Shown in pieces: positions 1 to 64,000 of a stretch of 64,000 nucleotides of DNA. The notes under the pieces were generated by a model, which saw only the letters and a program-made list of their open reading frames with translations, ran no database searches and was not told where the DNA came from. Source of the DNA: a virus (Duplodnaviria > Caudoviricetes); IMG/VR virus record IMGVR_UViG_3300042307_000844. One strand, written 5' to 3'. The number at the start of each line of letters is the position of its first letter. Positions within the stretch are counted from its first letter, which is position 1. A program made the position numbers and the translations under genes.

Positions 1-122
1 GCTTTACTCCCATCGGCAAGTTCAACCGCAGGACCGTCTTCACGATGGCGTATCGTCATTGCTTTGTCCTTGTAGTAATGCTTGTTTCCGTATTCGTTGA
101 TGATAATGTATACTGGAGTCAT
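1..122 (-). CDS. Partial hypothetical phage protein with HREDGPA motif (runs off window start)
   Basis: Manual translation from ATG at 122: MTPVYIIINEYGNKHYYKDKAMTIRHREDGPAVELADGSK...; HRxDGPA is a recurrent phage repeat-protein motif. Confidence 0.7.
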   Translation of the reverse strand, partial: MTPVYIIINEYGNKHYYKDKAMTIRHREDGPAVELADGSK

Positions 123-204
123 AATGTGTTTTAGTGTTCGTTTCGTGTTCGTTACTTAGAGATCTTTAGCTTGCTTACTTCATGTCCTGAGTGTGATCTA
201 GTTT

Positions 205-471
205 TTAATAAAGGTTCTCACTGTAGAGCGTTCCATCAGAAGATACTTTTCGTCTGATCTGACCTTCTTTTTCAGCTATTTTCCAAGCATCCTCACGACT
301 TAAAAATACCCCCATTTGATCCACAAATCCTTGTTCCTTGACTTTCAAATGATATTTTTCCCCATAAGCTTTAAACATAATCTTACGCATTTCAGGGGAA
401 AAGTGTCGGATACCGACCACAACATCCCCATCATCCATTAGCATGGCAGCAGCAACAATTAATCTTTCCAT
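205..471 (-). CDS. Hypothetical phage protein
   Basis: 88-aa ORF; motif 11 nt upstream; stop codon lies inside the next motif copy. Confidence 0.8.
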   Translation of the reverse strand: MERLIVAAAMLMDDGDVVVGIRHFSPEMRKIMFKAYGEKYHLKVKEQGFVDQMGVFLSREDAWKIAEKEGQIRRKVSSDGTLYSENLY

Positions 472-492
472 GGTATCAGTGTAGTCTAGTTT

Positions 493-927
493 TTAAGAGA
501 AGTCCTCTTTCTTACCATATGCAGTGAATGTATCACCATCCGCGTTAAAATCAATCCTACCATCCTCATAACCCAAATGATAGAATTCGTTGGAAAGCTC
601 TTCCATGACATCACGGATCGCTTCCACGTTGTCCTCATTGCAAATTCCATTGTTATACAATTCGTTTAATGCCGTTTCAATTTTCATATTATTATACTTT
701 GGTTGTTCATCATCGATTTTCAATACCAGTTCATCACCTTCCACGGTAATCATTCCCCGATCCATCATCTCGTTGATCGTCTGGTTGAAGATAACAGTTC
801 CATCCCATTTGTCAAGCACATCCTTGGCTTGGTGGGGATAAGACATGATAACGCCCACTGTCCCTATCTCAAGGAGAGATAGGCGACCATCAAACAATTC
901 AATCGGTAATATTATTTCGTTATTCAT
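493..927 (-). CDS. Hypothetical phage protein
   Basis: 144-aa acidic ORF in a tightly packed minus-strand run. Confidence 0.75.
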   Translation of the reverse strand: MNNEIILPIELFDGRLSLLEIGTVGVIMSYPHQAKDVLDKWDGTVIFNQTINEMMDRGMITVEGDELVLKIDDEQPKYNNMKIETALNELYNNGICNEDNVEAIRDVMEELSNEFYHLGYEDGRIDFNADGDTFTAYGKKEDFS

Positions 928-1159
928 CGTCGCTTACCTTAACACACGCTTCCCAAAAGTCATCTAAATTCTCATTATCACTTATCAAGTGTAAGGAACA
1001 TTTACCCTGATATTCCACGGGAACGGAACACAACACCAAATCCTCCCTACCACATAGCATGATGGATTTTTCCATATTCTCATGGATTTCAGGATCATAA
1101 TCAAGGATACATGTTCCCCCAGCTTCCAATGGCAGCATAATCAATTGGTAATCCATCAA
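920..1159 (-). CDS. Hypothetical protein
   Basis: 79-aa ORF with short overlaps to neighbours. Confidence 0.7.
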   Translation of the reverse strand: MMDYQLIMLPLEAGGTCILDYDPEIHENMEKSIMLCGREDLVLCSVPVEYQGKCSLHLISDNENLDDFWEACVKVSDDE

Positions 1160-1410
1160 TCAAATATTTCAGCATCGAAGTCCACATCCTTACAGGTGCA
1201 ATAACATCTACCAGTATGCCCCTTATTACGAATACAATAATATACCATATATGGAATTCTACCACCGCATATTTTAGTAATTTTTGGAACCCATGATAAA
1301 GCATCATCCCCAATCATGATGTGATCATCATCCTCAAAAGCTGCCAAAGCTTCCACTAAGTATTTCTTTTTCATATTAATGTAATTTAAGCCATGATGCC
1401 AATGTGTCAA
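1156..1410 (-). CDS. Hypothetical protein, Cys-rich C-terminus
   Basis: 84-aa ORF, ATGA overlap with the downstream gene. Confidence 0.6.
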   Translation of the reverse strand: MTHWHHGLNYINMKKKYLVEALAAFEDDDHIMIGDDALSWVPKITKICGGRIPYMVYYCIRNKGHTGRCYCTCKDVDFDAEIFD

Positions 1411-1687
1411 TGGTAAATATTCCCATCACGTTGAACTGCCTACATGCTTGATAGAATGCCGCTTGCTTAAATTCTGAATCGGGAGCGTAAATGAATGCCA
1501 CTTCATTTGGAGTCACCCGAACATAGAACTCCGGTAGCTTTTTGGATACCCCCCACCCCACCAGATTGTTCGCCAATCGCTGGATGGCATCATTGGAAGA
1601 TGGTAATACGCCTGAAAATACAAAACCAAGGCTTTCACCATGGTAGTATTTGAGTTCGTGGAGAGGTAATGTTTTTTCTTCAACCAT
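1376..1687 (-). CDS. Hypothetical protein
   Basis: 103-aa ORF coupled to the upstream stop. Confidence 0.7.
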   Translation of the reverse strand: MVEEKTLPLHELKYYHGESLGFVFSGVLPSSNDAIQRLANNLVGWGVSKKLPEFYVRVTPNEVAFIYAPDSEFKQAAFYQACRQFNVMGIFTIDTLASWLKLH

Positions 1688-2007
1688 TATTGAATGATTT
1701 CAATGCTATCAAATTCCACCATCTCCCTTGGCAAATCCTTGAAATATTTCACGGCACGTTTGGAGAGATTTTCATATCCTTCCACAATTTGTTTGATTGT
1801 GTTTGGAGCGGTGGGAAGATCATATTCCCTTTCCTTTGCACGGGAAATGGCTCGGTTCAATCCTTCATGCCTATCCCAACGATCAATCGGATTGCAGATG
1901 GAATAGCCATAGCAAACCTCGTTCTTATCCCGCAGAGCTACGACCACCCCACGGGGTTGTCCCTTCTTGTTTCTAATGTATCTAATTAGTGTTTGTGCTG
2001 TATTCAT
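1687..2007 (-). CDS. Hypothetical phage protein
   Basis: 106-aa ORF; motif 13 nt upstream. Confidence 0.8.
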   Translation of the reverse strand: MNTAQTLIRYIRNKKGQPRGVVVALRDKNEVCYGYSICNPIDRWDRHEGLNRAISRAKEREYDLPTAPNTIKQIVEGYENLSKRAVKYFKDLPREMVEFDSIEIIQ

Positions 2008-2023
2008 ATTTTTCTATTGTATT

Positions 2024-2461
2024 CTAGTTTTTAACGGTGATCATTTCCGGCCAATATGGTTGAACATTACCATTTTTTCCGTTCGCCACTGTAAGGTGAA
2101 GTCCGCGATAGCCTTCGCTATCCACAATGTTAAGCTCCTTTTTCATTTTGTCAAGTTCTTCAGAATAGACTTTCAGATAAAACATGATGAATCCCTTGGT
2201 GTATCCCCCGCGAACAAGGTATGGATCATATTCAAATTCAATTTCCTCCCCATCATAGTATTCAGCTTTCTTCCAATCCACATCTTTGTGGAATTTTTCG
2301 TTTGCAACTGTTATATGGGCATCATGCAAGGGCTTCTGTAGATTGATCCAATATTCGCGCTGGATAAAAAAATGATAATAATCAAGAATATCCGATCCCG
2401 TCTCCACAACAATGCGGGACTTGGATGAGTCAACCCTGATGGTTCCTTTCGCTTTCAACAT
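2024..2461 (-). CDS. 2H phosphoesterase superfamily protein (T4 57B/Acb1- or LigT-like)
   Basis: Two HxT motifs, AHITV (H49) and LHLTV (H122), in 145 aa. Confidence 0.7.
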   Translation of the reverse strand: MLKAKGTIRVDSSKSRIVVETGSDILDYYHFFIQREYWINLQKPLHDAHITVANEKFHKDVDWKKAEYYDGEEIEFEYDPYLVRGGYTKGFIMFYLKVYSEELDKMKKELNIVDSEGYRGLHLTVANGKNGNVQPYWPEMITVKN

Positions 2462-2482
2462 GGAACAACCATACGCTAGTTT

Positions 2483-2956
2483 TTATCCTTTGGTTTTCCA
2501 GTCGATCACCATCTTCTCATATGGCTCAACTTCGTAGATGCTATCCCATTCAATCTCCGTGCCGTTATAGGACTGATAATAACCGGGAATGTAGTAATGT
2601 CCCATTAATGTCCCATTCTTCTCAACTTTGAAGACGCAGTGCCAATGTTCTCCTTCACCTTCCCCACCCCCTTGTTGATTCACTACTTGCACCACCCAAT
2701 CGCCAAATTGAATTTTTTCCATACTATCATAAAAGGAATATTCATCAATACCCCATTTCGATTGATATGCTGTTGGATTTTTGAGATATTTGTCAGCACT
2801 ATCCTTTGGTTCCAAGAACCTGAGAACGTTTCTGATATTCTTGGGATTGAAATTCTCCAGAATATCGGGTAGCTTTTCGCTTTCCAATTCCTTCGCTTTT
2901 TCCAATTCTTGCTGCATACGAGCAATTTCCGCTTCTATTTCTTTGCTTGTTTTCAT
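2483..2956 (-). CDS. Hypothetical phage protein
   Basis: 157-aa ORF with N-terminal coiled coil. Confidence 0.8.
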   Translation of the reverse strand: MKTSKEIEAEIARMQQELEKAKELESEKLPDILENFNPKNIRNVLRFLEPKDSADKYLKNPTAYQSKWGIDEYSFYDSMEKIQFGDWVVQVVNQQGGGEGEGEHWHCVFKVEKNGTLMGHYYIPGYYQSYNGTEIEWDSIYEVEPYEKMVIDWKTKG

Positions 2957-3732
2957 ATTAGTCTTAATTTGTTTTGTTGTTCTGCTTGTTTAAATTTATC
3001 AATGTAAGAGAAATCTCTATCGTTTCTCAGGACATCAATGTTTGTCAGGATGAAGAACTTGAACCAACCACTACTCATGGTTGTGGCCAATTTCTTCAAA
3101 GATTTTTGATACGCTTCAATTTTCGAGAATTTGAAATCATGGGGGATTAGATACCTTTCCAGAGCAGTCACCCACACTTCCTCTTTCACAAGATTTAATT
3201 TATCATCATGGGAGAGTTTGTCAAATCCTTTTTTGGAGCATGATACCCCCTCATATACCAAGGATTCGTATAAGGGTTTGTCGTAGATGGCTACGCATTC
3301 GTGAATCGAATCGTGATTATACTTTCTCTTCACTGCATCTTCAAAGAATGTTTGGGAATCCTTACCTTTCAGGGAAGCCCATTGTTTGCCATGTTTCAAT
3401 ATCCATGCCTTCACCAACTTCTTATATAACTTTTCATTGACCACACATCCTTTTGATTTGAGAAAGCATACATCGGATACGTGTTTTTCCCAGAATATGT
3501 CCCATCCCAAATGGGATAATTTTAGCGTATATAGATGATCCTTGTCAAGAAACCGATCATCTTGATTATTATCTAAAAAATATTGATATTCTGGTATCCA
3601 GAGATATTCCACTTCTTTCGTGCTATTACCTTGTTCAGACATGTAATCCATGTCCTTTGGTTCCCTTGAAAAATCGGGAAACCAATGGCGGATAGCGTGA
3701 CTACCTATGATCAGTGATTTCATTCGATCCAT
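2953..3732 (-). CDS. Nucleotidyltransferase-fold-like phage protein
   Basis: N-terminal IIGSHA...REPKDMDY fits the GS...DxD Pol-beta NTase signature. Confidence 0.55.
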   Translation of the reverse strand: MDRMKSLIIGSHAIRHWFPDFSREPKDMDYMSEQGNSTKEVEYLWIPEYQYFLDNNQDDRFLDKDHLYTLKLSHLGWDIFWEKHVSDVCFLKSKGCVVNEKLYKKLVKAWILKHGKQWASLKGKDSQTFFEDAVKRKYNHDSIHECVAIYDKPLYESLVYEGVSCSKKGFDKLSHDDKLNLVKEEVWVTALERYLIPHDFKFSKIEAYQKSLKKLATTMSSGWFKFFILTNIDVLRNDRDFSYIDKFKQAEQQNKLRLI

Positions 3733-4205
3733 TCCGGTTTATTGCGTTTCCAAGCATGTAAGTGTGCCTTATCATGCTTGTAGAAGAGTCTATACTTCCC
3801 CACCTCATCAACATCGTTCCACTCTGGAAGTGTCCTACAAATGGCATCCTCCGCGATAGCAAGGGCGAATGGTGTCTGAGCTTCCGAATCAAAACCAAGT
3901 CTCCAGCTATTTGATTCTACCCAATCCAATACATCCTCTGACTTATGACGTTTGTGATAACGTGCTGTATATTCGGATGCGATGGCATATGCGTGTTCAA
4001 GTCCCCATAGGAAATTGTCATATGATGTGCGTAGCCAAATCGTCGTTGGGTGTTTGGGATGTGTTTGTTGGTATGGAGCATCAATTCCTTGTAAATGAAA
4101 ATTTGTGCAGAACATTTGGCAGCTTTCAAGAAGCATCTTCATGTGCCGATCCACCAACCATTTGGCAGATTGAGCGGGACAATAATCGATGGAGAATTGA
4201 TTCAT
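3720..4205 (-). CDS. Pyrimidine dimer DNA glycosylase (endonuclease V)-family protein
   Basis: DRHMKMLLESCQM...THPKHPTTIW...EYTARYHKRH pattern typical of the phage Pyr_excise-like family. Confidence 0.65.
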   Translation of the reverse strand: MNQFSIDYCPAQSAKWLVDRHMKMLLESCQMFCTNFHLQGIDAPYQQTHPKHPTTIWLRTSYDNFLWGLEHAYAIASEYTARYHKRHKSEDVLDWVESNSWRLGFDSEAQTPFALAIAEDAICRTLPEWNDVDEVGKYRLFYKHDKAHLHAWKRNKPEWIE

Positions 4206-4226
4206 GCGCTGATCGTATTCTAGTTT

Positions 4227-4688
4227 TTAACAGTCGTTTTTCAAATCCAACCACGCAGCATAATCACCCTCTTTCAAGAGTTCCATTTCCTTACGTTTGA
4301 GTTCAATATCAGCCCGAATACTCTCAGGTGTTTTACGATCATCCCTATCCGTATTGATCCAAAAGATTTGCCAATCCTTATCATCCGAATTTTCCAAAAC
4401 ACTTTTCAAATACTTCTCGGCATCCTTTTCATCTCCATACCTCATGCTTTTAATGCGAACATAAGGTTCATCGAATTCCAACTGATTGTCCACATCGTTC
4501 CAATATCGGGCGATGAAATAGTATCTACCCTTCAGACCGATTTTCTGTTCAGTGTGGACATAATAAGTCCATTCATCCCCATTCTCTTTCTTTGCCATAG
4601 CTAGAGCCTTGCGCTTTGTGTCAGTGATGTAGTTTCCTGCGATGGCACTTCCGCCGCTACAAGTCATGCCTATTGTGTATTGTTTCAT
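4227..4688 (-). CDS. Hypothetical protein
   Basis: 153-aa ORF; TAA stop lies within a motif copy. Confidence 0.8.
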   Translation of the reverse strand: MKQYTIGMTCSGGSAIAGNYITDTKRKALAMAKKENGDEWTYYVHTEQKIGLKGRYYFIARYWNDVDNQLEFDEPYVRIKSMRYGDEKDAEKYLKSVLENSDDKDWQIFWINTDRDDRKTPESIRADIELKRKEMELLKEGDYAAWLDLKNDC

Positions 4689-4689
4689 T

Positions 4690-4866
4690 TTATTGTTCTA
4701 CAGTATGATATTTTACTTCTTTTGTTTGTAGAAATCTGATATAGTTTTCGGCTTCATGTTTGCTGCGCCATTGCATACTGTTCGTCCACCACCAAAGAAT
4801 TTTTTCTTGAACTGTAAAGGTGCTGACACCATTGCCATTAATTGTTTCTTGTATTCTATATTTCAT
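4690..4866 (-). CDS. Small hypothetical protein (58 aa), paralog of 4863-5099
   Basis: Manual translation MKYRIQETINGNGVSTFTVQEKILWWWTNSMQWRSKHEAENYIRFLQTKEVKYHTVEQ; fills the gap exactly; below ORF-track cutoff. Confidence 0.75.
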   Translation of the reverse strand: MKYRIQETINGNGVSTFTVQEKILWWWTNSMQWRSKHEAENYIRFLQTKEVKYHTVEQ

Positions 4867-5099
4867 ATTTCAAATTCTTTAATAGTCGTTTCTCCAGTTG
4901 GAATGGAAAATTTATTGATTATTTCAACACCTCTTTCAGCGGCTTCCAAAGAATCATATCCTGAATTAAGATAACCACAAAATCTGTGTACTCCATTGGT
5001 AGCATTCTCCCAATATTCCCACCATAAAAATTTGGTTAGGTATTCTATATGATACCATGTAGCAAACCCATTTCTTTTTTCAACTATTCTAAATTTCAT
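4863..5099 (-). CDS. Small hypothetical protein
   Basis: 78-aa ORF MKFRIVEK...FLWW. Confidence 0.75.
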   Translation of the reverse strand: MKFRIVEKRNGFATWYHIEYLTKFLWWEYWENATNGVHRFCGYLNSGYDSLEAAERGVEIINKFSIPTGETTIKEFEI

Positions 5100-5310
5100 A
5101 TTTGTCCATCAATTTATCATATTCGTTCTTATAGTCAAGAATCATTTCTCTTGCACTTGCAGAACAATCCATACTGTTCATCCAAAGAATCACAGCTTCC
5201 GCCACGCTATAACATCCTGAGCCGAAAAACATTCGTATCATTTCTTGATGATGTTCTGGCAGCAACTCAAATCTTTCGTCAAAAATGGCATTGTGATATT
5301 CTCTTTTCAT
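5089..5310 (-). CDS. Hypothetical protein
   Basis: 73-aa ORF with coupled overlaps. Confidence 0.7.
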   Translation of the reverse strand: MKREYHNAIFDERFELLPEHHQEMIRMFFGSGCYSVAEAVILWMNSMDCSASAREMILDYKNEYDKLMDKYEI

Positions 5311-5570
5311 AGAAGCGGTGCTGTGATCGGTGTTGGGGTTTCTGGAAATTTTGCCTTCATATTATGGACTTTTTTATAATCAACCAATCCGATTGAATCG
5401 TGATATTCGATCATCTGAACAACATAGGCATAAGCGTTATACAGCCCCTCGTCTTTCTTTCTAAGTTCGTCTTCTCTCAAAAGATCATTCATTCTCAAAT
5501 TAGCTTTGTCACGATGATACAAAGCCATGTAATAGATGTTTTTGAGTAATTGTTTTGGGGGCGTTTTCAT
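5307..5570 (-). CDS. Hypothetical protein
   Basis: 87-aa ORF with coupled overlaps. Confidence 0.7.
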   Translation of the reverse strand: MKTPPKQLLKNIYYMALYHRDKANLRMNDLLREDELRKKDEGLYNAYAYVVQMIEYHDSIGLVDYKKVHNMKAKFPETPTPITAPLL

Positions 5571-5851
5571 ACTTCAAATTCGTAATAAGTTGTCACCTGA
5601 GTATCCCCACATTGATCGCAAGTCTCTGAATAGTGGGTATCCTCAACGGGAAGCAATTGCACCAAATCATTCACCCCGATTTCCCCATCATCAAACATGC
5701 GCTTGATTTCCACAAACAGATCATCGTGGAACTTTTCACGCTGTTCTTTGGTTAGCTCGTATCGCTTGTCTTCGCATGAGTAAGCAACACCATTGACTTC
5801 CAGATGTCCCCCTGCCGTGCATCCATCGGATATGTTGATTTTGTATTTCAT
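5567..5851 (-). CDS. Hypothetical protein with C-terminal CxxC
   Basis: 94-aa ORF, CDQC motif. Confidence 0.75.
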   Translation of the reverse strand: MKYKINISDGCTAGGHLEVNGVAYSCEDKRYELTKEQREKFHDDLFVEIKRMFDDGEIGVNDLVQLLPVEDTHYSETCDQCGDTQVTTYYEFEV

Positions 5852-6030
5852 TTCAATAGTTCCTTTGCTTTTTCTTCCAATGCTTCCCTACAATAATTAT
5901 ACGTCCCATCGGATCGCTTTCCAGTAGCAACAAGACCCACAAAATTCTCAAGTTCAAGGACTCTCAAGTGTTCATCAATCCACTTCTCGTAGAAGTATTC
6001 TCTAGGATTTGCTTCCATGTCCACGCTCAT
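5848..6030 (-). CDS. Hypothetical protein (start may be 6018)
   Basis: 60-aa ORF directly downstream of a motif copy. Confidence 0.7.
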   Translation of the reverse strand: MSVDMEANPREYFYEKWIDEHLRVLELENFVGLVATGKRSDGTYNYCREALEEKAKELLK

Positions 6031-6052
6031 TGTATTCTAGTTTTTAAAGAGA

Positions 6053-6087
6053 ATACCCCATCCCGACAAACAAACGGGATGGGGTAT
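6053..6087 (-). terminator. Intrinsic terminator-like hairpin
   Basis: Perfect 13-bp inverted repeat ATACCCCATCCCG / CGGGATGGGGTAT followed by a T-rich run on the minus strand, just after the 6094-6339 stop. Confidence 0.75.
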
Positions 6088-6093
6088 CATGTC

Positions 6094-6339
6094 TTAGAAC
6101 GATGTCACACCGTTCATCCGCATCTCCGTTGCCATATCACGGACATTGATAGGCACTTCCATGGCATGTCGGGAATTGGTTTTAATTACAGCCGTGGCTC
6201 CACCTCCCAAAATATGAAAGGAACCGTCCTTACGCTGGATCATGTTTACCGTAAAAAGTTTGGTACGTTTCCTTTGGTCTGGACTTCTAAGCCATTTTCT
6301 ATCTCTACGCATTGTTCGTGTATCATTTGTTTTCTTCAT
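6094..6339 (-). CDS. Small basic hypothetical protein
   Basis: 81-aa ORF followed by a terminator hairpin. Confidence 0.7.
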   Translation of the reverse strand: MKKTNDTRTMRRDRKWLRSPDQRKRTKLFTVNMIQRKDGSFHILGGGATAVIKTNSRHAMEVPINVRDMATEMRMNGVTSF

Positions 6340-6345
6340 ATGTTT

Positions 6346-6540
6346 TTATTGTTTTTCGTTTTGGAGATACGAATATTCAATTTCCCATTCCTTTCGGAGA
6401 TTGGCTATCCGTTTCTCAAGCTTCTCAAGATTAGCACCACATTCCTCAATGTCAAGTTCGGTATCGAAAGTATTCAACTTGTGGAATGCAGTGTTCATCC
6501 ATTTTTTAGTTTTTTCAACCTTTTCAATTAATTCTTGCAT
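6346..6540 (-). CDS. Small coiled-coil hypothetical protein
   Basis: Start reassigned to MQELIEKV at 6540, immediately after the upstream stop; the longer track ORF overlaps the phosphoesterase. Confidence 0.65.
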   Translation of the reverse strand: MQELIEKVEKTKKWMNTAFHKLNTFDTELDIEECGANLEKLEKRIANLRKEWEIEYSYLQNEKQ

Positions 6541-6541
6541 A

Positions 6542-7189
6542 TCAGTGATGATCAAATTTTGATGTTTCCTTCTTAGCCATGATTTCCACGACTTCCTCCA
6601 GCTTGAAGAAAGCGGTTCCGTTGTATCTCTTGGCATTCTCCACCCCCACATCAAGCATCTTGCCAAAACCATTCCCATCAGGATTGGCTTGCTGGAGATT
6701 GCCATGGGAATGTCCAATAAGGGCATCTCTACCCTTGTTTTGATCCGGCCAGATCAAGGGAGCCATGTGTCGGCAATAGAATCGTTCCCGATCAATATCC
6801 AGAAGAAATTCGTATCCCATCAGAGTGATGTTGGGAGTGATCTTCATGGGATACAATTGGCAATTCTCAAATCCCTTTGGTAATTGTTTTTGATAGAGTT
6901 GTTGCACACCACTATTATGATTCCCAAAAATCATGAGGGTTTCACATGGGAATGTCATCATGAATTCCTGAATCCTTTCAGGACCACATGACAGACCGAC
7001 ATCTCCAAAATGAACGAGCAAGCTATCGGGATGGATGCCATCAATCTGTTCCTGTATCCAATTATTATGATCCTCTGGATTTGAAAATCCCCTTGGGACA
7101 TATAGGAAATCTTTTCCATGCCCGAAATGGCTGTCACCCATCAGGAGAATTTCCTTATAGTCCTTGCGTTGTTTCTTAATCTTAATCAT
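6542..7189 (-). CDS. Calcineurin-like metallophosphoesterase
   Basis: GDSHFGH, HFGDVG, FGNHN and GHSHG motifs. Confidence 0.85.
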   Translation of the reverse strand: MIKIKKQRKDYKEILLMGDSHFGHGKDFLYVPRGFSNPEDHNNWIQEQIDGIHPDSLLVHFGDVGLSCGPERIQEFMMTFPCETLMIFGNHNSGVQQLYQKQLPKGFENCQLYPMKITPNITLMGYEFLLDIDRERFYCRHMAPLIWPDQNKGRDALIGHSHGNLQQANPDGNGFGKMLDVGVENAKRYNGTAFFKLEEVVEIMAKKETSKFDHH

Positions 7190-7400
7190 GTTTTTAAAAG
7201 GTGATCACTTCGGCACGTTGTCGCGCCAACTTTTCAGCATCCGAGTTTGAGGATTATGGAATTTATGCCTGTCATTGCTGACTTTTTCCGAACACCCGAA
7301 GGCTCCATTTCTCGATCCCGCCAGTCTCCTTACCAAATTAATGGTAGAGGGAGGTTCTGGCAATGTTGTGATGCTGCCGAAGCGATCATTGGAAAATTAT

Positions 7401-7577
7401 TCAGGCATACCATTTTTCAACTTTGTCAAATTCTGTCACAACATCGGCATAGCCCAACCCAACCAATAGATCACATAATGCGCTATCAGCGTAACCATGG
7501 GCAGCTTCAGTGTCTCCGTTTTGTTGAGCATTCCAAAGTGCTTTCATCGCAGTCTCTCTCAATTCTTCGTTTGTCAT
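7401..7577 (-). CDS. Small hypothetical protein
   Basis: In-frame ATG at 7577 lies 11 nt from the motif (track start 7583). Confidence 0.7.
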   Translation of the reverse strand: MTNEELRETAMKALWNAQQNGDTEAAHGYADSALCDLLVGLGYADVVTEFDKVEKWYA

Positions 7578-7606
7578 ATCCATATTATATTCTAGTTTTT
7601 AAAAGC

Positions 7607-7825
7607 TTACCACACGCAACACACTTCAAAAGCGTGGTCACAGTCTGGACAATTGACTTCCAGATTGTTGCTTCGTTCCGTGCCATGTTCAGGAATGTCC
7701 AGCCACCCCCGACCATCCCAAAAATCAGTCGCTTCCAATAGATTGACAAATTTTTCACACTTGGGACATTTGCAATGAAGAGCGACTTCCCATTGGGCTT
7801 CTATTTGAGATGGTTGTTGTTTCAT
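7607..7825 (-). CDS. Zinc-ribbon-like small protein
   Basis: CKCPKC and CPDC cysteine pairs. Confidence 0.7.
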   Translation of the reverse strand: MKQQPSQIEAQWEVALHCKCPKCEKFVNLLEATDFWDGRGWLDIPEHGTERSNNLEVNCPDCDHAFEVCCVW

Positions 7826-8043
7826 TGTAAGGTTGTTTCATTAGACTGTTTTCTAATAGCCTTGATTTTTATCTCAATCTCAAAATCGTAATTATCTGCC
7901 GATTCGTTTGGATCATGTAAGAATCTATTGGAATCGATATTCAGAGTTCCCTCCTCATTTTTTCCATAAAAATTAAATTCATAACTCTTTCTCTTTTCAC
8001 GAAAAGAATCACCCCAAGTCGCCTTTTTTAATACTGCTTTCAT
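7822..8043 (-). CDS. Hypothetical protein
   Basis: 73-aa ORF with coupled overlaps. Confidence 0.7.
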   Translation of the reverse strand: MKAVLKKATWGDSFREKRKSYEFNFYGKNEEGTLNIDSNRFLHDPNESADNYDFEIEIKIKAIRKQSNETTLQ

Positions 8044-8276
8044 TTTTTCAATGCTTCGATGATGTCGTCCATGCCCTGAATGATCTCCACGTTATCCCCA
8101 TCCTCAATCACCAGACGAGGAACGGCACGAATACCATGTTTCTTAAACCATTCGATATTTTCGGGATTTGTGTAGTCTTTAATCTCCACCTCAAGCTTTT
8201 CCTTTTCGATTCGGGCTTTGAGGGTGTAGCAAGGTCCGCATTGGGAACTCGTAGCTAATGTGAATTTCTTTTTCAT
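8040..8276 (-). CDS. Glutaredoxin/thioredoxin-like protein (NrdH-like)
   Basis: CGPC active site and downstream AVP motif in 78 aa. Confidence 0.8.
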   Translation of the reverse strand: MKKKFTLATSSQCGPCYTLKARIEKEKLEVEIKDYTNPENIEWFKKHGIRAVPRLVIEDGDNVEIIQGMDDIIEALKK

Positions 8277-8280
8277 GATT

Positions 8281-8574
8281 TTAAGGGTTCAGGTCGTATG
8301 GAGAATGTGTGGTATTTTTAGCCCAGAATTCGTGTGGTTTTTTTTCACACCAGATATCGTATGGGTTTGGATATGGAACGGGATTCCATTCCTTGTATTG
8401 TTTATTAAGGTCTTCGTAATCCTTTATAGGGGAGGGCCATTTTGTCAAATCGTTCTTTCCAAGAGAATTTTTCAGGGAATTATACAATTCCTCCGCTTCC
8501 TCTTTGGTTAGATTGAATTCGTAATCCCCGATCTTGACGTTGATTGTTGTATTTGTTTCAATTTTCTTTTTCAT
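8281..8574 (-). CDS. Hypothetical protein
   Basis: 97-aa ORF. Confidence 0.7.
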   Translation of the reverse strand: MKKKIETNTTINVKIGDYEFNLTKEEAEELYNSLKNSLGKNDLTKWPSPIKDYEDLNKQYKEWNPVPYPNPYDIWCEKKPHEFWAKNTTHSPYDLNP

Positions 8575-8858
8575 TTTTTCTTCTTTGCAATCTTTTTCAA
8601 TTCAATCAACCGTTCCATGACTTCGCAAATATCAAGAGGTTTATTATCTTCATACCCAAAATTGATGAAATTATTGTCACAACCATATCCATCTCCCGCA
8701 GGAGAATCAATTGTTAATTCTTGGATTGCGCTGTAATACTCATCCTTCACCGCTTTAAGGGTTGATTCCAGTACATTGATGACATGTGCCTTTAGAGCAT
8801 CGTGTTGCTCAACCGCAAGCGTCTCAGGTGTTGTTTTTAGTAATTGTTCCAAGTTCAT
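8571..8858 (-). CDS. Hypothetical protein
   Basis: 95-aa ORF. Confidence 0.75.
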   Translation of the reverse strand: MNLEQLLKTTPETLAVEQHDALKAHVINVLESTLKAVKDEYYSAIQELTIDSPAGDGYGCDNNFINFGYEDNKPLDICEVMERLIELKKIAKKKK

Positions 8859-9202
8859 AATTTTTCCGTTTCATATACCCAATCATCCACATAACCAGTC
8901 TCCCAATCTTTGAATGTTCGCATTCTCACCTTGTAGGTTCCTTCTTCCAAATTCTCAAAATTCTTAAATACCGTATCAGCACCAGAATTCGAACAATCTT
9001 CATCAAACCAGTCCACCCAAGATTTTCCACTTTTTCTGGAGAGAACCCGAATATCCTTTCGCATGTGTAGTCCATTTTTATCATGCCAGTGACAGATTGC
9101 AACCTTTATGAAGAAATATGATTCATTTCTTTTATCATATTCTTTCAAAAGATCAGCTTCTTGGGTCATGAATTTTTCAATTTCTTCTGCTTCTAACCAC
9201 AT
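8855..9202 (-). CDS. Hypothetical protein
   Basis: 115-aa ORF. Confidence 0.7.
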   Translation of the reverse strand: MWLEAEEIEKFMTQEADLLKEYDKRNESYFFIKVAICHWHDKNGLHMRKDIRVLSRKSGKSWVDWFDEDCSNSGADTVFKNFENLEEGTYKVRMRTFKDWETGYVDDWVYETEKL

Positions 9203-10281
9203 AATCCTAAAAGTTTCTCCATTGATTTCTTCACCAGCTTATCATCCAATTCCTTGTTGTCAAGCATCGCAAATCCAAGCGGAATCATGAATCCGTCCCA
9301 ATGCTCCTGAATAGCCATTGCTTGCTTCTTACGGGAGTCCAGCTTGGAGATGTATCCCATGGCACGTTCAATGGTGTTGACCGAATGGACAAATTTGCCG
9401 TATGCTTCGGTGATTTGCATCATTTCATCTTTGATTTTCTCTGCCAATTCAAAATCAACGTGTTGAACGGTGTAATTATAAAAATCTCCATATTCTATAA
9501 ATCTTGGGGATGATAGGAAAAAATCCAAAATATTTGAAAGGGAACGCATTCCCGTAAAAATTTTATGAAGGCTCAGATACCATTCACCTTTCAGCTTACG
9601 CATTTTCCCACTCTCAGAATATAAAACCACTCCTTCCTTTCCCCGCCACATCTCCACATCTTGGACACATTCCTGAATTGATTCGTAATGATATTTATCT
9701 GGTCTTGGAATATCTAAATCTTTTGCCAGATCATCCAAATGCTCCTGAGAAAACATAAGACCCGTTTCCTTATGGATGATACCAATCAAAGATAATTTTG
9801 GTTCTGGAAACCCTCCAACCACAATTATGTTACTATTTGTCTGCCATTCGCAAAGGAACGTATAATCAGGATCATCCATCACATAATCAAAGAATTTCTC
9901 ATATTTTTCCAATAGAAAATCTAATTCGTGTCCATTCTCCAATTGACGTAAATTGGAAGTCCCCCTCGTTCTAGCCAAAAGTTCTCCTCTATATGAATCA
10001 AAAATTCCAAGGGAACCATCCAACTTCTCATAGGCTACAAATCTCTCATCCAGAGGGAATTTATCCAAATCTGGTTGTTCAGAGTAATTGAAGAATTTTG
10101 GGAACGATCTGGAAATTATGTGATGATCTGATTTACGAATGATCATGGATCGGAACTTGAGAGTGTCTTCAACCCACTTGCATTTTATTGAATCGGGAGT
10201 GATCAATAGGCATTCATCCCCAGCAATGGTGACATCTTTGAAGTTAAATTGTTCTGGATCGGGGAGTTTCATATTGTCCAT
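9193..10281 (-). CDS. RNA ligase, T4 Rnl1-like
   Basis: Motif I YEKLDGS, RSFPKFFN, TFLCE and EGVVL nucleotidyltransferase motifs; likely start MDNMKLPD at 10281. Confidence 0.85.
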   Translation of the reverse strand: MDNMKLPDPEQFNFKDVTIAGDECLLITPDSIKCKWVEDTLKFRSMIIRKSDHHIISRSFPKFFNYSEQPDLDKFPLDERFVAYEKLDGSLGIFDSYRGELLARTRGTSNLRQLENGHELDFLLEKYEKFFDYVMDDPDYTFLCEWQTNSNIIVVGGFPEPKLSLIGIIHKETGLMFSQEHLDDLAKDLDIPRPDKYHYESIQECVQDVEMWRGKEGVVLYSESGKMRKLKGEWYLSLHKIFTGMRSLSNILDFFLSSPRFIEYGDFYNYTVQHVDFELAEKIKDEMMQITEAYGKFVHSVNTIERAMGYISKLDSRKKQAMAIQEHWDGFMIPLGFAMLDNKELDDKLVKKSMEKLLGLCG

Positions 10282-10711
10282 TTTGTAAATTTTTCTTATA
10301 TTTTTTGGGAACATCCACTAGAAATGCTTGGCACGTTTTATCGGCTTCAAATGAGTGGGGAAGATTGAAATCAAAAATGACACCCTCTCCTTTGTTGATA
10401 CGACATTCATTTACCTTTTTACCATCCCAAGCGAACAATGTACCGCTACCAGAAATCAACAAACACATTGTCATTGCCGATTTTGGAGAGAGACTGTCAG
10501 TGTGCATTCCCACATCACCAAAAGTATAGATTCCTTGTTCATAAACCCTTGGCTTTTCGATTCCACGACTCTTTAGAAATCCACGGACAAAATCTTTGGA
10601 TTCCTTTGAAGAATGGATGGGATAAACTTCCCCATCTTCAAATTTTTTTCCGATTTTTGTGGAGAATTTGAGAATTTCTTGTTTCTCCTCCGTTGTGATT
10701 TCAATTTTCAT
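10244..10711 (-). CDS. Cupin / 2OG-Fe(II) dioxygenase-like protein
   Basis: HTD...PHSF HxD...H triad in a beta-rich C-terminal domain; motif 11 nt upstream. Confidence 0.6.
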   Translation of the reverse strand: MKIEITTEEKQEILKFSTKIGKKFEDGEVYPIHSSKESKDFVRGFLKSRGIEKPRVYEQGIYTFGDVGMHTDSLSPKSAMTMCLLISGSGTLFAWDGKKVNECRINKGEGVIFDFNLPHSFEADKTCQAFLVDVPKKYKKNLQNGQYETPRSRTI

Positions 10712-10725
10712 GGGATCAGTGTATT

Positions 10726-10962
10726 CTAGTTTTTAAGCTTGTATCTTTCAAACCATTCTTCCAAGGTGAGAAATTCAACATTAGCTGTATCAGACGGGTT
10801 GAAGTTCTCACCTAAAAATTCAAATTCCCATATTGAGCCTTCTCTTAGCTCATGGAAATCCACAAAAGCCTGTTCTTTTGATTCATATTCAAACGGTATA
10901 GTCTCATCCCCATCAGCTTCGTAGGGGACGCACCAGTGATATCTTAATACTAATTTTTCCAT
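10726..10962 (-). CDS. Hypothetical protein
   Basis: Likely start MEKLV at 10962; ends KN* using the TAG of a motif copy. Confidence 0.7.
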   Translation of the reverse strand: MEKLVLRYHWCVPYEADGDETIPFEYESKEQAFVDFHELREGSIWEFEFLGENFNPSDTANVEFLTLEEWFERYKLKN

Positions 10963-10966
10963 AATT

Positions 10967-11184
10967 TCATTCCGAATCGTCAAAGTCCAAATACGTGCGT
11001 ATTTTATCCATTAGATTATTCCGTCTTCCAATCCCGCGACTCTTCAGAAATTTTTTGATAAAATCTTTGGATTCCTTTGAAGAGTGGACGGGATCAACTT
11101 CTCCGTGTTCATATTTTTTTGCCTGATTTTTGTGGAGAATTTGAGAATTTTTAGTTTCTCCTCCGTTGTGATTTCAATTTTCAT
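10967..11184 (-). pseudogene. Frameshifted, truncated copy of the 5' end of 10244-10711
   Basis: MKIEITTEEKLKILKFSTKI, then a 2-nt insertion (AGGC+A7 versus GG+A7); homologous frame resumes YEHGEVDPVHSSKESKDFIKKFLKSRGI and then diverges; the upstream motif and 11-nt leader are duplicated too. Confidence 0.8.
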
Positions 11185-11198
11185 GTGATCAGTGTATT

Positions 11199-11567
11199 CT
11201 AGTTTTCAATTAATTCTATTTCCTGATAATTATAGTTCGGCTTTAGTTCAAATTCTGTCAAAGTTAAAATTTTATCATATCCCAATTCTTCAATAAAGTC
11301 GAACCAACAATATCCCTTATCAAAGCAGGAATGATTACATGACAGACATACGTAACCCCCCCAATCAATCCCTTCGGTTTCTTCATATATATCATCACTC
11401 AAACAATTACAACATATTGGTTGATTATTTTTTCTGATCCACATACTTGATGTATCTGCATCGTATTCACAACCATAATCTGATTCATGATATTTGCAGG
11501 ATTTTATCCTCCAACAAACCTCATCGTTTATTGATTTGAATTCTAGTTCTACTTTAGCGTTTTCCAT
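11199..11567 (-). CDS. Cys-rich hypothetical protein
   Basis: 122 aa with CCNC and CLSC; ends EN* at a motif TAG. Confidence 0.75.
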   Translation of the reverse strand: MENAKVELEFKSINDEVCWRIKSCKYHESDYGCEYDADTSSMWIRKNNQPICCNCLSDDIYEETEGIDWGGYVCLSCNHSCFDKGYCWFDFIEELGYDKILTLTEFELKPNYNYQEIELIEN

Positions 11568-11571
11568 AATT

Positions 11572-12264
11572 TTAATGGTTGTTGATGATCATCTTCACGA
11601 CCCAGCCCCCCTGAAATGTGCCGGGGATTGGAAGTAAAGCGTCACCTGTAACGTCTGAAACCTCCGATAAAGTCTGATACCATTTCTCATTCTTTGGCAT
11701 CTCCTTGGGATGGACTAGGAAGTGATAACCACCTCGCGTCTCCACAACGTCCACAGCTTTGCCACAGACATCGGTGAAGCGATCCAGAACGTTCTGGCTC
11801 TTCTCATCCACATCAAACGTGACAACCCTTTTCTTGGAAGCAGTCCTTTGGATGGTGGATAGAATCTCCTGATGGGGATTGCTGTTCTTACCTTGGCATT
11901 GCACCACTTTCATAAGATCAATCGCACCTTGGATGGTGGCTTTAAACATGTCTCGCGGATTTGGGCTACAGTATAATACCAAACTTTCTTGAGGCACCAC
12001 GAATTCCTCCCCACCTTTACCTTTCATCGTGTAAGAACCGATGGGGCATTCCAATTGTTTGATCTTGGATACCATTCTTTCCTTGGTTGTCGTTAGGCGT
12101 TTCAAGTGGTTTTTATCCGCTTTGATCCAAGGATGTTGTTCTGATGAACAGTATTTTTTTCTTGTAAACGCTGCCAAGTAGTATATCTCATGCTCTTCCA
12201 AGTCTGGTAGCCAATCGATAAATCTTTCAAGCTCATCTTGATCCATTAAAAATTTGTAGTTCAT
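11572..12264 (-). CDS. Archaeo-eukaryotic primase (AEP)-like domain protein
   Basis: VTFDVD (hhhDhD) followed by ETRGGYH (motif II His). Confidence 0.5.
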   Translation of the reverse strand: MNYKFLMDQDELERFIDWLPDLEEHEIYYLAAFTRKKYCSSEQHPWIKADKNHLKRLTTTKERMVSKIKQLECPIGSYTMKGKGGEEFVVPQESLVLYCSPNPRDMFKATIQGAIDLMKVVQCQGKNSNPHQEILSTIQRTASKKRVVTFDVDEKSQNVLDRFTDVCGKAVDVVETRGGYHFLVHPKEMPKNEKWYQTLSEVSDVTGDALLPIPGTFQGGWVVKMIINNH

Positions 12265-12929
12265 AGATTAATTTCCTCCGTTTGATTTGATTGCCAGATG
12301 AAGTTCTTCCATGTGGGAACCCTATGTTTATTCATTACAATATGATACCAATATTCATCTCCCCTCAAGGTGATTTTCACCAGCTTACCCGAAAATTGAT
12401 TATTGACAAGCCATTCGTAATTGTAAATTCGATACATATATATCAGCAGATACTTCTCAAGCAGCTTTTGAAGCATGAATACCCGCTTTCCGAATTTCTC
12501 TTGATACCGATCCAACTCATAAAGCTTTTGCCCCAAATCGTGATTGATCTTTTCCTTGGGTTCCTCAATCCAATTGAAAGAATATCCCCACCCATAACGA
12601 TCATCCATCTTGGAATAATCCCAAGCCCACCATTTGTTCTGATCACCCGTGTATTCATGGGTTGGTTTGCAATGAAGAACAATCTTATTATTCACCGCTC
12701 TTGCCTTGATCTCCTCCAGAAACGGAAACCACACCCGCTCATCCCATTCCTTATCTTGTCGTTGGGCAGTCTGATAGGCTCTTGCCATGTCATTTAGACC
12801 ATCATGAAGACTATTTTCATCAACTCTCCAGTTACGGATTAGAAATCTTCCGCGCAATCCATCAAGATAGGTGGATTCGTAATTATCGTAAATATATTGC
12901 CAATTGTCTGTTTTAAGCGTTTCGTGCAT
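12261..12929 (-). CDS. Hypothetical protein
   Basis: 222-aa ORF; motif 11 nt upstream. Confidence 0.8.
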   Translation of the reverse strand: MHETLKTDNWQYIYDNYESTYLDGLRGRFLIRNWRVDENSLHDGLNDMARAYQTAQRQDKEWDERVWFPFLEEIKARAVNNKIVLHCKPTHEYTGDQNKWWAWDYSKMDDRYGWGYSFNWIEEPKEKINHDLGQKLYELDRYQEKFGKRVFMLQKLLEKYLLIYMYRIYNYEWLVNNQFSGKLVKITLRGDEYWYHIVMNKHRVPTWKNFIWQSNQTEEINL

Positions 12930-12950
12930 GGATGTAGTGTGGTCTAGTTT

Positions 12951-13118
12951 TTATTTCATTGCAAGGCAATCACCATTCGTGTTGTAGTAATCCCAAGCAT
13001 ATTCATAAGTGTCCTTGTGGGGACAATCAAAACAAGTGTAGTCCTCTGGCTTGTAATTCGGCGGTTCCCACTCCATGTCGGATGGGTGATCTTCAAATGT
13101 TGGGATTTTCCATTTCAT
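12951..13118 (-). CDS. Small Cys-containing phage protein (55 aa)
   Basis: Manual translation MKWKIPTFEDHPSDMEWEPPNYKPEDYTCFDCPHKDTYEYAWDYYNTNGDCLAMK; TAA stop lies in a motif copy. Confidence 0.7.
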   Translation of the reverse strand: MKWKIPTFEDHPSDMEWEPPNYKPEDYTCFDCPHKDTYEYAWDYYNTNGDCLAMK

Positions 13119-13491
13119 AATTCAAAATCTCCTCATCTTCCACTTGCTCCATCTTATACAGACTGTTTGCAGTTGTGATATAGGTTACTCCCTCGTTCTC
13201 TTCCAGCTTCATCACTTCCGATGTGTGCATGGTTCCCCGCTTCACCACACCATTGCGATTCCAACGGTCAATGATGATCATCTTTCCGACTTCGATTTCT
13301 CCGATAAGCTCTCCCACGATCCAGTAGTCCACGGGAGGACTCTTTCCTTCGTGAAACTGTCCCCAAGTGCCACGCTCTTGGTCAATACGGTATTCCTCAA
13401 CGGTGGAAGATTGTGTAGCCTCACTGTTGGGGTTGATATTTATTTTAGTTAATTTTATCATAATTTCATTTTTTAAAGTATGTTTTTCCAT
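13093..13491 (-). CDS. Hypothetical protein
   Basis: 132-aa ORF. Confidence 0.75.
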   Translation of the reverse strand: MEKHTLKNEIMIKLTKININPNSEATQSSTVEEYRIDQERGTWGQFHEGKSPPVDYWIVGELIGEIEVGKMIIIDRWNRNGVVKRGTMHTSEVMKLEENEGVTYITTANSLYKMEQVEDEEILNYEMENPNI

Positions 13492-13834
13492 CCCCTCTCT
13501 TAATCACATCCACCCGCACCTTGGTAATCCCTTTTTTCAGGAAACCAAGCTTACTGGCAGCAGCTTGGGAAAGGTCAACGATCCTTCCCCGGATGTATGG
13601 CCCGCGATTTGTGACGCGAACCATCACATCCTTACCATTGGATAGGTTGGTAATCTTGGCAATCGTGCCAAATGGCAGAGTCTTATGTGCCATCGTGTAT
13701 GAATCATCCCTCAGGGGGATTCCGCTTGCTGTATGCGTCCCCCCATTCGTGCGAATTGAGTAATGGGAAGCGATTCCATATTCTTGAGAGAACCCAAGGT
13801 TAATCGTCAGTAGTATAATTAGTATTGTTTTCAT
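13466..13834 (-). CDS. rlpA: RlpA-family lytic transglycosylase (DPBB domain) with signal peptide
   Basis: GIASHY...TASG...AHKTLPFGT...RVTNRGPYIRGRIVDLSQAAA; hydrophobic N-terminus. Confidence 0.9.
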   Translation of the reverse strand: MKTILIILLTINLGFSQEYGIASHYSIRTNGGTHTASGIPLRDDSYTMAHKTLPFGTIAKITNLSNGKDVMVRVTNRGPYIRGRIVDLSQAAASKLGFLKKGITKVRVDVIKRGDGKTYFKK

Positions 13835-13848
13835 AATTTGATTGTATT

Positions 13849-14070
13849 CTAGTTTTTATTGGGATGGTTTGCAAAATATTCCGCAATGCTATCATCCCAA
13901 GGCTTGTTACGTTTATCCAACTCATCCGCTATGAATCGTAATTGATGAGATGATAAGTATCCGTTTAATTCTTTGGGAAAATAATAAATATATCCATCAT
14001 CATTGAAGACGAAATCCCCCGCATCATCAATTATCTTGATTAATTTGTTTTTGTAACTTTCAATATGCAT
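13849..14070 (-). CDS. Hypothetical protein
   Basis: Start reassigned to MHIESY at 14070 to avoid a large overlap; ends KN* at a motif. Confidence 0.65.
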   Translation of the reverse strand: MHIESYKNKLIKIIDDAGDFVFNDDGYIYYFPKELNGYLSSHQLRFIADELDKRNKPWDDSIAEYFANHPNKN

Positions 14071-14329
14071 AATGTTTTTCAGGGTCAAATCCATATACTT
14101 CACACAAGTCCCGAAAAATCGGCTCATATTCCCAATATCTGCGATGAATTCCATCATAATATCGCTTGAATCTGTCGTGTCGAATGCCTTCCTCGTAAGG
14201 ATTGATCTTCAAATCATACTCTCCAAATTTATTTTTTCTAAAAGCATTCTCAGCTAGAATAGCGTCTTCGGCTTGCCGTCTTTTGGATGGCTTTTTGATG
14301 TATTGAAGGTTGGTCATAATGTTTTCCAT
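14060..14329 (-). CDS. Hypothetical protein
   Basis: 89-aa ORF. Confidence 0.7.
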   Translation of the reverse strand: MENIMTNLQYIKKPSKRRQAEDAILAENAFRKNKFGEYDLKINPYEEGIRHDRFKRYYDGIHRRYWEYEPIFRDLCEVYGFDPEKHYAY

Positions 14330-14526
14330 TTCTTTCTAGCAGCTTGAAGACACCCAATGATCCTTTCCAGTGTCTCCAAATCCTTAATTTCCCCATGATC
14401 GGGCAATCCATGGATCATACAACCGATTCTTTCAGATGGGAATTCGCAAAGAGTGACTTCAAAGTGAATCAGGGCATTATCATAGTATGTCTTGAAGACG
14501 ATCTCTTCGTCAATTTTGTGTTTCAT
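14314..14526 (-). CDS. Hypothetical protein
   Basis: In-frame ATG at 14526 is 11 nt from the motif (track start 14532). Confidence 0.7.
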   Translation of the reverse strand: MKHKIDEEIVFKTYYDNALIHFEVTLCEFPSERIGCMIHGLPDHGEIKDLETLERIIGCLQAARKKWKTL

Positions 14527-14547
14527 ATTCATATTGTATTCTAGTTT

Positions 14548-15216
14548 TTAACGATGTTCTACAATCTCAAGAATATCTAAAATCCTGCTATCACAACCAT
14601 TGTGAGATGCGAAGTGTGACTGGTGGAAGTGACCACACCAATGCTTTTTAGCTCCACAAAGTTCTATTAGCTTGGCAATGTCCTCCCGTTCCTTCACACA
14701 TTCTTCCCAAAGTGTGGGGTCTTTCTCACACCATCCAGCGATCCCTTGCTTCGAAAAATCCCCGATCCAATTTGGAGCAGAATGCGTTATTAAAACATCC
14801 ACCTTATCCACCAATTCAGGCTTCAAAACAAACGCTTCATCCTCCCACCATGACATATTGGGGACACGAATACGACGATCAATGCTCACAGCACCCCCAA
14901 CAAATAGGAACTTCTCCCCATTGAATGTCTGGTAGGAATAATCACGTATCAATTCAAAATGAGAATGATTAACAGTGCCAAGAAAGTATTTGGGATCATC
15001 GTGGTTGCCCCTCGCTCCTTTGAATTGAATGTTACGCTTCTTGAAACGATTGTTTAGAAGCTCAATCTCCCTATGTTGCTTATCGGGAGATTTAAACCCA
15101 ACGCCTAAATCGCCCACATGTAGGAGAACACAATCTTCTATTTTAAGGCTTTCTAACTTACGAAACAGAGCATCCCAATCTCCATGGCTGTCCCCAATAA
15201 TACACACACTTGTCAT
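14548..15216 (-). CDS. Calcineurin-like metallophosphoesterase
   Basis: GDSHG, VGDLG, RGNHD, THSAP and GHFH motifs. Confidence 0.85.
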   Translation of the reverse strand: MTSVCIIGDSHGDWDALFRKLESLKIEDCVLLHVGDLGVGFKSPDKQHREIELLNNRFKKRNIQFKGARGNHDDPKYFLGTVNHSHFELIRDYSYQTFNGEKFLFVGGAVSIDRRIRVPNMSWWEDEAFVLKPELVDKVDVLITHSAPNWIGDFSKQGIAGWCEKDPTLWEECVKEREDIAKLIELCGAKKHWCGHFHQSHFASHNGCDSRILDILEIVEHR

Positions 15217-15872
15217 CAGTAATCATCCTTTCCAATCCAGAATTGCTTCATTCCAAGATAATCTTCTTTTCCCCAAGGTGTGTAGAAAATCTCCTTATCT
15301 CTTCCCATCTTTTTCAATTGTTTCAAGGTGGGTAGAACATTAACCGTGAAATATTCCTCCCGACCACTATCATTGTTATAATATGGAATGAGTTCAATTT
15401 TTGAAATTGATTTGATCTGCTTATGTTTGGAGAAGTATTCATGAAGTTTTTTCAGATTATAATTTTTTGATCTGATATGGGCATCAATATAATCCCCCAC
15501 AACAACCACGGGAATAGGCTCCAGATCAACTGTCCAAAACGTGTGATCGTAACTACATGCCAACACGATTTTGGAGATATCGATGTCCTCTGGATTTTCC
15601 GGCAATTCCTCCCCTTTCCACCATTTTTCATCCTCTTTTTTATTCCAACCCCAGTATGGATTTGTTTCTTCCAAATACTCCAAACTCGAATTATAAACAA
15701 CATCAAAGTGTAATGTGCTATTATGTTTTGATTTTACGGCTTTACCGCCATATTCCAATGTTCTGGATGTTTGCTTATCGTTTACAACAACTTCCTTTAA
15801 AACAACATTGGGATGTAACCTATAGGTCGTGGTTTCCGTAACCACGGTTGTTTTCTTTTTCGTAACTTTCAT
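15216..15872 (-). CDS. Hypothetical protein
   Basis: 218-aa ORF; motif 11 nt upstream. Confidence 0.8.
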   Translation of the reverse strand: MKVTKKKTTVVTETTTYRLHPNVVLKEVVVNDKQTSRTLEYGGKAVKSKHNSTLHFDVVYNSSLEYLEETNPYWGWNKKEDEKWWKGEELPENPEDIDISKIVLACSYDHTFWTVDLEPIPVVVVGDYIDAHIRSKNYNLKKLHEYFSKHKQIKSISKIELIPYYNNDSGREEYFTVNVLPTLKQLKKMGRDKEIFYTPWGKEDYLGMKQFWIGKDDY

Positions 15873-15886
15873 GTCCCTATTGTATT

Positions 15887-16555
15887 CTAGTTTTTAACAG
15901 GCGTGAACCCCAATTCCTTGGCTTTTGCCTTGGATAAAGTCCGATAGCATCCACGTTTATTGACACAGAAAACACCAGCATTGCCCGTCACTTCACAGGT
16001 TTGGGATGCTTGGTATTCCGCCAAACGAATCATCCCCTTGATGATATCATCTCCCCCACTGGTGTATATACAAAGGCTATACTTCTGCTTCACCTGTTCG
16101 ATAGTAACTGGCTCAGGATATCGCGTTCTCTGATATTTTGTGAAATCAAACCGCATTTTACGAAGCAGCTTTCGGATTCGATTTTCCCATTTCCACCAAG
16201 AGGTTGCTTGAATTTTTTTCTGCATCTCAGGAAAAATGATTCGTGGATTATCACTTGGGTATAGACGTTGAGTTGGCTTGAGAACCTTGCTGACAAATTT
16301 TGCTGCTTCCCAAGTCTTACCATTCCACCAGAATTTGAAACGCTTTATCCGCGTGTCTTCCAGATAATGGATTTTTGTTTTGGAGTATTGATTGATCGCT
16401 CCAAAGAGATTGAGAATGATCTTCTCCCATCCCTTGGGGACATCTGATATGCTCATTGAACCTTCTCCCCACTCAACGAAAGTAAAATCCATTGCCAAAT
16501 CTTGAATGAATTTTGAGGATTGCTCAAAGTCTTTTTTCCATTGTTCTCCTGTCAT
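15887..16555 (-). CDS. Hypothetical protein
   Basis: 222-aa ORF ending KN* at a motif. Confidence 0.8.
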   Translation of the reverse strand: MTGEQWKKDFEQSSKFIQDLAMDFTFVEWGEGSMSISDVPKGWEKIILNLFGAINQYSKTKIHYLEDTRIKRFKFWWNGKTWEAAKFVSKVLKPTQRLYPSDNPRIIFPEMQKKIQATSWWKWENRIRKLLRKMRFDFTKYQRTRYPEPVTIEQVKQKYSLCIYTSGGDDIIKGMIRLAEYQASQTCEVTGNAGVFCVNKRGCYRTLSKAKAKELGFTPVKN

Positions 16556-16556
16556 A

Positions 16557-17072
16557 TTATTTTAATTTCAAGCTGTTTTTAATATTCTCTACGTGCCGAT
16601 CAATCACGCTTTCTGGTACTCCATGGGAGTTGGTTCCGTTGTGGCGTTTCTCCACCACTAGAGAGAACACCATGATACCACGCCTTTCCGCTTCGTCAAT
16701 ATAAAATTGAAATTCGGAAATTTTGGTGTTTGTGTTAGCTACCACAATAGTATCAAAAAGTTCTGGATTATCCAGAGCATACAGGAATTTTTCACGACAC
16801 CGTTCATGAGCTTTTCCCAGAAGATCAGGATTGAAATTGTATTTCCCCAATTCATCATAGAAGTAATCATCAGCACAGCAGATTGCAAGTTCCCCGCCGA
16901 AGAGCATTGCTACAGAGCTTTTGCCGCATCCAGAGCTTCCACGAAGGATCACCAAATTTGGTTTTCTAATCTCAACATCACATCCCAAGTCCTTGAAATC
17001 TTGAATTATTTCTTCGTCACTCATAGCAGCTAATTGTTTATCAAAATCCTTTTTAAATTGTTCTATTGTCAT
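16557..17072 (-). CDS. P-loop kinase (AAA_33 / polynucleotide kinase-like)
   Basis: Walker A GSSGCGKS, CADDYF, VVANTN and HGVP motifs. Confidence 0.8.
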   Translation of the reverse strand: MTIEQFKKDFDKQLAAMSDEEIIQDFKDLGCDVEIRKPNLVILRGSSGCGKSSVAMLFGGELAICCADDYFYDELGKYNFNPDLLGKAHERCREKFLYALDNPELFDTIVVANTNTKISEFQFYIDEAERRGIMVFSLVVEKRHNGTNSHGVPESVIDRHVENIKNSLKLK

Positions 17073-17093
17073 AATTTTAAATATTTTTCCAGA

Positions 17094-17252
17094 TCAACCC
17101 TTGCGGTATTTTGCGATGAGTTCCTTTTCCTTCGCAGTTCGCTCAACTTTGAACTTCTCCCCTCTTCGGAGTATTATTTTATTTTATCCATGACAATCCC
17201 ATTCCTTAGCGAGACGGTAGATGTCTGGTTCTACTGATGTTTTGTATGACAT
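17094..17252 (-). pseudogene. Small ORF interrupted by an in-frame TAA (or a 22-aa peptide)
   Basis: ATG 11 nt from a motif; MSYKTSVEPDIYRLAKEWDCHG*NKIILRRGEKFKVERTAKEKELIAKYRKG*; TAA at 17184-17186. Confidence 0.45.
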
Positions 17253-17266
17253 GTTTTGATTGTGTT

Positions 17267-17989
17267 CTAGTTTTTAAGAATTTCCTTCTTTCTAGCTCCT
17301 TTGGCAATCATCACATAATGATTATCCTCCCGCTCAATCCTTGCTTGGGAATATCCAACCAATTCGGGATATTTCCGTTCCACGTATTCCCCAACCACTT
17401 GCCACACCTTCATATAGTCCTTGGTTTCATGGGCTTTATCCAATTTATTCACGATAGTCTTCCCCTTGATGGGGAATCTCTTTTCAGCGGCAAATCCCTC
17501 AATTACTGGTAAAGGAACTTTGGTGATTTGTAGGGGATCACGATAATTCACACCATTACCTTCGTATCCGTCGTTGTTCTTTAAAGAAACATATTGACGC
17601 AGGGTGGAGTAGATTTCGTATGCCAGTGTCCCCCCACCTTCAATCATTTTTTTATTGCATACCCCAAAATTACCCCGTAGATGACCACGCTTCAAACGCT
17701 CTTTCTCTTCCCAAGACACTTCCGTATTGCGTTCCCCATTCTCCCCATAGGTGCATCCATATTGGTCGTAATAACCCCCATGTCCATCGTATTTCAATTG
17801 GGGAGGTTCGGGATACAGAATACCCCTTACAAATGTTTCAATAGATTCCGATTCTTTCCAAGACAAGCCCACATCCCGAAACGCCTCATCAATGGCGATC
17901 CTGATCTGTCCTGCTCGCAATCTGGAATACACTTCCAAGGCAGTCATCATCACCCGAAGGTGTTCGTCAGTAAATTCAATTTTAGTCAT
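17267..17989 (-). CDS. Hypothetical protein
   Basis: 240-aa ORF flanked by motifs at both ends; ends KN*. Confidence 0.8.
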   Translation of the reverse strand: MTKIEFTDEHLRVMMTALEVYSRLRAGQIRIAIDEAFRDVGLSWKESESIETFVRGILYPEPPQLKYDGHGGYYDQYGCTYGENGERNTEVSWEEKERLKRGHLRGNFGVCNKKMIEGGGTLAYEIYSTLRQYVSLKNNDGYEGNGVNYRDPLQITKVPLPVIEGFAAEKRFPIKGKTIVNKLDKAHETKDYMKVWQVVGEYVERKYPELVGYSQARIEREDNHYVMIAKGARKKEILKN

Positions 17990-18010
17990 GGAACGATTGT
18001 AGTCTAGTTT

Positions 18011-18331
18011 TTAACCCATCCCATGTAGGGGGGATTTAGCAATCCAATTTTTAAAATCCCCCTCATAGTGCCATGCTCTTTTTGTGGATGCATGGTCTGG
18101 TAATTCATCAATTTTTTCAGTTGAATATGACGAGGGCCATCCATTGGATGGTTTTGATACCCCGTTGATAATACCGAACCCCCCAACATGAAATTCCACA
18201 ACGTCCCCGATTTTATATTTCGGGTCGCCTTTTGGTTGCATTGCACACCATCGAATGTCTGAATAACTCTTACGATGATCCTCCCGTGAGTTATAATCCC
18301 ACTTCTGTAATTCATTCATGTCTTCTTGCAT
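18011..18331 (-). CDS. Hypothetical protein
   Basis: 106-aa ORF; motif 11 nt upstream. Confidence 0.7.
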   Translation of the reverse strand: MQEDMNELQKWDYNSREDHRKSYSDIRWCAMQPKGDPKYKIGDVVEFHVGGFGIINGVSKPSNGWPSSYSTEKIDELPDHASTKRAWHYEGDFKNWIAKSPLHGMG

Positions 18332-18345
18332 GTCCCCAATATAGT

Positions 18346-18534
18346 CTAGTTTTTAAGAACGTAATCCATGATCTCCATCTCGAAAGATTTTCGATCCAAA
18401 ACACTCCCCTCCTTCACATAAATAAAGGATTCTGGATATTCCGCATCCAACCCTGCCCACACCTCAATCACATCGTCCTCCTTCATCAGAAAGGTATAGC
18501 CCCCAATCACAGCTTCGTATTTCTCACTCATCAC
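18346..18534 (-). CDS. Hypothetical protein
   Basis: 62-aa ORF ending KN* at a motif. Confidence 0.7.
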   Translation of the reverse strand: MMSEKYEAVIGGYTFLMKEDDVIEVWAGLDAEYPESFIYVKEGSVLDRKSFEMEIMDYVLKN

Positions 18535-19400
18535 AGTCTATTAATTATTTTTTTCATCACTTGCTTAAATCTATATGTTGCCTTGTTGTTGGGAATATTC
18601 TTCCAGTGTGCGATCAATTCGGCAAACCACTCGGAATGGTTGGTGGAAGAGTAATCGGTGGGTAATCCCAACTTCTTGGCAATTGCCTTTCGATATTTTT
18701 CATTTTCAGCACCTTCCAGATTTTCCCTTTTCCTCTGTTTGATGGATCGGAAGAACCCATCCAACATGTTCTTATATTCTTCCTGAAGGTATTTTGACAT
18801 TTGTCTAGAAACTCTGTTTTCCAAAAAGTGTGCGTATTCGTGGGCATAAATTTTATACTTGTCAGAATACTCCTGATCAATGTAAATCAGACGTTTCCAA
18901 TACACACCAGCCGGATCGTCACCACTTCCCGTAACATTGACACCCTTTGTTCGTGGGTTTTTGCTGCTATCGGTGATGATGAACGTTGGTTTTCTATTGG
19001 GAATAATGTCCTTATAATCGAGAACAATCTTTTTGACCGTGTTTTCAACAGATCGTAGATTCACGGAACCTTCGGTAAAATCGTATGTCGCATAATGGTC
19101 GGTGTAAACCTTGATACCGAAAATATCCAATATAAGGGTCGCGTTCTCGATTTTATTCCTTAGATATAATTCCCTCAGTTCCTTCTCCCGTTCCTTGATC
19201 TTGTAGTCCTTCCATGTCTGGATACGTTCGGGTTCCACCCCAAGCTTCTCCATCTTACGGATTTTTGATACATCCTTTCGGGGTAATTTGGATTTCTCAT
19301 CCTCAACCCATTGCTTGTTGTTTGGTAAGTCCTCAAGTTCCTTTTTGCGAAGGGGGTTGCGCTCACGCCTCTCAAAGAATGTAGAAAACGATTCCATCAT
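18531..19400 (-). CDS. Putative zinc metallopeptidase (HEXXH), candidate internal virion protein
   Basis: YAHEYAHF plus downstream SEWFAE; N-terminus MESFSTFFE. Confidence 0.55.
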   Translation of the reverse strand: MMESFSTFFERRERNPLRKKELEDLPNNKQWVEDEKSKLPRKDVSKIRKMEKLGVEPERIQTWKDYKIKEREKELRELYLRNKIENATLILDIFGIKVYTDHYATYDFTEGSVNLRSVENTVKKIVLDYKDIIPNRKPTFIITDSSKNPRTKGVNVTGSGDDPAGVYWKRLIYIDQEYSDKYKIYAHEYAHFLENRVSRQMSKYLQEEYKNMLDGFFRSIKQRKRENLEGAENEKYRKAIAKKLGLPTDYSSTNHSEWFAELIAHWKNIPNNKATYRFKQVMKKIINRL

Positions 19401-20476
19401 CCTCTGATCGTTTGACCAAGCGTGGAGATATTGGCAACCCCGTTATTCACCATCACTTGTTCCATTCCAAACGTTTCACCACCCAATGCAACTATGTTAA
19501 AACCTTGCTGCCAGTTCATACACGAACCATATGTCGCATCAAGCGAACATAATGCACCACCTTCAAAACCAATTATCTGTCTTTCGGGGCGATTGCCAAC
19601 AGCAGGTATTCTTTTAGCTGAACTCCCAATTCTGTGGGTATGACCATGTAGAATACTTGTATGCCATTTATCAATCTCACCTCTAGCAGACGCACCCCCA
19701 GCCCCACGCACCGTGTTACCGTGTGTCACAATCAATCCATTTAGGTCAACATAATCCACATGCTCCACATGCTCCTGATAATCTCCCATGAACACGTTCT
19801 GGTAACTCAGCTTATCCGTGATATCAGGCAATGATGCAAGTTCCCCCAAACGCTCCGATAAATAGCGTCTCCATCTACCGTCGATGGATTGTCCACTATG
19901 ATTAGATACCGTTTCATAAATCTTAGCACCCCCCGAAACGGCAATCAAATTATCCAAAAATTCGTGGTAAGCAACCCGCTCATCCTGAAGACTCCACTGT
20001 TTCTTAATATCTTTGGGATATCTGGAGATGGCTAACATATCCATTGTATCACCATTCAGAACGATTGTTTTGGGTTTCAGTTCCTCAATGGTATATAGGA
20101 AGATGTTAATAGCCGCTTCATCATGACACCCAAAGTGGAAATCTGATCCTACTACAGCATAATCACTCAGACTTGAAGGAGCTACGGTATATCCACTGTG
20201 GACTTGAATCGGGGCAAGCTGTGAAAGGAACTCCATAATCTCCTCTTCAGATTTCTTAGGTTTCTTGGGCTTATCCCTTTGAAGGTTTTCGTTCACATAA
20301 CCCTGCTTATATTCATCATAAGGAGTTGGGGATTCTTCGTCTTCTCCCTCTTCAGCGAAATGTTTTTGTAGCCACCCCTGAGCAGTCGATTTTGGGACAC
20401 CATATGTGTCATAAATCTTTGAGAAAGTCCATCCTTTCATCACCCGCGCTTCAATCACACTTTGTTTTATTTCCAT
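19397..20476 (-). CDS. Metallophosphoesterase with N-terminal HTH-like domain
   Basis: SDFHFG, NGDTMD, SNHS, THG and HGHTH motifs; N-terminal WTFSKIYDTYGVPKSTAQGW helix-turn-helix. Confidence 0.8.
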   Translation of the reverse strand: MEIKQSVIEARVMKGWTFSKIYDTYGVPKSTAQGWLQKHFAEEGEDEESPTPYDEYKQGYVNENLQRDKPKKPKKSEEEIMEFLSQLAPIQVHSGYTVAPSSLSDYAVVGSDFHFGCHDEAAINIFLYTIEELKPKTIVLNGDTMDMLAISRYPKDIKKQWSLQDERVAYHEFLDNLIAVSGGAKIYETVSNHSGQSIDGRWRRYLSERLGELASLPDITDKLSYQNVFMGDYQEHVEHVDYVDLNGLIVTHGNTVRGAGGASARGEIDKWHTSILHGHTHRIGSSAKRIPAVGNRPERQIIGFEGGALCSLDATYGSCMNWQQGFNIVALGGETFGMEQVMVNNGVANISTLGQTIRG

Positions 20477-20495
20477 AATTTTTGTTTAGTCCTTA

Positions 20496-21464
20496 TTATT
20501 TAGTAGAATATTTCTCTTTATAAAATTCCACCGTCTCTCTCAAAGCATCGGAATGATCCCGCAATTCAAATTGCCTACGGTAATTGAGACTATCCACAGC
20601 ATATCGGAAATCATGTCCTTTTCTGTCTTCCACATATTCAATATCAGCCACCTTACCAAGAATTTCAGAAATGTCAATGATCATCTCCATATTTGTCTTT
20701 TCCACCTTTGATCCAATATTGTAACGATAACCAGCCCTGCCCCCTTCTGCGATTTCCAACAGGGATTTGTTGTGATCCCCAACATGAATCCATTCACGGA
20801 TATTCTCTCCCGTGCCATAGACTGGAATCTTATTACCTTGAACCATATTACGAATCACCGTGGGAATGAACTTCTCATCCGCTTGATGCTTTCCAAAATT
20901 GTTACAGCAATGGGTCGTTAGAATATCCAAACCATACGTTGTAACATAGGAATTGGCGATCAGATCGGCAGATGCCTTGGATGCTGCATATGGGCTACGG
21001 GGATCAAACTTACAAGTTTCGATAAAAGGTGCTTCATACTTTTCCAGATGACCATATACCTCATCTGTGGAAATGTTGATGACTCTAGCTTGGGGTTGAT
21101 ATTGTCTTACCCATTCTAAAAGAGATACCATTCCCATCACGTTGTTTTCAATGAAAGGTGATGGTCCGCTAATGCTGCGATCCACATGGGATTCTGCCGC
21201 AAAGTGGAAAATGTAATCGAATTTATAATCCTGAAAATGAATTTTATCAATATTTCTAATATCATTATTAAGTTCCAAATATGACCAAGTATTCCAATTG
21301 GTGGCTGGTATCTCTGATTTAAGACTCCTACTACCAATACCCCCTTTATCAACATTTATAATTTTCACACCATCGTATTTTTCCAATAACATTTTGATGA
21401 AATTACTTCCTATGAAACCGCCTCCACCAGTAACTAAAACATTCGCATGTGTTAAATTAATCAT
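20496..21464 (-). CDS. rmlB: dTDP-glucose 4,6-dehydratase
   Basis: TGGGGFIGSNF, HFAAESHVDRSI, STDEVYG, YAASK, NNFG..Q..EK and DRKGHDFRYA motifs. Confidence 0.95.
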   Translation of the reverse strand: MINLTHANVLVTGGGGFIGSNFIKMLLEKYDGVKIINVDKGGIGSRSLKSEIPATNWNTWSYLELNNDIRNIDKIHFQDYKFDYIFHFAAESHVDRSISGPSPFIENNVMGMVSLLEWVRQYQPQARVINISTDEVYGHLEKYEAPFIETCKFDPRSPYAASKASADLIANSYVTTYGLDILTTHCCNNFGKHQADEKFIPTVIRNMVQGNKIPVYGTGENIREWIHVGDHNKSLLEIAEGGRAGYRYNIGSKVEKTNMEMIIDISEILGKVADIEYVEDRKGHDFRYAVDSLNYRRQFELRDHSDALRETVEFYKEKYSTK

Positions 21465-21515
21465 AATCAGAAGTAACTTATCATTGCGTTTTAAAAAATC
21501 AAGCTAAATATCACT

Positions 21516-22004
21516 ATGGATTACGATGATGATGACGAATTGGATAATGAGGTGAATGATATTATTTCACAGATCAAGAACCAATCAAAAAATTTCAAAA
21601 AAGAAGAAACGGAAATTCCCGAATTGAATCGGGAGAATCTGGAAGAATTACTACTGCGAACAGCCGCCAAGGTAATCACCCATTCCGTGGAGGTAATGGA
21701 AAAGATGAAAGATGATGTGATTGCCAGTGCCGATTCCAAGATGCTTGAATCTTATTCGGCACACACCAAAGCAACCACATCCGCTTTGGAAACATTATTA
21801 AAATTCAAGAATGCGGAAGACAAGATTAAGGCACAAAAGGAAATCGCTCAAATGAACATTGATTCGAAGATCACCAAGGGAGATGATGACGATGGGACTC
21901 CCAAGCTCACATTCACCAGAAATGATATTCTGAAACTTTTGGAAAAGAAAAAGGATGATGACGATGATGCTCCTCCCGCTGTTCCAGTGACGGTTGACGT
22001 TTAA
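21516..22004 (+). CDS. Hypothetical late protein, possible terminase small subunit (gp16-like)
   Basis: Acidic N-terminus, helical core and C-terminal KLTFTRNDILKLL reminiscent of gp16 tails; late promoter; weak similarity only. Confidence 0.35.
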   Translation: MDYDDDDELDNEVNDIISQIKNQSKNFKKEETEIPELNRENLEELLLRTAAKVITHSVEVMEKMKDDVIASADSKMLESYSAHTKATTSALETLLKFKNAEDKIKAQKEIAQMNIDSKITKGDDDDGTPKLTFTRNDILKLLEKKKDDDDDAPPAVPVTVDV

Positions 22005-22912
22005 ATTCCGAATTGACCTTCAACGGTATTTAATAGGTATTCCTTATTCTTCTCAGGATTCTCCACCTTGAGAATGGTGTCACGGGTATCATAAACATCC
22101 CCATATACATCCAATTTGAACAATTCTTCCTTGTCCCCATCAACAACGGTCTTTTCAATTTCGTATGCAGTTGCCTTGGAATCGTTCTTATCGGAATCGA
22201 ATGGTGTATAGGTCTTGCGATCTCCGAAGATACGATAGTATTCTTCCCCAATCATCTCTTTCACCTTGTCAAACACCTGTTGGCGCACATCCTTCAATTT
22301 GACGCGCCAGAACGAATCCTTGACCACGAAACTTGCGTTTGACTTAGTTACCCACTTTCCGGTTCTCTCCTCGCTGTAGCGATCCTGTGGCTTCTTATCA
22401 GCTATTGGGAGGGTGTTATCATGGATCACAGCCATTTTCATGGATGAACGGAACAATTGTTCCACCTGATCATTGGAATTTGTAATATTTTTTTGAGAAA
22501 ATTCCGGTGTTTTGTTGTAAACGTCCACGGGAACGTCCAGTGCCACAATATCATCGGTGTAGAGGGTTGTATTGTGTCGGGTGGATTGGTTGTTTCCCAA
22601 AACACCCAGAATATCGGGAATCGTTTTAAAATATTTTTTATCTTTTGACAATTCCAATGTTTGAGCAGCAAGAGGGCCATTGAGGAGATGTCTCACATAG
22701 TAATCAATATCCCATGTCTCCAAATCCTTTCCCTCTTCATCCAACTTGTTGATGAATTTCTCCAATTGGTTTAAACCCAATTCATAAATCTTCTTGAACT
22801 CAATCATGAATTCAATCTCTTTCTCGGTGAATTGATCCCCCAGATTTTGGATTTGCTCCAAATCTTCCTTGGAAAAACATAATCCGCGAAGAACATCAAT
22901 ATTCGATCTCAT
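22001..22912 (-). CDS. Hypothetical protein in the baseplate cluster
   Basis: 303-aa ORF co-oriented with baseplate genes. Confidence 0.7.
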   Translation of the reverse strand: MRSNIDVLRGLCFSKEDLEQIQNLGDQFTEKEIEFMIEFKKIYELGLNQLEKFINKLDEEGKDLETWDIDYYVRHLLNGPLAAQTLELSKDKKYFKTIPDILGVLGNNQSTRHNTTLYTDDIVALDVPVDVYNKTPEFSQKNITNSNDQVEQLFRSSMKMAVIHDNTLPIADKKPQDRYSEERTGKWVTKSNASFVVKDSFWRVKLKDVRQQVFDKVKEMIGEEYYRIFGDRKTYTPFDSDKNDSKATAYEIEKTVVDGDKEELFKLDVYGDVYDTRDTILKVENPEKNKEYLLNTVEGQFGI

Positions 22913-22917
22913 ATTTA

Positions 22918-24231
22918 TTACTCAGCGTCAGGGGTTATTTTGGTGTTTGGTCCGCTATAAGTCTTACAGCATGAGAATTCATTCGTGTAACCGTCTCCTA
23001 GAAAAATATGTCTCAATTCGTGAACAAACCATCTACCAAGCAGCTTTTCATCGCTCTTCTGCTTGCCTTCTCCCACCTTGACAATATCAATGAATTTACC
23101 TCCTACTCTGTTGGCGGAACCAAGATTGGCAAAGATAGCTCTCAAATTATAAAATGTCAAGGTATTGATCATTTCAGCTTCCACCATCTTCTCCGAATCC
23201 TCCACGGGATAGGGGGAACGAAAGTGTCGGAATTTCTGTTTTGTATTTTTATTTTTAACGACGAATGGTTTGGGTTCTCCTCCAATCGCCTTGAAAGATT
23301 TTACGAATTTCTTCTCCCATTGCTTTTCAATGTCTTCCAGCTTCTTGATTCTCGTCTTGTGAATACCTAGAATTGGATCATATCCATAGACCACTGTATT
23401 GATAAAGAAATCGTTGTTGATCCCATACATGGGAGTGGAATAACCAATGTTCTTGATACCGTTGTTATACTCACTAACCTCGGCATCAGGAGGGGGGTTG
23501 TTATCGTTGGATGTATCCCCCACATCGGCAAAATCAGACAGGGTGAATGCTTCCATCACCTCATCCTTGTTCTTCTCAAATATTTTGGAGAGCAACCGAA
23601 GCTGATATTTACCCTTTTCCTCATCAAAATGGATGAATCCCTTCACATACATATCCCCATCTTTGGCATAGTAATGTTTCAGAAGATAATTCATCAAATC
23701 CATATATCGGAATGTGAGGGGAGGATGATATGTCAGTGTGAAATCGCCGCTCTGCCATTCATCATTGTCCACCATATCTTCCCCAAGCAGTTCCTTAAAA
23801 ATATCCTTTAGAATATCCCCCGCTTTTCCAGAGCAGATTTTACCATATGGGATAGTATCCATGAATGGTAAAGCATCTTTATGCATCATAGATAACTTCT
23901 TAATGTTCTCGGAACGGACTTCGGGATTTCCAAAATTCTCCTCGGAAAATAAAATAAAATCGTATTTCAATTTATCCTTTGGTTTATCTTCAGGAAAGAT
24001 TTCTATGGAAAACACATCCCTACCATCCCCTCTGAGAAGATACTTATCTTCCACCAGATCATAAGGATTAGCAATTGCCACCGATCCAACCAGAAATGGA
24101 TTGAAAAAATTATCCGTGATCGTCAGACCACGCAGGGCAGACTTTGTGAATTTGACTTCCTGCCCATCAGGATTTTTGAGCTTGAATTCGCAGTCATAAT
24201 TGACATCATTTATTTTATAAATATCTCCCAT
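22918..24231 (-). CDS. Baseplate hub protein (gp27-like)
   Basis: 437 aa; C-terminal GRWFVHELRHIF...YTNEF typical of hub proteins; next to a gp53-like gene. Confidence 0.5.
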   Translation of the reverse strand: MGDIYKINDVNYDCEFKLKNPDGQEVKFTKSALRGLTITDNFFNPFLVGSVAIANPYDLVEDKYLLRGDGRDVFSIEIFPEDKPKDKLKYDFILFSEENFGNPEVRSENIKKLSMMHKDALPFMDTIPYGKICSGKAGDILKDIFKELLGEDMVDNDEWQSGDFTLTYHPPLTFRYMDLMNYLLKHYYAKDGDMYVKGFIHFDEEKGKYQLRLLSKIFEKNKDEVMEAFTLSDFADVGDTSNDNNPPPDAEVSEYNNGIKNIGYSTPMYGINNDFFINTVVYGYDPILGIHKTRIKKLEDIEKQWEKKFVKSFKAIGGEPKPFVVKNKNTKQKFRHFRSPYPVEDSEKMVEAEMINTLTFYNLRAIFANLGSANRVGGKFIDIVKVGEGKQKSDEKLLGRWFVHELRHIFLGDGYTNEFSCCKTYSGPNTKITPDAE

Positions 24232-24629
24232 CAGAAATGCCTCCCCCCAAATATAGTATTCTGGGTGATATCAAGATAAAGCAGGGTTCTCAATTCGGTC
24301 TTGAGAACCTTCAATTGTGTTCCTCCTTCCACCCAGAAAGGGACTCCCGTGAATTTATCCTTATTAAGAAGATATATAATCCACCAAGAGCGAATGTCAC
24401 CATAAACATTGAAAGATACCGTTGTAAGGGGTTGTCGAATCTGGACATTGTGGAACTCAATTACGCTAGAATCCAATTCCGGTATTTCAATCTTCTTGAG
24501 AATGTTATAATACGGGAATTCCTTCCCATTTGTGGAATCGTAATAGACCTTGAATATCCTCTCATAGCTTTTGATATCCAAAGCTGATAAGGAGGGAATC
24601 TGGTTCTGGTATTTTCCGATGTTACTCAT
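24231..24629 (-). CDS. Baseplate wedge protein gp53-like (LysM-like)
   Basis: PLTTVSFNVYGDIRSWWIIYLLN...GGTQLKV. Confidence 0.7.
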   Translation of the reverse strand: MSNIGKYQNQIPSLSALDIKSYERIFKVYYDSTNGKEFPYYNILKKIEIPELDSSVIEFHNVQIRQPLTTVSFNVYGDIRSWWIIYLLNKDKFTGVPFWVEGGTQLKVLKTELRTLLYLDITQNTIFGGRHF

Positions 24630-24631
24630 AT

Positions 24632-25474
24632 TTATTCTTCTTCTGAAATTTTATCCATGAAGTTGGAGACTTCGGTTGTGAGAGAGGTGAATGTCATGGA
24701 GATAAGATACCCCTCTGGTATGAGTTCATTGCCGTGCATTTGTCTAGCTCCTAGAAGCTGCACTGAAAAACTACTACAACTAGCCCATTTTATATATCTA
24801 ATACCGGGAATCCTGATTTCATAAATCCTTGGTGGTTCCATTACAAGACCATTTCTACGAAATGGGCGATTGATTCTTGTAAGCTTGTTGACTAAATTTA
24901 TATTTTTCTGCACACCATCAGCATTGAGTGTATTCGACAAGACAAACGATACCTCCAATCCTGCATCATTTTGGGAATATTGATATAATTTCGGAGTTTC
25001 AACATATGAACCCGGAGCAGTTGACATATTTTTGGTTGCCGTATCTACGAATGAACCTAACGAATCAGCTTTTGCTATATTATCAGCCAATTTACCAAAA
25101 TTTTCTGATACATTATATGTTTTAATTTCTCCAAATAACTTAGCAGCTTCTCCAAACGCGGAATCAACCGATCCCAAGAAAGCTGATTGGAAAGTGTCAC
25201 CATATTCATTACTGAATGAGCGAACGGCATCTCCTAAAAATGGAAATATAAAGGTATCATCTGGATCAGATATGTTTCCATATAATTTATTATAAAATTC
25301 ATCAGGATTTACCGATGTCACAGAGTTGAGGTAACTTTTAATGCGATTTATAGATTCACTAGAATTGATCTTAAATGATTGCACACGAACCCTTGGAGCA
25401 TTGTCTCTCAACACACTACCTCGTGGAATACTCGTCCAATCATAATCTCTAACCACATTAATGGATTTAGCCAT
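24632..25474 (-). CDS. Baseplate/tail-tube cap protein (gp48/gp54-like)
   Basis: Position between tape measure-like and gp53; VSFVL...PPRIYEIRIPG...FTSLT pattern. Confidence 0.45.
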   Translation of the reverse strand: MAKSINVVRDYDWTSIPRGSVLRDNAPRVRVQSFKINSSESINRIKSYLNSVTSVNPDEFYNKLYGNISDPDDTFIFPFLGDAVRSFSNEYGDTFQSAFLGSVDSAFGEAAKLFGEIKTYNVSENFGKLADNIAKADSLGSFVDTATKNMSTAPGSYVETPKLYQYSQNDAGLEVSFVLSNTLNADGVQKNINLVNKLTRINRPFRRNGLVMEPPRIYEIRIPGIRYIKWASCSSFSVQLLGARQMHGNELIPEGYLISMTFTSLTTEVSNFMDKISEEE

Positions 25475-25482
25475 GATATTAC

Positions 25483-27957
25483 TTATGCGAGCGCATAAGC
25501 GGATGAACCATAATCACCGCGATTGGAATTCATTGGCATTGGGGATGATTTCTGACTAGAGGGAGGCTGAGAAATTGGAACAACGGTGTTGCTATTACTT
25601 CCCCCCATACTGGAATCCATTTTTTTCAGGATTTGGGCTGCAATACCCTTAATATCACCCATGATCTTGATCTGTGTCATACCAATATTACGCAAAAATT
25701 CCAAGGATTGTGAATTTCCAGATTGCACAACAGGTAATGCGTTTGGATTTGGTGTATCAGATACCACCGTTTTATCCTGTGTTTTTTGAGGAATTTTTAC
25801 CGTTTTAATAGCATCAGATACCACCGTTTTATCCTGTGTTTTTTGAGGAATTTTTACCGTTTTAATAGCATCAGATACCACCGTTTTATCCTGTGTGGGG
25901 AGCGGTTTTGCTAGACCCGATTTTACCCTCTCCTCGCGGCTTCTGGGAGTCCCATCTGGGTTAAGGATGCCGCGTTTTATCAGCTCTTTTTGTTTCTTTG
26001 AAAATGCCTCTTCGCTTGCAGCAGCATCGCGCCGTGAAGCTCCAAGGGCAACTATTTCCGCTCCTGCCCCATATATGGTGCCGAATGGATTTTTCACACT
26101 TTCCACCACCCGTGTAGATGCATCTTTTTCTGCAAGACCTCGATATTTTTTGACTTGCTTATTATGAACTTCTACTGCGGCATTCTTTACTGCACTAGCC
26201 GCGTCACTAAGCGTTTGCTTTACATTATTGTAAAGCGTGGTAACACCTTTTACTAACAAATCACCCACTAAAGCTAGACTACTTGTAATTCCACTCCACA
26301 TAGAAGAGGCAAACTTTTTTAATTTATCATATGCACTATTCAGTATACTTGTCTTGATGCTAGTATCCTCATCACTATCATCAAGAATACCGAACCATTC
26401 CAGAGGCTTTCTGAGAACCCATGGTAAGTTCTTCAACTTCTTTTTGATCCATGCTTTCAAACCGGAAAACCATCCCGTTTTCGGAGACAGGGATTTATCG
26501 GATTCTTTCTTATCCCCAAATCCTAATAGCATTTCAATACCCGTAACAATCGGACCAAGACCACCAAACGATAATAATGATGCACCAAATTGATAAAGAC
26601 CACCCATGATGTCTCCGCTTTTGAAAGCGTTCCAAGACATCTCCATTCTCTTAAATCCACCAATGACAGGTAGCCAGAGGGCATTCTTCCATATCCAGTT
26701 GCCAATATTTTTGGTCATACTACCTAACAAGCTGCCTTTCTTAATATCTTTCGTATTGGTTTTTTTTTCATCACCAAATCCTAACAACATCTCAATACCA
26801 GTGACAATTGGACCAAGAGAAGTAAACGACAGCATTCCAAACGCAAATTGTTTTATGCTTTCCATTATATTACCACTTTTTAAAGCATCCCAAGACATCT
26901 CCATTCTCTTAAATCCACCAATGACAGGTAGCCAGAGGGCATTCTTCCATATCCATTTACCAATTCCTTTTGCCATATCTCCAAGCAAGTCCATCTTAGC
27001 TCCTTGTTGCTTGCCCGTAGCACCACCAGTTTTAACATCCAGAAATGCGTTGAGAACGTCCAAGCCTATGGACAAAGTTGTGCCAAGTCCGGGAGCCACT
27101 AAATCAAGTAATCCTGCCAAGCCGCTCAATACATCGATCACACCTCCAACAGTATCCCCACTGCTGAAACGAGATATGGCAAACCCGAATGAAATAATTG
27201 TTCCAATTAAAGGGATTCTTTTAAGAACCAACAACATCGGTTTTAAAAACTTCACCATTTTAGTCATTATACTACCACCCTTTACCATGCCCCCAAGAGC
27301 TTTGAAAGGGGCGGATATCATCCCTTTGAGAGATGAAATAAATCCGGTCATACCACTTGTGACCATTTTAACAATATCGTCAATAGATAATAGCCTTTTA
27401 ATTAAATTACCTATGAAATTTTTTGGTATTAACTTTTCAAATAAGTTACCTATCAACTTATCAGGCATTAGCCCCCGTGCTATTTTGAGTATCATTTTAA
27501 TTTGCCTTTCAACGATACCCAATCCTAATCTAGCAAGCATTTTCAAAGCACCCTTAAATGGTCCGTCTGTCATTAGTCCCGCAATTAACGCGCCGATACC
27601 CACCACTAAAGGTAAAAGAATTTTCCACCAAGATGATTTAGCATCAACTTTATCCCCCCCTTGTTGTATCTTCTCCCCTGTTTTACCCGTTACTTTCTGA
27701 ATGGAAGTCTTGATCGCCTTATCAGGAGTCTTTTTCTTCTGATATTCAAAGAATGTCTTGGCAAACAGGGAAGCGATTTCCGTTGTTCTTTTGCGCTCAT
27801 TGCTATTGAGCGTGGGTGTCACCCTTTTATTGGGATCAGAGGGATTATTACCCTGCAATACGTTCTTATCTTCCAGAGATTCCCCCTGTGGAACGCCAAT
27901 GGTTTCATTGACCGTTTTCAGTAATCCAAGCAGTTCTTCCAATAAAGCGACATTCAC
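25483..27957 (-). CDS. Tape measure-like protein
   Basis: 824 aa, GTG start, helical Gly/Ala-rich amphipathic repeats, hydrophobic segments and internal duplications; lies in the tail/baseplate cluster. Confidence 0.65.
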   Translation of the reverse strand: MNVALLEELLGLLKTVNETIGVPQGESLEDKNVLQGNNPSDPNKRVTPTLNSNERKRTTEIASLFAKTFFEYQKKKTPDKAIKTSIQKVTGKTGEKIQQGGDKVDAKSSWWKILLPLVVGIGALIAGLMTDGPFKGALKMLARLGLGIVERQIKMILKIARGLMPDKLIGNLFEKLIPKNFIGNLIKRLLSIDDIVKMVTSGMTGFISSLKGMISAPFKALGGMVKGGSIMTKMVKFLKPMLLVLKRIPLIGTIISFGFAISRFSSGDTVGGVIDVLSGLAGLLDLVAPGLGTTLSIGLDVLNAFLDVKTGGATGKQQGAKMDLLGDMAKGIGKWIWKNALWLPVIGGFKRMEMSWDALKSGNIMESIKQFAFGMLSFTSLGPIVTGIEMLLGFGDEKKTNTKDIKKGSLLGSMTKNIGNWIWKNALWLPVIGGFKRMEMSWNAFKSGDIMGGLYQFGASLLSFGGLGPIVTGIEMLLGFGDKKESDKSLSPKTGWFSGLKAWIKKKLKNLPWVLRKPLEWFGILDDSDEDTSIKTSILNSAYDKLKKFASSMWSGITSSLALVGDLLVKGVTTLYNNVKQTLSDAASAVKNAAVEVHNKQVKKYRGLAEKDASTRVVESVKNPFGTIYGAGAEIVALGASRRDAAASEEAFSKKQKELIKRGILNPDGTPRSREERVKSGLAKPLPTQDKTVVSDAIKTVKIPQKTQDKTVVSDAIKTVKIPQKTQDKTVVSDTPNPNALPVVQSGNSQSLEFLRNIGMTQIKIMGDIKGIAAQILKKMDSSMGGSNSNTVVPISQPPSSQKSSPMPMNSNRGDYGSSAYALA
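25756..25896 (-). repeat. 57-bp coding tandem repeat, ~2.5 copies (TQDKTVVSDAIKTVKIPQK)
   Basis: ATCAGATACC recurs at 25756, 25813 and 25870. Confidence 0.9.
26632..26955 (-). repeat. 66-bp identical direct repeat 258 bp apart (86-aa internal duplication)
   Basis: 26632-26697 is identical to 26890-26955 (WIWKNALWLPVIGGFKRMEMSW). Confidence 0.9.
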
Positions 27958-27976
27958 TTTATTATTTAATCACCAA

Positions 27977-28711
27977 TCAATTATCAAAGAAGGACACATC
28001 AATATCAAACGCCTTTTCCTCACCATTGATTGTCACTTTCAGATGGGATTGCTCATCCTCCTTGAAAGATTCAATATATTTGATGATTTCCTTATTGATT
28101 GATAGAGGTAGATTTTCCACGATTTTCACACGATCCTTTACAGGAGTATCGGCAAATACGATCTCATTTTCTCCGAATTTCACGGATTTGATAAATTTTA
28201 CAATTTCAAAAGTGTAGATATTACCGATGTTCTTACCCGCATCCTTATCCCCATCCTTTTTCAGAATTTCAATGGCATAATTGATAACCTTATTCTCTTC
28301 CTTGAGAGTGGGGGTAGCCAGAACCACATCCACGGCACCATTGATCACCTTTTCCTTGGGGGATTTGATCTTGCGGGTGCTTTGGATGTTGCTTTCAATA
28401 CTACCAACTTCGCCATCCAGCTTCAGATCATTACCAAGGCTTTCTCCCCGAATTTTGAGAATCAGAGGCAGCTTATCTTCAACTTTGAGGGTATCGGATT
28501 CCGTATTCTCAATAAGAATATCATTAAGGATTTTTTGGAACTTGAGAACACCCACCGTCCCATCGGCTACGGTGGCAATGATGTCTTTCTGTTGCTTGAA
28601 AGTGAGGGGAGAGCAATCCACTTCCTTTTTGGTAGAAGCTTGGTATGCCTTGAATTTGGTTGCCTTGAGTTCCTGAATACTATCAAGGAATTGTTGAACG
28701 TTGTTTTCCAT
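27977..28711 (-). CDS. Baseplate hub assembly protein (gp26-like)
   Basis: PLTFKQQKDII...DKLPLILKIRGESLG pattern, size and position. Confidence 0.5.
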   Translation of the reverse strand: MENNVQQFLDSIQELKATKFKAYQASTKKEVDCSPLTFKQQKDIIATVADGTVGVLKFQKILNDILIENTESDTLKVEDKLPLILKIRGESLGNDLKLDGEVGSIESNIQSTRKIKSPKEKVINGAVDVVLATPTLKEENKVINYAIEILKKDGDKDAGKNIGNIYTFEIVKFIKSVKFGENEIVFADTPVKDRVKIVENLPLSINKEIIKYIESFKEDEQSHLKVTINGEEKAFDIDVSFFDN

Positions 28712-28731
28712 GTGTTTATTTAAGATTAAAA

Positions 28732-28938
28732 TTAATTATGGGCATAAACCGTAAAATCATCATAACAAATTAAAGTTAATCTAGGTTCTGTAGTATCTCC
28801 CATCTCACGCTCCGTATGAGGATTGAAATCTTTGATTTCTAAAGATTTTGTCCCATTTGCAGTATGAATGGTTACATCACTATCCATATCATATTTATTG
28901 AGCCTTTCAATCAAATCTCGTAATTTCATATTAACCAT
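28732..28938 (-). CDS. Small hypothetical protein inserted in the baseplate cluster
   Basis: 68-aa AT-rich ORF MKLRDLIERL... Confidence 0.6.
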   Translation of the reverse strand: MVNMKLRDLIERLNKYDMDSDVTIHTANGTKSLEIKDFNPHTEREMGDTTEPRLTLICYDDFTVYAHN

Positions 28939-28961
28939 ACTTACACTATCAATTTAAAAAA

Positions 28962-29660
28962 TCAACCCAATTCTGGTGTTTTTTCCGAAGTATTTTCCTG
29001 ATTGAGCTTATCGACAAAGTAATCAATGTCTCGCATGGTGGAATTCAGGAGTATATTACCGTCTATTTTAGCCGACAGGTGGTAGATGATATCTCTATAA
29101 TAATCTTCCCCATACGGATGGCACAGACCCCTTAGAAGCTCAAGGGGAGCATGTCCCATGAAATTAATATTAATGTTTTTCAAGGATGAATTAGTAAAAC
29201 GAATTGTTTTGGATTCATTTTTGAGAAGTGCATTGATCAGAGTATTGTATGTGGATGCGGGAAGCTGTTCAATCAAAGCTGCTTTATCCCCCACATTGGC
29301 AAAATCCAACACGGATTCCCCATATTTCACCTTTCGGATCGTCTCCGATATGGAGAAAATATCGTAATCCTTTTTAAACAGGGGAGGGACATCCAATTCA
29401 AATTCCAGATTATCGGTCTTGATGATCAGGGGTTCCTTATCGTAATTTTCCAATTCTTTTATAAAGTATGAAAGGGATACTTTCACGTTCTTCTCTTCCA
29501 CGGTGAATCCCATGTCATAGGAGACATCACGTTCCCAACATGTTAAAACATTTAAAAATTTTTCATAAATGTTATCCCCTGAAAAGTTGTTGAGATAATC
29601 AATCAGGCAATCATCCCCATTTTCGGAGATTTCTTTAAGGTCTTTGAATTTGATTTTCAT
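28962..29660 (-). CDS. Baseplate hub assembly protein (gp26/gp51-like)
   Basis: 232 aa between tube genes and the gp26-like gene; assignment from position only. Confidence 0.35.
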   Translation of the reverse strand: MKIKFKDLKEISENGDDCLIDYLNNFSGDNIYEKFLNVLTCWERDVSYDMGFTVEEKNVKVSLSYFIKELENYDKEPLIIKTDNLEFELDVPPLFKKDYDIFSISETIRKVKYGESVLDFANVGDKAALIEQLPASTYNTLINALLKNESKTIRFTNSSLKNININFMGHAPLELLRGLCHPYGEDYYRDIIYHLSAKIDGNILLNSTMRDIDYFVDKLNQENTSEKTPELG

Positions 29661-30259
29661 AGCTGAGAATAATTCTCACAAGCAAACGTCACACTCTTGA
29701 TCGGATAATCAGTGTTGTCATAATCCATGGTGAATCCCTCCACAGCAACGGGGAATGCCCGTTTGAATTGGTATCCTTTTCGAAGCACCCCGTTATTGGT
29801 GTATTGTTTTACGGTGATGGTGGACTTGAGATTCACACCACGCTCCACCAGACCCTTGATACCAATGGCGATCTGCCAAGGACGAAAATACTCATGCTCC
29901 AAATCCTGTCTTGTTTCCAGAAAGTTGATGGAGAAGCTACGGGAGAGGAAATCGCTTCGGGATGACATGGCATAGCCGGGAAGGAATCCACCATAGGAAT
30001 CTCCTGCCACCATGGGAGTGAAATTGGATGATTCTTGGGGGATGGTAACAGCTTGGGCTGGAAGTATTGTTCCGTTCCTAGTCATGGCATTGGGAGCGAT
30101 CTTGGCTTTCCAATTCTCCCCAGCATCCGATAGAACGCTATTGATTGCTGATTCCGTAACACCATCTATGGATACCGTCCAAAGAACTGGTATAGATAGA
30201 CAGTATTTGGCTTCTCCTGAGAACGCCTGAAGGAAATCGTTGATTTGAGGACCAGCCAT
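29657..30259 (-). CDS. Tail tube-fold protein (gp19/gp54-like)
   Basis: SINFLETRQDLEHEYFRPWQ...AFPVAV...VTFAC tube-family pattern. Confidence 0.65.
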   Translation of the reverse strand: MAGPQINDFLQAFSGEAKYCLSIPVLWTVSIDGVTESAINSVLSDAGENWKAKIAPNAMTRNGTILPAQAVTIPQESSNFTPMVAGDSYGGFLPGYAMSSRSDFLSRSFSINFLETRQDLEHEYFRPWQIAIGIKGLVERGVNLKSTITVKQYTNNGVLRKGYQFKRAFPVAVEGFTMDYDNTDYPIKSVTFACENYSQL

Positions 30260-30280
30260 GAAGATACTTAATCAGAAAGA

Positions 30281-30856
30281 TTAAGCAACGGAGAAATCTT
30301 TATAGAAGTGATAAGCGAAAGTAGCTGGGAAATTAAGAACTTCTCCAGTTCCATCAGCAATTTGATATGCAATTTCTCCGATGGTTCTCAAAGAGGCACC
30401 AACAAGCTCAATTGTTTTAATAACTTCCAACGACCCGCCGCTGGAAACATTGGTTCCACGTTGGCATGGAATTTGGAGAACATCTAAAGTGATAATTGAC
30501 TCAAAACCGGGCATACAGATATTTCCAGTGGTGTCCTCATTGTTGAAAAGAAGTCTGCTTGCGCGTTCAAGTTTGGTGCGGATATCCAAGGATTGGTCAA
30601 CATAAAATTCAACACTCCAACCTTCAGAACCCGGATAAGATGATTTTCCCGGCAAATTGAAGGTCTGCCCACTGAAGTTGACTTGCTTGTTCTCAATATC
30701 GCGTCCGGGTAGGGATGCACTACGAGCATAAATCAAATCTGTTTCTCCGTTTAGAGATAAACCAGTGATATTGATCTGTTTAACACGGAATAGGAAGTCC
30801 CTTGCAAATTGTTTTTGGGAGGCTTGGTTGAAAAAGTTTTCGATGCTCGTTGCCAT
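30281..30856 (-). CDS. Tail tube protein (gp19-like)
   Basis: ARSASLPG...FSGQTFNLPG...WSVEFYVD...IGEIAY...FPATFAYH; follows the sheath gene. Confidence 0.8.
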   Translation of the reverse strand: MATSIENFFNQASQKQFARDFLFRVKQINITGLSLNGETDLIYARSASLPGRDIENKQVNFSGQTFNLPGKSSYPGSEGWSVEFYVDQSLDIRTKLERASRLLFNNEDTTGNICMPGFESIITLDVLQIPCQRGTNVSSGGSLEVIKTIELVGASLRTIGEIAYQIADGTGEVLNFPATFAYHFYKDFSVA

Positions 30857-30867
30857 TGTATTATTAT

Positions 30868-31629
30868 TTAGTCATTTGGTATCACTTTTTTCCAAATATA
30901 TCCTTTAGCACTTCTCCCAATTTTATCACAAACTGGATTAATATATCTACTATCTATTCCAGTTTGTCTTGCTGCTTCTCTAATTGATGGATATCTTCCA
31001 ATAAACTCACCACATTTCGTATATTGCTCCACTTCTATACGATCTTTCCGATTCATCATTAATTTATTTTTATGTTCATTGGATGTTTTTTTACCATATC
31101 TACCATTTCTCTCACCTCTACGCGAATCTCCCATTTTTTTCTTTGTTTCCTCTGATAATTTTTTACCATACATTGGATGTTTTTCACCCCTTTTAGATTT
31201 GGAAATATTCTCCCTCCACTCTTTTGTGATAATCCTCCCTTTAAAAATTTCACTTCTTCTTTTACGAGATTCTTCAGAATGTGTCGCACCTCTCCTATTT
31301 TGACCCTTTATCCATATATTATAACCATTTTCAAATACAGAACTTTTATATTTTTTAATCATTTCTTCTTCCAATTTTATCAAATCATCTTTTGTAAAAT
31401 TTGGAAAAAAATAATATTCAAATGAAAAATTTTCAATACCGTATTTTCTAATAGCTTTAATTATTGGTCTGTTTTCTTTTTTAAGACGACAATACGAATA
31501 CATTCGCTGTTTTAGATTTAATGTTTCTCCGATATAAAATTTATCATTTATATTATTTCTGAAAATATAAATTGCTGGGGATTTTTTATAATCAGTAGGA
31601 ACTCCTATATTGTCGATAGTAGTGGACAT
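30868..31629 (-). mobile_element. Free-standing GIY-YIG homing endonuclease (Seg-like) with NUMOD3/NUMOD1 domains
   Basis: AIYIFRNNINDKFYIGET...R; HSEESRKRRSE and KLSEETKKKMG repeats; C-terminal QYTKCGEFIGRYPSIREAAR; AT-rich. Confidence 0.9.
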
Positions 31630-31667
31630 ATTATTATTTAGTTGTTCGACACAATCTTTTCTAATAA

Positions 31668-31702
31668 AAAATCCCGATTAGTAAAAACCAATCGGGATTT
31701 AG
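31668..31702 (-). terminator. Intrinsic terminator after the sheath gene
   Basis: AATCCCGATT...AATCGGGATT inverted repeat followed by a T-run on the minus strand. Confidence 0.75.
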
Positions 31703-31723
31703 ATTTTTTATTTAGTCAGATGG

Positions 31724-34105
31724 TTAAATCAATTCTTCCAGATTCGCATCACTACGGGTAGCCGTAAAAGTTATCAAAATAAACTCAGCGGTTCTCGTTG
31801 GTTTGATCAGAATATCAACCTTCAACTCATTGGTATCAATGACTTGTGGAGTATTATTCCTTTCGTCGCAAACGATCAGATAATCATAGCAACCACCGTT
31901 CTGTTTCGCAAATTCGAAAATCGGCGTAAGCGTGTTTACCAAGCGAGTGCGTGTGAATTCGTTGTTGGGTTCAAACACGAAGAATTGGGCAGCTTTCTTG
32001 GTAGGTCTTTCCAGAGCAAGGAACAACCTACGGACATTGATGCGATCAAATGCGCTTGGTTTGCGGCTCATGGTCTTTTGACCAAAGACAACCACACCTT
32101 GGGCGGGGGAGAACATAACAGGGTTGATGTTGATCTTGTAGAACTCATCACGCTGTTTCTGATTCGGATTGATTGCGATGTCCAGAGCGTTTGTCACCAG
32201 ACCACGGGTGAATCCAGCAGGAGCAGACCATGGGAATTCCGCAGCATCGCTACGTGCCATGATAGCAGCTTGGTATCCAGAGAATGGAAGCCAAACCTTT
32301 TCACCTGTGAAATCATCATAGGCTTGCACCCAGTTTCCATAAGTTGCAGCATAGGAAGTGTTTTCCAATTCGAATTGGTGTCTCATAGCCCAATAAACAT
32401 CTGTTTGGAAGTTCTTGTTTCTATCAGAAAGAATCTTGGTGTTTCTTCCAGTCACAAGAATGTGACGGATAGGATCAGCAATGAATACGCAGTCGCCACG
32501 ACCACCAGTATTGGAGGGGAGGTTACAGAAGTTCTCAAATTGGTTGAAGATCGCGCTGTAATTGGCACGAAGATCGGTTGCTACCGTATTGTAGAAAATA
32601 TCTTGGGATGTTCTCAGGGAGTCCACCTTAGCCTTCAACGCACTGTTATAAAGGGTATCGTCATAATATGCGGTTCCCGCAGCAGATGTCATCGTGAAGA
32701 TCGTTCCCAGACCACCTTCGACAACCACATCAATGTCATAGATTTCATCATTCTTGATGCTTTCCAGAGCGCGGTTGATCTTGGTTGGAACATTGCCGAT
32801 GATTTTTTGGGTGATCTTGACAGGATTGTAAACACCCAGAGGATACAGGGCATTTGCGACTCCAACGCTTTCAGAAAGACCCGAAAGTGCATATGTGTTA
32901 GCTACTGTTAAATTAGAACTAAGAGCGGAGGCGGTAGAGGTAGTGGTTGTAATACCTAATGCAGCGGAGATGCTTGTATATTGAGTGGCAAGCAAGCTCT
33001 CAGTTACCACACGGATTTTCTTGGTGGGATTACCCGAAGAATCCAGCGAGGATTCGGTGAACTTGTTGGAGATGTATGGATTGACCATGATTTCCACATT
33101 GCGGGAATTGGTATCCTGAGTTTCAAGGAAGAATGGAACGGATGGTCCACCATTTGGATTGAGTTGAGTTCTGAAAGTATCAATGGAACCCACGATACGG
33201 TCATCAAGCACATAATCCAGCTTGAATGCTTCCGTTGCATATACACTCTTACGGAGCTTGAAGACACCAACGTTAAGAAGGTCATCGTCTTCCCTATCGG
33301 CAATGTTGTAGTCGGTAAGGTTCTCCATGACTTGGGAAATACTACCAGTGGCACCTCCATCGGTAGCGGAGAGATTGAATTGGAGCGTTCCGTTTGGAAT
33401 CTGCGTGAAATCCGAAATCACACCAGCAGTAAGGCTTGTGGTATATGCGCGGGTGATTGCATCAAAATTGGATGCTGGATTGAGATTTACGTTATCTGCG
33501 ATACCGACATAATAACCTTCAAATTGGCTATTGATCGTGGTTTGGGCTTTATCAAGCACAATGATACCAGCACCGCCCATGGCAGAAAGGGTATTTGCCT
33601 TTACAGAGGAAAAAGAGGAAAGGGGAGATGCCGTTGCAGACCAATCAAAGAGGGTTCCTTCCATGGCTTGGGCAAATTCCGTTTCCGATAGGGTAATCTG
33701 ATAGGGTTTTCCGAGGAAATAGGTTCCAGCGGAGAGATCGAGGTTTCTCGTTGTGGTAACTCCGGTGGGGGTTGCGGCAACAACGGGATAAACAAGGGCA
33801 GAATGTTGGCTTCCAAATCCATCACCAGAACCGGAACCATAAGGAAGACGGAAAGTGTAGATGTTTGCGGGAGAATTCAGGAGTTCCCTCACAGTGTAAT
33901 AGAAATAACGTTCTGCGCTATTGGTTGGGGTTCCATAGATTGCTTCCAGTTCGTCTCTGGAAGTGATTTTGATAACCTCATCAGAATATCCTTGAGGTGT
34001 ATAACCTGCTACGAAAATATTAGTCCCTACATTCGCCTGTGCGACGAGACTTAAATCTCTCTCAAATATCTCCACCCCAGCCGAATTTATTGTGCGTGTT
34101 GCCAT
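31724..34105 (-). CDS. Contractile tail sheath protein (gp18-like)
   Basis: MATRTINSAGVEIFERD; PWSAPAGFTRG, GQKT, FDRINVRRLF, FEPN and KPTRTAEFI motifs; start set by the late promoter. Confidence 0.95.
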   Translation of the reverse strand: MATRTINSAGVEIFERDLSLVAQANVGTNIFVAGYTPQGYSDEVIKITSRDELEAIYGTPTNSAERYFYYTVRELLNSPANIYTFRLPYGSGSGDGFGSQHSALVYPVVAATPTGVTTTRNLDLSAGTYFLGKPYQITLSETEFAQAMEGTLFDWSATASPLSSFSSVKANTLSAMGGAGIIVLDKAQTTINSQFEGYYVGIADNVNLNPASNFDAITRAYTTSLTAGVISDFTQIPNGTLQFNLSATDGGATGSISQVMENLTDYNIADREDDDLLNVGVFKLRKSVYATEAFKLDYVLDDRIVGSIDTFRTQLNPNGGPSVPFFLETQDTNSRNVEIMVNPYISNKFTESSLDSSGNPTKKIRVVTESLLATQYTSISAALGITTTTSTASALSSNLTVANTYALSGLSESVGVANALYPLGVYNPVKITQKIIGNVPTKINRALESIKNDEIYDIDVVVEGGLGTIFTMTSAAGTAYYDDTLYNSALKAKVDSLRTSQDIFYNTVATDLRANYSAIFNQFENFCNLPSNTGGRGDCVFIADPIRHILVTGRNTKILSDRNKNFQTDVYWAMRHQFELENTSYAATYGNWVQAYDDFTGEKVWLPFSGYQAAIMARSDAAEFPWSAPAGFTRGLVTNALDIAINPNQKQRDEFYKININPVMFSPAQGVVVFGQKTMSRKPSAFDRINVRRLFLALERPTKKAAQFFVFEPNNEFTRTRLVNTLTPIFEFAKQNGGCYDYLIVCDERNNTPQVIDTNELKVDILIKPTRTAEFILITFTATRSDANLEELI

Positions 34106-34155
34106 ATTACTATTTAGCAATTTATGGCTGAAAATTTGTTATTCTATAAAACACA

Positions 34156-34326
34156 CTATTTTTCAATCATCTCTGCCACAGAATTTCCATCAACATCCTC
34201 GACAATCTTGAAAGACGGTAATTTATTATCTTCTGCATATTTTTCCAATTTGGCTATCAATTCTGCACCCAATGGTTCTTCTCCTTGAACCATTGTTGGT
34301 AATTTTCCTAAAAATATATTTTCCAT
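34156..34326 (-). CDS. Small acidic hypothetical protein (56 aa)
   Basis: Manual translation MENIFLGKLPTMVQGEEPLGAELIAKLEKYAEDNKLPSFKIVEDVDGNSVAEMIEK; preceded by TTGACA-N16-TAAAGT-N6-ATG. Confidence 0.6.
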   Translation of the reverse strand: MENIFLGKLPTMVQGEEPLGAELIAKLEKYAEDNKLPSFKIVEDVDGNSVAEMIEK

Positions 34327-34356
34327 GGAATTACTTTACCTTGAAAAATTGAAATG

Positions 34357-34965
34357 TCAACTCAGAGTCTGATTATATCTATCACATCCCAGTAAATTGA
34401 TGTGCATTTGTGAGAAAACAAAAGTAAATCCGCTTTCAATCTCCATTTCACCCGTCTCATTCTGAGAGAATGCTAATTCATCGATTGATGTTACAAAAGC
34501 TTTCGTATATTTAAATTGAATTACTTTATTATCATATTCATCCAATCCATACATCGTAATATCCGTCTGATAATCCGAAAAATTACCATCCACTATAATA
34601 CCCTTTTCATTGAATTGACCCGTCTTTTGGTCATGTTGTAGATTCAGCCATTGGTAAATTACCCAATAATTATTATATCCGCTATCCACTTTGAATTTGA
34701 CATTTACGGGAGGATAAGGGTCTTTGCTATGGCTTGACACATAAAGCGTATCTCCCGCATATCGGGTGGCAATCGCTTTAATGGTCAATCCCGGAACCAT
34801 CGTCCCATAGATGCTGAATTGCACACTATCGGGAATGATGGTATTGTCATTCCTTGTGTAATTGGATTGGATTCTCTTTAAAATTGGGGGCAAATCGAAA
34901 ACGAGAAGGAATTTATCCTTCCTGCTGCGATTTAAGAACGATTGTCGGACCTCTGTATTACTCAC
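34357..34965 (-). CDS. Tail tube terminator / sheath stabiliser (gp3-like)
   Basis: VPGLTI...YPPVNVKFKVD...YWVIYQWL resembles T4 gp3 (IPGIRI...YDPLIVRFIVD...YEWM). Confidence 0.6.
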   Translation of the reverse strand: MSNTEVRQSFLNRSRKDKFLLVFDLPPILKRIQSNYTRNDNTIIPDSVQFSIYGTMVPGLTIKAIATRYAGDTLYVSSHSKDPYPPVNVKFKVDSGYNNYWVIYQWLNLQHDQKTGQFNEKGIIVDGNFSDYQTDITMYGLDEYDNKVIQFKYTKAFVTSIDELAFSQNETGEMEIESGFTFVFSQMHINLLGCDRYNQTLS

Positions 34966-35464
34966 TAAACATATTTAATGGGAAACGCTCCTTTAACAGA
35001 TCATAGAATGGTTTATAAAAATAAACATTATCGGGAGGATATTCAACTGCCCACATTTCCACCATTTCATCCACATCATAACCATTATATCCCAACTTCG
35101 CATCCTGCGCGACATAGAATTTCCACTTTGGATTATTCTCCGCAAATCGGTAAAACCTTTGGATATTTTGTTTTAATTGTTTTTTTGGTATGGATCGTTT
35201 GGCTCCCGCTTTCGTGACGGATGGGATTGCATATGATTTACCCTCTCGCCCTTCTTGGATACCTTCAGCACAACCCTTCACATTCCATCGACCTTTCCAC
35301 CCATTCTCTTTTAAATGGTAATCGTATTTTCTCCAAACGTTACCAATTTCTCCAAAAGATGCATATCCCGCTGATCCGGCCCCGTGCCACCCCAATAAAT
35401 TCGAAGTGAACACAAACACTTCATCATCTTTTAGATCGGTGATGTAATTTTCATAACATTTCAC
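34958..35464 (-). CDS. Conserved phage non-structural protein (FVFxSN...HGAG family, possibly macro-domain-like)
   Basis: FVFTSNLLGWHGAGSA...EGREGKSYAIPS...FYRFAENNP. Confidence 0.55.
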   Translation of the reverse strand: MKCYENYITDLKDDEVFVFTSNLLGWHGAGSAGYASFGEIGNVWRKYDYHLKENGWKGRWNVKGCAEGIQEGREGKSYAIPSVTKAGAKRSIPKKQLKQNIQRFYRFAENNPKWKFYVAQDAKLGYNGYDVDEMVEMWAVEYPPDNVYFYKPFYDLLKERFPLNMFSE

Positions 35465-35494
35465 ACTTTCACGTTAGCATGAAAACACACAAAA

Positions 35495-44908: not shown

Positions 44909-45812
44909 TTTATTAATTTTAGGAAAAGGTTACGTCAGCAATCACCTCTTCAATCATCTGAAAAATGATTTTAACGTGATTATCCAATCGGCTAAAGAAA
45001 TGGATTACCACAATGCAAATACATTACATAAATTTCTTCTCAATAATGATATTGACACGGTGATCAATTGTTCAGGATTCACGGGAAGACCCAATATTGA
45101 CGAAGCTGAGAAAAAAAAAGAGCTTTGTTGGGATTTGAACACAACATCTCCTCTAAGAGTGAATGCCATATGCAATACCAGAAATATAAATTATCTTCAT
45201 ATCTCATCTGGTTGTGTTTATGATGGTTATGAGAAAGTGTGGAGTGAGGAAGATTCCCCGAATTATGGATTGTTCTGTAACAGGGCTTCATTCTACTCCA
45301 AATCCAAACACGCTTTTGAAAACCTATCAAAAACCATGGATAATATAATTCTGCGCGTTCGTATGCCATTCCATTACGAATCATCTGGTAGGAATTATTT
45401 GAACAAAATTAGACAATACAACGATCTGATCAATTTCCGCAATTCCAAGACATATATTCCCGATTTCTGCGAATTTGTAAGAAATCTTTTGATTAAAAAA
45501 GTCGGTAAATGGAAAGGACAGAACATCTACAATGTCATCAATCCGGGGGCATTGACCACTCAGGAAGTATGTGATATTATGAAAGAATACGGTTTCCACA
45601 ACGATAATTGGAAATTCGTATATCTTGCCGATCTTCCCATTGCCACGGGTAGGAGCAATTGCGTTCTGGATGGCTCAAAATCGAAGGAAATCTATGAGAT
45701 GCGATTTGAGAAAGATGTAATGAAAGAATGCTTCAATAAAATGCTTGAGAAACAAGCGGAAGACAAGAGAATCAAACAAGAAATAGAGGAAAAATATGCA
45801 AGAGAATATTAA
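44898..45812 (+). CDS. NDP-4-keto-6-deoxyglucose 3,5-epimerase/4-reductase (UER1/L780-type, RmlD superfamily)
   Basis: Start MKLNLLILGKGYVS; GFTGRPNID, SSGCVY, SFYSKSK and LRVRMP motifs. Confidence 0.7.
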   Translation: MKLNLLILGKGYVSNHLFNHLKNDFNVIIQSAKEMDYHNANTLHKFLLNNDIDTVINCSGFTGRPNIDEAEKKKELCWDLNTTSPLRVNAICNTRNINYLHISSGCVYDGYEKVWSEEDSPNYGLFCNRASFYSKSKHAFENLSKTMDNIILRVRMPFHYESSGRNYLNKIRQYNDLINFRNSKTYIPDFCEFVRNLLIKKVGKWKGQNIYNVINPGALTTQEVCDIMKEYGFHNDNWKFVYLADLPIATGRSNCVLDGSKSKEIYEMRFEKDVMKECFNKMLEKQAEDKRIKQEIEEKYAREY

Positions 45813-46548
45813 GCGTGGTATTGTGCTTTCGGGTGGGAGGGCAACCCGTCTTTACCCTGTAACCAAGGTAATATCAAAACAGCTTTTAAATTTATACAAT
45901 AAGCCCGTCATTGCATTTCCACTCCAAACACTGAAGGATATGGGATATGTTGACATTCTCATTATTAATGCCGATGAGGATCAACAGAAACAATTCAAGA
46001 TTCTGCTTGGAGATGGAAGTAAATTCGGATTGAATCTTTCTTACGCTATTCAAGATTCCCCAAAGGGATTGGTGGATGCTTTCATTGTTGGAGAGGAATT
46101 TATCAAAGATGCTGATGAAATATGCTTAATTCTTGGAGATAATGTCATTATTGGCAATTCCCCCATTCATCCCCAACCAAACACTATTTACACCTACAAG
46201 GTAAAAGACCCTTCAGCATATGGTGTAGTTGAAACGGATGAAAACGATAATATTATTCAAATTGTGGAAAAACCCAAGGAATTCATCTCAGAGGATGCTG
46301 TGATTGGTCTTTACGTGTTTTCCAATGAAGTTGTGGAAATGGCTAAAAAGGTAAAACCATCTGCTAGGGGAGAACTGGAAATCGTTGACCTGATTCGTTT
46401 GATGAATGATAAAGAAGGTGTAGGGGTTGAGAAATTGGATGGATTTTGGTTCGACGTTGGCACATTTTCTAGTTTATTGGATTGTGCTAATCTTGTTAGA
46501 ACTATCGATGAACGCTCAAATCACTCAATCGGGCTTGATTTGTCTTGA
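45796..46548 (+). CDS. rmlA: Glucose-1-phosphate thymidylyltransferase
   Basis: GIVLSGGRATRLYPVT...SKQLL, QDSPKGL, LILGDN, VEKP, SARGELEI and WFDVGT motifs. Confidence 0.92.
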   Translation: MQENIKRGIVLSGGRATRLYPVTKVISKQLLNLYNKPVIAFPLQTLKDMGYVDILIINADEDQQKQFKILLGDGSKFGLNLSYAIQDSPKGLVDAFIVGEEFIKDADEICLILGDNVIIGNSPIHPQPNTIYTYKVKDPSAYGVVETDENDNIIQIVEKPKEFISEDAVIGLYVFSNEVVEMAKKVKPSARGELEIVDLIRLMNDKEGVGVEKLDGFWFDVGTFSSLLDCANLVRTIDERSNHSIGLDLS

Positions 46549-46568
46549 ATGTGTGATAATTTCCAATC

Positions 46569-47492
46569 ATGGAAGAGCAAATTTGGGTGGAAAAATACAG
46601 ACCACAGACCTTGGATGATCTGATGGTAGATGATAATACTAGAAAAATTATTCAAAATTTTGGTAAAAAAATACCCCATTTATTGTTGACTGGTAAACCC
46701 GGAGTGGGAAAAACCACCTTAGCTAAAATCATCGCCAAAGATATTCTCAACTGTGACTTTTTATATATAAATGCTTCCGATGAGAATGGTATTGACACCA
46801 TCAGGGAAAAAGTAATTGGGTTTGCACAGACAAGAAGCTTTGACGGGGGGTTGAAAATCATCATCCTTGATGAGTGTGATGGGCAAAGCAAAAATGCTCA
46901 AAATGCTCTTCGCAATGTGATGGAGTCTTACGCATCAACCACCAGATTCATCCTAACTGGTAATAATAAATATAAGATTGAACCCGCCCTACAATCCCGT
47001 TGCCAGAGTCTCACGCTCCATACATCCCTGAAAGATGTCACCCGTAGGTGTCTGGAGATTCTGAAAAAGGAAAATGTTGAGATTCCTGATAACCAGAAGA
47101 AACCTTTGGTTGCCCTGATCAAAAGCCATTATCCTGATATCAGAAAATGTATCAATGAATTGGAAAAATATTCCAAATCCGGTATTCTCTCCATTGAGAC
47201 GAAAAAAGACACCAATCAGGTGATGGATTTGATTTACACCAATCTCCAATCGGGAGATACTTTGAAAACACGTAAATTCCTGATTGAGAACGAGGAATTA
47301 TTCGATTCCGATCACGAATCTTTGTTGAAAGACCTTTTGAATTATTTCTACGATCTCTCCATGGATGATACCACAAAAAAACAGGCTATCCTTATCATTG
47401 CGGAGAGCCTGTTTAAGATGATGTCCGTTACGGACAGAGAGATTTGTGCTATTGCTTGCTTGCTACAGCTTGAGGAATTATTTCCAGAATAA
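46569..47492 (+). CDS. Sliding clamp loader AAA+ subunit (T4 gp44/RFC-like)
   Basis: WVEKYRP, GKPGVGKTT, INASDE, ILDECD, SRC and YPDIRK motifs; preceded by TTGATT-N16-TAATTT-N6-ATG. Confidence 0.92.
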   Translation: MEEQIWVEKYRPQTLDDLMVDDNTRKIIQNFGKKIPHLLLTGKPGVGKTTLAKIIAKDILNCDFLYINASDENGIDTIREKVIGFAQTRSFDGGLKIIILDECDGQSKNAQNALRNVMESYASTTRFILTGNNKYKIEPALQSRCQSLTLHTSLKDVTRRCLEILKKENVEIPDNQKKPLVALIKSHYPDIRKCINELEKYSKSGILSIETKKDTNQVMDLIYTNLQSGDTLKTRKFLIENEELFDSDHESLLKDLLNYFYDLSMDDTTKKQAILIIAESLFKMMSVTDREICAIACLLQLEELFPE

Positions 47493-48170
47493 TTTATCCA
47501 AATCCTCTTCTGCCTCTGATGGAGAACCCGGAAGATATTTATCTAAGCGGTTTTGCACAATCTTGCTCTTGTTTGGGTTTTGAATTATTTCAGAATTCTC
47601 TACATCCATTTGCTGTTGTGGTAAAGGAGGAGGTGTTGCACCAGATTGTTTTGGTAAAGGAGGAGGTGTTGCACCAGATTGTTTTGGTAAAGGGGGAGGT
47701 GTTGCACCAGATTGTTGTGGTAGCGGAGGAGGTGTTGCACCACTCACGCTTTTCTTGAGGTGTCCGAGAGCAGCATTGATACCAGACACAATTTCAATGT
47801 TACCAATGTCCAACCCAAGCTTTTTAATATCATTTTTAATATCAGCGACAAATGAGTCAATACGTTTGTCAATATTCTTTTGAAGATACTGGACTTTAGC
47901 ATTGTGACCAGAAACCATACCTTCTCCCGATGCTTGTTGACCTTGTTGGGAATATTCCTGACCTTTTCTGGATAACTTATCACTTTCAATCCAATCTCCA
48001 GCTTTGCTAAGGGCAGAACCACCAGCTTGTTGAAAACCACCTTTGATTTGTTGACCCAAACCCTTGGCGGAACCCAGAGCTTCGGCTCCCCGTGCCTTGA
48101 GACGATCCATCCATCCTTCCTCAAGAAGTTCTTCCAAATTGCGCTGGTCTTTGTTATTGAATTGTGCCAT
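47478..48170 (-). CDS. Hypothetical late protein with Pro-rich repeats
   Basis: 230 aa; late promoter; SGATPPPLP x4. Confidence 0.75.
   Translation of the reverse strand: MAQFNNKDQRNLEELLEEGWMDRLKARGAEALGSAKGLGQQIKGGFQQAGGSALSKAGDWIESDKLSRKGQEYSQQGQQASGEGMVSGHNAKVQYLQKNIDKRIDSFVADIKNDIKKLGLDIGNIEIVSGINAALGHLKKSVSGATPPPLPQQSGATPPPLPKQSGATPPPLPKQSGATPPPLPQQQMDVENSEIIQNPNKSKIVQNRLDKYLPGSPSEAEEDLDKLFWK
47612..47745 (-). repeat. 33-bp coding tandem repeat x4 (SGATPPPLP(Q/K)Q)
   Basis: GTTGCACC at 47635, 47668, 47701 and 47734. Confidence 0.9.
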
Positions 48171-48174
48171 ATTA

Positions 48175-48426
48175 TTATTTATTCTTTTTTCCCCAATTAA
48201 CTCTTTTGGAGCTTTTCTTTTTATACATCTTACCTTTTATTTTTTTACAGTCTGCCTTTGTAGCTCTACATGCAGGGTAAGAACCTTTTGAGGTATCCTT
48301 CCTACCACATGGACCTCCCGTTTTACAATTGATCCAACCTTTAAATTTTTTACCTTCCTTATCTACATGAGGAGCAAACCAATCACGTAAATTTTCCAGT
48401 AATTCTCTTTGGGACATCTGTTCCAT
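48175..48426 (-). CDS. Small basic Cys-rich phage protein
   Basis: WF...WINCKTGGPCGR...YPACR motif. Confidence 0.75.
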   Translation of the reverse strand: MEQMSQRELLENLRDWFAPHVDKEGKKFKGWINCKTGGPCGRKDTSKGSYPACRATKADCKKIKGKMYKKKSSKRVNWGKKNK

Positions 48427-49241
48427 TATTTTTCACTATTTCCCCAATTTTTTGCTCCCACTTTTCTACATTTGACCAATGCTCCAGAGGCATATGCACT
48501 AGGCCATACATCATATCGAGATTTTACTTTTTCATAACAAGCATCTTGTTCGTCTTCTTCTCCGCATTCTTCGTTATCTTCTTCTTCATCCCCATCTTCA
48601 TCATCACCGAAGACTTTTTTACCTATATTTTCTTTCCAATCTTCTAATTCACCATTTTTATTTCTATCGGCTTTTTTGAAATCAAATTTTTCTTGCAATA
48701 TTTCATCATAAATATTACCCAATTCTTTGGTGAAATCCCAAGACTTGGATTCTCCTGCCAATTTCAGATCGGTGGGGGTATTCTTGCCATTTCCCTTGTC
48801 AGTGACATTGGTGATGATATTAGGATCGATTTTAAGCTGCTTGGGCTTGATGATCACAACGTCTTTTTTCTTGAATTTGTCTGGAACTGGAACTCCTGCG
48901 CTCACATCCACCATATCAACCATGTCGGGAGTCACTGTGACTCTACCATACGTTCTACCACCACCATGATCGGCAGCAATGGTGAGAACGACCTGTGATG
49001 CTGGTTTGAATTGATTCCCAACGGAATATCCCGATTGCTTATCTCCAACTTGGCATACCTTGATGTTCAGTCCACAAGTTGCCAATTCATCCACTTCTTT
49101 CTTGAGTGTGGATGGCATATACTTGTAAGTTTCCGTGTTCTTATATCCATCACGGAACTTTACAATATCACCGTTAAGGTACCCCCCAATTTCCGAACGT
49201 GACACAACCGCTTCAAATATCTGATCAAATTTCTTGCCCAT
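48426..49241 (-). CDS. Late protein with C-terminal DACYxKVKSRYxVWPSAYASGALVKCRK module
   Basis: C-terminal module recurrent in T4-like phages; acidic linker; late promoter. Confidence 0.75.
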   Translation of the reverse strand: MGKKFDQIFEAVVSRSEIGGYLNGDIVKFRDGYKNTETYKYMPSTLKKEVDELATCGLNIKVCQVGDKQSGYSVGNQFKPASQVVLTIAADHGGGRTYGRVTVTPDMVDMVDVSAGVPVPDKFKKKDVVIIKPKQLKIDPNIITNVTDKGNGKNTPTDLKLAGESKSWDFTKELGNIYDEILQEKFDFKKADRNKNGELEDWKENIGKKVFGDDEDGDEEEDNEECGEEDEQDACYEKVKSRYDVWPSAYASGALVKCRKVGAKNWGNSEK

Positions 49242-49274
49242 AGGATTATTTAGTCATTTACTCTAAATATTAAC

Positions 49275-50912
49275 ATGAACTTTGATGATTTGTATAATTT
49301 AGTGGTGGAAGCAAAAGGAACCAAGCCGGGGGAAAGAGTATTCAACGCCCAACAAGCGGCTGGACCATCTGGTTTTTCGTCTTCTCCAATAGGCAAATCA
49401 AATTACAATCCGGTCAATAGAGACAGGGAAGGAAGACGAAAAACAATAGACCAGTATAAAGGAGAAAATTTAACGGATGTTATGAGTCTTTCAAGTTTTG
49501 CATCTTACGATCCCAATTCTCATATAACACCAGCCCATAACCCTAAAGATAAAGGTATGACAGATCAAGCCAATGTTATCAAGCTTTTAGGTAAATCTTT
49601 TCAACTTCTCAAGAATGATGATGTGTTTGCAGACCAAATGAAAGGTATTATGAAAGGATTTGAGAAAAATCGTCGTCAAATCTCCGCATATCAGGAAAGT
49701 GTGCTTAAAACCAAACCAAAACACATTGACAATCTTTGGGGAAAGATCAACAATCTTGCCACTATTATAAACAATCCAAAAAATAAAACTGAAAAGGATA
49801 TTGAGGATTTTAAGAAAGATTTAATAAAATTTAAGGCTATTCGTGATGAAGCACAATCTGAGTTAGATGATGTTTACGAATCCATTGAAAATGTTTCTCA
49901 AGAAAACGAGGAAATTAACGATAGCTATCTGGAACAAATGCTTGCAGTGATTCGTGACACTGCCAAAAGACTTTATAAAAAACAAGCCGAAGAAATCCTG
50001 TCAACTCCCGAAGAATCTCCGAAAAGAACGATACCTCTTCATGAATTGGATATTAATATGATTGAGAAAGAAGTTGCCAAGGATGCTCAAACACAGCTTC
50101 AACTTTTGGAAATGTTATTTTCAGATAATTCTGATATGAATCCTTTGGTTTTGTTCCTTGATATGCAGAAGCAGAATTATGATGAATATAAAAATAACTT
50201 CTTTGAAGCTAAAAGAGGGGATAATTACAGTATTTCCATTGAACAACTTTACAGAAGCTTGCCCCTGTTTAAAATGATTTCTTATTTTTATAATGTGATC
50301 ATGAAAAGTCCTGCGATTTCCCTCAATATGAAGCAAGCCAAACGTGCCAAGGCTCTTGGAGGAGGAGATGACATGATCCAGCGTTTGGAAGGTGTTAAAA
50401 ATGAAAAAGAATGGGAAGAAATTCGTCCCGATCTGCTTGTATATCTCAAAAAACAGAAAATTGACAAAGATCGTAAGAGAATGCTTACCGATCTAGCCAA
50501 AGGAAGATTCCAAGCCATCCGTGGTAGAGCCAATGCTGCAATCAAGCTCGTCACAGCCCTCAAAGCGGCAGCTATCACCGAGTCATTCGATGAATTGGCG
50601 AACAAATACGCATCCTCTTTCAACGTGGATTTGAATGATTTCATGATTGATCTTCAGGAAGTCGCCGTGTTTTTGGAAAAATCCAAGAAATGTGACGGTC
50701 CAACCAAAAAAGCCTCCAGTGATCGCAAGGGTAAAAAGTGGACTAAGTGTGCCAGACAACCAGATGGTTCTTATAAAAGGATTCATTGGGGAGAAGCTGG
50801 TGTAAGAGTTGGGAAGGATAATCCAAAACGCCGCAAATCATTCCGCGCACGGCATAAATGTTCTTCCGCTAAACCCGGATCACCCAAGGCTGCTGCTTGC
50901 TCCGACTGGTAA
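49275..50912 (+). CDS. Late helical protein with C-terminal basic RRKSFRARHxC module
   Basis: 545 aa; C-terminal IHWG...RRKSFRARHKC...ACSDW; late promoter. Confidence 0.8.
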   Translation: MNFDDLYNLVVEAKGTKPGERVFNAQQAAGPSGFSSSPIGKSNYNPVNRDREGRRKTIDQYKGENLTDVMSLSSFASYDPNSHITPAHNPKDKGMTDQANVIKLLGKSFQLLKNDDVFADQMKGIMKGFEKNRRQISAYQESVLKTKPKHIDNLWGKINNLATIINNPKNKTEKDIEDFKKDLIKFKAIRDEAQSELDDVYESIENVSQENEEINDSYLEQMLAVIRDTAKRLYKKQAEEILSTPEESPKRTIPLHELDINMIEKEVAKDAQTQLQLLEMLFSDNSDMNPLVLFLDMQKQNYDEYKNNFFEAKRGDNYSISIEQLYRSLPLFKMISYFYNVIMKSPAISLNMKQAKRAKALGGGDDMIQRLEGVKNEKEWEEIRPDLLVYLKKQKIDKDRKRMLTDLAKGRFQAIRGRANAAIKLVTALKAAAITESFDELANKYASSFNVDLNDFMIDLQEVAVFLEKSKKCDGPTKKASSDRKGKKWTKCARQPDGSYKRIHWGEAGVRVGKDNPKRRKSFRARHKCSSAKPGSPKAAACSDW

Positions 50913-50916
50913 TCAT

Positions 50917-51402
50917 ATGAACATCAAAATCAAATCACTTCAAGCATCCAAGATTGATGAGGCATCGTTGAAAAATGACTATCTCTACAAAGATGTGTCA
51001 TTTGATTTGGAACCATCATATTCTTTCAACAACCAACTCAATCGTAAGGAGCAATTGAAGGATATTCGGGCTATTTTTGATGTGGAAGCCATCAAGACAA
51101 GCATTTCCAATGCATTCCTCACCTCCCCCGGTCAAAAGATACTCAATCCCCTCTTTGGCATTGATCTGAGACGATATCTGTTTGAACCCGTGGATGAATT
51201 CACAGCGGAAGACATTCAGGATGATATTGAAAGGAAATTACCCCGTTCGGAACCACGCATTGTCGTGAGAAACGTGAGTGTGGTGGGTAATGAGGATGAA
51301 CAGGAATATGATGTGTCCCTGCAAATTGATGTTCCATCTCTGGGTGTCAAGGGACTTTCCCTGAAATCGAAGTTGAATTCCACGGGTTATTCGATCATTT
51401 GA
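50917..51402 (+). CDS. Baseplate wedge protein gp25-like
   Basis: AIKTSISNAFLTSPGQKILNPLFGIDLRRYLFEP...EPRI; start MNIKIK at 50917. Confidence 0.9.
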   Translation: MNIKIKSLQASKIDEASLKNDYLYKDVSFDLEPSYSFNNQLNRKEQLKDIRAIFDVEAIKTSISNAFLTSPGQKILNPLFGIDLRRYLFEPVDEFTAEDIQDDIERKLPRSEPRIVVRNVSVVGNEDEQEYDVSLQIDVPSLGVKGLSLKSKLNSTGYSII

Positions 51403-52783
51403 AAAAACTCGACATTATACTTTGATAGTATTTGTCAAAGTGGGTGGATTCTTGAATACTATCTGTTGTTTCCGATAAAATATCACATAATTCTGAATGA
51501 AATGATTCTGTAAAAGTATCATCTTCTTCCCAATCTTCTCCAAAATATCCACGTTTTCCAAAATAGTTACGCAATTCATCAGAGATGTCACTACCACGCT
51601 CCGATTCCATTATAGATTCATAAATATCTGCTGGTATCATGGTGTTTGGGGCATTTTCAACAACCCATTCTGCATACTCCAAAGCCAAATAAGGATCGTC
51701 TGCTAGTAATTCATACACTTCATATGGGATATTTTCTAAATTGTTTTTCCATGACATCATATAAGTCATCGCAAAAAAAGGATGCTTCAAAACATTTTCA
51801 ATATCATCAAGCTTGTTGGCACTAAATTCTGGATAATAATCGGGATACTCATCATCAAATAACGTATCTCTGACTTTTTTATATCGTAATATCTCATTCG
51901 GTTTCAAATCATCCATTTGATAATCAGACAAATTAGGATTAATGTTGATATATTCGTTCCTAAGACCAGAATCCAATTGTTTCCAGATTACATCGTGAAG
52001 TGTATCATCGTAGTAATCCGAAAGAACTGCCGCTTTTTCTTTATGAGAAAATTTATTCCACAGTAACACCGCTTTATCAAAATCAACATCTGGATCATTG
52101 GTGTATGATGGTAATTGTTTTTTAAAATTTCTTTTTCTTTCTAAAAAATCTTTTTCCACGTTATCCAGTTCCTTATTAACCAATAATTTTTCATATTTCG
52201 TTAATTCTGGATATTTACGAACTATCTCGTTCCACCCACCTTCCACTTCTTTGGTATTATTATCTGCAAATGTCCAATCATATCCTCGTCTATTACGATC
52301 TAATACCATAATATGGTCAGTTGCGGTCTTAGGCTTCTTTTTAAAATAAATAAAATAAAACGTTGCCAAATCATTAAACCGATAATTTGAGAACATATTA
52401 CCACCTCCCGTTCTTGAGATACAGAAAGAGTATCCCTTTCCATATAACACACATTTATCTTGGGAATCCCCCCGATAGATCGTCACATTCTCATCATCAG
52501 CTACAATATCCTCCTGATTGGCAACCACATCTTTGGTTGGTGCTTTTTTCTTTTTAAATTCCGCCTTACCCTTTGCAGCATGGATCGCTTCCGTGAACTC
52601 TATCCACGATTTATATTGGAAAGGGTCTTTCTTTTGGAGAGCGTTCTTATATTTCTCAAAATCTTGTAATTCCCTACGGATTTCCTGTTCCGTGGCATCG
52701 TTCTGAAATTTCTTCACAATGTTACGGATCGCTCCTTCCGAGAACTCCAACATCAATCTACGATACTCCTTATCAAATTCCAT
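51395..52783 (-). CDS. Hypothetical late protein, candidate internal head protein
   Basis: Start MEFDKEYRRLMLE set by the late promoter; YGKGYSFCISRTGGGNMF motif. Confidence 0.75.
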   Translation of the reverse strand: MEFDKEYRRLMLEFSEGAIRNIVKKFQNDATEQEIRRELQDFEKYKNALQKKDPFQYKSWIEFTEAIHAAKGKAEFKKKKAPTKDVVANQEDIVADDENVTIYRGDSQDKCVLYGKGYSFCISRTGGGNMFSNYRFNDLATFYFIYFKKKPKTATDHIMVLDRNRRGYDWTFADNNTKEVEGGWNEIVRKYPELTKYEKLLVNKELDNVEKDFLERKRNFKKQLPSYTNDPDVDFDKAVLLWNKFSHKEKAAVLSDYYDDTLHDVIWKQLDSGLRNEYININPNLSDYQMDDLKPNEILRYKKVRDTLFDDEYPDYYPEFSANKLDDIENVLKHPFFAMTYMMSWKNNLENIPYEVYELLADDPYLALEYAEWVVENAPNTMIPADIYESIMESERGSDISDELRNYFGKRGYFGEDWEEDDTFTESFHSELCDILSETTDSIQESTHFDKYYQSIMSSFFK

Positions 52784-52818
52784 ATGATTATTTAATATCA
52801 TCCACCTAAATAATAACA

Positions 52819-54627
52819 ATGAGTGATTCTCTTGAGTATAACCTGCCCAAAAACGCATACATCAACTTCGATGCGTTGTCCCTGAAAGATTTCATCATCC
52901 AACGGCTGAATGAGAATCCCAAATTCACGGATCAGAATTACGAGGGGAGCAATCTAGCTTCTTTCATCGACATCATCGCTTATAGTTACCACACCCTGCT
53001 TTTCTATTTGAATCAAACGGGATCGGAAGCTCTTTTCTCCCAGACATCTCTCTATGAGAACATGAACAAGATCGTGAACCTTGTGGGATACAATCCTACG
53101 GGCAAACAAACGTCTCTGGTTCCCGTCACCTGCACCGCCAGTGCCTCCCTAGCGGCTGGGAACTACACCCTCCGCAAGTATTCCTATTTCCTTGTCAATA
53201 ACATCCAATACACCATCCTGAACGATTTCTCCTTTGAGAAGACCACAAGCGGATCGGAGAAAATCGATTCCATTGAAAATAATCTCATTCTCTATCAGGG
53301 AACCGTTCAGGAATACCCGATTTACACAGCGGAGGGTAAGGAATTTGAAACCTTTCCGATTGTTGTTGATAATCTGGTGGATGAGAACGATGATCGTTTC
53401 ATTGCCCATGGCACTCTCGCTGTTTACGTGAAAGAAATCGGAGATGCAACTTGGTATGAATATGACGAGACTGACAACCTGTTTCTCACTCCTGATTCCG
53501 ATAGATACTATTCGGTTCGTCTCAATGAGAACGGGCATTATGAAATCAAATTTGGTAATAATGTGTTTGGTAAGAAACTTGCCGAGGGTGATCAGGTTGC
53601 CGTTTATTATCTCCTAAGCGATAATGACAAGGGTATTATCAGCAAGAATGTCATCAATGGCAACAAATTGTTCAATTTAAACACTTCTCAATTCACTCAG
53701 ATTTATAATGATGTAATTACTGTTGATCCTTCGTCCATCATTGACCTGACAAACAATGCAACTCTGAATTTCTCCAATACCGCCAATTCCACGGCAATTT
53801 CCGATGGGGAGACGGTGGATCAGATTCGCCAGAATGTTCCCAAGTATCTCAGTTCGCAGCTTAGGCTTGTGACAGAGATTGATTATGACACATATCTCAC
53901 TAAAAACCTTTCCAACGTGCTTCAATCGGTGGAAGTGGTGAACAATAAGAAGTTCATTGATGAATACATTGATTATTTCTATCGAATCTGTGTTGATCCC
54001 AATAAATCCAATAGGGTTATATTGAATCAGGTTAATTTTGCGGATTCCTGTGACTTCAACAATGTGAATATCTTCGTGGTTCCCAAGTTTGTGGTTCAAA
54101 CGGATGCAGAGTATCCCCCATTTCTCTCAAACAGCCTGAAAAACCTGATCATTGACTCCACATTTGATAAGAAGATGCTTAGTCACGAGGTTGTTCCCCG
54201 TGATCCAATCTATACGGCATTTGATATTGGGTATTCCGCTCAAGCAGCGAATAAGGATGTGTATTCCACCTCCAAATTGGAAATCGTTCGCACATCCAAT
54301 TCCAAGATTAACAAGGAGAACCTGAAAAAGCGTATTATCAACATTATTCTGGATTTCTTCAACCCTCTCAATAATTCTCTGGGTCAAAGGCTTGATCTTT
54401 CAGACCTGACATCCACAATTCTTGGATTGGAAGGTGTTGACAAGATCAGAACCCGCAATGGGAATGAGATATTCAATGGAATCTCCTTCATAAGCTGGAA
54501 TCCCGTCTATGAAGGTGTGGATGAAGAATTTGTGAACCAAACAACCACACTACCATTTTTCAAGTTCCCTTATTTTTACAGACCACAAACAATCGGAGAT
54601 AGAATCCTAATCACGGATAGCGAATGA
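52819..54627 (+). CDS. Baseplate wedge protein gp6-like
   Basis: FDALSLKDFI...FTDQNYEGSNL...DIIAY; IKFGNNVFG; GETVDQIR...QLRLVT..DY. Confidence 0.9.
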   Translation: MSDSLEYNLPKNAYINFDALSLKDFIIQRLNENPKFTDQNYEGSNLASFIDIIAYSYHTLLFYLNQTGSEALFSQTSLYENMNKIVNLVGYNPTGKQTSLVPVTCTASASLAAGNYTLRKYSYFLVNNIQYTILNDFSFEKTTSGSEKIDSIENNLILYQGTVQEYPIYTAEGKEFETFPIVVDNLVDENDDRFIAHGTLAVYVKEIGDATWYEYDETDNLFLTPDSDRYYSVRLNENGHYEIKFGNNVFGKKLAEGDQVAVYYLLSDNDKGIISKNVINGNKLFNLNTSQFTQIYNDVITVDPSSIIDLTNNATLNFSNTANSTAISDGETVDQIRQNVPKYLSSQLRLVTEIDYDTYLTKNLSNVLQSVEVVNNKKFIDEYIDYFYRICVDPNKSNRVILNQVNFADSCDFNNVNIFVVPKFVVQTDAEYPPFLSNSLKNLIIDSTFDKKMLSHEVVPRDPIYTAFDIGYSAQAANKDVYSTSKLEIVRTSNSKINKENLKKRIINIILDFFNPLNNSLGQRLDLSDLTSTILGLEGVDKIRTRNGNEIFNGISFISWNPVYEGVDEEFVNQTTTLPFFKFPYFYRPQTIGDRILITDSE

Positions 54628-56705
54628 GCAGCTTTGGCGATATAGAATTTAGTGTTCTGGATTGGAAGAACGAAAATGTGTTGAGTTCCTATGCTCTGGA
54701 ACAGACACCGCTTCGGTTCGTTCCCGATCTGGATGATTTCAGCTATGTTCGGGTCTTGTGGGACTTTGGAGATGGAACCATTTCCAGTTCTTTGACGGCA
54801 GAGAAGTATTGGGAAAATCCCGGCAAATATGTCGTCAATTTCACCCTCTATGATTGCTATTCCAATGCGGTGATTTCCACGGAATACAAGATCATTCACA
54901 TTATTGATTATCTCAAGCACACATTCACCGTGGATTTTGACAGTCCTACCTACTATGACAATATATCATGGAAATGTGGTAAGATCAGCGATCCCATCAC
55001 AATCAGAGCATATTATCCTCCAACCATTCCAACCACAAGCCTGTTCTACCGCATAAGCGGTAGCAACAGCGATTATTATTTCGATGAATTGACAAAATTT
55101 CGTCATTTGGATAAGACATATGCTTTTCATGAGAAGATTTACAACAATTACCTCTCAAGCTATCAATATCAGGAAATTGACCGCATCACCACGGATAACA
55201 CTTCGATCTATGCCAAAATATCGGGAACCAATCTGATAGGTGCCACGGAATCTGATAATAATTCGTTTTTTGTTGGGGTATCGGGAACCAAGGATATTCA
55301 TTTCAAGGATGATTCCATCAATCGGATCAACATTGATCTGTTTTTTGATAGAAGTGTGGAATATCTCAATAATCGGAACAATACCAAAATTTCACTATCA
55401 GCCCTTATCGTGGATAATGATGAGGTGGAGGATTTATCAATCACCAGTAATGGATTGGATGGGGAATTCTATGAAATTGATTCTTTTAAAATTGATGGTA
55501 GAAAATTCTCCCATGTGGACATACCATTTGTTATAAAAATCAAGGATTCGGAGAATTTCAGCGTCAAGAACTTTCCCCTGCTTTCCGCTTCCGATGTCAA
55601 TGTTCTGGTATTATCGGGGGGAGACGTAGTAAATTCTTCCTATTATGAATTGGAAGATGTGGGAGCTTATTATGGTTCCGCCAGAGGTAAGATAAAATTA
55701 AAAACGAACGATGTTTTACACTATGTTCAGTTGAGTGCAAACCTGTCCACAACCAATGATCAGGGGAGTTCATATTCCTTGGTAGGAATCACCGACTACT
55801 TCGATGTGTATCCCAAAAATTACGTTTCCATTGAAAAGAGAAATGAAGATTTTGATGCCCAAGAGACATTCAAGGGTTTAAGATTCCAAGAATTCCTCTT
55901 GGATAAGACGGTATTATTTGACGATTTCATGGGATCGGTGTTTGGAACCCTAAGTTCTTCCTATGACACTCTTGGTAAGAAAATCTATGAAAAGATTACC
56001 AATTTCGTGGAAAACACCCAAGATGTGGACAGAGGTGAAATATTCTCCCTGATTTCCCAGATGAAAATGACGGGGGTTGATAATGATGTGTTTGAATCCA
56101 ACCTTTTCACATATCCGGAGAAAATCAAGCGTATTCTGGACTTGGGATCGATCAGCAAGAACAAATTGATTGGATTTAATAACAAATTTAAGGAGAATTT
56201 TGATATCAAGGGATTTTCTTCCAAGGAAATCTTCGGAACAAATCTGGGAACGGAGATCAACACCGATACCTACATCATATCGGCGGGAACCCCCATTGTG
56301 GCTCTGGAAAAGTTCTCCAACCGCTATGTGTTGCTGAATACTGAACAACCCGTGGAAGAAACCGTGTTGAGTGCTTACATGTTATCGGGATACAATGCAA
56401 ATTGGGGTTGGCCTCTGGTTCTTCCCGACACCTACCAATATTCCGATCTGGAGAAGTATTATTTATTCTTTGAATATCAGACGGGATATGAAAACACCCT
56501 TGTTGATAATACGATTGTATATGACTACACCCTTTATGATAATCTCTCATCCAAACATGTATTAAGGGATGAAGATGGGGAACCCATACTCACCGAAACA
56601 TCTCAACCAATCTTTGAGGAATTTGATTTCAATTATAATTCTGAAATGATGAACATTTCTTTGCGAGATATGTTATACTCTTCCTTATCACTGTATCATC
56701 TCTAA
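54624..56705 (+). CDS. Baseplate-associated structural protein with PKD-like domain
   Basis: WDFGDGT...PGKYVVNFT PKD signature; follows gp6. Confidence 0.7.
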   Translation: MSSFGDIEFSVLDWKNENVLSSYALEQTPLRFVPDLDDFSYVRVLWDFGDGTISSSLTAEKYWENPGKYVVNFTLYDCYSNAVISTEYKIIHIIDYLKHTFTVDFDSPTYYDNISWKCGKISDPITIRAYYPPTIPTTSLFYRISGSNSDYYFDELTKFRHLDKTYAFHEKIYNNYLSSYQYQEIDRITTDNTSIYAKISGTNLIGATESDNNSFFVGVSGTKDIHFKDDSINRINIDLFFDRSVEYLNNRNNTKISLSALIVDNDEVEDLSITSNGLDGEFYEIDSFKIDGRKFSHVDIPFVIKIKDSENFSVKNFPLLSASDVNVLVLSGGDVVNSSYYELEDVGAYYGSARGKIKLKTNDVLHYVQLSANLSTTNDQGSSYSLVGITDYFDVYPKNYVSIEKRNEDFDAQETFKGLRFQEFLLDKTVLFDDFMGSVFGTLSSSYDTLGKKIYEKITNFVENTQDVDRGEIFSLISQMKMTGVDNDVFESNLFTYPEKIKRILDLGSISKNKLIGFNNKFKENFDIKGFSSKEIFGTNLGTEINTDTYIISAGTPIVALEKFSNRYVLLNTEQPVEETVLSAYMLSGYNANWGWPLVLPDTYQYSDLEKYYLFFEYQTGYENTLVDNTIVYDYTLYDNLSSKHVLRDEDGEPILTETSQPIFEEFDFNYNSEMMNISLRDMLYSSLSLYHL

Positions 56706-56714
56706 ATAATACCA

Positions 56715-59279
56715 ATGACTCTAGCATCATTAGGTTATCCAAACATTCCCAAGTCCATCACCAATCCAAATGTGGTGGTTCGTGATGCTCTGGATGCGAA
56801 TACATCCCTTTCGTTCCTACAATTCATCAAAACGATGGATGTGTCTTTCAATCCTTCAAAAAATCAGGATTATTACACGGCATATCTCAAATCTTGGAAT
56901 TTTGTGAAGAATACCAAGACTGCGGATGATAATTCCGTGATCATCGAAAGGTATCGGGAATTCATTCAGGATGTCAATCTAGAATACACCACTTTAGAGG
57001 AGCAGAAGTTCCTTTCCAAGCTGGATTTCAACGATCCCCTTGATCTTGATATTGCCATTCCGTTTTATTCCCGCAAATTAATTGAAATTTCGGAATATTA
57101 TAATAAAAAACGGGAAGAAGCCAAGTTTCAGATCACCAAGAAGAGAATTTCAGGAACAAATTTTGGATTGACCAAGGATATCAAAGATATTACCATAAAT
57201 TATTTGGAAAATCTTGATAACAGAAAGATCAATTATGACTTTTCCAATCTGAAAAACGATTTGGAGGTGGAAATCGAGGAGTTGTATGAAACATATCCTG
57301 AATACTTCAATCAAACACCGAATGTTCAGATATATGATAACAAGGATTTGGATTATGGGCTGGATATTTTCCTCAAAACCAATGCAGAACTCATTCCCGA
57401 AGTATTTGCTGGGGTATCCGCTTCACTGATTGAATTGAAAGAAGGGAACTCCTTACTGGATAACAAGAGAAAATTAACGGAGAAATACATTTCTTCCAAT
57501 TATTATTATCTTTCCACGGGTTCCACTGTATATGACTTCATTTCGGGTAAGATGTTGGATGCTGATAATCCAGCAGCTTCCTTTTTCAACACGAAATATC
57601 CCACAACAGCTTCCACTCAGAGAAAAGAATTCACAACACCTGTGGAAATGGGGTTCTTTCGCCCCCACAAGCTATCCATTATTTTGATTGATGGGGAAAT
57701 ACCTTCATATTCCTTCAATTTTGATAATCTAGAACCCAATACCATCTACTATTTTCCTGATCCTGATATCAGGGGTAATAATGATGGTATTCTAACATTC
57801 GTAAACAACGATTTATTCCTGAAACGCAATGATTCTTCGGGGAAAGCCAAAAATCAACCGATTAGTAATAAAAGCGATTCCCAATATTACGGTTATATCT
57901 CCCAAACGGAGACGACACCTTCAAAATATCTGGATAAAGTGTTTGAATCGGGTTACATTCAGGATTCCAAGGAGGATATCTATAACAATCTCTATGGTTT
58001 GTTTAAAAATGATGGGAGTTTCAAGCAAACCATCAAGGTAATACCAGAAACAGAGAAACAATATATCATTCTAGATGGACATACCTTCTACGATTTCAAA
58101 TATGGGGAAGGATATGCCTTTGATTATTCAACGGTTGATGATTCCACCTTTCCATATACCACAAGATCGGGGTTATCTTCACACACGGGAGGATTTACCA
58201 CCGATTTCTCCCGCCATTACATTCTGTTCGGAGGAAAATTTACGGATAATTTCACATATCCTCCCGATTTTTATCCAATTTGTCAAATTCTGGAAGGTTA
58301 TAATGTTTTCCGCAATGGAGTTCTCGTAACCGATACCATTTCATCCGATTTGAGTGGGTATCCTCTCAGTGGCACTTACTATTACTCCCGTTTGATTGAG
58401 GGGGGTATCCACGACTCATCCCCCCTTCAAAGAGCATTGGTTGATCCTTCATATCCAACTTTAACTGCGAATGCAACCCAAGAAATTGTTCCTGATGAAG
58501 TGAATACATTCATGATTGATGGGGGTAAGGCAACCAATTCGTTGTGTGATATCCAATTTCAATTCCCATCTATCTATTACGATCCCACGGTATTGCAATC
58601 CAGTGTTTACAATCTTTCATCTTCCCCAACTGAGAATTACTTCACAAGGTTGTCGTCACATGGCACGATCTATGTTAGGAATGCATACACCAAAGAGGTT
58701 AAATCACTTCAAACAACCTTCAGTTACCTCTCAACAACCCTGTTGAGTTCTGTTTATAACGAATTATCGGGTGTTTCCTCATTCGAAGTGGTGGGAGACA
58801 CCATATTCATCCAAACCGATAACAATCTAATCGCTAAAAAAATCCTTTTTGACAATGGAGCTTTTGTAAATCCCAAGAAATCCACATATGTCACATCATT
58901 CAATGATAATCCTTACCAAAAAGTGTCCAAACGATTCAAGAAAAAAGATAAGGTGTATTACGCAAGATTGGATGTTGAGACTTATCCAGTGGTGAGTAAC
59001 GATTTCAAAATATATCCAACAATTTATGAGATTGATACCACGAAACACATCAAAAAAATCTATTCTGTAGGGGGATTGACCAACTTCTACACGGTGTCAG
59101 GAGGATCGGAAGCATACATCAAGGCAGAGGAACCAATGTTCACCTATGATAATCGCTCCGATCAATATAACATATCATTCCTCATGAAAACCGTGGGCAA
59201 CCAATTCATCATTCAGGAATTTGATTTCAAATTGAATCCGTTCTCCATGATTAACCATAAGCAAATCAAACAACGATGA
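56715..59279 (+). CDS. Large structural protein (baseplate/tail)
   Basis: 854-aa ORF, late promoter, beta-rich C-terminus. Confidence 0.7.
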   Translation: MTLASLGYPNIPKSITNPNVVVRDALDANTSLSFLQFIKTMDVSFNPSKNQDYYTAYLKSWNFVKNTKTADDNSVIIERYREFIQDVNLEYTTLEEQKFLSKLDFNDPLDLDIAIPFYSRKLIEISEYYNKKREEAKFQITKKRISGTNFGLTKDIKDITINYLENLDNRKINYDFSNLKNDLEVEIEELYETYPEYFNQTPNVQIYDNKDLDYGLDIFLKTNAELIPEVFAGVSASLIELKEGNSLLDNKRKLTEKYISSNYYYLSTGSTVYDFISGKMLDADNPAASFFNTKYPTTASTQRKEFTTPVEMGFFRPHKLSIILIDGEIPSYSFNFDNLEPNTIYYFPDPDIRGNNDGILTFVNNDLFLKRNDSSGKAKNQPISNKSDSQYYGYISQTETTPSKYLDKVFESGYIQDSKEDIYNNLYGLFKNDGSFKQTIKVIPETEKQYIILDGHTFYDFKYGEGYAFDYSTVDDSTFPYTTRSGLSSHTGGFTTDFSRHYILFGGKFTDNFTYPPDFYPICQILEGYNVFRNGVLVTDTISSDLSGYPLSGTYYYSRLIEGGIHDSSPLQRALVDPSYPTLTANATQEIVPDEVNTFMIDGGKATNSLCDIQFQFPSIYYDPTVLQSSVYNLSSSPTENYFTRLSSHGTIYVRNAYTKEVKSLQTTFSYLSTTLLSSVYNELSGVSSFEVVGDTIFIQTDNNLIAKKILFDNGAFVNPKKSTYVTSFNDNPYQKVSKRFKKKDKVYYARLDVETYPVVSNDFKIYPTIYEIDTTKHIKKIYSVGGLTNFYTVSGGSEAYIKAEEPMFTYDNRSDQYNISFLMKTVGNQFIIQEFDFKLNPFSMINHKQIKQR

Positions 59280-59761
59280 ACACCAAATTCCTATCCTTGT
59301 CTTCAACAAACACCAACCAAACCACAACCTATTCAACAATAGGTGTGGTTGATCATACCTTGTTGACATTATCTTTATCGGGAGTCACTGAACGAATTTT
59401 TCCCACACACCTAACCATTGATTGGGGAGATAATGTGGAAGATTTCTTTGAAAATGATATACTACAGAATCAAAACATTGCATCCAACGTGTTTTCATCT
59501 CTTCTGATGACCACCTACACACACGAATACTTCCCATCTGTCATCTCCACAAGTCAAACACTGACAGCGACGGTTTCCTTATATTATACCAATACTGATA
59601 TATCAACTTTTACATTACCTTTATCCATCACCAACTATGATTATGCGACATCAGTGGGAGATGTTAAGCTTGTAAATACCGTTTATTTACAGAGCGGTTC
59701 AAAGATGCATCAATTGGTGACTAATGAAGGTGGTTATCTATTGGAATTACTCATTAAATAA
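59276..59761 (+). CDS. Structural protein (Ig/PKD-like)
   Basis: 161 aa, Thr-rich, IDWGD motif. Confidence 0.65.
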   Translation: MNTKFLSLSSTNTNQTTTYSTIGVVDHTLLTLSLSGVTERIFPTHLTIDWGDNVEDFFENDILQNQNIASNVFSSLLMTTYTHEYFPSVISTSQTLTATVSLYYTNTDISTFTLPLSITNYDYATSVGDVKLVNTVYLQSGSKMHQLVTNEGGYLLELLIK

Positions 59762-59765
59762 TCTT

Positions 59766-61991
59766 GTGGCTATTTTATTTGATAAATTATCATCCTGTGA
59801 ATCTGTTCCCCTTTCCTCAAATTTGGAAGATATAAGGTTTCAGAATTTTTCAAGATATTATCAAGGAGATTATACGCTGACGTTTTACAACGCTCTTTCG
59901 GGTATCGTTGATGTCAAAAATAAGAATTATACCAATTTCTTACTGACTAGAAATACCAAAGTATCGAACATTCTCGAAAAGGAAGATCAAATTCTGAAAT
60001 CCGATTCATTATTAACCAATCTGAACTTTGGGGGTAATTTTTTGGCGTTTCAAAGAGCAGATACCAGAAGATTGGGATTGTCGGGTATCTATAACGAGAG
60101 TGAATACTACGGAAATTATAATTTCTCGACAAACGGTGATTCTTTGTCCACAAATTTTGTCATTACACTGAAACCCAACAATGTTTGCAACATTCATCAA
60201 TATTATGACTATAAAAAATATTATTTGACTAGAAATGCTAATAATGAATTAAATTTTTATACTCAAAATCTAGGATTGACTGCCTATGATTTCAAATATA
60301 TCTACTCCCGCCCAAACAAGGCTATATTCCTCTTCCAAACCTTATCTGGTGTTCCTTATTTTGTCAGAAAAACGGGTAATTCGCTGACATTATCTCCATC
60401 CACATCCGCAAATAAAGCGAGTGTTTACACCAATCCCATTTATCTGAGCAAAGACATATATTCCGATTTCAATATTAATCCAAATACTTCTTATGTTGAA
60501 TATGGGGACGATAATACCATATCGGAAAACGGAATACTAAAGGATTTGGATAATAACTATCTGTTACACCGTGAAAACGATTCAACTGATATCATTGTTC
60601 TAAAGAATCAACTCACCCAAGACAATACGTTTACATCGGGCAACACATTATTATCTTCACAAGACTTGAAATTTTTCGTTGATGGTATGCGGAATTATAC
60701 ATCCATTTTCAATGATATCGACACTGAAAAAGATGAGACTTTAGCTCTAAATTATGTTCTTTACAACAAATCATATGAAATTCTTCCCGGACTGAATCGT
60801 TTTACTGCGCCGGATAACATGTCCCCATTCAGCAGGATCAATATCAATGATACAAAATTCGTGGAATCGGGAGCATTTGGATATCCAACACCCGAATATG
60901 CAGATAAGGTATATCGCTCCGATGTTTCAGTGAGCTATGATGATGGGCAAACATATCTATGCACTTGGTTGTCCGGTTCCCCCCTTGGTAGTGATAAAGT
61001 TTGGGTGGATCGTTACTATTACCCCGATTTGATTGAAAAATCCTTGGCACTGGTGGGAGATAATTCATTCAATCCTACATATGATGATGTGGTGGAGGAA
61101 TTAGTGACTGGAAATACATCAATACGGGACAGTCTCTCATCTTTCACGGTGTTTGATAAAAAAAGTGATATGTTATTTGTACCGAATTGCAAATACACAT
61201 ACGAAAGAATTAAAGCGGAAGAGTCTGTAACCGATCCGGTGGTGATAACACCCTGTCAATCCCTAACAACAACCGGAAATAATATTAATTATTTCAAACA
61301 ATTGAATGATGCTAGTAAATTCACCGTAAAATTTTATTTTGATGGTAATAGACAAAATTGGAAATTCAAAAGCAAACGAAATAATACCAATGGAGGACTC
61401 ACCATTGAAAAAAGAGGTGATAATCTCATATTTGAAATGAACCTTTATAATCCCGGATTCGTTGAAACCACCACTTTCACGGAAACGGTTGTGTATAAAC
61501 CATCCCAGCGCAATTTTGTTTGTGTTTCCATTGATGCTGTAACCGGACAATTATATTTCTTTCTAAATAACCAAATTGTGGGGTATTATACTTTTGATAT
61601 TTACCAATTTTATGGAAAAAGATTGGTGTTTGGAGATTTTGTTGTGAATGATGAGGACATTTTTAACCAAAATACCTTGTTGAAAGTTGGTGTAACTACA
61701 GAATATACATCAGAAAATCTCGCATTTATCACTCCAATGCTTGACGGGGAATCTAAAATAGACCCAATTACAATTACTTTACCTTGTGGTATGAGAAACA
61801 GCACCGACACGGTTGAATATCTTCAAAGTGTGTGCAACAATCAAGCTTATAAATCGAATTTTGTCAATATATTCATCAAAAATGTTGAATTGGAAGATTC
61901 TGATATGGATGGACTTCGTAATCGTATATCTTCAGAGATTGTTGATCGCTCTTCAATAACCACTCAAATAAATAATTTAACAATCCCATGA
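59766..61991 (+). CDS. Large structural protein, possible C-terminal LamG-like domain
   Basis: GTG start 5 nt after TAAATA; RNFVCVSID...LYFFLNNQ resembles a LamG/concanavalin strand. Confidence 0.65.
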   Translation: MAILFDKLSSCESVPLSSNLEDIRFQNFSRYYQGDYTLTFYNALSGIVDVKNKNYTNFLLTRNTKVSNILEKEDQILKSDSLLTNLNFGGNFLAFQRADTRRLGLSGIYNESEYYGNYNFSTNGDSLSTNFVITLKPNNVCNIHQYYDYKKYYLTRNANNELNFYTQNLGLTAYDFKYIYSRPNKAIFLFQTLSGVPYFVRKTGNSLTLSPSTSANKASVYTNPIYLSKDIYSDFNINPNTSYVEYGDDNTISENGILKDLDNNYLLHRENDSTDIIVLKNQLTQDNTFTSGNTLLSSQDLKFFVDGMRNYTSIFNDIDTEKDETLALNYVLYNKSYEILPGLNRFTAPDNMSPFSRININDTKFVESGAFGYPTPEYADKVYRSDVSVSYDDGQTYLCTWLSGSPLGSDKVWVDRYYYPDLIEKSLALVGDNSFNPTYDDVVEELVTGNTSIRDSLSSFTVFDKKSDMLFVPNCKYTYERIKAEESVTDPVVITPCQSLTTTGNNINYFKQLNDASKFTVKFYFDGNRQNWKFKSKRNNTNGGLTIEKRGDNLIFEMNLYNPGFVETTTFTETVVYKPSQRNFVCVSIDAVTGQLYFFLNNQIVGYYTFDIYQFYGKRLVFGDFVVNDEDIFNQNTLLKVGVTTEYTSENLAFITPMLDGESKIDPITITLPCGMRNSTDTVEYLQSVCNNQAYKSNFVNIFIKNVELEDSDMDGLRNRISSEIVDRSSITTQINNLTIP

Positions 61992-63766
61992 TTTCGTATT
62001 TCAAATTTACATCAGGTGAAGCATTTACCTTAAATGGTGCCGATTACTCTGGATTCTTCCACGTTGAAGAAGGGGTTGCATATACGGAACGCAAAAAAAG
62101 CGAGACTTCTGAGCAACTTACCCCGAAGAACACTTTCATTTCAGATTTCTATCTCAATAAAATGGAATTTGACAATCAATTTGATTCAATCACGGAAACA
62201 TCCGATATAACAGCCAATGTTTTTGATGTTCTCAACAAGGTTGAGATGGAAAGATTATTATCCATCATCAACCAGAATAATCTAATTGTTTTCAAATCTT
62301 TGGTTGTTAATAATCCTCAAATCATCAATTTCACGGAAAACGACTCCCATTATTACGGGTTGTCATCCACCATCGTTGACATGAGAAACGACGATCTCAT
62401 GTCGGGGAAGAAAAATATATCTCATATCGATCCATTTCGATATTCTCTCGAATGGGCATTTCTTGAAAAGATTAAATATGGGGCGTTATTTGTCAAATCT
62501 GATCAAACGTTTAAATATCTATGTTCAACTGGTTTCGAACTTTATACTCTCAAGGGATCATTTACAGATGAAGGATATATCGAATACTCCGTTCAGGAGT
62601 TGGAATTTTCCGAAGAGGTATATGGAATTGATTATGATGAATTTGAAAATAAAATAACCATTATCACGCTTGGTGATTTATTGGTATATGATTCTATTAA
62701 TTATATTGAATGCGATACTTTAGTTCTGGTGGACTCGATCAAATTAGGGGATGTTAATTCTGAAATATTTAAATGGAGTATTGAAAAGAAATTTAAGGAC
62801 TTGATCGGTAAATGGGGACGCAAATTTTATAATATCCCAAATTTTTCAACAGAATTCATTCGTTTCGGGGATAATTACAGGACATCCATTGAAAATGATG
62901 CTCTTGTTCTTAGAAATAAATACTCAACAGAAAAAATAATTGAGTTCAATTTAGCATCCCTTGGGATTGAGGAATTATTAAGCGTTAATATTCGGGTTAT
63001 TGATGATTATGTCATCATTTTACATCAAAAATCAAATATTTTTCATATTATGTTTTTTGATCCTTTGGATATTGAAGGAACGTTGAGGGACACCCCAATA
63101 TCAGAATTCCAAAATAGTGACAATTATAGGGTATCGTTTTCCAATCACGATTCCAATATATTTTATTTAAATAGTTCGGCGCAATGTCAAACCCGTGTGG
63201 TATCAAACCCAACATATCCAACAGGGCAAATGCGAGAAAGCAACCTCAAGTATGTGAAAAAAGAAACGTGGAAAAATTATATCCAAAAATTTGGAAATGG
63301 TAATTTGAAATGGAATACCACATCTCTGGATTCCAATTATTACACTAATTATATGTTCGATAATATCGTTAAATCTGATAAAAATTACGTTTTCTTATTG
63401 AATTCTGGTAGAATATATCCTCTTCGGCAAAATATTCCCGATTCATATCTTAGTTCCATTTCCTTGGATTTAATAAAAAATTATGATGGTGTCAAATGTG
63501 CAGACACTTCGTATGGATTATTTTTCAACAAAACCATATCATACATTCTCAAAGATATACTAACACTTTATACAAATGCAACCAATTCCTACTCAATTGG
63601 TAAAAATGACGTATTTCTAAATAAAATACAAGAAATCACATACGACACCAACAATCTTTACATGAATGGGAATGAATCTGTCAATGTTTTGATGATGCAA
63701 CGCATCTTAACACTATTAACCGATCTCCAAAAACAATTGGTTGCCAATTTGATAACCGTGGATTAA
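61988..63766 (+). CDS. Large structural protein (baseplate/tail)
   Basis: 592-aa ORF in the late operon. Confidence 0.7.
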   Translation: MISYFKFTSGEAFTLNGADYSGFFHVEEGVAYTERKKSETSEQLTPKNTFISDFYLNKMEFDNQFDSITETSDITANVFDVLNKVEMERLLSIINQNNLIVFKSLVVNNPQIINFTENDSHYYGLSSTIVDMRNDDLMSGKKNISHIDPFRYSLEWAFLEKIKYGALFVKSDQTFKYLCSTGFELYTLKGSFTDEGYIEYSVQELEFSEEVYGIDYDEFENKITIITLGDLLVYDSINYIECDTLVLVDSIKLGDVNSEIFKWSIEKKFKDLIGKWGRKFYNIPNFSTEFIRFGDNYRTSIENDALVLRNKYSTEKIIEFNLASLGIEELLSVNIRVIDDYVIILHQKSNIFHIMFFDPLDIEGTLRDTPISEFQNSDNYRVSFSNHDSNIFYLNSSAQCQTRVVSNPTYPTGQMRESNLKYVKKETWKNYIQKFGNGNLKWNTTSLDSNYYTNYMFDNIVKSDKNYVFLLNSGRIYPLRQNIPDSYLSSISLDLIKNYDGVKCADTSYGLFFNKTISYILKDILTLYTNATNSYSIGKNDVFLNKIQEITYDTNNLYMNGNESVNVLMMQRILTLLTDLQKQLVANLITVD

Positions 63767-63774
63767 ATAATGTT

Positions 63775-64000
63775 ATGACTTTACCAGATTTAACAGACCA
63801 ATTCGCTGCGGATTCCTTTTTAGGGATATTACACACCAGCAACAATGCACTAACAACAAGCGATCTTAAAACCATATATGATGGTGTTGGAAACCCATCA
63901 TCTTTGAAATTATCTAATGATAGAGCGTCAATAGCTGGAATAACATATCCGCTATCTGATCCCGGTTTTAATCTCAGTCTTATGACATCTGGGGGAACCA
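63775..64000 (+). CDS. Partial structural/fibre protein (runs off window end)
   Basis: Open frame MTLPDLTDQFAADSFLGILH... to the window end; late promoter 5 nt upstream. Confidence 0.7.
   Translation, partial: MTLPDLTDQFAADSFLGILHTSNNALTTSDLKTIYDGVGNPSSLKLSNDRASIAGITYPLSDPGFNLSLMTSGGT

Follow-up and report, generated by a model that had tools for sequence, protein, structure and literature searches.

A strand-locked promoter-like box with stop and start codons at gene-unit junctions of an uncultured T4-like lake phage

The 64,000-nt stretch analysed here (the window) is part of a 177.6-kb contig, 87% complete, of an uncultured T4-like lake phage (IMGVR_UViG_3300042307_000844) that has no cultured relative, its best TerL match in that respect being 31%. 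Its accessory region consists mostly of ORFans, organised into gene units whose start codons are abutted by a conserved 19-base promoter-like element, hereafter the box. A scan with TAAAAACTAGAAT, allowing up to 2 mismatches, found 16 copies in the window (195–18355), all on the minus strand, whereas 100 dinucleotide shuffles of the window gave a mean of 4.39 matches and a maximum of 11, reaching 16 in 0/100 cases. The 16 minus-strand copies described in an earlier sequence-only reading were thus recovered, against 4.4 expected. The array runs past the left edge of the window up to the contig end, and across the whole contig the box is strand-locked rather than equally frequent on both strands: at ≥14 bits, one strand has ~39 copies and the opposite strand 2 (0–1 in shuffles). 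Among 7-mers found upstream of ORFs, AAACTAG showed the strongest enrichment (16-fold). Coordinates are given in Table 1.

Table 1. Boxes and associated features of the accessory region, in window coordinates
Feature	Position	Strand	Context
Box 1, TT-AAAAACTAGAcTAtAtT-N6-ATG	18329..18356	-	TAG stops upstream 62-codon frame; ATG 18331 leads 106-aa ORF (18011-18331)
Box 2	17987..18014	-	TAA stops 106-aa gene; ATG 17989 leads 240-aa ORF
Box 3, -10 CACAAT	17250..17277	-	TAG stops 240-aa gene; ATG 17252 leads 22-codon ORF only
Box 4, full consensus	15870..15897	-	TAG stops 222-aa gene; ATG 15872 leads 218-aa ORF
Box 5	14524..14551	-	TAA stops 222-aa phosphoesterase-like gene; ATG 14526 leads 70-aa ORF
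Box 6	13832..13859	-	TAG stops 102-aa gene; ATG 13834 leads 122-aa ORF
Box 7, -10 CACACT	12927..12954	-	TAA stops 55-aa gene; ATG 12929 leads 222-aa ORF
Box 8, TGA replacing TAA	11182..11209	-	ATG 11184 leads 46-codon truncated duplicate of next unit's gene
Tandem duplication, box and first ~46 codons	10555..11209	-	two copies of ~180 nt, 81-93% identical
Box 9	10709..10736	-	ATG 10711 leads 155-aa ORF; heads unit of ~9 genes
RNA ligase gene in box 9 unit	9193-10314	-
Box 10, -10 TATAAT	7575..7602	-	upstream gene stop 8 nt before box; ATG 7577 leads 58-aa ORF
Terminator-like hairpin and T-run	6055..6080	-	immediately upstream of box 11
Box 11	6016..6047	-	ATG 6018 (4-nt leader predicted) or 6030 within -10
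Box 12	4203..4230	-	TAA stops 153-aa gene; ATG 4205 leads 161-aa DNA-binding-protein-like ORF (phrog_624)
Box 13, degenerate (CTAGCG, -10 TATGGT)	2459..2486	-	TAA stops 157-aa gene; ATG 2461 leads 145-aa ORF
Box 14	2005..2034	-	TAG stops 145-aa gene; ATG 2007, 2 nt late (2-nt leader predicted)
Box 15	469..496	-	TAA stops 144-aa gene; ATG 471 leads 88-aa ORF
Box 16	181..208	-	ATG 183 opens 2 codons only

The spacing between the box and the start codon is nearly fixed. An ATG lies 11 nt past the TAGAAT-like hexamer, or 22 nt past the first A of AAAACTAG, in 14/16 window copies (boxes 1–10, 12, 13, 15 and 16), exactly the 14 starts listed by the sequence-only reading, and its two exceptions, ATG 2007 (2 nt further) and ATG 6030/6018, were found as described. 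Throughout the contig, the ATG occupies the exact predicted +1, 12 nt from the first T of the −10 hexamer discussed below, in 32/36 copies. The stop codon of the upstream ORF (TAA or TAG) falls inside the box in 14/16 window copies, and upstream-gene stops lie 18–25 nt ahead of the next ATG. As had been claimed, Shine-Dalgarno cores are absent from the motif-led genes (0/21) and −35-like hexamers are sporadic, occurring at 3/16 window copies (TTGAAA-17 at 10751, TTGAAA-16 at 4244, TTGCAA-17 at 13874); the aligned region upstream of −25 carries 0.0–0.2 bits per position, with no conserved sequence from −35 to −26. Separately, the genome hardly uses Shine-Dalgarno sites. Three motif-led ORFs are remnants, namely those at 183 (2 codons), 17252 (22 codons) and 11184. 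The last repeats, in truncated form, the 155-codon gene at 10711, and the duplication of this unit together with its motif, suspected earlier, is real (10643-10736 vs 11116-11209, 93% identical; 10555-10649 vs 11026-11120, 81%).

Base frequencies were calculated by leave-one-out from 472 family sites (286–347 sites per position). They reach 0.88 for T−12, 0.99 for A−11 and 0.98 for T−7, with a pyrimidine at −1 in 86% of sites and an ATG at +1 in 190/286; the remaining third has no ATG at +1, which counts against a leaderless reading. The ATG at the fixed distance was kept in 41/71 sites that had lost the T shared with TAGAAT, but in 0/17 sites without A−11 and 3/21 without T−7. Because the fixed arrangement survives loss of the TAGAAT T and not loss of A−11 or T−7, the predicted functional −10 is, by its conservation pattern, the downstream hexamer TAcAaT (−12 to −7) rather than TAGAAT. 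Counting 12 nt from the first T of this hexamer to the ATG puts the predicted +1 on the A of the start codon, so that the mRNAs would carry no leader at all. Bacterial leaderless genes are recognised by a TANNNT whose first T precedes the start codon by 12 nt (PMC3160421; PMC12340547), and the box shows the same conserved A and T (0.99, 0.98) at the same distance. The earlier proposal of an extended −10 early promoter producing near-leaderless mRNAs consequently holds for its promoter-like character, whereas the extended −10 fails, since TG at −15/−14 is absent (G−15 0.87, A−14 0.90 in family sites), and the near-leaderless arrangement gives way to an ATG at the predicted +1. Upstream of the −10, AAAAACTAGA at −23 to −14 is invariant, is more conserved than the hexamer itself and has no match among known sigma-70 contacts.

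The composite box is also present in five related IMG/VR phages with TerL proteins 70–78% identical, where forward/reverse counts are 52/1, 41/1, 0/7, 36/0 and 0/8, and a reversed-pattern control gave 0 matches. It is conserved across phages with unrelated flanking genes; the exact consensus occurred in 0 of 185,579 cellular genomes, and the composite box was not found in deposited phage records. Five tRNA genes in relatives begin 22–30 nt past a box. In one relative, G002, three tRNA genes begin only 16 nt past the first A of AAAACTAG, a distance that leaves no room for transcription from position 22; either these boxes are not the promoters of those genes or transcription starts earlier. The 58 nt upstream of boxes fold at −10.95 kcal/mol against −9.10 for controls in this phage, and at −9.59 against −8.81 in G002; for box 11 this stretch, hairpin included, reaches −27 kcal/mol. 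The box-spanning region is less structured than controls (−7.8 vs −10.6 kcal/mol), a convincing hairpin occurs at only 2–3/36 copies, and neither dyad symmetry nor a hairpin was found within the box. The strand lock of the box, its placement at gene junctions, behind a terminator and, in relatives, ahead of tRNA genes, and its conservation beyond the flanks support the view that it behaves like a promoter.

Comparison with G002 links the box to recombination. Within DNA 97–99% identical, two cassettes have swapped order with homology switching inside the box, and the crossovers could lie anywhere in 30–34 nt of shared identity; box 15 is the crossover point of this reordering between the two phages. 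G002 also diverges from box 3 onward for ~400 nt, and box 16 sits in the left 125-nt direct repeat (174-298) flanking a 1.03-kb insertion that extends off the left edge of the window. In ~20 independent contigs, homology to one same gene begins ≤10 nt from a box while the neighbours differ. The suggestion that the motif serves as a shuffling boundary is therefore borne out by crossovers inside the box at one hotspot, but genome-wide the boxes are not significantly preferred: breakpoints fell at 15/30 box junctions and 20/53 other gene junctions (OR 1.65, p=0.36), and many indels lie at junctions without a box. These data support box copies as crossover points for cassette exchange, shown directly at that hotspot.

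A second box shares the same geometry. The T4-late-type sequence NTAAATA-N5-ATG occurs in 45 copies placed exactly 5 nt before an ATG, a distance at which a 10-fold peak is seen, and it is also found in G002. NTAAATA has been described as the T4/cyanophage-type late box, the late promoters being TATAAATA in T4 and NATAAATA in cyanomyoviruses (PMC2984593, PMC2988020). As in those phages, the sequence lies at −10 upstream of structural genes; unlike in them, it stands exactly 5 nt before the ATG of 45 genes, which implies predicted leaderless late mRNAs.

We propose that the box is probably a junction element that combines stop, promoter and start roles. Its 5' end, T-TAA-AAAC-TAG, offers stop codons in two frames, and the upstream gene usually ends there. 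A −35-less promoter core would follow, in which a sigma-70-type holoenzyme reads the TAcAaT −10 and AAAAACTAGA stands in for the −35; its reader could be the host sigma factor, the core enzyme or a phage protein. Transcription would begin six bases past the −10, after a pyrimidine, at the A of the ATG, and would presumably take place early. For the first gene of each unit, translation would then begin on a leaderless, AUG-initial mRNA, provided that the host can translate such messages, as we assume, whereas inner genes would rely on tight stop/start coupling. Because 19–34 identical bases recur at dozens of junctions, crossover between boxes is possible, and homologous recombination between copies would move, delete or insert gene units that carry their own expression signal. 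A wider proposal is more tentative, and we put it somewhat short of an even chance: that an entire T4-like lineage of uncultured lake phages makes leaderless mRNAs for the first genes of nearly all units, early and late, with AAAAACTAGA read by a factor in place of the −35 and the box serving as a gene-trading module.

Several other explanations were weighed. The box may be a delayed-early or middle promoter. A protein encoded by the phage or brought in with the virion would then bind AAAAACTAGA and bring host RNA polymerase to the box in the manner of MotA/AsiA sigma appropriation, leaving the −10 and the leaderless start unchanged. The stretch from −23 to −14 is indeed more conserved than the −10 and lacks a sigma-70 contact counterpart, the absence of the exact consensus from cellular genomes argues against a host promoter class, and a motif-led DNA-binding-protein-like gene (phrog_624) lies within the array. 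On the other hand, MotA, AsiA, a phage RNA polymerase and an extra sigma factor were not detected, although the searches for MotA, AsiA and the polymerase missed their controls too (PF09114 and PF09010 matched neither this phage nor the control genomes). Moreover, k-mer enrichment gave no other candidate immediate-early promoter class, which would leave a phage-made factor, if the boxes needed one, with no obvious means of being expressed first. We regard this dependence as unlikely. Quite improbable is the reading in which TAGAAT is the −10 and transcription starts 5–8 nt later, leaving 3–6-nt leaders. The T and A of that hexamer are invariant and its G is 87% conserved, and the three G002 tRNA starts at 16 nt would fit a start ~6 nt past it; nevertheless, at its sixth position, where a −10 ordinarily has its most critical T, 71/438 sites carry another base without harm to the ATG/ORF arrangement, and −10 hexamers do not typically have G as their third base. 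It also leaves unexplained the fixed ATG distance and the 98–99% conservation of the downstream A and T, whose loss abolishes the arrangement, and the late-type box likewise places its ATG at the predicted +1.

A role at the RNA level on read-through transcripts, either as a processing site generating 5'-AUG ends or through ribosome termination-reinitiation, would dispense with a promoter altogether. Stops 18–25 nt before the next ATG, few terminators between units and the weakly structured box region, which suits a ribosome landing zone, are compatible with it; yet TAnnnT and a pyrimidine/purine step at −1/+1 belong to promoters, at the level of DNA, copies occur after a terminator and before tRNA genes, a third has no adjacent ATG, and the unrelated late box abuts its ATG likewise, making this role very improbable. 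That the box primarily serves a recombinase as a site-specific recombination site, or a repressor as an operator, and resembles a promoter only incidentally is hardly credible even though crossovers fall within it, given that it has no dyad or hairpin, that crossovers, like those of homologous exchange, are spread over 30–34 nt of shared identity, that many indels lie at box-less junctions, and that the strict ATG distance is unaccounted for.

The junction element with stop, promoter and start roles can be compared with known systems. Extended −10 (TGn) promoters work without a −35 through conserved bases just upstream of the −10, a feature the box shares, except that T−15/G−14 are absent (G−15, A−14 in the box) and its conserved stretch reaches −23. 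T4 middle promoters depend on MotA and AsiA genes and on a MotA box centred at −30; the box alignment has no conserved sequence at −35 to −26, and the searches for the two genes were as negative in the control genomes as in this phage. Recombination at integron attC sites takes place on a hairpin folded from imperfect inverted repeats; no dyad is present in the box, whose region is less structured than controls.

PeSL (promoter-early stem-loop) cassettes are known from the T4-type phages RB49/phi1, T4/PST and KVP40/nt-1 (Arbiol et al. 2010, PMC2839356; Comeau et al. 2014, PMC4122927) and have a strong, full sigma-70-like promoter, with −35 and −10 boxes and AT-rich DNA upstream, next to a stable G/C stem-loop that terminates or attenuates transcription; a Shine-Dalgarno sequence precedes the start codon, and mini-circles form when flanking copies recombine. 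Both systems are repeated early-promoter motifs, predicted as such in the box, that flank small ORFans in a T4-like hyperplastic region, and recombination among copies inserts, deletes, replaces and reorders genes; here the location is marked by ORFans, box-internal crossovers and the ~20-contig hotspot borders. The box differs in its parts: a −10-like hexamer is present without −35 or upstream information, a convincing stem-loop is found at few copies, and the start codon is present without a Shine-Dalgarno sequence, only 6 nt separating it from the −10, while the invariant −23 to −14 element and a start codon at +1 are added. Judged by its sequence features, the box is an unusual variant of the T4 PeSL cassettes.

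Leaderless genes adjacent to a −10 are established in Deinococcus-Thermus and Actinobacteria (PMC3160421, PMC4007540, PMC12340547), and the box resembles them in having TANNNT ~12 nt before the start, no −35 requirement, no Shine-Dalgarno sequence and a predicted 5' AUG. Those promoters are host chromosomal and have no further conserved upstream element, whereas the box carries a 10-nt invariant element before the −10 and is repeated dozens of times in a phage. In the Thermus phage phiYS40, most middle and late transcripts, with mapped starts, are leaderless (Sevostyanova et al. 2007, as summarised in PMC3594737). As far as that summary goes, both are large myophages in which most transcripts of whole temporal classes are leaderless, here as predicted from sequence alone; unlike phiYS40, with its leaderless-rich Thermus host, the present phage is T4-like, and its boxes double as recombination points. 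Among large phages, we know of no documented dependence on leaderless translation other than that of phiYS40.

If the starts are as predicted, a T4-like lineage would rely on leaderless translation in both its early and late programmes, and promoter-mediated cassette shuffling would need neither the PeSL stem-loop nor a full sigma-70 promoter. The invariant upstream element hints at an uncharacterised promoter-recognition contact. As a predicted self-contained expression signal of ~28 nt, the box could aid gene callers in placing start codons in such phages, and, in phage contigs from metagenomes, it offers a way to pick out early regions and the edges of cassettes.

The box has the consensus TTAAAAACTAGAaTAcAaT, followed by five variable bases, a pyrimidine and the ATG. 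A rescan of the window with TAAAAACTAGAAT, allowing up to two mismatches, returned the 16 copies reported by the sequence-only reading, all of them minus-strand and lying between 195 and 18355; the 14 ATG starts that it had listed and the two exceptions that it had stated are exact, and the duplication of the unit at 11184 is confirmed. Dinucleotide-preserving shuffles of the window gave a mean of 4.4 copies and never reached 16. The window is the minus strand of positions 98719–162718 of a 177,639-bp viral contig with 39% GC, which is incomplete (classed as linear by IMG/VR, estimated completeness 87%). On the strand corresponding to the window's minus strand, this contig carries 37 copies of the core AAAACTAG, four at 87–93.5 kb, 32 between 144.3 kb and the contig end, plus one stray, so that the array extends beyond the window's left edge. 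A weight-matrix scan of the contig (at least 14 bits) was strongly one-sided, with 39 copies against 2 on the opposite strand and 0–1 in shuffles, and the most enriched 7-mer upstream of ORFs was AAACTAG (16-fold).

Leave-one-out base frequencies were derived from 472 sites in the contig, 101 IMG/VR stretches and the relative G002. The A5-C-T-A run is essentially invariant, followed by G (0.87) and A (0.90); the downstream hexamer is T 0.88, A 0.99, c 0.74, A 0.89, a 0.69, T 0.98, and a pyrimidine stands just before the ATG in 86% of sites. The ATG lies at the expected place in 190 of 286 family sites, and exactly 22 nt past the first A of AAAACTAG in 32 of 36 contig copies. The sequence-only reading took TAGAAT as the -10 of near-leaderless mRNAs. 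The signature of a sigma-70 -10, in which the second base, A, and the sixth, T, are the most conserved, is shown in these frequencies by TAcAaT and not by TAGAAT. TAcAaT is also favoured by 438 unique sites in which the ATG-at-22 arrangement was scored on base loss. Where the T common to both hexamers is lost, which is the critical last base of TAGAAT but only the first base of TAcAaT, the arrangement is retained in 41 of 71 sites, 37 of them with ORFs of at least 40 aa; it is found in 0 of 17 sites that have lost the A of TAcAaT and in 3 of 21 that have lost its last T. If TAcAaT occupies -12 to -7, the predicted +1 is the A of the ATG, and the first T lies 12 nt before the start codon. TANNNT in this position has been published as a hallmark of leaderless genes in bacteria (PMC3160421), and experiments in Deinococcus have confirmed it as a true -10 (PMC12340547). 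The absence of a Shine-Dalgarno sequence holds, its core occurring in 0 of 21 motif-led genes, and -35-like hexamers are as sporadic as described, being present at only three window copies. The proposed extended -10 has to be given up in its classical form, since there is no TG at -15/-14.

The main evidence remaining for TAGAAT comes from L104, a tRNA locus of G002 (57560–59900), where the box variant AAAACTAGC[CA]TAGAAT or a degenerate form precedes tRNA-Ile, tRNA-Met and tRNA-Arg. Each of these genes starts only 16 nt past AAAACTAG, which conflicts with a start at 22; either they are transcribed from upstream promoters, or initiation is earlier there. The tRNA-Leu of G002 has a box-led 22-codon mini-ORF in front of it.

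The box probably acts at the level of transcription and not of translation. One window copy directly follows a strong terminator hairpin, no ATG adjoins the box in one third of family sites, and five tRNA genes in relatives start 22–30 nt past a box, a promoter-compatible distance. A stem-loop search upstream of the boxes revealed no general hairpin. Of the 16 window copies, 14 supply the upstream ORF with its stop codon, as TAA or TAG; for the contig the figure is about 29 of 36, and one box variant with TGA replacing TAA preserves the stop. Within units, genes are tightly coupled, 25 junctions being stop/start overlaps or gaps of at most 4 nt. The window's region thus consists of 16 units, each headed by a box and comprising one to about ten genes, mostly ORFans, together with an RNA ligase, phosphoesterases, an ATPase and a DNA-binding-protein-like gene.

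The box is conserved in related phages, all of the relatives compared being metagenomic assemblies. The 17-mer is present without mismatch in at least 101 IMG/VR stretches, and 467 of 480 core sites in the stretches listed lie on the locus-major strand. In five related records, the composite AAAACTAG-NN-TANNNT-N6-ATG gave forward/reverse counts of 52/1, 41/1, 0/7, 36/0 and 0/8, with none for a reversed-pattern control. Terminases from four of these records (G001, G002, G003 and G006) and from a further relative, G005, are 70–78% identical to that of this phage. The contig encodes a T4-type large terminase and tail sheath; among deposited phages the closest terminases, from ViI-like phages, share only 31% identity, and a megablast search of 50,697 phage records with 40 kb of the window gave no DNA match. 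The full consensus with its ATG was found zero times in 185,579 species genomes, and blastn of a 35-nt box against those 50,697 deposited phage records returned only chance partial matches. Its presence in related phages and absence from these collections make the box specific to an uncultured phage lineage, and by this distribution it is not a host promoter class. A full-text literature search for the motif string returned nothing on phage promoters among the 25 best-ranked of 481 papers with a fragment of it, and in cyanophage and methylophage promoter papers the word "leaderless" was confined to reference lists. In G001 (48–50 kb) and in another relative, G004 (41–45 kb), the variable spacers of adjacent boxes are identical, as in runs of ...TAGAATTGGGACATG; these local junction sub-families look like recent spread or concerted evolution.

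The box had also been proposed as a shuffling boundary resembling the promoter-early stem-loop (PeSL) cassettes of T4-type phages. G002 (207,489 bp, complete, with terminal repeats) is collinear with the early region at 75–99% identity; its first 60 kb contain 81 core copies, with none on the other strand. Of 62 alignment-block ends in each genome, 25 in this phage and 24 in G002 lay within -15 to +40 of a box, compared with 7% at random positions. This preference (40% vs 7%) proved mostly a gene-boundary effect under a gene-junction control: 15 of 30 boxes against 20 of 53 other junctions (odds ratio 1.65, p=0.36), and 17 of 38 against 18 of 59 in G002 (p=0.20). As the box effect is not significant against other junctions, many indels merely use gene boundaries. 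What stands of the proposal is one hotspot, where two cassettes occur in swapped order with DNA 97–99% identical between the two phages and the homology switch falls within the shared 30–34-nt box at every junction. The same flanking genes in other independent contigs enclose none, one or different cassettes, and in about 20 contigs homology to the downstream gene starts at most 10 nt from the box. The leftmost window copy (ATG at 183, 2 codons) sits in a 125-nt direct repeat flanking a 1.03-kb insertion that is not in G002; the locus covers window positions 1–298 and runs beyond the left edge (genome 162421–163702). Within this repeat lie a junction box and the upstream gene's 3' end, and the ORF of the left copy is reduced to 2 codons. 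Four features define PeSLs: a full sigma-70 promoter, a stem-loop terminator, a Shine-Dalgarno sequence plus start codon, and exchange between copies within hyperplastic regions (PMC2839356, PMC4122927). The box shares the recombination in a hyperplastic region but has none of the other three features; it would work like a PeSL in genome plasticity while being built differently.

By default, the host holoenzyme is taken to read the -10. To our knowledge, the invariant element at -23 to -14 corresponds to no known sigma-70 contact; its recognition by a phage factor is a less likely alternative. No T7-type RNA polymerase, AsiA or MotA turned up when the contig was searched, although these are weak negatives. 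The sole sigma-70 region 2 match, a weak one of 13 bits in a 150-aa frame outside the window (genome 62085–62234), is probably a gp55-type late sigma factor.

A second box, NTAAATA, was also found against start codons. CTAAATA is the second most enriched word upstream of ORFs, and ATG offsets after TAAATA peak tenfold at 5 nt (45 vs about 4 elsewhere; 7 vs about 1 in the last 20 kb of G002). The 45 NTAAATA-N5-ATG sites of the contig lie on both strands, following gene direction, and mostly outside the early region. They precede structural and other genes, such as the tail sheath gene near 34105, and some pairs are divergent.

NTAAATA-N5-ATG sites in the window
Window position	Arrangement
21504	
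28723	
31641	
34117	
37369	
38617	
40978	
41750	
43423	
44650	
48182	
49253/49263	back-to-back, divergent
63763	

The late box of T4 and cyanomyoviruses, TATAAATA or NATAAATA, sits roughly one helical turn upstream of the start site (PMC2988020, PMC2984593). The NTAAATA box of this phage resembles it. At genome 5360–5383, beyond the window and on the opposite strand, one strong copy of the first box is followed 20 nt on by TTAAATA-N5-ATG, possibly a promoter with overlapping early and late elements, an arrangement proposed for T4-like phages that lack MotA. The box of T4 late promoters covers -13 to -6; at that spacing, the predicted +1 of NTAAATA genes is again the A of the ATG.

Across the genome, a Shine-Dalgarno core precedes 7% of the other, non-motif-led genes, the figure for internal early genes being 14%. 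The contig has A-rich upstream regions throughout, and many internal genes overlap the preceding stop (ATGA or TAATG). These features suggest a host that relies little on Shine-Dalgarno pairing. A sugar epimerase was uninformative on host identity, its sole match being 37% to a gammaproteobacterial MAG. A search of the contig for ribosomal protein S21 gave nothing. The position of NTAAATA against the ATG implies that late mRNAs may be leaderless as well. Since two unrelated promoter classes abut the start codon, a promoter set directly against the AUG is the parsimonious reading.

Follow-up and report, generated by a model that had tools for sequence, protein, structure and literature searches.

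Background

Why should so many unrelated genes of a single phage end on the same short word of DNA? The question is raised by one end of the window, by which we mean the whole 64,000-nucleotide stretch that was analysed, taken from a 177.6-kb IMG/VR record (estimated to be 87% complete) of a lake-water relative of phage T4. The record encodes a T4-type tail sheath and terminase, and its nearest named relatives are found among the T4-like cyanophages; a megablast search of the region against named phages gave no match, and a literature search on the motif word found nothing relevant. An earlier note on this DNA had remarked that the motif supplies the stop codon of the upstream gene in two frames, and had proposed either that genes were captured against a fixed stop-carrying element, in the manner of integron attC sites, or that compaction had pushed promoters into gene ends.

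Results

A repeated box that ends the gene before it

Between positions 198 and 18,355 there are 16 copies, all on one strand, of T-TAAAAACTAG-AAT-ACAAT-N6-ATG (hereafter, the box). The core, which is TAAAAACTAG in gene sense on the minus strand and CTAGTTTTTA as the window reads, is exact in 15 of these copies, and the variant TGAAAACTAG occurs once. When one mismatch is allowed, the whole window contains 17 matches against 5.2 expected, a number reached by none of 100 shuffles; the full record, which extends beyond the window, has about 41 boxes. They sit among small genes, most of them without a family match. Genes were called crudely (ATG starts only, at least 35 aa). Related IMG/VR contigs, which were selected for containing the box, provided 373 distinct box sites, of which 333 follow an ORF of 40 aa or longer. 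The boxes of the window are the following.

198-207, minus strand: core TAAAAACTAG; its TAA (205-207) stops gene 205-471, and the next ATG lies 14 nt downstream
486-495, minus strand: core; TAA (493-495) stops gene 493-927, whose box-less homologue in locus L048 ends at the identical residue
2024-2033, minus strand: core; TAG (2024-2026) stops gene 2024-2461, tail ITVKN
2476-2485, minus strand: core, with the variant -10 part CGTATGGT; TAA (2483-2485) stops gene 2483-2956
4220-4229, minus strand: core; TAA (4227-4229) stops gene 4227-4688
6037-6046, minus strand: core, not a stop; follows an intrinsic-terminator-like hairpin at 6055-6080 (z = -3.59)
7592-7601, minus strand: core, not a stop; the stop of gene 7607-7825 is a TAA of its own, two codons earlier
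10726-10735, minus strand: core; TAG stops ORF 10726-10983, tail YKLKN; the box-less homologue in L025 ends YKFKQ at the same position
11199-11208, minus strand: variant TGAAAACTAG; TAG stops gene 11199-11567, tail IEN; lies within a 173-nt duplication shared with box 10726
12944-12953, minus strand: core; TAA (12951-12953) stops gene 12951-13118
13849-13858, minus strand: core; TAG stops gene 13849-14157, tail HPNKN; bounds a box-to-box indel relative to L013 on the right
14541-14550, minus strand: core; TAA (14548-14550) stops metallophosphoesterase gene 14548-15216; left end of the same indel
15887-15896, minus strand: core; TAG stops gene 15887-16555, tail PVKN
17267-17276, minus strand: core; TAG stops gene 17267-17989, tail EILKN; the final 3-7 residues are different in box-less homologues
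18004-18013, minus strand: core; TAA (18011-18013) stops the single-gene unit 18011-18331
18346-18355, minus strand: core, first of the cluster; TAG stops gene 18346-18534, tail VLKN

Fourteen of these 16 boxes terminate the upstream gene, seven on the box TAA and seven by way of AAA-AAC-TAG, which gives the protein a KN or EN tail. The TAA is the end of the minus-strand ORFs at 205, 493, 2483, 4227, 12951, 14548 and 18011, and the TAG, preceded by AAA or GAA and then AAC, ends those at 2024, 10726, 11199, 13849, 15887, 17267 and 18346; only the boxes at 6037 and 7592 are not used as stops. The ORF table and a frame analysis of each site thus confirm the two-frame stop at every coordinate that the earlier note had listed. 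The 14 box-terminated proteins are unrelated to one another, none of them giving a BLASTP match to another below E=0.03. In the relatives, the upstream stop lies inside the box at about 71% of the 333 sites, some 137 upstream ORFs ending on the TAA, 99 on the stop at +7, and only about 14 in the third frame.

It could be expected that genes with their own stop shortly before a box would be those arriving in the third frame, but this is not borne out (18, 11 and 13 genes in the three frames), so that genes which simply continue until the box ends them do not account for all of the strong frame bias. The idea of a module that stops all three frames was likewise rejected: the third frame is closed inside the box at 74 of 155 sites (48%), and stop-making dinucleotides after T18 have a frequency of 0.387, against 0.374 one position later. 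Third-frame closure therefore matches the local dinucleotide composition and gives no sign of selection for stopping all frames.

This bears on the suggestion that the stops themselves are selected, the box being a translational insulator whose TAA or TAG acts on a read-through polycistronic RNA and makes ribosomes terminate 14-21 nt before the next AUG, either for re-initiation without a Shine-Dalgarno (SD) sequence or so that the start site stays free of ribosomes. Unused stops are indeed kept. An unused +7 stop is still TAG or TAA in 127 of 130 boxes (position 10 being a purine), position 1 is always the T preceding the A-run, and TGAAAACTAG in the window still has its frame-1 stop. SD sequences are moreover hardly used in this genome, which makes a coupling of termination and re-initiation plausible. 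However, a sequence-specific promoter element would conserve the same positions, G-to-A is simply the commonest transition, and an insulator fits badly with a third frame left to composition; we thus consider this explanation very unlikely. At box position 10, selection for a stop and promoter constraint cannot be separated.

Promoter-like geometry

The geometry was scored over 197 box sites having the ATG at positions 25-27. Outside the anchor word, conservation is 72% for T0, 82% for A11, 81% for T13, 100% for A14, 86% for A16, 98% for T18 and 98% for C or T at position 24, whereas upstream of position 0 there is none (information content below 0.15 bits). A14 and T18 belong to a -10-like TAnnnT; when the A of the ATG (A25) is counted as +1, A falls at -11 and T at -7, with a pyrimidine at -1 and a purine at +1. 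This pyrimidine contrasts with the non-box genes, only 9% of which have C at -1. The gap from TAG to ATG is 14 nt in 190 of 303 exact boxes. A -10 element that stops 6-7 nt short of the start codon, a pyrimidine at -1 and a purine at +1, here the A of ATG, together give the geometry of a leaderless-mRNA promoter, from which we infer both a promoter function and the position of +1. A role for the downstream gene is also favoured by box positions 1-3 and 8-10, whose conservation does not depend on use by the upstream gene, and by the intact state of the boxes that follow a terminator or an earlier stop.

A generic sigma-70 scan detected no consistent or common -35 at the boxes and was uninformative, and the upstream element T-A5-CTAG corresponds to neither a known -35 nor a known extended -10. 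At -17 to -4, an SD-like word is absent from each of 29 box genes, but most other genes lack one too (18 of 187 non-box genes have it), so that in this SD-poor genome the comparison between box and non-box genes is uninformative and the absence of SD is no argument for leaderless messages.

C-termini of box-less homologues

Of the 27 families of the TAA class, 18 have box-less homologues whose last residue is the same; in 16 of the 17 families of the TAG class the two ends lie no more than two residues apart, the native tails KQ, KA, SE, IE or EK being replaced by KN, or ITIK followed by the stop becoming ITIKN. The last case is that of gene 2024-2461: nine box-less homologues end ITIK plus TAA, which indicates that the K is native and only the N was added. 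The proteins were therefore neither truncated nor captured, and at most their last two residues were overwritten to K-N. The earlier note had asked whether C-termini are truncated or extended exactly at the motif, and had named motif-free homologues ending at the same position with the same KN residues as a refutation. The alignments reveal no such truncation or extension; the same end position is found.

Genome packing and the late-promoter word

In the regions that carry boxes, the non-box junctions have a median gap of 1 nt, with 46 of 72 at 5 nt or less and 34 overlapping, and the box junctions are at the minimum gap possible, 14 or 21 nt. A second, independent word behaves in the same manner: TAAATA-N5-ATG, in which the word of T4 late promoters has its final A at -6, precedes 44 genes and in 12 cases also gives the upstream gene its TAA. 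A gp55-like late sigma factor is encoded in the record (phrog_234, E=5e-24). The short gaps, the ends of the box-less homologues and the TAAATA words that donate a TAA all favour the second proposal of the earlier note, that of promoters pushed into gene ends, and we think that the stops supplied by the box are mostly a by-product of extreme genome packing and not of integron-like gene capture.

Discussion

A probable promoter printed over gene ends

We consider it likely that the box is a regulatory element of the downstream gene, most probably the phage-specific promoter of a leaderless message, and that the KN end is its overprint. This builds on the observed positions, frames, conservation pattern, homologue ends and indels. 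The promoter would consist of T-A5-CTAG at -24 to -15, the TAnnnT -10 at -12 to -7, six further bases ending in a pyrimidine at -1, and the A of ATG as +1. Because a leaderless promoter lies entirely upstream of the start codon and there is almost no intergenic spacer, such a box must overlap or abut the end of the preceding gene; and because it holds TAA in one frame and TAG in another, an upstream gene arriving in either frame stops there. A stop on TAA would leave the protein unchanged, and a stop on TAG would overwrite its last two codons to Lys-Asn, so that the shared KN end can be read as a two-residue overprint of the promoter with no sign of capture. A gene that met the box in the third frame would read across the -10 element and gain at least five residues; such junctions are rare. 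As a side effect, some 40 nearly identical boxes would offer 18-36 nt of homology, across which whole units may occasionally be deleted or inserted, presumably by homologous recombination; since the stop lies inside the repeat, box-to-box exchanges would spare both flanking genes.

Capture or exchange of genes

The overall picture does resemble an array of integron cassettes: small unrelated genes are numerous and all point the same way, and behind each stands a copy of one short stop-carrying element. The box would then be an attC-type site with built-in stops against which a recombinase inserted genes. Nevertheless, searches with PF00589 (Phage_integrase) and PF00239 (Resolvase) gave no match in the 177.6-kb record, and thus no tyrosine or serine recombinase was found where the earlier note had proposed to look for one. 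Neither an attC-like nor any other consistent structure was found in 15 folded box contexts: fold z-scores are between -1.7 and +1.7 in 13 of them, no better than shuffles, most minimum-free-energy folds leave the box unpaired, and it contains no palindrome other than CTAG. The two contexts that beat shuffles are that of box 6037, which alone has a minus-strand terminator-like site (6055-6080) directly before it, and that of box 2476, the only box enclosed in a significant hairpin (z = -3.26). Furthermore, an attC lies 3' of its own cassette ORF, whereas the box stands at a fixed distance of 14 nt from the downstream ATG and, when partners change, remains attached to the downstream gene in 424 of 528 cases (80%) and to the upstream gene in 194 of 325 (60%). 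This partner-change test replaced a family-level test of the steadiness of box status on the 5' and 3' sides, which ended in a tie (21 of 56 and 21 of 58 mixed families) owing to conserved synteny. With the matching end positions of box-less homologues in addition, capture against a fixed attC-like element, the first proposal of the earlier note, appears scarcely credible.

A more serious rival is that the box is chiefly a recombination module, so that units of a box and its gene(s) are exchanged among phages by homologous recombination, possibly via excised circles, with the stops kept for the safety of the upstream frame. This is how the promoter-early stem-loop (PeSL) cassettes of the T4-type phages RB49/phi1, PST/T4 and nt-1/KVP40 behave (Arbiol et al. 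2010, PMC2839356; Comeau et al. 2014, PMC4122927), and the figure legends of the former study place an upstream stop codon at the 5' edge of the element (PMC2839356). The window contains one clean case, a 692-nt unit (13859-14550) bounded by boxes: the junction in L013 joins the left flank of box 14541 to the right flank of box 13849, with the switch falling within the 18-nt box that they share. Boxes that precede unrelated genes have identity tracts of 27-36 nt in common, and when a downstream partner is replaced, a box heads the newcomer 60% of the time, the background being about 23%. Over all loci, 25 of 122 indels run from box to box against 17.3 +/- 3.3 expected under locus-aware random placement (P ~0.02); a simple binomial null (p = 7e-5) was dropped as too lenient, because the boxes are clustered. 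This excess is modest, however, and its events are not independent; 53 of the 122 indels have no box at either end, the downstream neighbour is conserved at 13 of 43 box junctions and 21 of 94 non-box junctions, and so no less often at boxes (Fisher p = 0.39), and gene 14314-14532, headed by a box here, is box-less at another position in L042, L087 and L090. Gene turnover is thus not concentrated at boxes, box-to-box indels being modestly over-represented, and we regard a primarily recombinational role as improbable. The gain and loss of motif-bounded units foreseen by the earlier note does occur, but it fits homologous exchange between repeated promoters and not site-specific capture. There is also a small chance that the element was selected for a dual use, as leaderless promoter and as frame-safe joint, which would give lake T4-like phages a cassette system that needs no integrase; thanks to its TAA and TAG, promoter-plus-gene units could then be swapped between phages by short-homology recombination without damage to the upstream gene, and the KN tail would be the scar of the join.

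Comparison with known elements

Like a PeSL, the box is a repeated junction element, with a putative promoter, in plastic regions of small ORFans of a T4-type phage; it is AT-rich, opens with the stop of the upstream gene and closes at the downstream ATG, and indels between relatives can have two copies as bounds. Unlike a PeSL, it has neither an SD sequence nor a -35 hexamer, in place of which T-A5-CTAG stands at -24 to -15, and no stem-loop accompanies 14 of the 16 window copies (the hairpin at 2476 encloses the box instead of flanking it). Moreover, as the box is only about 25 nt long and abuts the ATG, its transcript should be leaderless; its stop lies inside the conserved recognition word, which fixes the KN tail; and the enrichment of breakpoints is only modest.

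T4 late promoters consist of TATAAATA at -13 to -6 and are read by gp55 with gp33 and gp45. The box shares with them a short AT-rich -10-only word that contains TAA, and the late word of the present genome, TAAATA, resembles the box in having its predicted +1 on the ATG and in serving as upstream stop in the 12 cases mentioned. The sequence is nevertheless different, the genes concerned are small accessory ones in two clusters, and there is an extra conserved upstream element of 10 nt. T4 middle promoters combine a MotA box with a sigma-70 -10, the sigma factor being appropriated by MotA/AsiA; the box similarly has a host-type TAnnnT -10 and a phage-specific upstream word replacing the -35, except that this word is at about -20, not -30. 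In integrons, the stop codon of the cassette ORF is often in or near attC, and cassettes are generally promoterless. The box is comparable in being repeated at the 3' end of many unrelated ORFs and in possibly containing their stop, but it lacks the hairpin-forming imperfect palindrome (R''-L''/L'-R') and an integrase, is positioned by the downstream start, and has promoter-like features.

Conclusion

The box would add to the PeSL junctions of T4-type phages a compact variant devoid of stem-loop, -35 and SD sequence, with the quantitative caution that most gains and losses of genes in these regions make no use of boxes. To those who annotate genes, a KN end common to several proteins or a repeated "stop motif" in such genomes would be a mark of promoters, and not of homology or gene capture. 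Finally, these genomes may illustrate how far packing can go: with the promoter set against the start codon, its recognition word would become at once coding sequence and the stop of the neighbouring gene, and so fix the last two residues of many unrelated proteins.

Results

The box, a promoter-like motif repeated just before start codons, reads T-TAAAAACTAG-A(A/C)TACA(A/C)T-N6-ATG in gene sense and is present in 16 copies at window 198-18355, on one strand only (minus), namely 15 exact 10-mer cores and one TGAAAACTAG variant. With up to one mismatch allowed, the whole window gives 17 matches for 5.2 expected, a number reached in 0 of 100 shuffles. The earlier note had placed the stop codons of upstream genes inside this motif in two frames, and all its stop coordinates are correct: ORFs end at 14 boxes, seven on the box TAA (the TAA class) and seven on the box TAG at +7 (the TAG class, with a KN or EN tail). 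Boxes are named below by their left coordinate.

Boxes and upstream stops in the window
205, 493, 2483, 4227, 12951, 14548, 18011, minus strand: ORF ends on the box TAA
2024, 10726, 13849, 15887, 17267, 18346, minus strand: ORF ends on the box TAG after AAA-AAC
11199, minus strand: ORF ends on the box TAG after GAA-AAC
6037, minus strand: box not used as a stop, behind a terminator hairpin
7592, minus strand: box not used as a stop, the preceding gene having its own TAA two codons earlier

The 14 box-terminated proteins are mutually unrelated (BLASTP gave no match below E=0.03), and just one of them, a metallophosphoesterase, belongs to a Pfam family. Other IMG/VR contigs also carry the exact box 16-mer, in 97 stretches or more, and these contain 373 distinct box sites, 333 of which follow an ORF of 40 residues or longer. 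At these 333 sites the box TAA is the upstream stop in 107 cases (a T-A6-CTAG variant supplies the TAA in 30 more) and the stop at +7 ends the upstream ORF in 99, while read-through in the third frame occurs at only about 14.

The window corresponds to the minus strand of positions 98719-162718 in a 177,639-bp IMG/VR virus record with genes for a tail sheath and a terminase of T4 type, the closest named relatives being T4-like cyanophages, with a sheath identity of about 36%. About 41 boxes are present in the whole record, every one oriented in gene sense; they form two clusters, at 87-94.5 kb and at 144-177.6 kb. Genes lie on the minus strand throughout window 1-18534. This genome is extremely compact: the median gap at junctions without a box in the box regions is 1 nt, with 46/72 at 5 nt or less and 34/72 overlapping, and the gaps at box junctions, 14 or 21 nt, are the minimum that the box permits.

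Several observations concern individual copies. Gene 18011-18331 makes up a unit of its own. A 125-nt segment including box 198 (window 1-300 and, beyond the window start, genome 162421-163702) is duplicated at 99% identity 1.16 kb apart, with an array of units of period about 69 nt (83-96% identity) between both copies, and a 173-nt duplication (88% identity, window 10709-11209, minus strand) spans boxes 10726 and 11199 plus the opening codons of the gene that follows each box. Box 2476 (window 2446-2525, minus strand) has an atypical -10 part (CGTATGGT), a variant also present in two related loci, L024 and L035. It is the sole box enclosed in a significant hairpin (-9.9 kcal/mol, z = -3.26), in which the end of the upstream gene pairs with the sequence as far as the ATG, and the start of its gene may be regulated or occluded. 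Finally, boxes 14541 and 7592 have an additional ATG right behind the -10 part, in the form ATGnnnATG (window 14526-14532 and 7575-7583, minus strand); as this first ATG lies upstream of the predicted transcript start, mechanical ORF calls probably begin both genes two codons too early.

To describe the geometry of the box, we built a position profile anchored on the 10-mer alone, using the 197 sites whose ATG stands at positions 25-27. Outside the anchor, conservation is 72% for T0, 82% for A11, 81% for T13, 100% for A14, 86% for A16, 98% for T18 and 98% for C/T24, and no base is conserved upstream of position 0 in these 197 sites. If the A of ATG is counted as +1, position -11 is an A, -7 a T, -1 a pyrimidine and +1 a purine. 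An A at -11 and a T at -7 are the two signature bases of the -10 element of the sigma-70 family. C is found at -1 in just 9% of the non-box genes of the same regions. The word T-A5-CTAG occupies -24 to -15, the place of a -35 or activator box. Of 303 exact boxes, 190 have 14 nt between TAG and ATG, and most of the others 15-17 nt. From this geometry we infer a promoter whose transcript would start on the start codon itself.

Starts without a box were also surveyed in the box regions of the record (window 1-18500 and genome 163-177.6 kb). Shine-Dalgarno-like words are rare there (18/187 genes), and the frequency of upstream A peaks at -3 (0.59), -6/-5 (0.56) and -13/-12 (0.59/0.52). In Flavobacterium johnsoniae, A at these same positions is reported to favour initiation (PMC6847099), which hints weakly at a host among the Bacteroidota.

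A second promoter word of this genome behaves in the same way. In a genome scan for TAAATA before start codons, counting genes of at least 60 residues, TAAATA-N5-ATG precedes 44 genes on both strands of the record, any other spacing occurring at most 8 times.

Late promoter word and putative reader
Window 21505-21510, plus strand: TAAATA, ahead of ORF 21516-22004
Locus L106 1327-1776 = genome 61911-62360, plus strand, outside the window: gp55-like late sigma factor

In T4, the late promoter has TAAATA as its core, the last A lying at -6. Since the last A stands at -6, +1 falls on the A of ATG, so that the late genes also look leaderless. At 12 of the 44 sites the promoter TAA is the stop of the upstream gene. 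The box and TAAATA thus both adjoin the ATG and donate stops, which points to a general habit of the genome and not to a peculiarity of one motif. The 149-aa sigma factor protein (phrog_234, E=5e-24, with a weak Sigma70_r2 match) is likely to read the TAAATA promoters.

Discussion

The earlier note offered two explanations for the shared C-termini, either capture of genes against a fixed element carrying stops, as in integron attC sites, or a compaction that pushed promoters into gene ends. The homologues argue against capture, because those without a box end at the same place; the earlier note had proposed this comparison as a check, and by its own terms the outcome counts against capture. 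In the TAA class, box-less homologues stop after the identical residue, with a TAA or TGA of their own, in 18/27 families, and in the TAG class the ends of box-bearing vs box-less copies fall within two residues of each other in 16/17 families. This agreement indicates that the box neither shortens nor lengthens the proteins; it overwrites their last two residues at most. The idea that the DNA imposes the KN tail on unrelated proteins is borne out, since box-less homologues carry other tails or no N: in the family of 2024-2461, box-bearing copies end in ..ITIKN and nine box-less copies in ..ITIK followed by TAAtATG, and in other families KN stands in place of the native tails KQ, KA, SE, IE or EK. 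Compaction is supported by the homologue ends, by the 1-nt median gaps and by the TAAATA stops.

One may also ask if the stops themselves are selected. Box positions 1-3 and 8-10 show the same conservation whether the upstream gene uses them or not, and an unused +7 stop is still TAG or TAA in 127/130 boxes; this is compatible with selection for a stop, and equally with a sequence-specific promoter word. The third frame is closed inside the box at 48% of sites, in line with local composition, and therefore does not suggest a stop designed for all three frames. Upstream genes with their own stop shortly before the box are distributed over the frames as 18/11/13, and the likeliest partial explanation for the rarity of third-frame junctions is selection against a tail of at least five residues across the -10 element.

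As for recombination, a search of the 177,639-bp record for tyrosine and serine recombinases found none, and the folding of 13/15 box contexts is no different from shuffles. Synteny and indels were compared in the record and 97 related loci, on the basis of rough gene calls of our own and clusters at 50% identity. Of the distinct states at box junctions, 13/43 keep the downstream neighbour, vs 21/94 at non-box junctions (Fisher p = 0.39), a similarity which argues that boxes are not where gene turnover concentrates. The 122 distinct indels whose ends could be classified include 53 with a box at neither end and 25 with a box at both, the latter a 1.4-fold excess over the 17.3 +/- 3.3 expected under locus-aware random placement (P about 0.02). 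When partners change, the box stays with the downstream gene in 80% of comparisons, as against 60% for the upstream gene (background at junctions without a box, about 23%). In the related locus L013, the sequence passes from the left flank of box 14541 straight into the right flank of box 13849, switching within their common 18-nt box, so that the unit 13859-14550 is missing. Boxes thus appear to be occasional exchange points, most gene gain and loss in these regions not involving them.

The nearest described system is the promoter-early stem-loop cassette (PeSL) of T4-type phages, a composite junction element that begins with the upstream stop in an AT-rich stretch, ends with the ATG, and also carries a sigma-70-like -35/-10 promoter, a stem-loop and a Shine-Dalgarno sequence; it mediates the shuffling of modules, and mini-circles have been found by inverse PCR (PMC2839356, PMC4122927). 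The box shares its setting and the embedded upstream stop, and may to a modest extent share indels bounded by the element. Unlike PeSL, however, it has no -35, stem-loop or Shine-Dalgarno sequence, and is compressed to about 25 nt with a leaderless geometry. The box is therefore a variant of the PeSL kind, not a strict member, and it is not an attC analogue. What survives of the cassette idea is a possible, modest PeSL-like role in unit exchange (the excess of box-to-box indels and the L013 event), without attC-like capture.

Conclusion

The stop supplied by the motif and the KN tail are most likely a by-product of a putative leaderless-promoter architecture in a very compact genome, and this underlying promoter architecture is more notable than the stop and KN phenomenon itself.
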